Assembly (NCBI GenBank): GCA_018398765.1
Contig: JAHBMJ010000321.1
Location: forward strand, 62,001 to 126,000
Length of the DNA stretch: 64,000 nucleotides
DNA from: Chromera velia
Lineage: Eukaryota
Direction of reading: 5' to 3'
The notes under the pieces are model-generated. The model saw only the letters and a list, made by a program, of their open reading frames with translations. It was not told where the DNA came from and made no database searches. This document shows, piece after piece, positions 1-64,000 of the stretch. Made by a program: the position numbers and the translations under genes. Each line of letters opens with the position of its first letter. Within the stretch, counting starts at the first letter, position 1.

Positions 1-139
1 TGCTTTTGTCACTCTCCCATCTCTCGCTTCCTTTTGTTTGTTTTCTTTAATTTAATGTATGCATATGCATGTTGGCCTGATAACTGGAATTTGTTGAGAA
101 TCGTACCCGTCCCAAAAGGTCCCCCTTCACCACAGCCGA

Positions 140-2181
140 ATGACTAGCGTCCAGTCCATGTCGTTAGCCCCCTTGCAAAGCTCTTTGGTCTCCTTATGGA
201 TGATCGAATCCGTCAGTAAGCTCGTTTTAACGACAGACAGATCGGGTTTAGATGGGCACAAGAGAGGGGATCGCCGATTCGGAGCAGTAGTAGGCTTGGT
301 ACAGGAATGCAGAAGAGGCAAGAAGGGGCTCCTGGGCAGATTTGTCGACTTCTCAAAGACGTTTGACTCCATCCCTCGGCTGAAGCTTCTGGCAAAGCTG
401 CAGGCTGAAGGAATAGAGAAGAGAGATCTGTTGATGATTGCATCAATGTATAGAGGCATGAAAGCGAGAGTCGATGGGGACTCGGTTCTATTCCCGGAGG
501 GAGCAGGGGTTAAACAAGGTGATACGTTGTCCCCGTCGCTTTTTCTATTATTCATTAATGACCTGCATGATGAGATTCAGAAAGGAAAACGGGGAGATGG
601 AAAGGAAACGGAGGGAGTTCACCTTGCTGGGGCTAGTTTGGGAAGTATAGGCTACGTTGATGATCTTGTCTTGTTTGCACACTCAGCAACCAACCTTCAA
701 GCAAAATTTGATGCCCTGGAGGGGTATTACGGAAAGTGGGGGTTGAATATCAATCTGAAGAAAACCAAGGTCCTGCGCCTTTGTGAATACCGCAAGGACT
801 GTAACGGCATGATTTTGTACCAAAGGAAGGAAGTAGACTGGTGTGATCAGTACAAATATTTGGGTTGCCTTCTGTTTGAGGGAGGGGATTTGACTTGGTC
901 GATTGAAGCACGCCTACGCAGTGCAGAGCGTACAATTGGGGCGGTGACTGGTCTGGCTGCGAGTCTGTCTGGGTTGCCTCTCGGGGGAAAGATGCAGCTG
1001 CTGAAGGTGTGCTGGGAGCCGGTAGCACTCTATAGCCTAGAGTGCTTTCCGATAAGACAGGGAGACTGGGAGGCGATTGACAACTTACGGCTCCGGTTTG
1101 TTCGATGGGCGGCCCAACTTCCGGTCAGGAGTTTGCGTGTACCCTCTCTTTTGTCTATTAATTTAATGTCTGCTCGCGCGCTCTTGTGTGCTCGTTTTGC
1201 TTCATTCTGGATTGCACTTAGCCGTTCGTATCTCCGTATTCCTCAGGCTTTTTTGAATTCATGGAAGGGACCTGGCGGGTGCCAGCGGGGTAGAAGCAAA
1301 GAAGAGCCGTCAATGGTCTGTTCAGATGGGCAGGCTTTAACTTTTTGACGTCTCTCCCTGTCCGGAGCTCAGAAAAACGGGCCCCAAAGGGGAATTTGTT
1401 TGTTTCTACCAAAATTGAGGATGCCTGGGGAATGGAATGCATGAAAAGGGGAGACAAGGAAGAAAGGGGCAACTTCCTCCTGTCTGCTTCTTTATCAGGA
1501 CTACAGAGAGCTCTTCCGTCTTCTTCACGTTCTTTTCTATTTCTTTTGTCTTCAAAGAATGACCCTAAGGTACGGATGTCCTGTTTGCTGAGAAGTGCCT
1601 TATGTGAGAAGATTGAGCCACTCCTAGGGGCATTGACAGTAAATCGGAAGGGTCTGACGGGGGGGGCCAACTCTCCGGGAGAGGTGTTTTGTCTGGCAGA
1701 GGGTTGTTCAAATGAAAGAAAAATTGATGATCTCTGGCACCGGCTTTCAGTATGCTCTAATTAGGTAGAAGCAAGAAATAAACTAAACAAAGTGATAGAG
1801 GGAAAGAAAGTGAAGCAAAGGATTCAGAGAGAAGGAATTGAGGGATCGGATACAGCCGAAACAGAAGCGAGGAAGATGCTGCTTTTGGCTTTACAAGTCG
1901 ATCCGTATGAAGCATACAGAGCCGTTTGCCATCTTTGTTACTCACTGTGCACGCCTGTTTCTGTGTGAACGCGACCTTTTCTTCTTCTGTTCGAGTCTTC
2001 TATTGCCACCTCCAACGCGCATGCTGCTCGTGAGCTCACCAAGCGAGCACTTCAGGGGATTTCGCGCTTAGCCTTATCTCTAGAGTTGAGTGATTGACGA
2101 TCTCTGGCATGACCATGGGCTGCTGGGAGCACGGCTCCACTCTAGCAAAACCAACTTCATTCATTCATTCATTCATTCATT
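140..2181 (+). mobile_element. 5'-truncated, degenerate non-LTR retrotransposon (LINE) with RT domain, C-terminal CCHC-like knuckle and (TTCA)n tail
   Basis: ORF 140-1348 has RT motifs FVDFSKTFDSI, GVKQGDTLSPSLFLLFINDL, YVDDLVLF and YKYLG. The disrupted continuation 1345-1764 ends CLAEGC...DDLWHRLSVC. (TTCA)n runs 2156-2181. Confidence 0.9.
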
Positions 2182-2842
2182 TAAAGATACACTAGTAACG
2201 CTAGCTGTGATAACTGGTGTGTACGTATATCTAAGTCTATATATAAGGGTAACGGCTCTAAAATAGTAACGGGACGGCCGTTACTACGTAGTACGGGTTT
2301 TTAGTACTTGCATGCTAAGCTTTGCTAGCCTAGCTGTTAACCTAGCTGCATGAAGCTTCTATGGTGAAGCTTTAGAAATGGTCGATAAAGCCCAAATTGT
2401 TGAAGTATTGTTCACCAATGAAACATCGAATCCATATTGAGCACTGTACCGACTATAGCTAGCACACCGATCAAAAAAAGGCTTTAAAAAGCACTCCACT
2501 TCGACTTTCTGCTCAAACTTGAAGAATCCGCGCGGGCCATTGCTACTAAGGGCCATTGCCAGGGCGATTTTTCCTTCTGCATCAATGCCTCCTTCGAGAG
2601 GAAGATCAAACTTGCACGCTTTGAACCATCAAATCAACTCATCGACTTTTCACATGCGGACGTACAAACTGACGGCACGAGGTGTCAGAACGGAAGCCAA
2701 TATCGATGCTCACTGAGAAAACAAGGAAAACAAAGCAAGAACATATCGTACAACAAACTTGACAAAAACCTGCACATCTCTTTACAGGCAGCCCTACTCC
2801 AACTCTCTCTCGGGCTTTGTTCTTTTGTTTCTCCAGCGCATT

Positions 2843-3527
2843 CTATCGTGCAGTTACGGTACTTCTTTCTTCTAGTTTCTCCCGCTTTTGTCCCACCAAC
2901 CCACTACTGAGACCCCTTTCCCTTGCAATCATACTCTTCATGAAAAATTCTCCTGCCTTGTAAGAAGAGCGGATGAGGGGGCCCGAGGCCATGTACTTGA
3001 ACCCCATTGCCATCCCGACGTCTTCGTACTTCTTGAACTGCTCAGGCGTCACGTACTCAACCACCGCCAGGTGATGGTCTGTTGGCCTCAGGTACTGGCC
3101 TGCATGCACACAGACAGACAGACAGACAGACGCACACATGCTTGCTTCATCTCGGTGAATGAGGAGCGCGAGCGAAGGAGGGAATCTACAGTCGAAAGGA
3201 AGAAGAGGGCGCCAGGTAAGACGAACGGAAGAAAGAGAGGTTAGGAGAAAAAAAGGATGGCGGCAGAGAAGGATAAAAAAAGGAAAGGACAGAAAGGCAG
3301 CCCGCACACCATCTCACCAACACTCCCCCCACGCCCCTGATCGACCCACAGCCAGCCCCAGACGAACCAACCGACCGAGTGTGAGGACGTCGCAGTCGAT
3401 GCTTCGAAGGTCCTCCATACATCTGATCACCTCCTCCTCTGTCTCCCCCAGCCCCAGCATCAACGACGTTTTTGTATACACATCAGGATTGGCTTCCTTC
3501 GCATACGCAAGAACGTCCATCGACTGT

Positions 3528-3611
<84 letters not shown>

Positions 3612-3612
3612 G

Positions 3613-3649
<37 letters not shown>

Positions 3650-5459
3650 AAGGACGGGTAGACGACCTTCAACCATTGTTAGAACGAAAACGGAATGAAA
3701 CTCTGATCCCTCTCCCTGCCTCTGTGCTGGTCCCTCTTTTTCTTTTCAGTCGGAGGGAGAAGGGAAAAGGGAACTTCACCCTCTCTCCCTTTGCCATTCT
3801 CCCTCCCTCCCTCCCTCCCTCCACGTCTTCTTCCTGACAGACAGACTGACTGACTTGTAGTTGGCCCTTCTATCCCTCACGTGTCTCTGGAGTCTCTCCA
3901 CCGTCTCCACATTGTGGGCATACACGTCCAGCCCCGACCTGGACAGACGGCTGACGGCCTGCACAGATCCGTCGGTCCGATTGTTTGTGTCAAGAGAGGG
4001 AGGGAGGGAGGGAGACGGGAAGGAAGCGAGAAAGTGAATTAAAGAGATGATGGGAATTTTTTGAGAGAGGTCGAAGGGGAGGAGAACGGTCAGGGCAGGA
4101 TGATCCCGTCTGCTCTCTTCCTCTCTGTCTCTCTCACACACACAGGTATGTGCACGTTTGCATGAAGAGAGAAACCGACAAACAAAACGAGTTTTTTTTT
4201 TTTCTTTCCTTCTGTCTCCTGTCAAACAAGAAAACATACGGATCATAAAAAAAAACACAAACATTCTGGCAGCGCGGAAGAGGCCCCGAAAGAAACAGAC
4301 TTAAGAGCCTCTTGCGTCTTCTCCTCGTGATCGGTTGAAGTCACACGCTCCTCTCCACTTCCACCAGAAGACAAGAAAGAGAAAAGATGATACAATCCAT
4401 CCACAAAGAAAACAATCCATATGACAAACGATAAACGAGAAACAGACGTACAGGCACCGCACCGTCAGTCAATTCAGAGATCGAGAGGTGCTGCATGGAC
4501 GAGGCATTTGTGACACACTATATACGATTTTTTATTTTTCCTTTTCCTTTTTTTTTTGCTGCAAGCAGACAGAGACACAGACAGAAAAGGAAAGAGAAAG
4601 AGAGGACGCGTTCCTCTCTGTCGCTCTGTCTCTTTCTTTCCTTGCTTTTCTTTCCCTTCCTTGGCTGCCTCGTCGATGCATGGACTGACTGACTGACTGA
4701 CTGACTGACTGACTGACCGGCTTGTTTCCCTGAAAGTCCGAAACCAGGCACTCCACCAACACCTCGGGCTTGATGGCTTTCAGATACTCCACTGTCTTTG
4801 CGAAGTGGTCTGCTCCTCCGTCCTCCATGTCATCTCTGCAGGGACACAGAGAGAGAGGGATTTAATAGAAAGAAAGGAGACAAATGACAAACACACACAT
4901 GTCATTTCTTTCTGCGAATATCAGCAGATTTTGTCTTGGTGCGCCCCGCAGAAACAAATCAGCAGGATACGCAGAGAATAGAGAAATGCCCCGAATCAGA
5001 CATGATGCATAGAGACGTCCCAGGCCAGTACCCTCTCTGTTCTCCCCAAAAATGACTTTTGACGAAAGAGCATACACAACACTCACATTTTGCAATTACA
5101 ACCTATCCAAGCAGGTCACAGGGCAGAACATCCCCGTAAACCAGTGCGATTCTGCGGAACAGCCACGCTCATCCATTCAAAAGAGGAGAAGACGCTAACC
5201 GAGCTAACCGACCTGTCCACAGATGTCATGACGATGTAGTCCACCCCCCACCTAGCGATTTCGCATGCTGTGTTGAAGGGCTCCTCTGGGTCTGCAGGGG
5301 GGGGCTTGGAGTCTGTCTTGATCGCGCAGAACCTGCAGCCTCTGGTGCACGTGTCTCCCAAGAGCATGATCGTGGCAGTCCCGCCGTTCCAGCACTCCCC
5401 TATGTTCGGACACTGGGCCTCCTCACAGACCTGCAATCAATCAATCAATCAATCAATCA

Positions 5460-5491
<32 letters not shown>

Positions 5492-6361
5492 GTGCGTGTG
5501 ATCAAGATCATTCCTTCAAGAGACCAACAGACATCTGGTGGAGTACTTTCCCCTGACTGTTTTCCTTTCTTCAAAGTCTCGCAGTGACAGGGCGCGTTTG
5601 TGTGCACGGGTGCGAATCTGTCGGAAGGTGGGGGGCATACGCGAAAAGAAAACGAGAGACATCACGAGAGAGACGAGCCTGGCGACGGGGAGGACGGATG
5701 AAGTTGAGCGTCTGTCTGCTGGTGCGCTCTCTGTGCCTTGGTCCACCCAGATGTATGGGCGTTTCGTGAATTCCCTGGCTGACTGGCTGACTGACTGTAT
5801 GTAGGTTGAGGTCCCTGAGTCCACTTTGCAGTTCCCTGAACTTCGTCTTGTCCCCTCCTGGTGCGGGCACACGGAACCAGTCCGGTCTCTGTGCAGGCAT
5901 GTCCGCTCCCACTCTGGGGACACGGAGAGGGGCGTCTGAGGTCGTAGGGGAGCTGGAGGAGATGTCGAGCGTCAAAGTCTCGACATCGTCTGCACGAGTC
6001 GAAGGGGGGAGGACGGGGGGGTAGGTGCGAAGGTTCAGAATAGTGGGAACGACGTGGCAACTGCTGAAAAGCAGAAAGGGTAGAGAACGGAGAACAGCAG
6101 ACAGCAGAGATATAACGAGACAAAGGGAGAGAAGGAAAAGGAAGCCAGGGAAACTGACTTACCAGATGCACCAGCAGGAAGAGCGGTGCTTTGACCTCTC
6201 AGACTTCCCAAAAGACCTCCTCTGCTTTGTCCTGGTCTCCCAGTGACTTGCCTTCTTCTGCTTGGCCTGCGGGGCTGTGCAGGAAGGGGGTTTCGGGAGG
6301 GGGGGAAAGTGAAGGCAGAAGACCCCCCGATGCACAAAACAAAGCAAGAGAGGTACATCAT
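2843..6361 (-). CDS. lipA: Lipoyl synthase (radical SAM), 7 exons, probable plastid-targeting bipartite leader
   Basis: Exons 6361-6163, 5989-5796, 5430-5213, 4835-4718, 3958-3855, 3527-3376 and 3099-2843 join in frame via GT-AG. Motifs: [37 protein letters not shown]-terminus [19 protein letters not shown] is followed by a basic segment. Confidence 0.95.
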
Positions 6362-6384
6362 CGTCTCTGACAACACCTTATTGA

Positions 6385-6424
<40 letters not shown>

Positions 6425-7036
6425 CAAGGAGAGAGGCAGAACAGAACTTCGCAACTTTGGCTACGGTCTCTGTTGCAGAGAAAAGGTAAGCTCTTTCCTT
6501 CTTGTCGACCCGATTGAACTGAAACTACAGAGGAAGTCCGACATGCAGCAGTTAGCCTGAGAGCCTCTCTCTCTCGTGCTTTGAAGAGAGTTTCGATCAT
6601 CGCGTACGTTGGGTGTCAGACTGATTTGCGTCTCGTCGCCCGCGGTCATATACGTGCCCCCCAAGAAGTTGTGAGTGCGAACTGAACCGATACGAGTGCA
6701 GCAATATGGAAGCAAATTGGAAGCAATGAAGATTTGCTGTTGAATCTGAGGATTCTGCCATGCAGACTTGAAGAGTTTCAATGCGTACGCACACATACAC
6801 GGAAGAGAACGCTGTGGTACCGAGTCAGCTTCAATAGCCCTTAGATAGAAGATCACGGACGAACACATGTTCCCTCCAGTTGTTTTCCCTTGCCATGGTT
6901 GCGCCTAACTTGCAAACCCGGCTACTGTTGTTCGGCCTCCACGACTGACACACTTGGTTGCCACTGTGCCTTACGGTTTTGTTCGTTTTTCGTTGCTGAG
7001 GAGGGCAGCCTTGTTGCTGCCCCTTTCCCATAAAGC

Positions 7037-8494
7037 ATGATAGGCAATACTTCCCTGTCACGCAACAACACAGCGTTGGGCCAATTGGGGGTCCCCAATG
7101 ACCTCCTCTTGGTTGTCAACGCCAACGGGACTATTGTCTCCACACAAAATGTGACCCTGCTGAACACCACTACGAGCACTACACCAGCAGTGGAGAAAAC
7201 AGAGGCTCAAGAAGAGTTTGAGAACATGAAGTCGGGCGAGAAGGAGGCGTTGATGAGCACGGGAATCTTTATGTTGCTCATCATCCTCATCATCTGTCTC
7301 TTCGGGGCTCAAATGCTGAAGCGGTTCAACATACGAATCATTCAGCTACCGGTGCTTGCCACTCTAATTGGCATGTTCATCGGTTTTATCCTTCGAGTGG
7401 TGCTCGGCTGGTCTACCATTCTCGAAAATATTCTGGCGTTCAACCAGGATCTCTTCTTTATCCTCCTACTCCCTCCTATTATCTTTGAGAGTGGATTTAG
7501 CATGGAGGGGAAGAAGTCGGCGCTGTTCTTCAAGAACTTCGGTGCCATCCTGTGGTACGCATTCTTTGCCACTTTCACGTCCTTCGTGTTTGTGGGTTGC
7601 ACAATGTTCCTGGCAGGCATCGTGAGGATTTGCGTTCCTCTGACGCTTCAGCAAGCCTTCGCCTTTGGGGCTCTGATTTCGTCCACCGACCCCGTGAGCG
7701 TGTTAGCGATATTTAAAGAGATGCGCGCAGACCCCACGCTGGACGTTCTCGTTGCTGGGGAGAGTCTGCTTAACGACGCGATCGCGATCGTACTGTACAA
7801 GGCCATCATAGAGCCCCAAAATAAGGACATCTGGATGTATGCGTTCTCGTTCGTGCTCTGCTTCATCATGTCGTTCGTCGTAGGGGCTGTGGTGGCCTTT
7901 GCCTCTGCTTTCATCTTCAAGCACATGGAGCTGCACACACAGGTCGGTCACTTGCACTGCAGGTCTGTTTTTCTTTTCTGGAGGAGAAATTCGGGTCGAT
8001 GATACGCAAAGGGGCCCTACGGGATTTATTGAGTGTTTCGGCTGGATGTTCTTGCACTTTCAGTCATATGACAGCGCATGAGCAGCGTGTTAACTGAACA
8101 TGAGAGAAGTCTGTACTAGGTGTCTCCCGAATCAGTGAGGTTGCTATCAGGCTCTTTCTTTGATCATTTCTCTATCTTCCTCTCGCTGTGTGTGCGTGAG
8201 TGCGTGCGTGCATGTGTGTATGTCTGTGTGTGTTTGTGTGGGTGTGGTCTTGGCGCTGTCGTAGTTGGCGGGTGATCCCTGGAAATAGTTGCTTCACTCC
8301 TCTGTGTGCGTAGTGGTGACTCCTTGTGTATTCCCGTTGGTGAAAGCAGCACCTCGACTGTGTGTGTGTGTTTGTGGGTGTGGTCTTGGCGCTGTCGTAG
8401 TTGGCGGGTGATCCCTGGAAATAGTTGCTGCACTCCTCTGTGTGTGTAGTAGTGACTTCTTGTGTATCCCCGTTGGTGAAAGCAGCACCTCGAC

Positions 8495-8525
<31 letters not shown>

Positions 8526-8647
8526 GGGTGTGGTCTTGGCGCTGTCGTAGTTGGCAGGTGATCCCTGGAAATAGTTGCTTCACTCCTCTGTGTGTGTAGT
8601 GGTGACTCCTTGTGTATCCCCGTTGGTGAAAGCAGCACCTCGACTGT

Positions 8648-8684
<37 letters not shown>

Positions 8685-8874
8685 TGGTCTTGGCGCTGTC
8701 GTAGTTGGCGGGTGATCCCTGGAAATAGTTGCTTCACTCCTCTGTGTGTGTAGTGGTGACTCCTTGTGTATCCCCGTTGGTGAAAGCAGCACCTCGACTG
8801 TCTNNNNNNNNNNNNNNNNNNNNNNNNNNNNNNNNNNNNNNNNNNNNNNNNNNNNNNNNNNNNNNNGTGTGCGT

Positions 8875-8905
<31 letters not shown>

Positions 8906-11319
8906 CGCGCGCGCGCGCTCATGTGTGTCTCCATGAATGTTTCCTTTTTGCCCCCCCTCCCCCCCCCCTGTGTGTGCAGGAAAACCAGGTCCTGGAAGCT
9001 GCGCTGATTGTGATCGTTCCCTGGGTTGCGTACATGGCCGGGGATGGTTTGGGTTACTCCGGTGTTGTCTCCATTCTCTTCTGTGGGATGTTGATGGCCC
9101 TGTACACGTACCCGAATCTTTCCACTGAAGGGAAAATCGTCGCACACTCAGTCTTCTCCTCCCTTGCGTTCCTCGCAGAGACCATCGTCTTCGTCTTCCT
9201 CGGTCAGGTTGGGGAACCGGAGAGGGGGGGGGCTATGGGGCCGGCATGTCATTCGTACGTTTTTTTTCTTTCCTTCGGGTGTGAGTGGACACAGTGCTTG
9301 GACGTGCTTTAATTGCCTGTCGCAGGCTTCTTCAGGATGAAAGAAAAGGAGAACGAGCAAGAAGAGAGCAGCTGGCCAAGTGAAGGATCGAAGTGAATGC
9401 ACGAGAGAAGAGATGATCAGGCGAAGAAGACGTGGGCAGAAAGGAATGTGTATGCATAGAGAGGAGGAAGGGAAGGAGACTACCGATTCAGTAGAAAGGC
9501 GGGAAAGCAAGAGTAAAAAAAAGTGGAAGGGAAAACAAGAAAGATGAGCAAATGAAGAGCTGAATCAGTTCGTGTCTTCCCACCTCCCTCTCTCCTGGCC
9601 TTCATGAGTTATCCATCCCTCTTTGCACGTTTGCAGGACTTGCAATTTTTTCGTTCAACCAGCAGTGGGAGCGGTTGGGTTTGCTCCTCTGCACTTTGAT
9701 TTTTGTGTCCACCTCCCGAGTTCTGTCTGTCTACTCGACCAGCTGGATCGTCAACATTTTCAGGTTGGTCAGTCTAGTTTTCTCAATTGTGATCTTATTA
9801 ACAGAATGGGAGGACACGTCGGGCTTGGATGGGTTGGTGCCGTCAGATGCCCATAATTGAGATCGCTTTTTTTAAAGCAATGGTGGGAGAGAGTGAGTGC
9901 GTGTCCGAATGGCTTGGTCTTGCGACAAGACTTTTTGACAACCCGGGTGAACGTACTCGTCCTTCTGGCAGTTGACCAAGAAAGTGTGATATTTTGCTCT
10001 ATTGTTTCTCTTCTGCCTTTCAGTCTTTCTCTTTCGTTCCTGAGAGCGCGGTCTTTTTGACTGTGTCTCAAGTGTGCTTCAATAGCGTTCCTCTACCTCT
10101 ACAGCTCTGCTCATCGATCTGTGTATGCATGCGTGTTTGTGTGCATTTGTGCAGAAGCGAAAAGATCTCTCCTAACTTCCAACACACGATGATTCTGTCG
10201 GGGCTGCGTGGCGCCATCGCCTTCGCTCTTTCGCTCCGAGCGCGTGCGGATTTCGGGGGTGAGGCGGGGAGTGCAATTCTGACAGCAACACTTTTCTACG
10301 CTCTGTTTACCATTCTGATTGTCGGAACGAGTCTGGTTCCACTGTTAGACCATCTGGACGTGAAGGTCAACGACAGCGGGGGGGATCACAGTTATGGTTT
10401 GGTTGTCAGGGGTCGTCGTCAAAGTTTAGAAATGGAAAACCTGATTTCCTCCGGCAATTGCGGGTGTCTGAAGAGAATCCTCATGAGATTCCATGCGTCC
10501 TACCTGCGTCCCACCTTCACCCATGTCAAGAGACGGTCTGATGACTCGCACAGTTGCGACGGGTCACCAACAGAGACAGACAACGGGACTGACGAGAACG
10601 GAATTCGGCATTTGATGAAAAAGGCAGCAGAGAGAAAGGCAGAGAGACAGATGTCGGGAGATTTGGAGTTACACGCAGGGGGTGTGTTTGGAGATTCTCC
10701 TTTGAAGTTTGGCTCAGACGATGATGAAGACAGGGCCACAGAGATGGCTCATGCAGCTGCTTTTGCTGCAGCGGGGGGAGGGGGGAGTCCTCACGCGGAT
10801 GCGTATGGTCGTCGGAGATCTCCGGATGACCTATTTAACCCTCACGCACCCCCCTCGAACGGGTATGCGCTCCACCCCTTGCCTGTCGTGTCGAGTATCG
10901 GCAAGCCTGCCGGTAGTAACGCGATGCCGGACTTCCCAGGCTCTGCGTCGGCGAGAAGTGGGGGGGGAGCCAGAGGGCTGGGAGGAGAGCCCCTGTACGA
11001 GCTTGAAGTGGAAGACTCTGAGTCTCCGGGGCTCTTTCCATCGGCCGCGTCGCGGTCGGACCCCGTGCCACGAGGAAGCCCCCTCCCTTCGCCCTTATCA
11101 GGCGATGATGCCTCAAAGGAGGGGCAGGCAGTGGGAGAAGTCAACAGGGGAGGGGGGGGGGGTGATCAACTCCCGTCTGTGGAGCTGATGAATTCCCCAG
11201 ATCATGGGACGCGGTCTCAGCAGTTGAACGTGTTTGCAGAAGCTGCAGGTGAGGGGGGAAAGTCAGAGAACGGAAAAGGGGCAGAAGGGGGGGGATCGGA
11301 AGATGCGGAAGGACTTTAA
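7037..11319 (+). CDS. Na+/H+ exchanger (CPA1; NHX/NHE8-like), 4 exons
   Basis: Exons 7037-7942, 8980-9202, 9637-9763, 10155-11319. Motifs LLPPIIFESG, FGALISSTDPVSVLAIF, GESLLNDAIAIV, GLRGAIAFAL. Long hydrophilic C-terminal tail. Confidence 0.93.
8240..8803. repeat. Composite intronic minisatellite: at least four ~120-bp near-identical units separated by TG-rich tracts of variable length
   Basis: Units GGGTGTGGTCTTGGCGCTGTCG...GCAGCACCTCGACTG start at ~8240, 8376, 8526 and 8680. The array runs into an N-gap at 8804. Confidence 0.95.
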
Positions 11320-11688
11320 AGTCGTCCGAGTCTAACATTACTTATTTTCGTTTGAGCAAAGGAATCGAACGTTCTATATTCCAAAGTCGGTGATAAAAAC
11401 TTGCATAAAAGCTATGACCAAAAAATAAAAAGTTTGGAAGCGGAATTGAATAGAATTTTTATTTCCAGGTCTAGTGTCAGGTTCAACATTCTTCCTAGCA
11501 TTCTTCCTAGAGTTCTCTATACGATTCTATCATTTAAAAAATTATTTAGAATAATTGAAAAAGTATGTTATATATACTATATTTAAAAATTGATTGATTG
11601 ATTCTTGGATTGATTGATTAGTTCCACGCTACTACTACATGACTAGGCCTTCCCATAAAATTGAACTATTGAAAAGATATAGTAACTA

Positions 11689-11900
11689 GGCGCCGGCTAG
11701 AGAAAAAAAAAAGATCTCCCTAGATCGTCTACTTTTTTTTTTTTTTAGTCAAACAACTGTTGTTCAACTGTTGCACAAGTGTTGTTTGTGTGTTGCACAA
11801 CTGTTGTTAAGTGTTGTTCAGGGTTAAAAAGTAAAAAAGAAAAAAAAAAAGAAGATCTCCCGAGATCGTCTACTTTTTTTTTTTTTCTCTAGCCGGCGCG
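11689..11900. mobile_element. MITE with terminal inverted repeats flanked by TA
   Basis: TA-GGCGCCGGCTAGAGAAAAAAA ... TTTTTTTCTCTAGCCGGCGCG-TA. AGATCTCCCnAGATCGTCTACTTT is duplicated internally. Confidence 0.75.
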
Positions 11901-12180
11901 TAGTATAGTGACTATATATATGTATCATAGATTATTTAATTAAGTTCTTTAGAGATCGAGACATTAAATTGCTTTAACTAGCACTGAAGCTAGGATAGGA
12001 TCTAGGATAGGATAGGATAGGATTTATCTTTCGGGTTATCCCGTAGTCCACTGCCGGGCCTCGACTTACACCATTGAGAGGCTAGTTGAGAGGGCGCTCT
12101 AGAGGCAAATACCTCGAAAACCTGTAGGCTGCCAGTGCAGCATGCAGATCGAGCGTTATAGGCTAACTTCTTATGCTTAG

Positions 12181-12500
12181 GATCGAAGTCCTTTTATTTC
12201 TGACAATGCCAACACCCTCTTTGAACCAATGAAAAAAACCAGGTTGATCGAACCATTGGAGTTAAATTAAAGTAAACTAAGCAGGAAGGACTCAACCGTC
12301 GTCGACACGTTTGCTGGGACAGCATCAATCGGAATTCACAACTTTTCAACTTTCAATGATTGAAAGAGAGAACGACTGCATACAAGCGATTGATTGTATA
12401 TTTTTTTTTTTTTCCTTTAGGGATTTCATTAAAATTTAAAAGTGGATGCACAGCAGTGGACAAGGGAGAGAATGGGAGAGACTCAAAGCATATAAAAGCT
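12181..12500 (+). pseudogene. Possible degraded amino-(N6A/N4C) DNA methyltransferase C-terminal fragment
   Basis: The frame from 12181 reads ...EPMKKTRLIEPLELN*SKLSRKDSTVVDTFAGTASIGI, resembling the SAM-binding motif S..GD.VLDPFxGSGT. It is interrupted by stops. Confidence 0.35.
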
Positions 12501-15239
12501 ATCCCAGAGCTTTGAACGCACAGTCAATCTGCTCAAGCAGACAAGTTCATTAGCTCTCTTTCATTATACGAATTTCCTTCTCTTTGAAGCATACAAAAGA
12601 AGAAGACCTGTGAAGTAAAACGGAAACTTTAAGGTCGTGCGTGAAGAAAAAAAAAAAGATGATCGAGAGAAACTCTAACCTTCAAATCAGACTGAGATAG
12701 AAGTACTGACACTGTCAGTTAAAGAGTAGGTTCATTAGCTCTATTCTTCTTATTTCCTTTTCTTTTCTTGACATTTTTTCATTCCCTCCATCCTGAAAGT
12801 TTAAACTTCAAAAATAAATTTCATCAGCCTGAGCTTGATAAAATCGCGTGCGCCCACCTACCCACATCTACATAAGCAGAGAGACAGACGGACAGAAGAA
12901 TAGACAGACGGAAGTGGACGGAGACATACACACACGAACTTCAAAATAAAAGAGAATTATAACGTAACTTTCAGCCTGCATGGGGGATGCACGGGCAACC
13001 TAAGTCACACTCTAGGTCACGCTTTAGCTGGCTGCTGGCTGATTGGCTGAACTTAGCTAAACAGCTGAGCAAGTTTTTTATTATGCATCCTAAATAAAAC
13101 CTTATTACGGATTTCCACGCAAATTTCAATACGAAAAAAACAGGTCTTCTAAACAAAAAATCCCTCCTGGAAAATTATCTGAAAATGCTAGAGGAAATGA
13201 TTCCTATATAAGAATGACCTCTAACATGTTTTTGCATGTTTTGTTTTTTTTTTTTCCTAGTAGCGGGGAAAAGCCATAGAAAAGCCCCAGGCCCTCCACC
13301 TCCCCGCCCCGCCTCGATCCATAATTTAAAGGCCTTGCGAGCCTTAGGCTTCGTTACGTTTCCTACTACATTGCGATAAAGTTACTTGTTCTGGACGGAG
13401 TTGATCGCCCAGCTAGTCATGTCAGTACGTTATGTAGAAATGAATTAAGTTAAGGAGTGAGATTGTCCTATAAAGGACTCTTTCCAGCCAAGCACTAAGT
13501 TATGTTCACATTTCTATGTTGTTGTATGGGCGCGCCCTAAATATCGTATCTGTATTAGAATTAATATTAGGATTAAATTCAACACACGTGCATATATATC
13601 TTGTCTGTTCTTCCGTTCTAACTGACAGTTCTAGTAATATCTGACTCCTGAACTAATAGTTCTTAAGCAGTAACTATGTAGTGACTGTCATACCCTAAGT
13701 CTATATATATAAGTCTGTATAGCAACCTCCAGACTGTAGGCTTCGGAAATGCTTTAGAATTCCTCCACCTCAGAGGGGGCCCTGCTCTGTGTCCATCCTT
13801 TATACGACGTGTCATCTTGCAGTCAAATCTCATGGCAGAGTTCCAGAGGAACTGGGCATAGCAGTTGTTCCAGACCCAACAGAGATAACAGGAGCAGATA
13901 GACCGGCTGCTCACACAAAATGAGGCCTTTCATACTAGGAATGCATATAAAGCCCTGGAGCAGCAGCATCTAGAGTAGCATCTGATTCAGCATCAGCAGC
14001 ATCAATATGTTGGTCAAGCAGCACCGAAGTCATTGGGCAAACCCAAAGACGCCTTCACATTCGGTGGGGTCAGAAAGGTACTCCCTGCTTAATTGGATTC
14101 GGGATATGAAGAAATTGAATCCCCAAATACAAAGTACTGGACACTACCCCTCAGACAAGGTGTTAGTACCTTTCCCAGACTGAGTCTTTGATGCTGTAGC
14201 TTGATCTCATCATGGAGAGTGACTCCCCTTTCACGGGGTGGAACGACTTCAAAGTAGCAATGATTATCCATCGGAAGTTTAAAGATCCGAACGCGCAGGA
14301 CCGGCTGAGGGAAGCGTATGTGAGGAAGTTTGCATGATTTGGTCTGGTTCGGCCTGTTCAGGGTCGAAGCCGTTCTGCCTCGAGATAACCTGGAGGTCGT
14401 TTTGCCTGCTGGGTGCAGGAAGCACCCTTAGCTATCATTCACGCATTGTCCGGACCCCCATCATTATCGTCCCCCATCTGTTCGTATGCCCGCCTGGGCT
14501 GAAGAAGAGTTGAACTTCGAAGTTGAGAGAGTTGTCGCCGTGTGGGGCAGAGGGAGAGGGAGAGAGTACCATATGCAACCGTGTGTGCAGTGGAAGGGGT
14601 TCCCTGCAGAAAAGGCAACCTGGGAGCCTCTTTCAAACCTGAAGAATTAATGTGAAGAACATAATTGTTGCCTTCCATATGACTGTATCCTCATCGTTCT
14701 GTTTAAGATTGTCAACTAGATTGTTAATGATTGATTCAGAAAGCGTTATAAAATTCAATCCATTGTCCTACCTTCATTTTCTGCTTGTCAATGATGCCTT
14801 CTAACCCTCCCTCACCCTTCCTTCCTTGAATAAATCTCTTTCACCTTTTCAGCTGTTGTCTTTGAGATTGAATAAAACTTGTCAACTAGTTTTCTCTAAA
14901 AACAAAACCCGTCTGTGTGGGAACACAGACTTCGGGGGGGAGATGCATGGCATGTTACATTTTAGGTTACATTGCGATGAAGTTACTTATTTTGGACGGA
15001 GTTGATCACCCGGCTAGTCATGTCAGTTATACTACAGAAATGAATTAAGTCAAGGAATAAGATTGTCTTATAAAGGACTCTTTCCAGCCAAGCACTAATT
15101 AAGTTATGTTCATATGCCTATATTATTGTATGGGTATGCCCTAAATGTCGTGTCTGTATTGGAATTAATATTATAGAATTAGTTCCACACACGTCTAGAT
15201 ACACGTACATGTTATGCAACATGTATGTCTTGTCTGTTC

Positions 15240-16667
15240 AAGGAGTGGACATTAGAGTGGACACTAAAGTTTTAAAGTTTTTTTTTTGTTAAAGTTTTTT
15301 TTTTTCCCTCTAGACTTTATTCTAAAAAAATATTTTTTAATTAGTTTTTGAATAGGTCATTAATTAAGTCAGTCATAACTAAACTAATTAACTAGCCTAT
15401 ATAGAAAGTAGCAGAAACTCAGTCTATTAACGAACTAGTAACGAATGACTTTGCCTTTTCTATATTTAAAGGCATGAATGATTGCACAAAAAAAGAAAAA
15501 AACAGAAAAAAGAGGACAGATGAAAGGGAAACATAATTTGATATCAATTTCTCTCTCTTCACTCATCATCTGACTCTTCGATCGCCTGGCTGGAAGACTT
15601 TGAATTAGCAAATATTAAAGATGTTGCACTAACGTTGGCATACATTGAAAAGAGGCCTGGGGGGATAGTGGTTATAAGCAGCCGCCACCATTTTTTAGGA
15701 GAAGTAATTGTGGCAAAAAAAGAAGTGGATTTTTTAGAGAAGGACCCTAGAGGACCAAAGTCGCTAGTCGTTTGAATTTATATCAAAGTTGTTTCTTGGA
15801 ATTTTTGTGAGATTCTGAATCTTCCATCTCCGTGTTGCCCTCACTGATTTTTAAAGAGAGAACCTTTCTAGACAGAGGCTCTCCATGCTCCTCCTAGCAG
15901 AAAGGAAATGGCAGTCACGTCCGTCAGACATAAGAAACGATCTGCACATACGCATACTGTCCCTTTGTCTTCTTAAATCCTCTACGAACATCCGTCCTCT
16001 CCTGAGAGTGATGACGGGTGGTTATGTGTAGCGGGGGAAGCTAGAGAAGACCTGCTCAGCTTGCTCTGGCAGAAAAGTTTATGATAAGATCCACTTGCTC
16101 ACGGAATGTGTGGACACAGAGAGGGAAAGACAGGAGCTTAACGAAATCATCAGCAGAATAAAGGAGCGCGCGCCCATTGAGAAACGGGTGGAAATTGCGG
16201 AATGGGTGGTTGCCTCTGCTGGTAGAGGAGTGGGGGAGAATGAAAAGAAAGTCCGAGAGATGATCGCTCTTATTTCATCGTTCCAGCCTCTGGCGGGCAT
16301 AAGGGCGGTTGAGGAGTGTATAGCTAAATTAGAGAGAGTTTGTCTTGACATGTGTTAATGGATCAATGCGCTAAGTCAACAATCCAACATTGCATGTCAT
16401 GCCCCATGGTTGGCCAGAGCCTAAGTAGTGGCTCACTGGCTTTAACCGCCTCAATTCAATTCATTCAATTCATAGTAATGCATTACATACCTCGTTTTGA
16501 GAGTTGTGAAACTTTTGCATAATTAGTATATCTACTAGTATATAAAGCAGCAACTTTGCCTGACTTTTGTATGTCTGGTTGTATGTTTACTTTTAAAGTT
16601 TTAAAGTTAAAGTTTAAAGTTTTACAGGCAAACTATATTATAAAAAAACTTTACTACCCACCCCTAG
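15240..16667. mobile_element. 1.43-kb insertion in the 3' LTR flanked by a 9-bp target-site duplication
   Basis: TGTCTGTTC occurs at 15231-15239 and 16668-16676. LTR homology stops and resumes exactly at these copies. Confidence 0.75.
15620..16472 (+). mobile_element. LINE 3'-end fragment nested in the insertion
   Basis: KIHLLTECVDTERERQEL (~16085) resembles the knuckle in the other LINEs (DEIHLVTKC). The fragment ends in a TTCAA/TTCA tail at 16450-16472. The 5' boundary is approximate. Confidence 0.55.
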
Positions 16668-16876
16668 TGTCTGTTCTTCCGTACGTCCTGACTGATAGTT
16701 CTGGTAATACCCGACTCCTGAACTAATAGTTCTTAAGCAGTAACCATGCAGTCATACCCTAAGTGTAAGTCTGTAGCAACCTCTAGACTGTAAGCTTCCC
16801 TACGGGCCTGTACCTTAAAATTCAAAGCCATACAGACCTATACTAAAAGACGTAGCAGGAAAGCCTAGCCCACTGG

Positions 16877-16925
16877 CAATCAATCAACTAGTAAATCAAT
16901 CGACTCAGGCTAGCTAATCGACTAG

Positions 16926-16968
<43 letters not shown>

Positions 16969-17097
16969 TCAATCAATCAAGAAATCAATCAATCAGTCCA
17001 TCAGTCAATTAATCATTTTCATTGACTCATTACCAATCAATCAATCAATCAATCAATTAATCAATCAATCAATCAATCAATTAATCAATCAATCAAT
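16877..17097 (+). repeat. (ATCA)n microsatellite, probable retroelement tail
   Basis: Imperfect (AATC)n array with the same unit as the LINE tail at 54710-54810. Confidence 0.85.
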
Positions 17098-19088
17098 GCG
17101 AACCCTAGTGCAGACCTTTGCGGATCGAGGCCTAGATCAAGACAAAACCTAGACAAAACGTCATTCATTCAACTTTAATGAAATTCTTCAATGTCTTTTT
17201 AAGTTTTAAGTTTTAAACTCTTATATAGTTTGTACTGATACAGATCGCCGATACACAAATAATTAGCTAGATAATTATAGATGTAAGTCCATGCAACCCT
17301 ATAGATACAACCATAACAGTATTGAATCCATCAAACCTATATGCTTGTAGATTCTTTATTTATTATAATATAAGTTATTATATAACAATGATGCTACTAA
17401 TTAATGACTCGGAGTGCATGCATTCAGTTCATGTCGACTTGTTCACAAGCCAGTCTGATGCTGACCAGACGATCGAGCACTGCGATGAAGCACAGCAGCA
17501 TCTCATTTAAGTATTGAAAGTAGATTGAAAGTTGGATTTACAGACGGGACCGTCACGGGAGAGGAAGCTGAGGGGGGCAAGATTGTGGAGACAAAGGAAA
17601 GAGAGTCTGTTTGATGATACAACAAACGAGTTGGGAGGCTTAATCTTACAAAGATTGCATGAGATCTAAATCGAAGCCTTTGTTGCTGAAGGCCACGCAT
17701 GCAGACAAAAAGGGGCGAAGCAAAGCGCCAATTGGATTGCTTGCCCATGCATTCATTTGCAACCATCTATGCATTCCGTCACGCAGATAGCGGACACAAA
17801 GAGGAACACGCGCACTCAAAAGACAATTCATCATCTCCCATGCATGCAACCACGGGCGTGCAGAGATGCACAGGAAGAGGGGGGGACGAAGGGAAGACAT
17901 ACAGACAGACGCCCTCAGCCGCCTAAGAAGTACCCAATTCAAAACTTAATTGCAAAAAACACTCCCACCCCACCCCCCACGCCTAAGCCAACCCAGCGCT
18001 TCGGCTGGATGTCATGACCCTCCTTAAAGAACAAAGGCAGAAAGAGGGACCCAAGGAAAGGAAAGAGAAAATTTCGCTGCCAGGTCATTAAAGACGAAAC
18101 AGAGCAGTGGAAATTTACCCTTGATTCTTCCCCTTGTGTCTGACTGCCCCATAGACGGATTGTTGATAAATAAATACAGAGAGTGAGAGAAAGAAGCCTT
18201 CTCTGTTCTGAATGTAGAGACATGCAAACAGACAGAGACAGAGAGAGCTGTCTACCCTCACCCTCAAGCCAGCATCCGACACGCATACGGTCCGTCTGCT
18301 GAGTAGCTTTCCTTCTTTCTTTCCACCCTCCATTTGACTACTGACTTTGACTACATGTGTGATGGCAAGCAAACACATTTCATGCAAGCACCACACACAC
18401 GCACCAGAAGGAGAATGCATGTACATGCAGACAGTCTCCCGGGACCAACAAAAAACAAAACAGGACAAATGAGTGAGTGAGTGAGTGAGTGAGAGAAGAG
18501 ATCCAATCAACCAGTAGAAGGGCCATCGTGGCATTCGAAAAACGCGCCATGCATGAGTGAAAGAAAGAATGAAGGCACATGCATGCATCCGCCTCCCCCC
18601 TCTGGTCATGCAACAACACTGCTTGATTCCTTCCTTATGCATTGAACGACGCACGGGCAGCCCAAGTGCAGGAGAATAGTGAGACATCTCCCCAACCGGC
18701 CCCGCCCCCTTCTCGCTCGATGTGGTGATCAACCTCTGTCTCCCCCCAGCTCTCTTACGCAGTCCCCCCCGCGCTCTCTCTGCAACCATCACACAGATCA
18801 GCAGCACAAACAAAAGCAAGCAGAGTCACAAGTTGACATCAAAATGTGCACACGCCCGGAGGGAATGGAGAGGCCTATAAGTGGGGGAGAGCGTGGAGAT
18901 GGACACAGAAGGAAAACCGATGCGAAGCCAAAACTTCAGAAGCACAAAATCACAAAGGATGACACGACGCTTCTCCGTTTGCGAGAGATGCTCAAACTCT
19001 TGCCAAATGTACAAACCAGAAAGAAATAGACACGCATGTAACGGCAGACGGACGTACCTGGAAGTATCCGTCTTTGAACGAGAGTTAC

Positions 19089-21692
19089 TCAAAACCCGCC
19101 GTTATCCTGCATCGTTTCCCCATCAGCTTCTGCTTCTGCCTCCTCCCCTTCTTCCTCTGCCACAGGTTCCATTGCCAAACTTCCCGAAACAACGGGGTCT
19201 CCATCTCCATCCCCCTCTCTCTCCTTCGACACCTGGGGCGATTCTGCTCCCTCAGACCCACCTCCACTGACACTCCCACTACCTCCACTCAACACCGACG
19301 TGGCCGACTTCTCCCTCTCTCGCCTCGAACTTCCCGACGCTGTGGCAGCGTCACCTTCACCCTCAGCGCTCTGACTTGCAGCAGGAGACGGAGTGGAAGC
19401 CCTAGTTTGACTTAGGGTCCCAACCCCCCCACCTGATGGACTAGTTGCAGACCTAGGCGTGGTGACTGAGACGGTGCCATTGGGGGAGACTGAAACCTGA
19501 GCGGCTCCAGAATCAGACCACAAAGGCATCGAGGGAAGGGAGGTGGTGTGTATCAGACTGAAGGACTGTCTGTCTCCGTAATCTGGAATGGGAGGAGACG
19601 CGGGACGGCGGGAGTGCCACGTGACTTTCCGACCCCCCCTACCGTCTGGACCCCCGACACCCTGCTGGGCCATCAAACCGTCCTGCATTCCCACCACAGC
19701 CCTCCACGATGCCTCTCTCTGCGCTTCTTCCAGTCTCTGCTGTTTTCTCCGTCTTCTACAAGAGCGAGGAGAAAAGAGAACAAAGGTGGCTTTTGTCTCT
19801 TCTTCCGTGTCTCCTTCTGGAGGAGCAGCCGATGAAGATGCTGCTGCCCTGGAGGAGGAACCCGGACGGGGGTGCCATGGCCTCAGGCCGACATGAGAGG
19901 GGGTCCGCTGGGGACCTGCGCGGGGGGAATTGATGGGCCGAAGGAAGATGGAAGGGTCGGGAACGAGAAAATTGTTCATCTGTCGACGGACGGGCCACGC
20001 TTGAGGTGCGTTTTCGTCGTCTATGTCGTGTAAGTGGAGATTGGTTAGCGGGTGTTCAAAAGGCTGACGCAGAGACGCAGGGGGGGTCTCATCGGTGGCA
20101 GGGGTGAGGGTGATGGTCGGCAGGGGTGTCCCTTGTGACCATTCAGAAGTGCGGGAGGTGGGGGAGACAGACCTAGACCTGATGGACGATATTGCATGGT
20201 GTCTCGCAGGAAGGGGGGGGAGCTGCCAGTCAGTGGCGCTGTGTGAGGCCGAGCTAAGCAGTCTGTCTGATTGGAGAGAACCCGCCCGACGTCTGCGTCT
20301 CCTGGTAGAGCCGTCTGGAGGCGGGACACCAAGAACACTGGCGTTCTCAGTCCAATCCCCCCAATCCCCCCCACTGTCACACACAGAGGAAGCCGCACCG
20401 TCCCTCGACACCCACATATTCCCCATGTGCCCCTCGTCAGGGGTACCCAATGCGTACGGAATCGACGGAGAAAGAGGCGCACAGTCGCTCTTCCCCTTCT
20501 GATTCCATATCGAAGTCAGAGAGAGAGGCCGACATCGTGTCCTCTCAGGGGACTCTTCCTCCTCCGGCTCCCTCTGATCACGGTCAGATGAGTCACCCCC
20601 CGGCCCCCTCCCCTTCAACCCGCCTCGACCTCTTCCTGGAGATGACCCACCCCTCCCACTGCTTTTGGGTTCTTCTGTCAACAACGTGTACCAGAGCATC
20701 CCTGCCCCCACCACAACATAAATACCCAAAGTTCTTGCATCCAAAGCTTCTTTGAATAGAACTGTCGCCCCAAGGATCTGAGCCACCGTCTTTGCTTGAG
20801 AGACTAGTGACAGTCCAAGAGGCGACAGTACTCTCACAGAAGCATAACAAGACAAAGAAAGGAAAACCCCCAAAATTCCGGAAAAGATCAACGGACCCCA
20901 AAATTTATACACAAAAGTTCCGAACTGACTCCAGGAAGAAAACGTTTGCTCTAGCACTCGAGTCAAAGGAACAAATTCCTCACACAAAGATATGAAAGGG
21001 GGGAGAAGGAGAGCAGACACAAGTTGGTTGTACTGCAGAAGCACAGCCAGCGGCATTTTCTCCTCGGCCAGTGTCTTCTTGGAAGACACCAAATAGTAGG
21101 CACCGAACAAGGAAGCGAGGGTGCCTAACAATGCAGGGTAAGGCGGGATGTACGACGCGTCTGCCACCCCAAGAATGAACCCCAAGAGCACAAAACCGAC
21201 ACCTAACAGCCGGATCCTGCTCGTTCGAACCCCCAGGACTGCACCCGACAGCAATGCAATGAACACCAAGGTGGTGCACTTCGCCAGATGATAGGCAGCC
21301 ACTGGGAGCTCCCTCAGGGTCATGTTCTGGAGGACAATCATTCCCGCAAACGCCACCGAGGACCCAAAAGCCTTGAATGTGTCCTCCACAGTAAACTCTA
21401 CTTTCGGGAAGGCAGGCCGAAAGTAAACAGGAAGGCGATCATTCGATACCAGAGTCAGGGACAACAGGAAGGTAATCAACTGTTGAAACCAGGAAACAAA
21501 AACGGGTAAGTGGAAAGCATTCGAAACGAAGATGTATCGATTAATCCACAGATACAATACTGATGACCCTGCATACGACAGGATAACAAGGGCGGCAAAA
21601 GCCCCAGAAACCTGCTTGGAAGGTTTCGGTTGTGCTCTTGAGCTGCCTGATGAAGGAGGCGGGGCTGACAGCAGCCCCTCTCGTCTCCTCAT
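19089..21692 (-). CDS. Nucleotide-sugar transporter (TPT/SLC35, GDP-fucose transporter-like) with long disordered C-terminal tail; single exon
   Basis: 867-aa ORF with multiple TM helices in the first ~340 aa. PVFVSWFQQLIT and LSPLGLSLVSQAKTVAQILGATVLFKE resemble SLC35C1 motifs. The remainder is S/R/P/E-rich. Confidence 0.8.
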   Translation of the reverse strand: MRRREGLLSAPPPSSGSSRAQPKPSKQVSGAFAALVILSYAGSSVLYLWINRYIFVSNAFHLPVFVSWFQQLITFLLSLTLVSNDRLPVYFRPAFPKVEFTVEDTFKAFGSSVAFAGMIVLQNMTLRELPVAAYHLAKCTTLVFIALLSGAVLGVRTSRIRLLGVGFVLLGFILGVADASYIPPYPALLGTLASLFGAYYLVSSKKTLAEEKMPLAVLLQYNQLVSALLLPPFISLCEEFVPLTRVLEQTFSSWSQFGTFVYKFWGPLIFSGILGVFLSLSCYASVRVLSPLGLSLVSQAKTVAQILGATVLFKEALDARTLGIYVVVGAGMLWYTLLTEEPKSSGRGGSSPGRGRGGLKGRGPGGDSSDRDQREPEEEESPERTRCRPLSLTSIWNQKGKSDCAPLSPSIPYALGTPDEGHMGNMWVSRDGAASSVCDSGGDWGDWTENASVLGVPPPDGSTRRRRRRAGSLQSDRLLSSASHSATDWQLPPLPARHHAISSIRSRSVSPTSRTSEWSQGTPLPTITLTPATDETPPASLRQPFEHPLTNLHLHDIDDENAPQAWPVRRQMNNFLVPDPSIFLRPINSPRAGPQRTPSHVGLRPWHPRPGSSSRAAASSSAAPPEGDTEEETKATFVLFSPRSCRRRRKQQRLEEAQREASWRAVVGMQDGLMAQQGVGGPDGRGGRKVTWHSRRPASPPIPDYGDRQSFSLIHTTSLPSMPLWSDSGAAQVSVSPNGTVSVTTPRSATSPSGGGVGTLSQTRASTPSPAASQSAEGEGDAATASGSSRREREKSATSVLSGGSGSVSGGGSEGAESPQVSKEREGDGDGDPVVSGSLAMEPVAEEEGEEAEAEADGETMQDNGGF

Positions 21693-22508
21693 TGTCCTCG
21701 TTCTCTTCTCTCAGGGCTGGTTTGGTCTTAAGAGCCAAAGTCTAAAGGATGGGTTAAGATTAGAAGGTTCCGTCAGTAGTCTTGGACAGTGAAAGTGACC
21801 ACTTCAAAGCGTTGTTGAAGGAAATCGAAATCTGTTGTTTCACTGTATTCGGCTGTTGCATTGGTGAGTGCCTTGAAATGCCCTGCAGGCTCGCTGATGG
21901 CTCGCTGACGTCACCGGAAAGGTGGAGGGACATGCCAGCCGTGGCCCCCGCTGCAGTCTTGTTTTTGACCCCGGACGGCAGATTTCGCGATTTTCAGTGA
22001 AGGCGTTCCTGCGATGGTTCTGGATATCGCGATTGCATATGCTCAAATATATGTGGACTGGAATCATGAGGGGCACTTAACGACTTCTAAGCGGCTCGCA
22101 CGGAGTTTTTTGTGGGCCGACCTGCATCGACCTGCAGCCTCAAAATTGTGTGCCCTGCCATGCCACAGCTTCTGAACTTCAAAACAGAGTTAGAAGCGTG
22201 ACTTCTTTAGTTATGCAACGCTCGCAATTGCTGAGTTTGGGCCGCACTAACCGGGTCAGCTGGTTGTCTTGTTCGGTTTTTACTGGTTCTTGCAGACGTG
22301 CTCTCGAGAAAAAATAATCCGGTCCTCGTCGTGATGTTGTCGTGAAATAAAAGTGAGGGCGTTGTTTGCACAGCAACGCTGCAGTTGCTCGCTGACTGTG
22401 AGTGTCCAAGAGGACAAAATTCAAACCTTCTCGAGCTCACCGATACCTTCCAGTCTGCTTTCCTGGTCTATTCTCAAGCCTGGAAGGCCTCTTGACAATA
22501 CCAAGAGG

Positions 22509-25500
22509 ATGAGTTATCATCCTCCTTACCACTACCCTCACTATCCCGCTCCTCATGGGTACCAACCTGCATATCCCCCTCAAGCAGCAGCCCACTCCCA
22601 ATTCCCTCCTGCAGCATCCGCTCCAGCACAAATTCACTTAGGCTCTCCTTCACCTGCACCCGCCCCTCGGCCTGTCGACCACAGCTTGAACGAAATCTCG
22701 TTGGAGTACACGTATGCGGTCAGCAAGAGGGGGTTCTTTTCAACTCACCAACCTGTCTACGAGCCCGGAGACAGATAAAGTTTTTCCTGTTCCCGTGAGA
22801 ATTTCCTTCAGAGAAGAGGACCAGTCCTCCCCTGGCTGTCTGGATTGGTTGCTATCCTGTGCGTTCTCCCCTTCCCTGTCTTCCTGAACGTCTATGTGTC
22901 CCCCAATCCCCTCTGTCCCTTCTTACAGGATCTCCGCGAGTCAACCAACAACTTCGACGAGAAGTGCAAACTCGGGCACGGGGCCTACGGATGCGTCTTT
23001 AAAGGAGTCCTCAAAGATGGTCAGCCTGTCTTCTTCGTTGAGCGGGACTCTTCAAAGCATGATAGGATGAATGCAGCCGGGTTGGCTCTGAGTTTGTGCG
23101 GGCCACAGGTTCCCTCAGTCTGCCACCTTTGTCTGTGGCGAAGAATCGTCTGACTGGGCTTCCAGCTTTCTCACCTGTCGACTGTTCATGTGCGGAGACG
23201 GAAGACAGAGGAACATTGAGTTGAAGGGGGAATCAGGGAGGAGACAGACAGGGAAGATGAATGTGCGCAGTTCGACAAACAATGAGAATCAGAAGGACCA
23301 TCCATTCCTTGCTATTTGGAATTCGTTTTTGAGGAGACGGACGAGCGGACCGAAAGAGAAAAGGAAAAGTCGAACCCTTGGTTTCTCTCCGTCTTTTCCG
23401 CTCGGTGCGTTGTCTTTCCTTTCACTCTTCATCTTTGCTCTTCTGCTTTCCGCCCCACGCTCTCCTCTTTTTTGGACCGGGAACAAAGCCACCAACAACA
23501 GTCTTGCAGCCCCCCCATATTAGGTAAATGTGCACATGTCTGTTGTTGCCTTGCCTTTTCTGTCCCCCCCCAGGAACGGAGGTGGCCATCAAGGTCCTAC
23601 AGATCCCCAAGGAAGCGGGATTTGAGGAGGAGGTGAAGGTGCTGTCGAAATTTCGACACCCGAACCTTGTCATCCTCATGGGGTTTGCAAGAAATGGGGC
23701 TCAGAGACTGCTGGTCTATGAGATGCTTCCGGGCGGGGATGTCAGCAATCGACTTGCGTCAGGTCGGTCAGTCTGCCAGTCTGCCTGAGTAAGAAGGAGG
23801 GAAAGGAAAGAAACAATGAACGTTCCCTTTCTCGAAGGAGTCTGTCCAGACTTTTGTTGCCCCGTCTTGCGTTAGCTTGTTCACAAGTCTCGTTGCGCTC
23901 CTTGTTCCAGCATTGAAAGGCAACCCTGCGTGCGTTTGCGTGTAAGTGTGTGGCTGTGGGGGTTTGCGTGTAAGTGTGTGGTTGTGGGGGTGGGTTGTGT
24001 CTGTGTATGTCTGTATGTCTGTGTCTGTGAGTGAGTGTGGCTGTGTGTATGTGTGTGTGAGAGAGAAAGAGACAAAGTGGAAACGTAGATGCGTGAGGGT
24101 TGTGTGTGCGCGTACGGGGCATCAACATCTTTGTTTGCACCTGTGCGTTCTTCTTTCCAGGTCCAACGTTGAGTTGGAAGCGTCGTCTGACGATTCTTTT
24201 AGATGCTGCGTGCGGGCTATCTCACCTTCACAACGCCAAACCGAAAGTCTTCCATAGAGATATCAAAACCGCCAACATCCTCCTCGACCGTAACGGAACC
24301 GCCAAGATGGCAGACTTCGGTCTCGCCTGTCTGATGCAAGCAGGTCAGTCAGTCGATCAGCAGCACGAATGAAAGGGACGTCCTTCTCTCCTCTTCTTTT
24401 CTTCTGTTGATGAGTTCAAGCTGAAAGCCCGTCTCTTCCCGTCTCACAGCCGCACAGAGGTGCCTGCATGCCTGCCTTACTGCCCGCCTGCGTTCGTGTC
24501 TGCCCGCCTTTGAAGACACTTGATGAGATTTGATCTGGCGGAATTCCAATATTCTTTTTTTCGAACAGTCCGCTCCCCGTTCTCTGAGTCATGAGGGTGC
24601 ATGAAGGCTGTAGGTCTGTATGTAAACGTCATCTGTAGCCGTCATTTCTGTAAGGAAGGGCCCAGACAGGCAAGGCAGACCTGCATCAACCCTCCCTCCC
24701 TCCCACCCTGCCTGCCTGAACCCCACAGCGCACGACCCGAACGGCACTTCTGGGTCCTCATCGTCCCAGTCCTACAAGGTCCAGCAGACGGCGGGAACGA
24801 TCGGATACGCAGACCCGCTTTACATTAAAAGGTCAGTCAGGCAGTCAGTCAGTTTTGGGTGGATCCGGAGGGTGGGGTAGAGACGAAGGTGAAGGAGAGA
24901 GGAGGATGGAGGTTTCTAAAGCGATTCGATCAGCGTAGGGGAGAATTGTCGTCACAGCCAATGGCGGGTTTCTTCACACTGCTCACGAATCGCTGGGTCC
25001 CAATTTGATTCCTCTGCCGTCAGATTTTATTTAACTGGACACGCTTTTCTCTCCCTTCCTCTGTTTCCATGCAGAGCTCTGGTGAATGAGAAAACGGAAG
25101 TTTACAGTTTCGGGATGGTCATCCTGGAGCTCCTCACTGCCAAGCCGCCTGCCGTTCAAGTCAGTGGGCAAAGAAGCGAAGTTTTGATCTTGCATGCATG
25201 CATGGGGGCTGTTCGGTCCCTATTGGCCTGCCTGCCTTCCTTCCTTCCTGCGTGCCTGCGTGCTGTCTTTTTGCTTTGCATGGCTCTTTTTTGTGGAGTC
25301 TTGTCCTGACACTAGAGACATTAGGGTGGACAGCAAGGAAAGAGGAAAGAAGACGAAACAAGATTGGGACACAGAACGGAATAGTGGGGTCCATTGGCGA
25401 ATTGGTTGATGAACACATTGGAAAGGGGGGTGGATAGATGGAGGTCGGCCTGTCTGTCCATTGTAGAGCGAGGAGGTGTCACATGCGACATGCATCCACT

Positions 25501-26477
25501 GATGAATCTCTCGATCGAGGAACGGGACTGACTGCATGACACACATCCACCCGATTCTGCAGGGGGAATGCATGAGGTGTACAGAGGGGAGGGAGGTGTG
25601 CAGGGTGAGAAGGGAGGAAGGCAGCTGGTTAGAGAGACTCTCAGTCGCTTGGTTGGTTGGTGGAATATTTCTCTTCTGATCTCTTCTCTTCTCGGATGCC
25701 TAGTGATACTTCCTGCCTGCCTGCCTGCCTGCCTGTCAGGATCCAATGGAAGGAAGAAACCGACAACCATGCTGATGGTTTGTTTTGTTTTGTGTTGAAT
25801 TAATGGATTGGTTGATTGACTGCAGAAGTCTAACGGCGGCATTGAGTACCTTGCCCACTCTATTGGGCGGGACGTGGGGCTGGTGATGGGCCTCCTGGAC
25901 CCCAACGCAAAGTGGCACGCGGGGTTCGCACACCAACTGGCTGTCACTGCTTTCGAGTCAGTCAGTCAGACAGTATGGGCGTGTGTGAAACGGGGGGTGA
26001 GAATAAGGAGGGATGGGTGCAGACTGAAGGGATACGTTCCTTCGTTCCTGCACGTGAGTTGAGTTGAGTCAGCAGGGAGGTTGCAGAGACGTACGTGCAA
26101 GCCTCTCTTGGCGATGAGCGCGTGTACTGCAGTTGACTCTATGCACCCAACAGGGAGGGCTGGATGCCTTGCTTGGCTTATTATTCAGTTGCCTGCTTCC
26201 TGCCTACCTTCCTCGCTCCCTGCACGGCTTCCTCCTTGATTGCCTTTCCTTTTTCTTTTTGTCCCTCAGTGATGCGGAGTAAGAGCAGAGTAATTTGCTG
26301 CGGTCTTGCATTCATTGTACTTCTTTCGACTGAGATTTTTGCGTTTTTTTTTTTAATGTGTGCTTATGCAGGTGCATTCAAGACATTGAGAGCGCCCGGC
26401 CAGACTTCAAAACTCTGGTGCAGCGTATCAGAAAAATGGTCAACGAAAGGTCAGTCAGTCAGTCAGTCAGTCAGGAA

Positions 26478-26510
<33 letters not shown>

Positions 26511-29210
26511 ATGCACAAACAAACACGCACACACAGAGAAAAAGGGAGAAAGATCGCATGAGAGAGGGGCGTCGGTGAGAGTTTGTGTGTCCGTCTTTTT
26601 GTGGGAGAGAAGAAACCAGCGAGGGAGAGGGAGGAGAAAAGCGTTGGAAGGGAGGACGACGGGTGTCACTCTGAGTCGTTGCTTTCCTTCCGGCTCGCAT
26701 CCATGCACGTGCGCAGATTTTCTTCCTTCCTCCTCTCTCTCCTTCCTTCCCTCTTCTTCCAAACTCTAGGGATACAGCAAAGGCCTCCGGGTGTAGTGAA
26801 AAGAACGTGTTTTCTTTCTTCCGCACTCGCATCTCCTTCCTACCTTCATGCCCCCCTATTCTATTCTTTCTGTACGCAGCGACTCCCACCCCGACCCAGA
26901 GGTGCGTCCCCATACGCACATCTCTCCTGCGTTGTTGCCGGACGAGCTCCAGAGAGCCAAGCAGGTCGCCCACCAGTTCCAGATCAGGCAGCAACAACAG
27001 CAGCAGGCTGCCGCTGCCTCCCACTCTCCACCCCCAGTGGCGGGACAAAGGCGGCAACAGGTGTGTGGGTACATGTACATGTGTATTCATATTTATCTGC
27101 ACATATGAAGAAACGAAACGACAAGCTAGGAGTGGCAGGACGGGGAAAGCAGCAGTTTGTTTCTGGTTGGAAGTAAGACAAGACAATGAAAAAAGGTAGA
27201 AGAAAAGAGGTCCGTGTCGGTTCAGAGCGAAGGAACCGACAGAGGGAGAATTAAATCAAACACGGCTAACTCTTCTGACCGTCTGTCGGTGTCAAGAAAC
27301 CCTCGCGACCCCAGTTTCTCTCCCTCTCTATCTCTCTGATCTGTACACGTGTATGCTATGAAGCTGTGTACTCACCAGGAACTTCACACACTCTCTCTTT
27401 CCCCCCCCGTGCGTCCGTCTCTTCTCTTCTCTTGTGTTATTTTCTCTTCTCAGGGAGGCGTCTCCTCCTCAAGAGAGGACCCTGCCGCCTCCTCCCCTGC
27501 TGGGTACGGCCACCAGCCCCAGCAGCAGCCCGTGCAAGTCCATCAGCAGACTGCACATGGGGGGAGGCAGATAGACCACCCGCACCCGAACGCCCATGCA
27601 GGCGCCGCCCCTGCAGCCGTATACAGGTCCCACACACCGGACGTCTATGGCGGTGCTCGCACGGAGTCGCCTGACGGTCAGTCAGTTATTACAGGAAAGG
27701 TGAAACCATGGACCTCGTGTTAAGGTTCTGATGTTTTTGTCAAGGTTCATCGTCCTAAACAGAGGTGGGGCGTGCAGCAGGTCTCCATGGCACAGTGACA
27801 CCTAGACACCAGAAAGCCAGGTCATGCTTGGATAGGGGGGGGTGGCAGGCGTGGTGCTGTCCGATAGAGATCTTTTGTGCCTGCGTGCGGCTCTTCGTGA
27901 GGGTTCTCTCTCTCTCTTCCTCTCTCTTTGCGACTGCGTTTGCGTCTGTGTGTGTTGTTGTGTCTGTGTGTCTTTGTGTACCGTTTTGATGTATGCATGG
28001 AGACATTCACAAATGTCAAATCAGATGGTGTGTTCACTGCAAACAATCAGAAAGAAATTTCCACTCATGCGTTCTTCATCTGATAGGCGAACTGAGCGAT
28101 CTAGAGACGCAGACCTTGTTTCCTTTCTCTGTTTTCCCTTCATCTCTTTGTGTTCGTGCTTTTCCTGAAATGACCCCCCTTCAAGCAGGATACGCCTACT
28201 ATCAAGCCCAAGCCCGCTCCCCCCATCCAGCCGACGACTCTCCCTCACAGCAACAGGGACCAGTGCAGGCCCACCAGCAGAACCATGCAGGAGGCATACA
28301 GCACATCAACGCTGGTGTGAGTGTGGCCCCAGCCCAGCTGCTGAACAAGAGCCAGGGACAGGCTCTGCAGGCAGGAGGGCAGCACCCTCAGGTGGCCGCG
28401 TACGCACAACAACAGAGTCCCACAGGGATGCAGATGCAGATGCAGCAACAGCAGTCACAAGCAGTTGGGTCAGTCTGTCAGACAGTCAAGGAAAAGGCCG
28501 CAATTTTCTTCGTGCATGCTTCTGTTTTCTCGGTCTCCCTCTGTCTCTCTTTGTTTCTCTCGATGCGCGTGCGTGCGTGCGTATGTGTCTTTGTGCGTGC
28601 GTGCGTGCGAAGGTACAAGCAACGTGGTCCCCTTCAATCCTTCTCAAACATCTGCCCCCCTTTCTTCGTCCTTGCAGTGCCCAAGCGGCCTACGCGGCCC
28701 AGTCCCACTACGTGCAGCAGCAGCAGCATCCTCACCCGAGGTCCCGGCAGGCGGCGGCAGTGGGTGAGCAGGTGCCCTCGGTCCACGGAGCTGCGGCCCC
28801 AACTGCAGCGCCAACTCAAAGCACCCACCCGCACCAACAGGCTGCCGCGTACTCTCAGGCTGCTTACGCAGGAAGGTCCCTCCATCCCCACCACGCTCAG
28901 ACGCAACCGGCTGCGGCGAGACAAGCGTCGCCTGCAGCGTCTCCGGGGGCGGCATCTGCACCGCCCCAGAGGGGCCCAGGGAGGGCCCCGGCAGCAGGTC
29001 GTCAGCCGGGGCCCGGATCCATCAGTCACAGTAGGGGTGCAGTTGCAGGTTCTCCTCGGTCTGAAGGCTCAGGAGATCCTGCGGGACGGGGGGGAAATCC
29101 TAATGTAGAGATAGAGGAGAGTTGGTATGGGGGAGATCCGGATGACGATGAATCGGGCGAAGACGAATACTACAACGATGACGATCCGTCAGTAGACAGA
29201 CACAAAGAAA

Positions 29211-29272
<62 letters not shown>

Positions 29273-30977
29273 AGAACCCAAACGACCTGTAGCTATGAAT
29301 GAAACAGAGCATTTCATTTTGGGATGAAGCTGGGAAGGAGCTTCATTACAACAGAGCAGATGTTCTTCAGTGATTGCTGTTGGGCTCTTCTGATTCTCTC
29401 TGCTCTTGCCGTGGGTTTCTTTTTTTGTTTCTGTTCTGGGCAAGTTTTTTTTTAACTGTCTCGTGCATGCAAGCACCTGAGAGAAACGGAAACGTTCCGG
29501 CAAGAGGTCTTTCCGCCAAGGTGAAAAAAAAAATTCTGTCATCTCCATGAAATGGATAGGTTCATTTACTCACTCACCCTCTGTGGTTTGCCTGTCTGCC
29601 TACCTGCATGCAGAGAGTACCTTGAACACATGGCAAGGGCGTTGGATGAGTCGAAACGGCTGGAAGAGGAGCGACTCCGCACTCTCAGGATCAAAGAGGA
29701 AGAGGTACATGCGTTGGTTGGTTGGATTTCTTTCTGTCTTTCTTTTCTGGTCCTTTTCCTTTCCTTTCCTTTCCTTTCCTTTCCTTCCGTCCAACCAAAA
29801 AATCCGTCCATCCAGCGGAGAAGGAGACCATCTGAGGGAGACGGGAAGGGAAGGGATGCCAAGTGTCTAAAGCAACCGTTGCAACCAAAAAACCAGTCTG
29901 ACTGTCTAACCAAAAAAAAGAAAAAGAAAGTCCGAGTGGGTGAATCGAAGGGGGAGGGTCATGAACACAGTCTCCCTCCAGACAGACACAAAGACGTCTT
30001 GGCTCGTGCAGGTGATGAAAGGGGTCCCTCGCTCGTATTCTTCCTTTCCTTCCTTCCTTGTCTTTCTTCCCATCGCCGCACTACAGAGCTCCCATGACCT
30101 CCCTCCCTCCCTTTTTTTCCTGATTCGATTCGAGAACCAGACCCGAAAGAAAGAATGAACTCAGATCATCATCATGCATGCTGAATGGAATGAGCAATCG
30201 ATGGATGGATGGATGGATGGATGGATGCAGGAATTCCGGCTGGCGGTGCAGAACTCTGAGAGCACAGCTGCAGGGGGGCGGGTCGATCGGGGAGGGGGAG
30301 GGGGGGGTCAGAGAGGGTCCTCGGGAGGAGGGCTGTCGTCGGCCTCGGGGGGTTCTTTCCCTGCAACAGCGGCCATACCTCCAGGACATTACTATGCAGG
30401 GGCAGGGCCGTGTACGGCTCTCGGACCGGGAGGGGGGGACAACGCGGTCATCGCGTACAGTCAGCAGCAACCCGCAGCGCGACAACAGCCTCCGGGGGGT
30501 GCCTATGGGGTGGTTGGAGGAGGGGGGGCTTCAGCAGTGTGTGCAGCCCCGCTACCGCCTCAGCAGCANNNNNNNNNNNNNNNNNNNNNNNNNNNNNNNN
30601 NNNNNNNNNNNNNNNNNNNNNNNNNNNNNNNNNNNNNNNNNNNNNNNNNNNNNNNNNNNNNNNNNNNNNNNNNGGGGGGGGGGGATGATCCTTTCAGGGG
30701 TGGGATCTGGGATTTTATTGAAGACCAGCAGCGGGCAGAGCAAGAGGATCAGGCAAAGAGAGCAAGAGAAAGGATGTCTCCTCATGCTGTGGGGGGAGGG
30801 GGGTACGCTCACGGACTTCCTCAGCATGCGGCAGCTGGGCACGGACAGGGTTTGCCGATGCAAGCCGCAAATCCTGTTGGGGTGGGTGGCCACGTACAGC
30901 AGCAGCAACAACAACAGCAAGGAAATGGTGGTAGAGCAGTACCGCGTGTGGCCACCCCTCCACCCCCCCACTTTTGA
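22509..30977 (+). CDS. TKL protein kinase, Pelle/IRAK/RLK-like, with Q/P/A-rich tail and two UIM-like motifs; 14 exons
   Basis: Exons 22509-22718, 22929-23019, 23574-23762, 24161-24343, 24729-24831, 25075-25159, 25826-25956, 26372-26449, 26880-27060, 27454-27676, 28189-28468, 28678-29187, 29614-29704 and 30231-30977 (last exon contains an N-gap). Motifs: YTYADLRESTNNF, GHGAYG, VAIK, HPNLV, LSWKRRL, HRDIKTANILL, DFG, GTIGYADP. Confidence 0.9.
30569..30673. other. Assembly gap (others at 8804-8866 and 32893-32904)
   Basis: Runs of N. Confidence 1.
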
Positions 30978-33029
30978 GGCTTCTCTCCGAGCTGTCTTCC
31001 TTTCTTTCTCTTCGCTCTGTTTCTTGTCTACTCTCCTCACATCTCCCGCTCTCTCTCGCCACTCACCTCGTCTGTCTGACTTTGTAAGGGAACCGTCTGC
31101 GAATCGCAGCCCGGCTTGTAGCCTAGTTATCTAATCTGATTGAAGGCTCTGATCACCGGTTTGTCTCCTTTTTGAAACTGTCTGCTCCCCATTCCGTCTA
31201 GTCCTTCAGCAGCCGCTTTTCGCTTTGCTCCAGGCTGTCTGCCTTCCTTCCTTCCTTCCTTCCTTCCTTCCTTCCCGACTAGTCCTTTCAGGGAGCGTCT
31301 TGGTGGTCAGTCAAGGGGAGTGAGGGGAAGAAAGCAAGCAAGGAAGGGAGGGAGGAGGGAGGGACAACAGAGGAAGGGCCCTTCGGAGATCGGATCTTCA
31401 TTTCCTTCCCTTTCCTTTCCTCCCCCGTGTATTGATTGATTGATTGTGCCCTGCTGTCGGCGGCCTCCTTTCTCTCTTCCTGTCCGCCTTTCTTCCCTTC
31501 TTTCTCTCTGTTTTGAAGGGAGTCTAGGGGAAACAAAGAGGATCCATCCCTAGGAAGGACAGGTTCGTCGTTGAAGGGCTGAAGGTCACCAGAACTAGGG
31601 AGAGGGGGCTTTGGAAGGGGAAGAAGTAGAAAAGAAAGACGAAGAACAGAGCCTGGAGGCAAGGAAGGGGACTGGATTTCGAGCATCCGACAGAAGCCAG
31701 CCAGAGAAAGTGCACATACACGGCGTGGAGACAAACTGGGCCCCGCGCAGGAGTTGTGTGCTTGAAGGCAGGGAAGGGGGAGGTGTATGTAGGTCACTGG
31801 GGGGATGTGGGGGTCAACAGAAATTGAGGAGAAACAATGCTGATCGTTTTTCATTTCTTTTCCTCAGCTCTGTCCCTCTTTTGCGAGACTGGGAGGGATC
31901 GGAATTCATCTGCGTTGATTTTGGGAAAATCAACAGCTCGAACGGTGTGAAGATAGACAGACAGCACACAGCAGAGTGCAGCGCTCTGTTAGAGAGAGAT
32001 CATCTGAGCCCTACCACTCGGACCCCTCCTCTCCCTCCCTCTTTCCTTTCTGCTTCTCTCTCTCTCTTGATTTTGTTTGCTCGCTCCTTCACTTCTCCGT
32101 GCGTTCGTGTCGCTGCACGGCATGCAGACAAAGAAAGGAGATAAAGGGGGATAGACTCAAAGTTGGAAGGAAGGAAGTTGGTGCGTTCCGTCTTTGGGGA
32201 GGGATCTCATCTCCGATTGCGGATCGACAGCAACAGAGATCGAGTGGAGAGAGGACAGAGGGATTCTGATTGGTGTGCGGGAAAGTGAGGGTAGATGGGA
32301 GAATAGGAGAGAGGTCGGCAACTTGGAAGTCTTCCTGCTTCATTGCCTCCTCTTAATTTGGCACACCCCTTTCCTTCTTTTTTATGTTCTCTCTTGGTTT
32401 CACGGACACCGATCGAGTAAGAGGCAGAAAGGGTAACATCTCTACAGGAGAAACCGACGTGCAAAAAGACAGCCGAAAGCGGGGAGCAGCTGTGGAAGAA
32501 AGGAAGCTAGCGTGTCATGTGTTGCACGCCTACAACGAAAATAAATTAAATTTCAGGGGGTGGAGGGGGGGGGAGAAAGAAGTGTCTGGGTGGACACAGC
32601 GAGAGGGTTGACGGGGAAACGGAGGGGGGGATGGATGGAACAAGGGTGAAGGTACATGTGTGCTTGAACAATGAACATGATGCTTTCGCTCGGTGAAATT
32701 GCTTTCCGCACACTCTCCGACAATTTTGTCGGTGCACCGTGCATGTATCCATCTGCTCATCTAGCTACTCATATGGCGTTCAATGAGTGACACTGACATA
32801 AAATACTCTCAAACTATAACTATATATAAGCCATAGGGGGCCGCGCACTAAAGATTATTGGAAACCTAGTTTCCAAAGGGGTCTGGGACCCCNNNNNNNN
32901 NNNNCCCCCCCCCCCCAATTAATTCCCCCCCCCTTTTCTTATTTAAATTGGAAACCCCCCCCTAAATTCGTGTCGTAGCGCGCCCTGGGTCCGACAAGGC
33001 CTTTTTTTGACTTTTCTTGATAACGCCAT

Positions 33030-33448
33030 AAAACTAGGTTAAATTCCCCGGGAATTTAGTGGAATTTAATGGAATTTACCTTTGGAATTTAGTGGAATTT
33101 GGTGGATTTTACTGGAATTTACCGTGGAATCTACTCGTCTAAATTCCACTAAATTCCACAAAGTTACACAAACTTTGAAGGCTTATTTCTTGCGATCTAG
33201 AAAGAATTAGGAACTCAAATTAGCAGTGTTTGTAGAGCTTTATAAGATCGATGTAAAAACACAGTTAATTTGAGTTCCTAACTCTTTCTAGATCGCAAGA
33301 AATAAGCCTTCAAAGTTTATGGAATTTAGTAGAATTTAGACGAGTAGATTCCACGGTAAATTCCACTAAAATCCACCAAATTCCACTAAATTCCAAGGGT
33401 AAATTCCATTAAATTCCACTAAATTCCCGGGGAATTTAACTTGGTTTT
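33030..33448. mobile_element. Foldback/MITE: ~420-bp near-perfect palindrome containing GGAATTT subrepeats
   Basis: The left arm AAAACTAGGTTAAATTCCCCGGGAATTTAGTGG...GGAACTCAAATTA is the near-exact reverse complement of the right arm TAATTTGAGTTCC...CCACTAAATTCCCGGGGAATTTAACTTGGTTTT. Confidence 0.9.
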
Positions 33449-33857
33449 GTAGGGAAGGCTGCACAAAAAAAAAGTGTATGTATGTATGCGTGCACGTAGC
33501 ATCACGTATAACGCGAGTATCAAACCAACATGTCACCTCAGATAAGTGTATATAGTGCAGCCTTTTCTTCGTTGATGTTCTTTTGGGCAATCATCCCGGC
33601 AATGTCGCCTGTTCACACGGATTCTTGCAGAAGTATCGACAATTGAGTTATAGTGAGCTGGAGAGTAAGGCAAAAAGCGGGATCAAACAGTGTTGAAGTG
33701 TTTAACAAGAAAGGGTAACCGTCTCAGAGTGATAAACTAAGTATCTGATGTGTTGGTAGGAGTAAAAAAAAAAAAAAAAAAAAAAANAAAAAAAAAAAAA
33801 AAAAAAAAAAGTCATTTTCACTTTTTTGTTTTTTGTTTTTTTTTCTGATGGCAAACT

Positions 33858-34396
33858 AAAAAATATGTTGGTTAAGTGTTGTTGATGTGTTTTACGAATC
33901 AACAAGTATTGTTTAAGTGTTGTTGTACTATTGTTTCTTTGTTATAATGATAAATGAATGTTGTTACACTGATATACAACGATTGCTTATGTGTTGCAAG
34001 ATGTTGCATATGCTCGTCGTGTCTTGATGGAGGTTATCATCGAAAAGCAAAAAAAAAAAATAAATTTGCCCTGCATGGAGACTATATTTTTTTTTTTGTT
34101 TTTTTTTTGAAAATTACCCCTAGCATTTTCATCTTTTTCTTTTTTGTTTTTTTTCCGGTGTCAAGCTGAAAAATATGTTGTTTAAGTGTTGTTTATGTGT
34201 TGCACGAATCAACAAGTGCTGTTTAAGTGTTGTTATACTATTGTTTCTTTATTATAATAATAAATATAGATAAATGAATGGTATTGCACTGTTATACAAA
34301 TGTTGCTTTAGTGTTGCAAGCTAGGTTGCAAGGTGTTACATATGGTTGTTACGTCTTGGTCGAAGTCATTATCGAAAAGCAAAAAACAAAAAAAAA
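33858..34396. repeat. Diverged direct duplication (~310-bp period) of an AT-rich TGTTG-motif block
   Basis: AAAAATATGTTG..TAAGTGTTG...ATCGAAAAGCAAAAAA starts at ~33858 and again at ~34169. Confidence 0.8.
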
Positions 34397-35211
34397 TTGC
34401 TCGTAAGACCGTTTTTTTTTGTTATGAGGTGGCATAGCATGGCTGGCAGTCAACATCACATGAAGCAGCCTCGCTCATGCGCAAACACGCCCTGCCAGAA
34501 GTGGAAGAGTTTGAGAAAAAATGCAGCTGTTAAGCTATTTGCCAAAGGTTGTAAAATAAGGGTCTATCATTTAATAATCTGCCTTGCGTGTTGTGACTTG
34601 CCGAACGCTAGACGCCTATTATGGGCCGATAGCGATGGCGTATGATGATGATGATGAATTTGAAAATTACCCTTATATATGTTGAAATTAGTTGAAATTG
34701 AAGATCTGCATGGTTTTAAAATCCTGTTACCGCGATGAATGAGGAGGTTCCAGAAGCTTTTCAGTGCCGGACCAGCGGCCATCTGAAGAAAACGTGGTCT
34801 AGAACGTGGTGAAACTGTGGAGAACCTAGTGTCACAATGGACAACACGGTGCTTTTCTTTCCACTCAATGCTCTTCGTTGCTATCTCTGAAACTAAATCC
34901 TATCATATCATGCATAAATTATTAGTAAATCAAATTATGGTGACATGATCTATACATTTCATTTGCTTATACTTTATAATTAACTTTGATTCCTATTATC
35001 GAATCTTATACATATTGGTATAGTGATAACAGTACGAAGTTCAGGTTCAAGTCCTAGTTTGAAGCTAGGTGTGAAGCTACCTAGGAAGCTACAGGGGCAA
35101 CATACCTCTCAGGTGCTAAATCAGCTAGTCTAGAAGTCAGTCGACCAAACGTGACCAAATACCACTGATGACAGCTTGTATAGCACCAGTGGTTGCCAAT
35201 TTTCGCTTTCC

Positions 35212-36698
35212 CTATCCTTCCGCTTTCCTTTTCCGGCCCACCTGCCCAGAAGAGGTCGCACTTTCTCCGGCTGACTCTGCAGACTGATGGCCATCACAGG
35301 ACAGAGCATCTCTGGTCTTCTCCGCTGCCGAGGTTCCCCCCCACGGGGGTCCCACGCAGCGCGCCGCCATTCTTTTGAGAGCAGGACCCGAGGACTCCCC
35401 GACCTCTCGGGCAACCACACACACGGAGTCCGCAACCAAATCGGCAGCCGGGGAAGACTGGACGAACGCATGAAGAGCAGAAGGCAAAGACGGAATCGCA
35501 TCGGTGCACGAACAAACAAACAAACAAACAAACAAACAAACAAACGCAACCAAGGGAAACGTCGACAGCAAATGCATCGCCACCCCGACGTGTCTTCCTT
35601 TTGGAGATCCGGGAGAAGTGCAGCAGACGAGTGACCAAAGGCAGCCTCTCGTTTTCTCTGTTTCTCCACGCATGTTCACACAGAAACACGCACTTTCATG
35701 AAACGGTACTATCTGTTTCTGGTTGCCACTTTCCTCCCCCATTCCCTCTTGGAGGGGGCGGGAAGGAAGGGCAACTGCGCCTCCGTGGAATCAACGAGCG
35801 CGAAGAAGCACAGAAAAGGACAGAGAAACACGCGAGTGACGAAGAAAAGTGACCAACTCATCTGCGTCTCTCGCAGAGGAACAGCCAAAACAAACAGACC
35901 GCAGGTGGAGGGAGCTGCACGATCTCATGCACACACGAATTGGTGTCCTCCTTGTTTTCTGCCTGCCTGCCTGCCTGCCTGTCTGCCTGACCATCCAGGA
36001 AATGACGAGGGACTGTCGAGAAACATCAGGTGACACTCGCACGGAGTCGCAGAGGGTGAACCCCTGAGGTTGGACCCCAGCTTCCTCTTGTCGATTGGGA
36101 CTTTCGTCTTTGGATGTTCTCCCGAAAGTGTGCGACAGCGTTGCCTGATCGAGTCACCTCAGACAGCACAGACACATCACCACAAGGTTTGGGGTTTCCA
36201 ACAACTGGGATTTGTCTCGGCGGTGCAGAGGTGAGGGGGTAAGCGGTGCAACGATTTTCGTCTTCGTATGTGCATTCATGCAGTCTCCGTCTTCCTCTCT
36301 GTCCCTCATTTTCACATACAGAAAGGCAAAGAGAGCTACGCACGCACGCGGGGGGGATAGAGAAAGAGATGCAGATGGACCGACAGGCGGATAGAGAGAC
36401 AGAGAGAAGGGAAGGGAGGGAGGGAGAGGGGACGAAGGGCCCACATTGGGGGACATACCGGGGAAGTCAAAACTCAGCTGTGGTTCGAATGAAGAACACA
36501 ATCACACACTGCATGGCCTCCCCTCCCCTTTCTGTCCCCTCCCTCACCCCCCATGCACCTGAAGAACCTCGATGGCAGTGAGGGGCCGACTGGGAGCGCT
36601 TGCTGCCGGTTGCTCTGGAGGGACAGGGCGGTCGCATTGGAAGGGCACAAAGACCTCCTGAGCGATGGCGTGGGCGGAGACGGACACGTATCTGCATG

Positions 36699-36754
<56 letters not shown>

Positions 36755-37389
36755 ACGCAGACAAGCAGGAAAGTAGACAGATAGATAGACAGGCACACAG
36801 GAAGGCAGACAGCCAAACAGCAAGGAAGTGAAGGTTCGGCATAAAAGGAAGAGGAATGAAAAGTACAGAGACTTGGTGGGCAGGAAAAAAAAGGGCGGGC
36901 AAGGGGGGAGGGGAGGAAGCAAAAGAGAGAAAAAAGGCGGGAAAAGAGCATTAGTTCCCTGGGAGGATGGGCCAGTAGTCCTGCACCCGCTTCGCTTGTG
37001 TTCCTTGAATGCAGAAACACATTTGTTACTTTTGTCGCTCGGTCGAGCAACTGATTCAAGCACACGCAGCCAATTTCTCTTGAGAGAAAGTCAACCAACA
37101 CAGTCGACCTCCATATCAGGGAGGGAAAGATTTTATGGACGGACGAAGGTTCATAACAGCCATGCATGCGCCCCCCCCCCCCCCCNCCCCCCCCTCCCTC
37201 TCTCTCTGTGCCTGTTTGGCAGGCCGACTGACTGTGACAGCTCCCGAGGATCCACCAACAGTGATCCCTGCATGGTAGAGGGAAACACAGGCGAAGGGAC
37301 ACACACACACACACATACACACACAAGCTCTTTGCTTCTCTCCGCCTCTCCGCCCCCGTGCGTGTATATGTGTGTGTGCGTGTGTGTGT

Positions 37390-37442
<53 letters not shown>

Positions 37443-38596
37443 GCCAAGAAAAAGCGGGGAACGACAAAGAACAGGCATGCAGGCAGAGAGACAGACAGGC
37501 TGATGGTCTGCCTCTCTTCTTCTTTTTTTCCTCAGAAAAAAAGAATCAAAGAAAGGAGAAAAAGTTCCACACTGACGATAAAAGAAAGGACGGACAATCA
37601 GACAGCGCGGAGGGCCGCCCGAAGGAGACAGACTGAAGTGCCTCCAGGGTCTGCTTCCCCGATGAGTTCTGGCGTGACCACTGGATGTCGTACGTTACTC
37701 AAAACCTCCACAAAAAGAAAAAGGAGTAATAGTAAAGCAAGAAAATGATGACATTGAAAGAACAAACAAGTACATCGACTAAGACAGCCATTGAGGCGGG
37801 AATGCAGGAAGATAGGCAGGTCAGCTTGCACCATATCAACAGTCCAGCACGCATCCTCGCAAATACCACCAGCTGACTGACCGTGTTTGGTCCTCGAACC
37901 AGCACAGCTGTGATTTCTTCTTCTTCTTCTTCTTCCTCCTCGTCGTCTCCCCCTTCTCCTCCCTTCTCTTGCCGAACCGCTGCACCCCCCCGCCCCCCCT
38001 CTCTCTGCCCACCAAAGGTCTCTCTCTTCACCCGACCCTCGATCCTATCATCCTCCGGCCCTTCCACGCCGCCTGGCCGAAGGAACCCGTTGACCCTCTC
38101 TGCCAATCCCCCCACGATCTGCACACTTTGAGCCTCTGCAGATGACAACGAAAAGAGATTCACAGACAGGTCAGACAGACACACAATGCTCAAGTGAAGA
38201 TCGAGGTGGGAACACCACAAGAACAACAAACGAAACTGGACACCGAAGAAACAAATCCCGTGGATTTCCTTCCACTGAAGAGTTTCCCCACAGCTGCCTG
38301 TCTGCAAATCAAACTTGAGCCAGAAAGGGATGCAGGGGGCGACAACCCAAATATGACAAGCATGTCAAACAATGCCAACAAGGACAAACCCACCTCGCGA
38401 TTCCACCGCAAGAAAAACTGGTTCCATATTCTCCGGTGTGTGGACTTGGCAGTCTGGAATGAGTTCCTGCAGACAGAAGAACACATGCAAACAGCAGAAG
38501 CGCCATTGAACCAGCCTGCAAAGCAGGGGGGGACACTGCATTCGTTTCTTTTCGGAGCATGCCTTTGTGGATTTACTCTTCGACGGACGCAGAATC

Positions 38597-38628
<32 letters not shown>

Positions 38629-40651
38629 GAGAGAGACAGACAGAGAGAGAAAGGGTGAGGTGCGCGCGCATCTACGCAGAGGGACAGACTGCATCATTCT
38701 TTTCTCTTTTCTCGCTGAGACAAGAATGAAAACTGAGACACACACAGTCGGTCTCATTCTTCTCCCGCCCCTCTCCTTCAATTTTCCGCTGACTGACCGA
38801 CTGACTGGCTCACTAAATTAAAGATAGACAGACGGATAGACGCACAAAGAGGAACAAAAAGAGAACAAGAGGCGAAACAAATTGCCATCCCAATACACCT
38901 AGCTCTCTACTTCTTGCTGACTGACCTCCAGCTTGGTCTTCAATTTTCTCATCTCACTTCTCTCTCCGTGCACGAGCACGACATATCGTGCCTGCAGGTC
39001 GTGCACGAACGCTCTGGTCTGATCGAAATCCGCGTGCGCAGAGAACGAAATATTCTCCACGCTCATCCTCACAGGCAGATTGCGACCCTGTATCGTCACA
39101 GAGTCTCTCTCTCTCCTCAAATCTTCCGCCAGTGTGCCCTTCACTGAGTAGCCCGTCAGAACTACGCAGCTCCGCCTGACGTGGAGAGGGAAAAGGAAAC
39201 CAAATGCGTCAGTAAATATCCACATTTCCTCAACAACACACGAGAAAAAAAACTCAGGCGGTTCGGAAAGCGACCTAGACAATGTACAGATCCAGAGGTG
39301 CATGTGTGTGTTTGGCATTCATCTGCAGACTGCATGTACGGCAGCAAATCAACCCACTCACTCACATGGGAAAAGAAGGACAAACGTCGCGTCGCATGCC
39401 GCTAGTGAGTCTCCCTCTTCCTGCTTGAGAGTTCGTCAATTGTCTTTTTCGTGTTCACTGCCCTCTGCAAGGGTGGGGCTTTAATCGCTTTTTGTCGTTT
39501 GCATGAAATCCCCCACAGAGACTCGCCACAACTTGCCGGCTCTGACAAGTTACATTAGCAAAGAGAGGAAAAGAAGCCTCATACATAGGGAAGAAGGCCT
39601 CACAAAGAGGAAGGCAGGGAAGGGAGGAGACTGTCCAACCAAGCCACCAACCAACCATCCAACCAACCTGTCGTCTGCCCACATCTCGAAGACAGCCCGG
39701 GAGGCTCCTGTCTGAAGCATTCCGGGTGCCGCCATTACGACACAAGGTTGGTCTGCATTCATTTTGTTTTTTCGGGATAGATTCATTCAAGTCGGAGGAG
39801 GGCAACTGGAATGGAGGGGGGGGAGAGGGAGCGACAGCGGTAAAGCACGTTCGAGAACAGTAGAGAAACAGCCCCCCAAAAAAGAAATTAGGGTTGAAGA
39901 GGGGACTTTGCGAAAGAGGGCGGACAACGGGGGTTGAAGGAGAGAATTGAAGAGATTTAATGAAAGCGAAAAGGATGGAATGGTCTCATTCATTTCCCCT
40001 GATTCTAACTTTCCATTGAATATTTCACCGCGTTCCCTGTTGGCTGTTTTTTTCTCATTCTCCTCTTTCTGCGACCGTGGGTCCTCAACACACTGGTCTC
40101 ATCTCTTTATTTAGGCTGAACATTTCCCAGGCTAACCTTTTTGCTTGAGGATGTCCCTCGTGGTTTGATCGAGGGTGCCCTTCGTTTTGATGTGCTTGAA
40201 CTTGAATGGATTTTCCCCTGTGTCTGCGATCTGCACCGGGCTAACAAAGCACGGTCTCTTTCCACCATTCATTCGACATCGCAAAATCACACAAGACGGT
40301 CTGGAAACGCATATACAGCTTCAAGAGTCGAACGAGGCTGGGCCGCCAGCAAAAAAGGAGATCAGAAGAAACGAACCCATTGACATTTGCACACTCTGGG
40401 AGTTTCGTGTAGCCCGTCTCTGCTTCAAAATTGTCGAACAAGATCAACCCAGACTCTCTTGTGTCTGCCCTCTTGGTCCAGTCAGCGATTCACTAAACAA
40501 GAGTTCAAGCCTGAGTGAGTACCTAAAAAGACGATCCCTTAGACCTTCTTCATCGACTGACTTCTCTGACTTTATCTCCGCAAAGCCCAATGAAGGTCTC
40601 GAACACTCGAAGGCTCTTCTTTGACATCGGACTAATCTGCACACACACACA

Positions 40652-40694
<43 letters not shown>

Positions 40695-42972
40695 AATCAC
40701 ACAAATACGTTTATGCATGGAAACAGAGTCAATTGCAACGAAATCGAAGGACAGGAAAGCTCCGTCGTCCGTTTGCAACCTTCAACCTTGCTATCACTCT
40801 TTCCCCTCCTTGCACGCCTCCCTGACTGACGAACTGACTGACAAAGTAGATCGGCACGTTCTCTCGAAGAAACCTGTGACGCTCCCAATACTCTTCCAAG
40901 ATCAACAGAAGCTCCTGCAGGCAGGCAGGCAAGCCAGATGCAGACAAAAGCAAAAGCTAAAAAGAATCCGACGACCAGAAAAAGAACAGCACAGACACAA
41001 TGAATGAACGAGACTTCCCTCCCTCCCACCCTGAAGGAAGGGGACATAAAGGTCAGTCAAAAATAAACCATAGGCAGACAGACCTACAAAGGAACACCTG
41101 GCCACCCCACGATCGATCCTTTTGTTTTCATCATCAATCCTCTTGATTTCCTCTGCTTCCAGTGCTTTGTCTGCGGGTAGGGCGCCCGAATGACTGACCC
41201 TTCTTCCCTTTTCGTGTCCCCCATGTATCAGATACACACACAGTCTGAAGACACTGAACTGACCTGAGCTCTACCGAGAGCGAAAACTGGCATGAGTACC
41301 CTTCCCTCTCTCCTAACGATGTCATGCACAGTCCTGAGGAGACGGGCTTCTCTGGCCCTCCTGTTCTCGTGCACATGGATCCCGTACGTGCTCTCACAAA
41401 TCAGAACGTCCACTGCCTTTCCTCCAAGCTCGGGCACCTCCGCCATCGGAACGTGACGGTCGTCTTCCCGAGAGTAGTCCCCTTTTGTTTTTCGAACGTG
41501 TGGCTCAATTTGTTGCACACAGAACAAAAAGGCAGGCATACACGCGTGGCGTCGCTGGTTCCCCTCATACATCTACAATATGATTGGTTGATATTTCAGG
41601 TTGAGCTGCGGGTGTACCACACGAAACCCCACCCAACAAACCCAACCTCCCACCCACCCACCTCCCAAACCCCACACACAACCACACCCAACCACCGCCG
41701 CCCACAAACCCACCCACACCAACGACCCACACATGCACGAATGAAGGAGGCAAAGACTTAACACAGCTGAAAGCCTGCTGGAAAAAACGACAATTCTCCA
41801 ACCCGAGATTTCTTCAGGATATTGCAAGGAATAGAAAATGTCAAGGTGGGATGAAATGCGTCACATGAGCAGCCCTCATCTAGGGCGGGAAACAGCAGGA
41901 AGGGAGGAGGCATTCCTTCTTTCTGTCTGACCTACCGACCTACCAGTATAGAGGATGCGGACTCCATCTATAGTCACTAGGAACATACAGGCCCCTAGAA
42001 CATGGCCTGCCCCGAAGCATGTGAACTCGATTCCCTTGTGAACTAGCTCCTGTCTGAAATCGATGGTGCGGATGTCGTGCATTGACTTGGCGATGTCCTC
42101 TTGGCTGTACAGAGCCGCCCCCCCCCCGTCTTCATCTGGAGAGACTTTCGCGTAATCCTGCCACAAAAGATGACAAATTGCGCGAGTGGGCTCTGTCATG
42201 TACACCCTCCCACTGAAGACTGTCTTTTGCATCAGGTAGGGCACAGCAGCGGCATGGTCCAGATGGAAGTGGGTGATCAGACACAAGTCGATTTCAGTCA
42301 GGTCCACAGCATCCAGCATGGGGGTCACGTTCGCCCCCGTCATCCCGGGATGGACCCCACAGTCGAACATCACAGTGCGCCCACGGTATGTGACCTGTGA
42401 AGGAGGGACAAATGAACGGTGCACTGGCATAGCGATACGCTGTGAAGAGGAAGTACATGAAGAAAGGGAAAACGGAGAAGGGAAAGACTACGGGTAGATA
42501 AATTTATAGAACTGAAGATCGAAAGAAAGGTGGACAGGCACAGAGATTTGCGAAAGAGACGGGAAAAGGATGTGGAAAACTCATTCAAGAAGGACAGGCC
42601 AAGCCAAGGCAGGGCAGTGAGGAGAGCACAAAAGGAAACGTTAGCGGCGCTGCAGAGACGGAGAAAGGCCCAATGATCACAAATGGAGATGCGGTCGTAA
42701 AGAGGACTCAGGCAAGGCAAGGAGATTGGGCAAAAAGCGCAAGATCCTGGAAGAAAATAAAGATAGACTGCAGGCCAAAAAGACGAAAAGGTGGGCAGGC
42801 AACCATGGATGAATGAGACCGACGAGAACAGGACAAAAAGGAGACGGAGACGACGACTCACTACAATGCAAGACCTTCCCACTTCACTCCCAGCTCCCAG
42901 AGGAGTGACTGTGAGGATGTTTCCATCATCCATTTCAACTATGCTGCCCCCACTCTCTCCAGCAGTTGCCAT
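35212..42972 (-). CDS. CPSF3: Cleavage and polyadenylation specificity factor 73-kDa endonuclease (metallo-beta-lactamase/beta-CASP), 14 exons
   Basis: Exons 42972-42862, 42394-41944, 41481-41264, 40914-40843, 40636-40562, 40230-40137, 39752-39668, 39175-38926, 38466-38394, 38135-37882, 37267-37233, 36691-36559, 36144-35992, 35457-35212. Motifs: [63 protein letters not shown]. Confidence 0.95.
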
Positions 42973-43408
42973 CGCGAAGAATGATCGAAAGCGAAAGGAG
43001 ACGGGAAGAGACGGAAGAGCCGAATTATGTGTCACACGAGACTGCGCCCCCCCTTTTGCCCCACTTCACTGGAAGCCTCTGCCACTGTCTTTCGGCTTTG
43101 GTTTACAGACCTTCCAGCTGATTGGACTGAATCGAAATGTAGGGAATGTCTACGGAACTTGGAGAGGCTGAAACAGAGAGGTATTTGGACACTCTCACCA
43201 ACGGACACTCCATCTATATTTATGATCGAGGATCTGCATGAACTACGGAAGTCCTGTTCACAGTGACACAGTTGTGACACAAAGTTGGTCTTGTGGCCGC
43301 CTTGTGGTGCCTTTCGTCGGTTACATCATGTATTGGTTGCGATCCTCTTACAATAATTTGCTCAGACTCGAAATGACTCGAAGAATGCACCGAATGCATA
43401 TAGAATGC

Positions 43409-43725
43409 ATGGCCCGGAAAGCGTAGCTGCATGAGGGGCACTTACAAAGAGTTGAGCTGCACGCATGGGAGCATGAGCGTGAAATGTGCCTGAAGCTTAG
43501 ACATGCTTAGATCTGACGCACTCCGTGCGAATGGCCCGGAAAGCGAAATTTATTCTTGTTGCCCCTGCTTTAAATTTGGAAAGTGCCTCCTCAGCTGAAT
43601 TGTCTTTCCGGGGCCGAGCTTGGCGTGCGTTCAGATCTTCCTGTAAACGTCGGACGCAGCCATCCGTGTGGTCTGGGGGGGTGCAATTTTTGTTAAGTGC
43701 CCTCTCAGCTTCGCTTTCCGGGCCA
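43409..43725. promoter_or_regulatory. Repeated motif cluster in the CPSF3/HDAC divergent intergenic region
   Basis: ATGGCCCGGAAAGCG at 43409 and 43531 (+). TGGCCCGGAAAGCG at 43712-43725 (-). Variant at 43604-43615 (-). Linked GAGGGGCACTT/AAGTGCC boxes. Confidence 0.55.
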
Positions 43726-43992
43726 CTTGGGCCGGTGCTTCGTAAAAAAAGCACTTCAGAAATGAGCTCCATCTAACATCACGATTCACTTCATGCAAAG
43801 GTCATTTTTTGAAGAGTGGCAGGAAATTCAGTGTGTGTCTACTCTTTTGTTACTTGTGACACCCAACGTCGTCTCCTCGCAGAATATTCGTCACCTGTCT
43901 CCTTCTCAGGAACCAGAAAACTCAGAGACGGCAATTCGACTCCCAAACTTTCCCTCAACTTTGTGCTTCGGACAAAACACCGGGCCGCCAAG

Positions 43993-46900
43993 ATGACCAC
44001 CGAAACAAAGTCCAGGAAGAAGAAGGTGGCCTACTTCTATGACTGTGAGTCCTTTCTGCCGTTTCCAGTGAGCATGCTATAATCGTCTCCGGTATTATTG
44101 CTGAGCTTTTACCCTTTCCTCCAGTGGGCCCCTTTGACTTGTGCTTGATTGACGGCCCCCTCGTCTGTGCAGATCTCATTGGGGACTATGACTACGGCCC
44201 CAACCACCCCATGAAGCCCCACCGAATCAGAATGACTGACGCATTGCTTCACGGTTATGACCTTATTCGAGAAATGGCCCCGATAGTCAGTCTGCCAGCC
44301 GTCTCCATTCAGGCCATTTTTTTCTTCAGCAACTTCTGCCTCTTTTGAGTCTGACCTGTTTTCCTCTGTCTCTCATGTCCGTTTCTGCACATCTTACTTC
44401 TCTTCTTCACTGCCTTGCACTTGATGCTCTCCTTTGCGCAATCTGTGACTTGCTGGATGATGCGGCGTCTCGTCTGGTGCCATCGAGGAAGGGCGGGAGA
44501 AGTTTCGTCTTTCTCAGCCACTTACCTCAATGCACTTGCTGTGCCTTTTTTGGATAAAGCGTGGAAGAGTCTCTTGACATGAGCATCGAAAAGAAAAGTG
44601 CAAAGAGACTCACCATGGGAACAGTGGGGGTTACAAATACTTTGTGAGAGGACGGACTGCCCATGCAGTCTCCCGTCTCTGTCTGTACGTTTTTCCCCTT
44701 CCACCCCCCTTCAGACCACCTTTGCCGCCCGTCTCTCCCCATGGTTACAGATTGGACGCCAATCCCTGTGCATTTCCTCTGCCTTCTCCCCCCCCCCCTC
44801 TCTCTGCGTACAGCAAGCCCAAATCGGTCGGGATGACCTGATGCAATTCCACGCAGAGGACTACATAGAGTTCCTCGAGACCGTCGACCACCAGACATTC
44901 CCAGAGTGCGATGATGTCGTGCAGAAGTGTCAGCAGCTTGATTGCACGTGTCCATCTCTGCTCTGTCTGTCTCCTTTCCCATCCCTTGTGTGCTGCTTGA
45001 TGACAGTCTTTTCTTTTTTCCTGAGTGCATGTCTGTCTGTCTCTCGGTCTCTGTGTTTCGCTCTGCTTGTCCTCTTGCCCGTTTATGCGTGTGCCGGTGT
45101 GTCAAGTTCTATGCTTATCTGCCGACTTCTTTGCCAGCGTGCCTGGCCCCCGCTTTTGTCTGCCTCCGCGTCTGTTCGTTTGTCTGCCTGCTATCCATCT
45201 GTTAGTCTGCCTGCCTTTCTCTCTGGGGACTTTGAATGTGTCTAGCGAGGAGTCTGAAAGAGAGGAGAAGATGAGAAAAAAAAATCCTTTTGTTTTCTTC
45301 CCGTGATTCTCTTTCCGTGGGTGTGGGGATGATGAAAGCTTGCAAGAAGACGCAGGATTAACTCTCATTCACGGTTTCCCTTTTTCCCCCCCCTCTTTGT
45401 GCGGGTTGGTTTCTGCAAACTATCTTGCTCTCTGCAGACAATGTGAACGAAGACTGTCCTGTGTTTGAGGGCCTGTGGGACTTCATCAGGACGTACAGCG
45501 CAGGATCCATTGGTTGGTTTCTTTCGTTGGGGGTGGATGTGCCAGAGGGGGGTGGGAATTTTATCCATTTCGTTTTCAGTGTTTGTGCCAGTTTTACGTC
45601 TCCACTGCGTCTCTATCAGCCAGTCTTGATCTGCTTTGTTTTTTTTTGGTGGGCAAGGATTAAACAGAAAACAGAGAAAAAGCGATAGAAACAGAAAGAG
45701 AGCGCGCGAGACAAAGAGGCCGCTCAATCTCTCTAACTCCGACCGTCCGCTGCCTTTGTCCACTTTCTCCATCCTACTCGTAGACCCACAAAGAGAATTT
45801 AGCCAGACAGACAGTTGATATCTGTCTCTCTCCTGATATCTGTCTCTCTCCTGATATCTGTCTCTCTCCTGATATCTGTCTCTTTCCGACCCTGACTCAC
45901 CGTTTGTTGATTCGTTCAGGAGGAGCGCAGCACATCAACAGTGGCGCCTCTGAGATCGCCATCAACTGGTCAGTCTGTCAGACACACAGTTGACGTCAAT
46001 CAACAGCTGGGTATCTCACAAAGCCGTGGGGCGAAAATTGTTGTGTTGTGTGTTTTCTCATATCGTTGTCTGTCGGTCGCTGTAGTGCAAAGAGAAAGGC
46101 TGTTCGAATGGTGAGAGGAGGAGAAAGAGTGTTTCTACAGAAGAAAAGAACAGATTGGAAGGAGGGATGGGAGCGCTGCTCGTAGATACGAAAGGGATCT
46201 GGTGTTGACGCTCCGTTTTTTTTTGTCTTTGCTAAGTGACTGTTTTCTTCGCCCTTCCACCTTTTTCCTTTTCTGTCATCCGGGTTTCTTGCGTATCTTT
46301 CTCTCTCTTCGTGGAAGAAAAAGAATATGTGAGGGACATTCTGCTGGCTGCCACCTTTTCTCCCGATTGTGCCGCTTTGTCTGTCTCTTTTGCTGCGTGT
46401 CTGGATGGTTGTGTGGCAATCAAATGGCCGGATGGATGGATGGATGGATGGATGGATGCATGCAGGAGTGGAGGTCTTCATCACGGGAAGAAGATGGAGG
46501 CCTCCGGATTCTGTTACGCCAACGATTGCGTCCTTGCGTGCATCGAACTTCTCAAGGTCGGTCGGTCGGTCGGTCGGTCAGCGATGAAGGCTCGCTTGTT
46601 TGTTGTCTGTCTTTCTTGCTCCTTCGATGGGAGGGGGGCACGTGGCCTTCGCCTGTCTCTGTTTCTTTCTTTCTTTCTGTACGGACTCTCTCGCATGGAT
46701 GGAACGTCTGTGTGTCTCCTCGATGATGCAAGCCGCACGGCCGGTGCTATGCCATGGAAGGTGACAGCATGTTGCACATCTATGCATTTGTTTCGCCCAC
46801 ACAGGCTAGGCAGCGTGCAAGCATGTGATGCGTGCGTGTTTGGTGTTGACACCTGCCTGCCTGCTGCAGCGTCACGAGAGGGTCCTGTACATCGACATCG

Positions 46901-47480
46901 ACATCCATCATGGAGACGGCGTGGAAGAAGCGTTCTACACGTCTCCTCGGTTGGTTGGTGTTTTTGTCTCGCAGCCAAGCAACGAGTCTCCCTGACAGTC
47001 GCACAAGTTGCTCTGTGCAGTGCACCAGCATCTCTGAAGTCTGTTTTCATTCAGCATGCGTCAGAAGCGGTGTCTTTGCTTTGCTTTGTTGGTCTACGTG
47101 CAGCTGCATGTGCGTATCGTTCCACAAATTTGGAGAGTACTTCCCGGGAACGGGGGCCATCGAAGACACGGGGTCTGGAGCAGGCCACGGATATTCAATC
47201 AACGTCCCTTTGCAGGTAGGTGTGTGGTTCTTTGGGGGGGAAAGGCGATTTTGTCTCTGTGGGGCTTTGAGGCGGGAGGTGAGACGTCATTTTTTTTTTC
47301 TGCAGAAACGGGCGGACAGATTTACAGAGAAAAAAAGGTGTGCACAGTATCTCCCCTCCGAGAAATCGGGGGGAAGATGATTTCTGCCAGGGTCGACCTT
47401 TTGACTACATGCGTGGATGTAATATTTGACTTGTTGGGGAAGCGGACGATGGGACGAGAGCAGCATGCAGAGGTTCCAAA

Positions 47481-47530
<50 letters not shown>

Positions 47531-50017
47531 TGTGTGTATCTGCAGGATGGCGTCACTGACGAGATGTTTATCGACATTTTCACCCGGGTGAGTTGTTTGT
47601 CTGCGTTGCTGGCTGCCTGCGTTACTTTTCGTCTTGTATAGAATGTGCAAGCTTGGTTAGTCGATGCTGGGGTGACGTTGTTAAATCAATGAAGGACTCT
47701 TCGCTTACTACACTCACTCTTTTCAAATGAGCAAAGAGAACGAGTACCAAAGAATTGGCGAGGGACAAATTCTGTGGAAGAAACCGAGAAGGAAGGAACG
47801 AAGCCGTCGATTGTCAAGCTCCCGATTGCCAAGTCATCCCAGACGGTAATCGGTACAGGAACGGCGGTAGAAAGAACGGACACAGCGGGATCCTCTCGAC
47901 GTGGCCGGCGCGTCTTCCTTTCGCCCGGTCGCTCTCTTTACTCTCGCACAATTCTCAATTTGTTTCTCAAAAGATCTCACTTAATATCTCTCCGTCTCTC
48001 TCTCTATTCCTCTGCGTCTACTTCCTTCCTTCCGGTCTCACCGTCCCACGCATCATCGAAGAAGAAAAGACTTCGTCCAGGCTCCGAGGAAAGGAATGAA
48101 GTAAAGAGGTCTTTCCTCTTCTTTGTCGTATTGCTCATCTACACACGTGAACGAACGAATGAATGAATGAATGAATGAATGAATGCGTTCGGGCAGGTGA
48201 TGAACCTGGTGCGAAGCAGATTCGACCCCCAGGCGGTCGTCCTCCAGTGCGGCGCCGACTCTCTCTCTGGTGATAGGTTGGCTCTCTCTCTCTCTCTCTG
48301 TCTGTCTGTCTCTCTGCCCTGACTTCTCTCGGTTTCTCCTTGCGACCTGCTGTTTTTGTTTGAATGGTTTTCCTGTCATTCTGCAGGTTTTTTTGTTTTC
48401 TCCGTTGTGTTCCTTTCTGTCTCTCCCTCCGAGTCTCTGTCTGTCCAATTTGCTCTCTAAGATCCGTCTGACTCCCTCCCAGTCCACCCGTTTTTCTTCT
48501 TTCTGGAGCATTGTTCAAAGTCCATCCACGCGCCCTTCTTACTGATTTCCCCCCCTTCCTTCCCTTCAGACTCGGGTGCTTCAACCTGACCCTGGAGGGC
48601 CATGGATACGCTGTGGAGTACGTTAAGAATTGGAGAGTACCCATGGTGGTCCTCGGGGGCGGGGGGTACACTCTGCGGAATGTGGCCAAATGCTGGACGT
48701 ATGAGACGGCAGTACTCCTCGAGAAGGAACTGGACCCTGGTCGGTTCTTTCTCTTTTCTTTCTTTCTTTTCTTTCTTTCTTTCTTTTCTTTCTTTCTTTA
48801 TGAGTGAGGCCGAGAGAAGGGACCGTGACACGAGCCGCATATTGAGTCCTTTTTTGTCGGTTCATGAGTCTGAGGAATGATCCATCGTGCATTGGCATAT
48901 TTTTTTTCTGCATTGTGTCGCCGAGGCTCTTCTCTTCTACCTCTCTTTCTGTCTGAATGCATGCTGTGTTCGCGTTGTGGCTCTCAACTTGTTATCGAAC
49001 TGTGGAGAATTTGCGGAGGCACATACATAAATATGTGATTTGTGTATCTGTCTGCGTCTAATGTGTGCGCCTCTATCCCTCTTAGAGTCCAAAATCAAAC
49101 CGTGAGACTGCTACATGAATGAAAGGGAAGAGAGAGAGAATGAATGAACGAACGAACGAACGAATGAACGAAAGAACATACGACTGGATGCATGACTGCA
49201 TGACTGCATGCAGTAATCCCTGAGGACACGAAATATTTGGGATATTACGGACCCGACTGTCGACTTGAGGTCCTTCCGAGCTCCGTTCTCGAGAACCATA
49301 ACTCACGAGCAGACATGGACAAGATTGAGTCAGTCAGTCAGTCAGTCAGACAGTCAGTCAGTCAGTCAGTCAGTCAGTCAGTCGGACAGTCAGTCAGTCA
49401 GTCAGTCGGTCAGTCGGTCGGTCAGTCGGTCAGTCAGTCAGTCAGTCCGTCAGTCAGACAGTCAGTCAGTCGGTCAGTCAGACAGTCAGTCAGTCAGTCA
49501 GTCAGACAGTCAGTCAGTCAGTCAGTCAGACAGTCAGTCAGTCAGTCAGTCAGTCAGTGAGTCAGTCAGTGAGTCAGTCCGTGAGTCAGTCAGTCAGTCA
49601 GTCAGTCAGTTAGTCAGTCAGTCAGTCAGTCAGACAGACAGTCAGTCGGTCAGTCAGACAGTCAGTCAGACAGACAGACAGTCAGTCAGTCAGACAGTCA
49701 GTCAGTCAGTCAGTCAGTCAGTCAGTCAGTCAGTCAGTCAACGGATGCCCTGATTGTCCGACTGCGACTGGACGCGGAGAGGCCCTAGCCTGTCTATGTG
49801 ACGCTTCATGCCCTCTTTTGTCGCTTTGTGCCTGTCTACGCACTTCTTTTTTTGTGCGTCTGCCCTCTGTCTGTTGGCAATCTTTCCGTTTCTCTGTCCA
49901 CCTTCACTCATTCTTTTTTTGGGTACTGATGTTCAAGTGGGACGTCCATTTTGTGCATTTGTTAGTCTCTCCAAGGTCCCTTCTGTTGGGTCACAGGATG
50001 TAGGCAACGTTTTTTTC

Positions 50018-50049
<32 letters not shown>

Positions 50050-50072
50050 TTCTTTCTTTCCTTCCTTCTTTC

Positions 50073-50105
<33 letters not shown>

Positions 50106-50259
50106 TTCCTTTCTTTCTTTCTTTCTTTCTGCCTGGTTGGCTGACGGAGCGAGACTGTGCCATGAGGTAAAGAAGTGGTCAACCAGACAAATGAGCTGAG
50201 TAGAGGCTTGCAGGCGACCATCACGTTCTCTCTCCCTCTCCCTCTCCCTCTCCCTCTCC

Positions 50260-50308
<49 letters not shown>

Positions 50309-50631
50309 GGCTTTTGCTTTGCAGGCAGCAGCTCGTTGAAGTCATGAAAGGAAAAGTCTTTGCCACAAACGCCGGAATCAAATCGGCTGCAGGTCTGTCC
50401 CTCCAGTCTTTCTTTCTTTCTTTGTTTCTTTCTTTCTTTGTGTACAAGAATTTTGCTTTTCCCCGCTGTTTTTGCGTGCATTCTCCGCGCGGGCCTATCT
50501 GTTTGCCTTTCTATCTCTCCATCGGTCTGTCTCTGACTGTGTGTCAAACGGTTCTTTCTACTGCTGCTGAGAAGAACAATGCATCATTATTTTGATCGGA
50601 GAAGTAGAGCAAGGCCAGAGAGAGAGACATG

Positions 50632-50684
<53 letters not shown>

Positions 50685-51463
50685 GAGATCTCTCCTCTGC
50701 CCTTTCTTCCTCTGGATTCTCTGGGACTCGAATAGAAAAGATGAGTGAGTGACTCTGTGCGGGAATGAATGAATGAATGAAAGGATGGATAGATGGATGG
50801 ATGGATGGATGGATGGATGCAGTCAACGATTCCGGACCCTTCCCGGTATTGAACCTCCAACGAAGCGAACAGGATGACGACGGTCAGTGAGTCCCTCTGC
50901 CTGCATGACTTCTTGCTATCTGCCAGCCTGTCTGCCTGCCTGCCAGCCTGTTTGTTTGTCTTGGTATTTTGATGAGGTTTTCCCGCCCGTCTATTCCTTC
51001 TCTCCTGATTCTGCACCGGGTAGGCAGATCGATCAAAGATGCAAGGCCGTGTTTGGGGATTTTCCGGGCGCAAAGAAAAGGTGCTCTTCAGTGGCTTCAG
51101 GTGTGCCTCTCTGGAAGAGCGCTTGGCTGAACGATGCTTCGAGAGTTCGCTCGACAAAGTGGTTTCTGAGAAGGATGTGTGCTCGGTCTGTCTGCAAGCA
51201 TCAGCGTTCGACGACCGCGTCAATGTAGGGAGCTGCTGCACCTGCTTCCTGCCTGTGCTTCTTCCTCCCTTTCTCATCAGCTCTTTGGCTTGCAAACAGG
51301 ATGGATGTCCGTTTGACCCGAGGAAACAAAATAGAAAGCCGTGCATGGGGGTGACCGTCTCCATCGGTCTGTCTGACTGCCTGTCTGAATCTCATGTAGA
51401 CCACCTTTTCGACGTCCCTGGTTTGTTCTGGTGTCTGCAGCGGATGTGCGGATGACAGACTAA
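43993..51463 (+). CDS. Class I histone deacetylase (RPD3/HDAC1-3 family), 15 exons
   Basis: Exons 43993-44044, 44173-44285, 44814-44928, 45438-45512, 45920-45968, 46466-46556, 46870-46949, 47104-47215, 47546-47587, 48197-48276, 48570-48739, 49214-49328, 50325-50392, 50823-50882, 51441-51463. Motifs: [54 protein letters not shown]. The last three exons are less certain. Confidence 0.93.
45816..45887. repeat. Intronic 18-bp tandem repeat x4
   Basis: TGATATCTGTCTCTCTCC occurs four times (last copy variant), just upstream of the acceptor at 45919. Confidence 0.9.
49329..49740 (+). repeat. ~410-bp imperfect (GTCA)n array beginning exactly at an HDAC splice donor
   Basis: The exon ends ...AAG ATT GA at 49328 and the intron starts GTCAGTCAGTCA..., with GTCG, GACA and GTGA variant units. 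Confidence 0.95.
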
Positions 51464-51789
51464 TCTCGGCATCGATGCGAGGATCGATGCTTCGTTGCAG
51501 CACTGAATTAAACTTTGTTTGAATTCTATGGGAGAAAAACAAAAGGGGCCTAAAAAAAAACGAACGACAAACTGTCAAATCACGGTGAACAGTCTGGGGA
51601 ACAGGTGTATCGCAAATTTGTGGGGAAAAAAAAGTTATTTTTTTTGTATATCCAAAGTATGATATACGCGGAAATTATACTCAAAACACTAGCAAAATCA
51701 AGTAGATCATTCAATGAGGAAAAGTTTATGTTTTTAATGATTAAATAACTTAATTTTGCTTGTTCATTGGAATTGTGTAACAATTTGTG

Positions 51790-54756
51790 TTTAACAATAT
51801 CTGGGTGAGGAGACAGGAGGGCAGCAGCAAGAAAAACAAAAGACAACATGACGCCCCAGCAGGTAGCATAGGGTTTCAAACAAACGTACGAGCTGCCAAA
51901 GAAAGAGAAAGAAGAGAGAAAGAGGGAACGAGAAGGAAAGACAACAGTGAGTAGAGCGATTAAGGAGAAAAGATGGCACACAGCAGAGGAGAAGGAGGTA
52001 AGGAAGGTAATGAAAAGAGCAGGGAACCCCAGAAAGGCCGCTGGGAAGGACGGAATGCCCCCAGGAATGCTGAAAACGATGGAAAAATCGACTGAGCTGG
52101 TGTTTTTGTATGTTTTGTTAATGAATGTTGCATATCGTTTCGGCTGGTCGCCAAAAAGGTGGAGTGACTTACTGGTGATGGCTCTTCCAAAACCGGGTAA
52201 GTCACTTACATTGCTTAAGGGATGGAGGGAAGTGCACCTGGTGGTAGCAGATACGAAATAGGAGGACATAATCATGAGAACGAAGGTGGAGAAGGAAGCC
52301 AGACAGACACCATGGCAGTTCGCATACAAGAAAAAGGCAGGCACATGCGATGCAATTTTTCTTTTGCTGTTCGTTATTGCTCGAATGGAAGTGCTTAGTG
52401 TTACCTTTGTTGACTTTACACGGGTTTTTAATGAAGTGAGGCTGGAAAAGTTAAAAGAGAAATTGAGAAAGGCAGGGGTGGAGGAAGGTCTGATCAGATG
52501 GGTTAAGGCCTCTCTGGAAAATGTGAGGGCATGGGTGAAGGGAACGAGCATGTGGTACCCGGAAGATAAGGGACTCAAGCAAGGAGGCCCGAGCGACCCT
52601 TCCCTTTACTCTGTGTACACACATGACTTGCCAGAGGAAGTAGGAAAGAGAAGAGGACAGAGACGACAAACCGACAGACAGAAACCAAAGGTACCGGTAG
52701 GAGAACACGGGAGGTGGGTCGATTTCCTTACCCTTCTATTTGCAGATAACACAACATTCTTCGAATCCTCAGATAGACAGTTGAACCTTCTTCTTTCGAA
52801 CCTTGTAGCCTTTGCAGAACCTCTCCATCTTTTCTTTTCAGACAAATCGAGATTGGTCTGGTTTGGCCGCATCGCATCAAGAGGGAAAAAAGAAGTTAGA
52901 CTGGGGGAAATAGTGATAAAAGAAGCAAGAGAGCAACCCTATCTGGGATTAGTCCTATCCACCAACTGCAACGTAGAGACCATGATGAAAGCGCGGTCAA
53001 TCAAAGCAGAGAGAATATCTGATACATGCAGGGACTTAGTCTGTCAGTGATGGGGAAGATAGGAAAGGAGGGAGAGATTCCACCTGCTGATTGCTTCAAT
53101 ATATTTAAACAGACAGTGCACGCCGTATGGTTGTATAGATGTGAAATCCATGTATACTCAGATAGCGTATATGCAGAATTCGACCAGAAGCAAAGGAGAT
53201 TTGTCAGGTTTGTTTTGCGCTTGAAAAAGAAAGAAAATTGTGGCACCCTGATGATGGAAGGATATGGAAGGGGGTTTCATTCCAATCGATCTCGAAGTGG
53301 CTTCCAGAACGATCCGTTGGGCAGGGAAGGCTTTAAAGGAGAAAAGAAATGAAGTGGTCGGGCAGGCAATCCTCACATACTTGAGGGAGGGGGTAGAAAA
53401 CGAAATGGGGGGGAGGAGAGGAATCATGCATCCTTTTCATCTTTTCCCTCATCTGAAACAATGTACACAGGCACTCTACACAGACAGAGGAATGCACCCT
53501 TTTGCAAAAGAAAGACTAAAAGGAAGCGCAGGGTAGAGAGGAACACAGGTAGTTAACGAGAGAGTGGACGGGATAGAGAGATGGCTGCTAAAAAAAATAA
53601 AAAATGAGCTAGACGAGAAAAAGATAGAGGTGTTTGCACAGAGAATAGAAAGAAACATAAGAGAAAAGAGCAGTCAGGAAAAAGCAGAACTGACAGGAGT
53701 GATGATGGCTGACATGCACAGAAAGGTCTCAAATGGAAACCGTCTCCACCTTTCTTTGTTTGAAGACAGAGCAGGTAGAAAGGTTGGCTCGACAATGAAA
53801 ATAGACAGAAAGAGAATAAGGAGAGTCCCCTTTTGCTAATATACAAGAGTGGCGCCGCGATCGGAATACAGGAGGAGAGCAGCATGCAGGGTGGGAGATA
53901 GGGTTATGGCTGCGACTCAGGGAAAAATTCTGGTAAGGGGGGGAGAGAAGGTGCCGTTACAGATTCTGAAAAGGACGTGCTAGTTTTGTTAAGGGTGGTT
54001 GGGAATCGAGGTGGTGGAAGACGAAATCCATCTGGTGACAAAATGTTATGTTTTTGATAGAGAGAGAGCAGAGATGTTCAGAAAGATAGAAAAGAAATGG
54101 GACAGCAAGATGGAAGAAAGAGCCAAAAAGGCATGCAGCCACACAAAGAAAAGGGCTCAGCACAGAAGAGGGAAGAAGAGACAACTCGACGCTTTTCTGC
54201 TTTCTGTTGAATGAATGTCATACCGTAGTAGATGAGTTTTTGGGATGGGTATCATTCAGATGGAGGGTGTTTGAGGAGTGCCCAGGATGGTACGGACACA
54301 TAGAGGGAAACGCTCCGGCAGCCAGACATGTAGGAATAACCGGAAGGCAACGGGCGATCGAGAGGCTAACAAAAGAATATGAGGAGACGATTGATAACTT
54401 AGAGACGACCGAAGGAGCGTTAGGGTGAGGAAGGAGGGAGCCACAGAAGAAGATTGATAAAGCGAATAAGAAGAGCGAGGAAACCCAAATCGCATGCCGT
54501 TTCAGATCGATTTTCAGGCTGGAAAGCTAGCACGGATCCAAAGCGGTAGCTCGAACAACGAACAATCATGCAGCAGCGGCCAGGGCAGCAGACTCTGACG
54601 GGCCCCGAGGGCGGGGTCTGATACCTCAGCTTAGGCTGGGGAACGCCCCGCCCTGCTAGCTCTGGCGACAGATGGACATAGCGGGGAAGCCCTAGAGTGG
54701 AACGTACATATCAATCAATCAGATAGACATAGCGGGAAGGCCCTAGGGCGGAACAT

Positions 54757-54810
<54 letters not shown>
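51790..54810 (+). mobile_element. 5'-truncated degenerate LINE with RT, CCHC-like knuckle, duplicated 3' end and (ATCA)n tail
   Basis: Motifs KAAGKDGMP, FVDFTRVFN, GLKQGGPSDPSLY, LLFADN, YLGL and EDEIHLVTKC. Stop at ~52259 and frameshifts. Tail at 54710-54810. The 5' boundary is approximate. Confidence 0.9.
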
Positions 54811-54811
<1 letters not shown>

Positions 54812-55973
54812 CTATAGCGTTTAACGTATTTTATGTAGCTAGCTAGTGCAGAAGTCGTGGTACCGGATTATATATCAAATGATACATCTAGTGATACATG
54901 GGGGGCACTAATAAATCACTTATCACTTATCCTAACACTTATCACATGTAAATATATCACATGTAAAATATTAGAATTCTAAAAAATCAGTGAACTATAT
55001 TAGACGTAATTGGAGGCAATCAAGTAAAAAGAAATAGTAAGTATTCAACTTTTTTCTTTATCACATTTCCTCAGAAGAAAGCTGCTAGCAAAGCTGATGG
55101 CAGCTATACTAAGAACAAAGCTAGAAATGAAGTTGAGACGCATCTGCTAGTAGAGACGCTGCTCAGACGATCTCAGACGCATAATTAAAGAAAGACGCCT
55201 TGATTTTTTTCTATGCATATGCAGGAATGAATGTACTTCTTTCTTCTTTCTTTTGGCGTCGTTTTCTTTGGCTGCCAGGGGATTGTTCTTCTTTCTCTTC
55301 AGCATGGTCCTCAGCTAGATGGCTCGAGAGGAGGGTAACAGCAACATTAAAAGCGCCGACGGCCTCTCACTCTGTCTGGATGGATGGAAGTCATCTCTGT
55401 TTCTTCCACGCACTCTTCAGTGGGACGAGGACAGAAGGAAAAAGCGTCCTCCTATTCTCAGTCGACCCCTCACTTCGCACGCACCAAAAAAAGAACAGGA
55501 AAGAGATAGCGGGAAAAAAGAGAGAAAATGAGCAGCACAAGGAAGACAAACTTTTTTTGAATTATTAATATAATGAATTTGAATATGAATGTAACTTCGA
55601 TCCTCTACATCCCTCCCTCACTCACTGAACATGGCCAACTACCTGCAGGACGCGACAGAACGATCTCTCTCTCTTTCTCTCTCACTTCCACATGTAGTAT
55701 GTCATGCACCTCCTTCTGCCGTCTAGCTGTCTCATCTGCAAAATGCAGACAGGCCATGCAGGGTCACACCCGCTTTCTAAGAGAAAGGACCACCATCCAC
55801 ACAATGTATGCAGACTTCAACTTCTCGTGCACGAATTTCCTTTCTATTCCACACGCAGGCGCGCACGCATGAATAAGTGAGGAGAAAGCTTTGCTCCTCA
55901 GAGACAACGTAAATCAGTGAATGAAGAACAAAAAAAACGGGGTCCGTTGTACCTCTGTGGACCAATCACTCAA

Positions 55974-56547
55974 TCACAATTCCTCGTGTCCCTTTCCTTT
56001 TTCCTCTTCTTGCACCATCGGCATTTTTGAAAGGTATCCCTCACACTTGTCCCAACTATTCAGACCTTCCTTCAGATGTCCCTCCCCTCCCTTCTCTTCC
56101 TTCCAGATGCCCTCAACACCATGCCACGCTCCCAGGACAGCGCCAATCACCACAGATCTGCTGGCATTGTCCCCCCCCACCATTGCATTGGCTCTCGCTG
56201 CCTGGGTGAATGAGTCTTTGTACTTCAAAATGATGTACAGGGAAGAGGGCATCGTCCCTTCTGTAGGACTAGCTTTGCCCACCTGCAGGAATACATGTTG
56301 CATGAATATTCGCATGAAGGTGTGATGGATCGAAGGGATACATGAGTGAATGAATGAATGCATGAATGGACAAAAAGAATGGATGGAACTTCTTTCACAC
56401 GTCATCCTAGCTCCAATCCCGAACCCGAAGTCTCACACGGATCGGAGAAACAGAAAAATAAAAGAGACTCCGAGCAGAAAGGGGCTTGCCCTCCTTACCT
56501 GTCCCCTTTCTTTGCTGTGTTTCTACCTTCATTCATGCCTTCCTTTG

Positions 56548-56590
<43 letters not shown>

Positions 56591-57178
56591 TTCCTGCCTG
56601 TTTCTTCGTTTGTCTATTTGTTCGTTCCTTCCCTTTTTCTTTGTTTCTCTTTTCTATTCGTCCTGGGTTTTCGAAGATTGTCCGAGAGCGTGCAATCAGT
56701 GAGGAGCCCTACATTCCTAACTTTCTTTCTTTCTTGGCCCATTAATTTATTCTCTCTTCCTTCCTTTCTGTTCTTCATTCCACCTTTCGGTATTGCATTC
56801 TTTCGTTCATTCGTTCGGTTTCCATTCGTCTGCACTTGACCTTGGCGCTTTCTGTAGCTCTGCTTTCCTTTCTCTTTCGTCTTTCCTTCTTTCCTCTCTC
56901 TTGTCACTCCCACTGACAGACAGACAGATAGACCTTGATGGGCTCCGTCTTGCCAACGTCCCACAGACGGGCCATTGACGTCATCGCGAGGTCATCCACA
57001 AATTCCTCCTTCCCCAAGGGTCGAGAGGGATCCATCACCTCGTTGTATTTGTCCACTGCCTTCTTTACCTGCATGTGTGCAGTGCAGGAACGCAAGCAGG
57101 AATTGTGGAGCGCTTCACAGAGAGGCAGAAAGCGAAGGGAAACGGCTTTGAGGAGCTGGGCATGTTTTTCTTGTGCAG

Positions 57179-57222
<44 letters not shown>

Positions 57223-58257
57223 TCTCGCGACAAGCACAAGGGGTTCTGCAGGTGATCTAGACTCTGCGGAAACAGAACACCAACCCCCCCCCTATGCATG
57301 GTGGGTGGACAAAAACTTTCCGGTCTCGGACAAAAAGAGAATTCTGCATGGAGCCTAATTGATTGATCCACAAAGAAAGCCCAGAGTCAAAACCATTCCG
57401 ACCCCCCCCCCCACCAAGGAGGGTGACTCAAATCTCGAACGGACCTGCGCACTGATAAAAGGATTCTTCATTTTTTTCTCCACGGCCTCCATGGCTACTT
57501 CAGGAGATTCCCCCAAGTAAACAATTCTGTGCATCATGCGTGCGAAGAACTCCCCTCCATCTAGAGCCTCTCTGTTCCTGTGGGTGAACATCAAATCGCG
57601 TGCAGCCTTTGCGGCAGCGTCCTCATCGTCATAGGCAGCCGGAAGGGGGGCGCCTCGGAAGGCCATTGCGTTGGACACCCCCCCCAGCATCGCGTCTTTG
57701 TTCTGTGCGAGAGTCGAGATGTCCGTTGACTGCACTTGTTGGAGCGCGGCCTTCGTCTGGGTGTCAATCCACGCCCCCCACGTTCCGGGGGCAAATTTCT
57801 GCTGCCACCAGGGAAGGAGATTTTTGAGGTCGACTGATTGGTTCTTCTGCTTGTGTGTCTGTGATAGATACTCCAGCATGATTTCGTTGTACAAACCGTA
57901 GTCTGTGTTGTCTCCTTTCTTCTGCCCGGGGTGATAATTCCGCCTTCCCCACCCCACACCGTGAGTGGTGCCCCCCATCTGTTCCCCCGGTCCTAGGTAC
58001 TTCTCTATCGGCTTGCCCCCATACGCCTCTTTGATCGCCTTCGCATCGTACTCGTAGTGACTGCCCAGACAGAGGGCGTCCGCGACCAAGGCACCAAAGA
58101 ACGCTCCCTTCACTCTGGACACTCTGGAAGGTGTCTCCGCAGAGGAGACTTTCGTGAGGGCAGCAGAGCACAGAGAGAGAATGGAGACATGAAGAAAACG
58201 GGAACGTGGCAGTAAAACAGAGGCTTTCCTGAGGATCATTCGATTTGATCGCTGCAT
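55974..58257 (-). CDS. ADP-ribosylglycohydrolase (ARH/DraG/crystallin-J1) family protein with putative signal peptide and C-terminal HEEL; 3 exons
   Basis: Exons 58257-57445, 57068-56934, 56282-55974. Motifs RVKGAFFGALVADALCLGSHYEYD, GDNTDYG, FTH, ANAMVGGDNASRSVVIGAVLGAWHG; ends GHEEL*. The start ATG is uncertain (58257 or 58239). Confidence 0.85.
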
Positions 58258-58511
58258 TTTGTCGTCCGTGTCTGTTCTGTTAATTTGATTCTGTAAGACG
58301 ACCGGGGGCCTCTTATTAAGAACGTCCTGTCTCCTCGGTCGCAACACTTCCTGATGCTAGCTTGTCTGCTGGTCTCCAGAACGGCGAGTGAACTTGTGAG
58401 GAGGAGCTTTAGGCTTTACAGTTGACTTTCCTTCTGTCAAGGAGGAGCCTCCGAGGAGGGTCTGCGGGCAGACCACCAATCTCCAACTCACCAAACCTCA
58501 GTGATGGGCGC

Positions 58512-58617
58512 TCGCATGGTGCGCCTGCATGCATGAAGGCTGCAAACTTTTTGTCATGCAGCCCTTGCATGGAGATGGCCGGCCGACCGATCGAAATGTT
58601 CGCAACATGCATGCATT
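58512..58617. promoter_or_regulatory. Cluster of (T)GCATG(CA) motifs in the ARH/GT15 divergent intergenic region
   Basis: CGCATG, TGCATGCATG, CATGCA, TGCATG and CATGCATGCA fall within ~105 bp. TGCATGCA is a known ApiAP2-bound element in apicomplexans. Confidence 0.4.
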
Positions 58618-59095
58618 TCGGAACTTCGGGGTCTCATTCCCTTCGCAGAGTTCACTGCAAACTTCAGACTTACAGATATTAATACTCAAGACGAAGCAAT
58701 CCTCTGTGTGCATTGAGTGTGGGTGCAGTCAGCCTTTTTTTGTCGAGATTGGGAGGTGCGCAATTTCGGGATAGATCTGTCTTGCGGATCTTCTCAAGGA
58801 GGCGGGACCGAGCTAAGATTCATACCTGTCTGCTCCGTCCGAAGACCGAAAGTTTGCTCAGGAAAAAAAGTGCATCTTTTTCATCAGACGCGTTTGTTGC
58901 TCGGCATTCAGCTGACTGTTCGCCCTCTGACACGTGAGCGCAACGCAATACAACCCCGCAATCCTGAAGACAGATCTGCGGTATGCAGCTCCGCACTTGG
59001 AGAGCAGAATGGTTCACGCCTTCGCACTCGGCCGCATCTTGGAGCACGAAGAGGTCCAGAGACAACTTTTCAAGAAGCGCCTTTCGAGTCGAAAA

Positions 59096-60217
59096 ATGCC
59101 AGTGACCTCAGTGAGACCCCAACAAAAAGTTCGCACAACGGCGGTGGCAGGTGTGTTGTTCGTAGCTGTTTTGATTTCCATCGTTGTCTTTCTCCGATTC
59201 GCCCTGCTGCGGGGAGAGCCTACGCTAAGCACCGCTGCTCTTCCCATGCCTGTCATCTCCAGCACAAGGGGAGACACCCCCCCCACTCACCACGAATCCT
59301 CCCGCGTCACGCGGAGACGGCAAACTGAGTCCGTCTCCGTCTTTGCTGACGATGAGCCTGTCGATCTCTCTATCCCGCAACTCCCCTCAGCCTTCGTGCT
59401 CCTGACCCGTAAAAGCGAACTTCCAACAGCAGTGCAGGCCCTCGAATCCCTCGAGGCCTCCTTCAATGCCCAGACAGGGGCCCGTTACCCTCTAGAGATT
59501 TTCCACGACGATCTTCAAGAAGAAGACCAACAGCGAATCAGAGAAACCATGTGGAAGGCGAGGAACGCATCCTCTGCCAATGCACCTCCCCCCTCTGTAT
59601 CCTTCCACAGACTCGACTTCTCCTGGAGACCTGCACCCCCCCCTCCAGGCCAACCCCCTTACCCGGAGCGTCTCCCCGAATTCCCCGGAAAGTCCTCCTG
59701 GGGTTACAGGCACATGTGCAGATTCTTCGCATTCGAGATGCCCTCACACGCAGCTCTCCAGAAATACAGGTCAGTCAGAAAGCGGCCTAGAGCACTTGGG
59801 GTTGCATGAAGTGATGCTCACCTCCGCGATCGGACATGGAAATCTGAATGAACACCCTCCCCTCCCTCCACTGGGAAAATTTCTGCTTTTTCCCAGAAGT
59901 CATGAAAGATAGAAGAGAACTATAATGGGAGAGGAGGGCAGTGAATGCAAGGAGAACAAAGTCTGAAAATGGGGTACTGAAATGGCGTGATAAGTTTCCG
60001 GGCAAAGATCATAGAAATGATGTGAGGGAGTGAAGGAGAAGAAAGGCAGTGAAAAGAGGGGGCAGTTCAGGAAGGCAACAATGAAACGATTTCACATGAA
60101 CCCGTCAATGCTTTCAAACGGATTGGATCCCTCCATGCTACGGTTCACTGCAAGTGGAATCCGTTTCTGTCTCCTCTTTCTAACTCTGTTTTTCTCTCCT
60201 CCCTCTGTGTGTGTGTG

Positions 60218-60258
<41 letters not shown>

Positions 60259-61706
60259 GTGTGTGCAGATACGTTTGGCGCATAGACGGGGACGCCCTGT
60301 ACATCTGCCCGATGGCTTTGGAGCGGGATCCCTTCCGGGTGATGCAGCAGAGGGGGGGGGCGTACGGGTGGACAGTGACGATGTACGAGGAGCCTCGCAG
60401 GAGTGCGGACAGTCTCTGGAAGGCCGTGAGGGATTTTGCAGAGGTTGAAGAGCGTAGAGGGGCCCTGCCGGGGGGGCGTGCGTCAGTTCGGCGATTGTAC
60501 AAAAAGTGGGGGACTGTGTGGGGGTCATACAGCAGGTGTCATTATTGGAATAATTTCGAAATTTTAGATCTGGAACCGTTCCGTTCGGATTCATGGAAGA
60601 GACTTGCGAAACACTTGGAAGATGAAGGGGGGGTTTGGAGAGATAGGTGGGGCGATGCTCTGATCCGCACTCTGGGGGTTGCTCTTTTGTTTGACGATTC
60701 CGAAGTGCTTCAATTTGGTCATGTGGGATATAACCACCAGGGGGTCTGTCGTGACCCGTGTGGGAGGGCTTCGCGCAGGGGGGGCGGGATGTTTGCATTG
60801 CCTCCTGAAAGAATGGACAGATTGTGCAGTCGTGAAGTTTCAGGAGATGGACGTCAAGTCGGATTCTGTGCGTCTTTTTTTTGTCGAATCTGTGAAGCCG
60901 AGTCTGGCAAGGGGAGGATCTTTTGTTTTATAGGTATTGGCGTTGGTACTTTGGTCCTTTTGACCCCTCTGTTGTGTCTGCTCCGTCTTTTTGTCCTCTC
61001 TCTGGTCGTTCCTCATTCTTTTCTCGACGAGGGGGAGGGAGGGAAGGGGGCGTCTCTTTCCTTGAGAGAAAGAAGGGGAGCCTCAGGGGGGGGTTCGTCT
61101 CAGTGGAGTAGGGAGGCTGTTGCTTTTCTCTGTTGTGCATCCAGGGGAGGGGGTGTAGAGGGGAGGAGGGACTCACTGTGGGTGCGTTTGTGTCGTCTTT
61201 TTGGCCGTCCGAGAGGTGCAGGGAATCAGAACCGGGGGACGCCTTTCGCCCCTCTTTCGAGTGGGACGCCGGGCAGGGGGAGAAACAAGAGGCCCGGCGC
61301 ACAGGCTTCGAGAGAGAGTGGGGTGGAGGGGGATGGAGAGAGTCATTTGCTGGGGGGGTTGGAGCGCAGCATGAGTAGTGATGGACTCCGAATGGATGCG
61401 AGAATGGCTCCATCACCGGAAGGTGAGCTCGACAGAGGAGGGGGAGAGATGGCATCAGGAGGGGGGGCGACAAACGGTTCATCCTTGTGGAGAGGGGCAC
61501 AAGGGGGTGTAATTCATGGTCAGGTACAGCATCGAGGCCCAGACAATGCGATCACGAATTCAAATCACCTGGACTCGGAAGAGTTGTCGTCTTTTATTTC
61601 TGAAAAGGAGAAGAATCAAAAGGCTGTTCCTCTCTATGGTTGTGAAAGGCAAAAGGAAACAAGAAGGGAAAGAAGTCTAACAAATTTGAGTCAACAAAAA
61701 ACGTGA
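59096..61706 (+). CDS. GT15 (KRE2/MNT1-like) alpha-1,2-mannosyltransferase, 2 exons, with N-terminal anchor and an extra C-terminal hydrophobic segment
   Basis: Exons 59096 (or 59009)-59769 and 60269-61706. Motifs GYRHMCRFF, YRYVWRID, CHYWNNFEILDL, RWGDALIRTLGV, GYNH. Confidence 0.88.
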
Positions 61707-61976
61707 TATTAAAAATCAGTTTTAAAAAATCTATCATTGTTTGATTCTAGGTTTGATTCGTAGTTTAATGCATTAATAACTAAATTTAAAATGAATCTAG
61801 AAGTGAATTGAAGTTGGATCATTAATTGAGTATTCAAATTATGCTGGACACCGTAGGTTGAACGCTTGGCATTGGGACAGGAGCTAGCTAGGTTAATCCT
61901 CCAGACATTAATCCTCTTCTGTCTTATCCTAATGCTGAACAACCATTTATAAAAGAGTGTTCGATCTTTGGATCTA

Positions 61977-62975
61977 GGCTCCCCATATATATAAAAAAAT
62001 AAAAAAGTTAATTGCCTAAAATCATTTTTATATATTTTTTTGTGTGTGTCAAGCAGACACTTCAAGCTCAAAGCTCCAAACCTATATTCAACTTTGAAAA
62101 AATATTATTTAAAAAAACTAATTCGGGTTTTTGCCTACATTGGAACTATAGTGTGTCACAATGAGAATTTGTAGAACCTTTTGTATCACAATAATTTGTG
62201 ACACAATAATTATCATTTTAAGAACTTTTAACTGATTCAATTAAATCATACTTCTGTGTGAAAAAAATAGTTGTAGATGGCGTGTTTATGGTGTTTGGCG
62301 TGGCTTGATACGCGTCGGGGGGCCCAATTCAATATGTTTGCGGCCAGATACAGCCAGATTACCACAATAGGCTGTCAATAGCGGTACTCCCCTCACACCA
62401 TCCAGTTACTACAGTTCGGTTACCAATTTGATGGTAACTAAAAGCCTTCTGAGAAGGGCTAGTAGTTACTCCTAACAGCACAGTGTAAGTGAGTGACTGA
62501 GTGAGTGCATGAGTAAGTGAGTGAGTGAGTGAGTGAGTGAGTGAGTGAGTGAATGTGTGGATGAGTGAGTGCGTGAGTGAGTAAGTGAGTGAGTACTTGA
62601 TAGAGTGAGGTAAATGAATGAGTGAGGTGAGTGAGTGATTTAGTGAGGTGAGTGAATGCGAGTGAATGTGAGTCAATGCAAGTGAATGAGTGAATGAGTG
62701 AATATGGAAGAGCAATCCAAACTTCAACGACTCTGAATTAAGACTTCAAATCACTTTAAAAGTTTAGGTTCACTTAAATTTTTGTCTAACAATTTCATCA
62801 TACCTAAGTTGCTCTAACTATTTAAAATTTATCATACTTATTGTGACACAATTGTTTGTGTGACTGGTACTAGTGTATAGGGTATTGTATCACAATTTGA
62901 ATTGTGTCACACTATAGTTTCAGTGTATTTTTGCCTAAATTTATTTTTTCTTTTTTTTACATACTATGGGGAGCC
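61977..62975. mobile_element. Outer MITE (TA-flanked TIRs) containing nested elements
   Basis: TA-GGCTCCCCATA..AAAAAAA at 61977 matches TTTTTTTT..TATGGGGAGCC-TA ending at 62975. Confidence 0.7.
62138..62925. mobile_element. Inner MITE (TA-flanked TIRs, TGTGACACA subrepeats) containing a (GTGA)n-tailed insert
   Basis: TA-CATTGGAACTATAGTGTGTCACAAT matches ATTGTGTCACACTATAGTTTCAGTG-TA. An imperfect (GTGA)n runs ~62488-62700. Confidence 0.7.
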
Positions 62976-64000
62976 TATATATATACTAGTATATATAGCT
63001 TTCGATTATATCATAATTTGTTTGTTAATAACCTTAGTATACCTATAGTAGTATACTTGATGATACAATGATTATCATTACAATGAAAGGAATGGAGTGA
63101 TTCCGAATTTTACTAGTTCCGAAAGAAAGAGTCTCTTAGATAGAAAAATAGTTGGCCTGGAAATATACGCCGTCACTTCACCTGCGTTACATTATGAGGT
63201 TGTAGGCATTGTCAGAGCTGCACGTAGTGTGCGCATATCGAGCGTATGGTGCATATGTATGTGCATGCATGCATTGTATTAATTGGTTCGCATGCAAGTC
63301 AATTCAGAAGTACAGTCTCGCCTGTGTGTAAGACTAAAGAGAAGTACGAACAATGCATGTCCGACCTTCAGATCTTATAGCCCCGTACGTTAGCAGCGCC
63401 ATAACTCTACGTGGCAGCAGAGTAGGTCGGTCAGGGACCAATCTATTCTGTTCATGATCAGAGACGAATCTCTGTATCGTTGAACGGCAGACGGCAGGCA
63501 TTCTTTCGCACCAGACGACGATCTTCTCTGGATGCATTGAGTCTGTTCGCTTTTCAGAGTTCTTGTAGGTCTTTCTCTTGTTGTTGCGATGACGTTGAGG
63601 CCACATAGAGAAGTGGGCCCGATTTTCTGTGCAATTGCGTTCCTCGTGAAGAGTGTAGAGGAACTGAAGGACGTCTCCGTTGCGACCCTCGATGACCGAT
63701 AGTATTACGAGTCTGTTTGTCTTCTTCTGTCCGGAGTCGCTGAAGAAATGCAGCGATGGTTGCCTTCGGGGTCTATGGGTAAGAAGAAATGCAGAGCAAG
63801 GAAGGGTCGCAAGCAATCGAAGGACATCATTCAGGAGGGTCAAGACGAAGAGCCGGAAAAGAAGAAGAAGACGCGTCGTGGTTTGCGTTTTTCAAAGATC
63901 CAATGGAATGAGAAGGCCCTCGGATAGACACACAGCAAGAGAGATGGGAGGAAATCGGATGACGACCAGACTGCCTCCCCAGTGAAGCGGAAGGAAGCAG

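What the first reader, a model, noticed from the sequence alone, without database searches (positions are those of the whole stretch)
2843..59775. Deviant 5' splice-site consensus GT-C-A-G-T across all intron-containing genes
Seen: in 52 manually reconstructed introns, intron position +3 is C in 36, T in 6, G in 6 and A in only 4. GTCAGT alone makes up 22 donors, and GTAAGT occurs once. Most junctions are anchored by conserved protein motifs in LipA, CPSF73, HDAC and the kinase. Established: eukaryotic U2-type donors are typically GTRAGT, pairing with the U1 5' end ACUUAC, and +3C normally weakens a site. Inference: this lineage may have a rewired donor-recognition system, e.g. a U1 snRNA with ACUGAC, or altered U6 ACAGA-box/U1C/Luc7 contacts.
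Basis: partly seen in the sequence, partly recalled or inferred. Interest (0 to 1): 0.85.

Follow-up and report, generated by a model that had tools for sequence, protein, structure and literature searches.

The report
Alga's introns start GTCAGT, not GTAAGT
Most introns in this stretch of the alga Chromera velia begin GTCAGT rather than the usual GTAAGT, a start that stalls splicing in fission yeasts, so this alga likely has a re-tuned splicing machine, most likely a U1 RNA changed to match.

Summary
The window is Chromera velia CCMP2878. Transcript-derived proteins fix all 14 HDAC junctions, and +3-blind alignment to foreign homologues recovers the donors. +3C is far above matched intronic background (33 of 46 vs 19 of 118). 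New here: both splice sites sit in register with four-base repeats. GUCAGU is also nearly absent from fission-yeast introns because +3C over-pairs with U6 and blocks step 2 (PMC4299874). U1 and U6 of this alga could not be obtained, so the mechanism is untested. A compensated U1 (ACUGAC) is my best guess (0.5). Precedents exist in Entamoeba and Mastigamoeba, but most lineages with odd donors keep a standard U1. Eight literature searches found no report of this consensus. Verdict: new variant of a known kind, in an intron-rich genome of about 118,000 introns.

The parts
2843..6358 (-). Lipoyl synthase LipA (Cvel_3285), 6 introns; donors at 6162 GTAAGT, 5795 GTCAGT, 5212 GTCGGT, 4717 GTCAGT, 3854 GTCAGT, 3375 GTCGGT
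   Evidence: Exact map of annotated protein P0003, one GT-AG placement per junction; 5 of 6 recovered blind with foreign homologues; Pfam
7037..11319 (+). Na+/H+ exchanger, 3 introns; donors 7943 GTCGGT, 9203 GTCAGG, 9764 GTTGGT
   Evidence: Stop-free spliced frame; PF00999; junctions rest on frame continuity only
22509..30977 (+). Protein kinase, 13 introns; donors 22719 and 23020 GTCAGC, 23763 GTCGGT, 24344, 24832, 25160, 25957, 26450, 27677, 28469, 29188 GTCAGT, 27061 GTGTGT, 29705 GTACAT (ambiguous)
   Evidence: Stop-free frame; 5 of 7 donors from the blind alignment agree, the other 2 were placed nearby and are also +3C
35212..42933 (-). CPSF73-like metallo-beta-lactamase, 13 introns; donors 42861 GTGAGT, 41943 GTAGGT, 41263, 40842, 40561, 38925, 37881, 37232 GTCAGT, 40136 GTTAGC, 39667 GTTGGT, 38393 GTGGGT, 36558 GTGCAT, 35991 GTCAGG
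   Evidence: First 8 from the +3-blind alignment; 4 more from a weak C-terminal alignment; stop-free frame; homologues
43993..51463 (+). Class I histone deacetylase (Cvel_3290), 14 introns; donors 44045 and 47588 GTGAGT, 44286, 45969, 49329, 50883 GTCAGT, 44929 GTCAGC, 45513 and 46950 GTTGGT, 46557 and 48740 GTCGGT, 47216 GTAGGT, 48277 GTTGGC, 50393 GTCTGT
   Evidence: Identical protein held by MMETSP, and an N-terminally extended copy (P0244) on a 1615-nt contig; 14 of 14 junctions have a single GT-AG placement
49328..49740 (+). About 103 copies of a GTCA repeat starting at the donor of HDAC intron 12; the transcript-derived protein uses the first GT
   Evidence: Tandem Repeats Finder; junction
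55974..58239 (-). ADP-ribosylglycohydrolase family gene, 2 introns; donors 57444 GTCCGT, 56933 GTCTAT
   Evidence: Stop-free frame; PF03747
59009..61001 (+). Glycosyltransferase family 15 gene, 1 intron; donor 59770 GTCAGT; 3' end not determined
   Evidence: Stop-free frame to 61001; PF01793

Best explanation
These are ordinary GT-AG introns whose donor consensus has shifted to G|GTCAGT, likely because the 5' end of this alga's U1 RNA changed from ACUUAC to ACUGAC so that it would pair with C at intron position +3. Shown: the consensus, its excess over background, and four-base repeats in register with both splice sites. Inferred: the shift is genome-wide; U1 nt 6 is G; U6 keeps its ACAGAGA box, and the extra G:C pair it would form at +3 is tolerated because +4 stays a purine and leaves a non-Watson-Crick position in that duplex; and slippage at GTnnGT proto-repeats copies and replaces donor units, which would let a very large intron set track a new U1.
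For: The +3 preference is for one base, C (36 of 52), while all other U1-facing positions stay canonical: -3C/A, -2A 25, -1G 39, +4A/G 46, +5G 49, +6T 45. A single change at U1 nt 6 gives the best fixed-register pairing. +3C persists in AG| donors (13 of 22), where +4 relaxes to G (9 of 22). The only other lineage I found with a +3 pyrimidine consensus, Entamoeba (GUUUGU), has a matching U1, and intron-rich Mastigamoeba shows the same kind of change at +4 (bioRxiv 2022.06.08.495308). With standard snRNAs GUCAGU is selected against: 3 of 5,702 and 1 of 5,350 fission-yeast introns (PMC4299874). GTCTGT, the version that blocks step 2 in budding yeast, is 1 of 52 here. All GTCA tracts of 3 or more units in the window start at a donor or lie in a donor-anchored run, on the sense strand.
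Against: U1 was not seen: a scan for ACTGAC-type U1 gave 42 chance hits, which is uninformative because this genome may not be in that collection. Giardia, Trichomonas, Saccharomycotina, Thecamonas and Mamiellales have odd donors and a standard U1. +3T (6) is no commoner than +3G (6), so the G-U wobble that a U1 G6 predicts is not visible. +5G is nearly invariant even in AG| donors (19 of 22), which would also fit compensation for a mismatch with a standard U1. A changed U1 alone does not explain how step 2 proceeds. The duplex-energy gain (-5.7 to -9.9 kcal/mol) is circular and is not evidence. Avoidance of GTCRG inside introns is weak (p 0.02-0.14 depending on trimming; full hexamer 4 sense vs 3 antisense).
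Confidence: 0.5

Rival explanations
1. U1 is standard and tolerates a mismatch at +3, through altered U1C/Luc7 or reduced reliance on U1. Donors are chosen mainly at transfer to U6, where +3C gains a Watson-Crick pair with G44, and changes in Prp8, Prp16 or related proteins let step 2 proceed.
For: +3 faces U6 G44, and A or G there pair only weakly (PMC11732430). +3C adds a G:C pair (PMC4299874). +5G 49 of 52 and +6T 45 of 52 are strict. All 13 donors lacking -1G have +4A and 11 of 13 have +3C, like the U6-dependent class. Most odd-donor lineages keep a standard U1. U1 was not detected in the alveolate Amoebophrya.
Against: That extra pair is harmful in fission yeasts. All the uncompensated precedents are +4 changes, not +3. 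The -1/+4 link could instead be a repeat effect, since -1 and +4 are identical more often than by chance (23 vs 16.3, p 0.004).
Confidence: 0.25
2. The U6 ACAGAGA box itself has changed at the base facing +3, alone or together with U1, so that +3C no longer over-stabilises the duplex.
For: It would remove the step-2 problem directly. The central A of the box is changed in Cyanidioschyzon merolae (PMC10581693).
Against: The box was invariant in 240 species and is described as perfectly conserved. No Chromera U6 sequence was seen.
Confidence: 0.1
3. No spliceosome change. The genome is poor in TA and prone to four-base slippage, so donors drift to GTCA units that a permissive spliceosome accepts.
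For: TA o/e is 0.33 in introns. G recurs at +1, +5, +9, +13, +17, +21 in 52, 49, 40, 25, 29, 28 donors, and T at -5, -9, -13, -17 in 42, 36, 37, 36 acceptors. Neighbouring units are alike more often than by chance.
Against: Matched intronic GTnRG sites have C in only 19 of 118, and donors without a self-repeat still have C in 22 of 36. GTCA tracts occur only at donors, while other four-base tracts lie everywhere. GTGAGT is freely available (10 copies in intron interiors) yet makes only 3 donors.
Confidence: 0.1
4. The window is unrepresentative, and the genome-wide consensus is ordinary.
For: Only 52 of about 118,000 introns, from one scaffold, were examined.
Against: C is the commonest +3 base in each of 7 unrelated genes on both strands; 95% interval 0.56-0.80. 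Intron length (median 420) matches the genome's median of 372.
Confidence: 0.05

Closest known systems
Entamoeba GUUUGU donors with U1 AACAAAC (Roy and Bowser, bioRxiv 10.1101/2022.06.08.495308)
   Same: Pyrimidine at +3 as the genome consensus; a compensated U1 is the model proposed here
   Different: Entamoeba is intron-poor with near-uniform donors and changes at +3 and +4. Chromera is intron-rich with varied donors and changes +3 only, to C. Its U1 is unseen.
Mastigamoeba balamuthi U1 ACGUAC (same preprint)
   Same: Fairly intron-rich lineage with a one-base U1 change matching a C in the donor
   Different: The change is at +4 (GUGCGC), not +3; 2.5 introns per gene vs 5.4 per intron-bearing gene in Chromera
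GUCAGU donor of telomerase RNA in S. cryophilus and S. octosporus (PMC4299874)
   Same: Identical hexamer; +3C faces the U6 G
   Different: There it is a rare site used to stop splicing after step 1. Here it is the commonest donor of mRNAs that are fully spliced.
+4 pyrimidine lineages (Saccharomycotina, Giardia, Trichomonas, Thecamonas, Mamiellales)
   Same: Lineage-wide departure from GURAGU
   Different: They change +4 with a standard U1 (linked to METTL16/SNRNP27K loss in yeasts). Chromera keeps +4 as a purine.
Yarrowia lipolytica GTGAGT (PMC2911113)
   Same: A dominant non-A base at +3
   Different: Still a purine. It was called perfectly complementary to U1, but later surveys found Saccharomycotina U1 invariant, so it is not a firm precedent for compensation.

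Membership tests
U2-type spliceosomal introns | GT...AG ends, removed from mRNA | tested here: met
   52 of 52 are GT-AG; 14 of 14 HDAC introns are absent from transcript-derived proteins
U2-type spliceosomal introns | Exon-end G, +4A/+5G/+6T donor core | tested here: met
   -1G 39, +4A 32, +5G 49, +6T 45 of 52
U2-type spliceosomal introns | Purine at +3 (typical, not absolute) | tested here: not met
   10 of 52 are purine
U2-type spliceosomal introns | Recognisable branch-point motif | tested here: inconclusive
   CTRAY in 5 of 52 acceptor regions, YTRAY in 12 of 52, no clear excess over mid-intron
U12-type introns | RTATCCTT donor (motif recalled) | tested here: not met
   0 of 52 donors
Donor/U1 co-evolved systems (Entamoeba, Mastigamoeba type) | Atypical lineage-wide donor consensus | tested here: met
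   Met within this window, 7 of 7 genes; genome-wide not tested
Donor/U1 co-evolved systems (Entamoeba, Mastigamoeba type) | U1 5' end changed to complement the donor | tested here: inconclusive
   No U1 in the window; 0 of 42 metagenome hits were U1; genome not held
Altered-U6 systems (C. merolae type) | Changed ACAGAGA box | not testable with these tools
   No Chromera U6 sequence obtainable; the one table that may hold it was too large to read
Introner-type mobile introns | Families of introns similar along their length | not tested
   No all-against-all intron comparison was run; by eye the introns share only ends and simple repeats

The most novel reading that the evidence does not exclude
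Chromera velia has re-coded donor recognition across about 118,000 introns: U1 reads ACUGAC, and the U6 box or the step-2 proteins are adapted so that a donor that stalls fungal spliceosomes is now the optimum, with four-base slippage at splice sites as the engine of the concerted change. This would show that snRNA and splice-site co-evolution does not require prior massive intron loss.
Probability: 0.35. Interest if true: 0.88.

Novelty: new variant of a known kind. Interest (0 to 1): 0.7.

Why it matters
The donor's +3 purine and the U1 and U6 sequences that read it are among the most conserved features of eukaryotic genes. The clearest known co-evolved case is intron-poor, and one model holds that introns must be lost before the machinery can move. 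An intron-rich, culturable alga, a close photosynthetic relative of apicomplexans, with a +3C consensus makes that model directly testable with public data. It also offers a natural spliceosome that completes splicing on a donor known to block step 2, which bears on how the U6/donor duplex is remodelled. Practically, gene predictors trained on GTR donors will misjudge this genome.

Tried and rejected
No whole genome is held and no RNA-seq reads were available, so there is no genome-wide logo and no split-read check. Rfam found no snRNA in the window (0 at gathering score; 14 sub-threshold miRNA matches at E<=1, which I read as chance hits on simple repeats). The U1-variant pattern scan of metagenome contigs returned 42 loci, none with an Rfam match; this neither supports nor refutes the U1 idea. 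A wobble argument at +3 (C>U>purine) was dropped because T equals G. Cryptic-site avoidance was inconclusive. Canonical in-frame rival donors (GTRRG within 30 nt) exist for 3 of 52 introns, all GTGGG-type or GTAGT, and 2 of those 3 real donors are fixed by homology, so mis-chosen donors are rejected as the cause. The blind aligner misplaced 2 of 12 HDAC and 2 of 7 kinase donors in poorly conserved stretches and added 3 unsupported introns in the CPSF73 tail; these were not used. The alveolate conserved-element study has U1 and U6 clusters, but its sequence table could not be read and the U1 row was not located. Yarrowia was rejected as a firm precedent. Earlier scan notes: none.
Full report
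Source. Single-exon searches returned 100%-identical proteins named Chromera velia CCMP2878: lipoyl synthase Cvel_3285 and histone deacetylase Cvel_3290. No whole genome is held and no RNA-seq reads were available, so everything below rests on this window, on protein databases and on papers.

Checking the observation. I rebuilt seven intron-bearing genes (families by Pfam, and homologues). They contain 52 GT-AG introns with no internal stop codons. Position +3 is C in 36, T in 6, G in 6 and A in 4; GTCAGT makes 22 donors and GTAAGT one. The rest of the donor is canonical: -2A 25, -1G 39, +4A 32 or G 14, +5G 49, +6T 45.

Are the junctions right? The HDAC protein is held identically by MMETSP, a transcriptome collection (established knowledge). 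A longer copy with an in-frame 5' leader sits on a 1,615-nt contig, too short for the 7.6-kb gene and so inferred to be a transcript. Mapped with no dinucleotide rule, each of the 14 junctions has exactly one GT-AG placement; +3 is C8 T3 G2 A1. I also wrote a spliced aligner that requires only GT/GC and AG and used profiles without Chromera sequences. It recovered 10 of its 12 HDAC donors, 5 of 5 LipA donors and 8 CPSF73 donors, and 5 of 7 kinase donors plus 4 CPSF73 tail donors from a weak alignment. The four misplaced HDAC and kinase donors lay in poorly conserved stretches and were also +3C. Tiers A and B together give C in 25 of 36. Sixteen donors rest on frame continuity or annotation, and three of these (27061, 29705, 36558) are doubtful.

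Is it more than composition? C follows 30% of non-donor intronic GTs. Among GTnRG sites, 33 of 46 donors but 19 of 118 intron-interior controls have C (one donor-anchored array and 40 nt next to each donor left out), and 22 of 36 donors without a self-repeat have C. A at +3 is simply at background in a TA-poor genome, so the finding is a gain of C and a loss of purine enrichment. C leads in all seven genes.

A second feature. Both splice sites are in register with four-base repeats. G occurs at +1, +5, +9, +13, +17 and +21 in 52, 49, 40, 25, 29 and 28 donors, and T at -5, -9, -13 and -17 in 42, 36, 37 and 36 acceptors. Every GTCA tract of three or more units starts at a donor or lies in a donor-anchored run; one runs for about 103 units. 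32 of 52 donors have a second GTnnG four bases downstream, yet in HDAC the first GT is the one seen in transcripts. How the first site wins is unexplained; decay of frameshifted products could hide use of the others. Acceptors are CAG in 51 of 52 and TGCAG in 36, and no branch-point consensus stood out.

Mechanism. Position +3 is read twice: by U1 nt 6 (established knowledge) and then opposite U6 G44 (PMC11732430, passages). In two fission yeasts GUCAGU is found in 3 of 5,702 and 1 of 5,350 introns, and the extra G:C pair with U6 stops splicing after step 1. In budding yeast GUCUGU but not GUCAGU blocks step 2 (PMC4299874, passages). So standard machinery disfavours this site, and its dominance here needs a cause. 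The simplest is one base in U1 (ACUGAC), as in Entamoeba and Mastigamoeba (bioRxiv 2022.06.08.495308; parts 1 and 4 of 9, passages and one section). The rarity of GTCTGT (1 of 52) fits a standard U6 whose duplex must keep one weak position. Against this, five other lineages with odd donors keep a standard U1, though all are +4 changes; +3T is not above +3G; and +5G is stricter than a perfectly matched U1 would need. I put the compensated U1 at 0.5, a standard U1 with U6/protein-led choice at 0.25, a changed U6 box at 0.1, drift by slippage alone at 0.1 and an unrepresentative window at 0.05. Slippage as the driver of concerted change is inference.

Attempts to see U1. There is none in the window. 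One metagenome scan for ACTGAC plus two recalled U1 loop motifs returned 42 loci, none with an Rfam match. This is uninformative, since the alga's genome may not be in that collection. A study of conserved elements in 30 alveolates including Chromera lists U1 and U6 clusters (PMC5028923; passages and part 1 of 77 of one table), but its sequence table was too large to read and may hold the answer.

Prior art. The genome paper's main text has no passage on splice-site consensus or snRNAs (PMC4501334, term search; 12 of 16 supplements searched; one read whole). Eight library searches found no report of Chromera donors. The library covers only openly licensed PubMed Central papers and bioRxiv, and pan-eukaryote surveys or figures I could not see (for example the unreadable supplement of PMC9250747) may show the logo. 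That paper's table gives 21,895 intron-bearing genes at 5.4 introns each, about 118,000 introns (passages). PMC7789003, PMC2911113, PMC5855946 and PMC10581693 were seen as passages only; one section of PMC11732430 was read. Earlier scan notes held nothing.

Verdict. The feature is real and well supported locally, apparently unreported, and a new variant of known donor shifts. It differs from them in position (+3), base (C) and scale (an intron-rich genome). The mechanism is untested but can be settled by one Infernal run on public data. Interest 0.7.

Noticed in passing
window, all 52 acceptors: CAG in 51 of 52, TGCAG in 36, never TAG; T recurs every four bases upstream (-5, -9, -13, -17), with varied repeat units (TGGA, TGAT, TGCC, TGTG) in register with the acceptor
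   Followed up: partly
window 49328-49740: About 103 GTCA units offer dozens of near-identical donors, yet the transcript-derived protein uses the first; 32 of 52 donors have a rival GTnnG four bases downstream
   Followed up: partly
window 6162, 42861, 44045: First introns more often keep a purine at +3 (3 of 7 vs 7 of 45; p 0.12); a possible 5'-UTR donor GTGAGT lies near 58491 on the minus strand
   Followed up: partly
window 44045-45919: The first four HDAC introns appear to sit at the same codon positions and phases as human HDAC1 introns 1-4 (recalled, not checked); if so, ancient introns carry the deviant donors
   Followed up: no
window 6160-6600 (-): The annotated LipA N-terminus looks doubtful; an acceptor-like site near 6278 suggests a missed upstream exon
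   Followed up: no
window 19092-21689 (-): Intronless triose-phosphate-transporter-family frame (PF03151) with a long low-complexity tail, among intron-rich neighbours
   Followed up: partly
window 1-1300 and 52200-54200: Broken non-LTR reverse-transcriptase-like remnants, read by eye
   Followed up: no
window 8225-8803: 150-bp tandem repeat (about 4 copies) inside the first intron of the Na+/H+ exchanger, running into an assembly gap
   Followed up: no
window 33051-33427: Two 10-bp tandem arrays that are reverse complements of each other, forming a long imperfect palindrome, possibly a MITE
   Followed up: no
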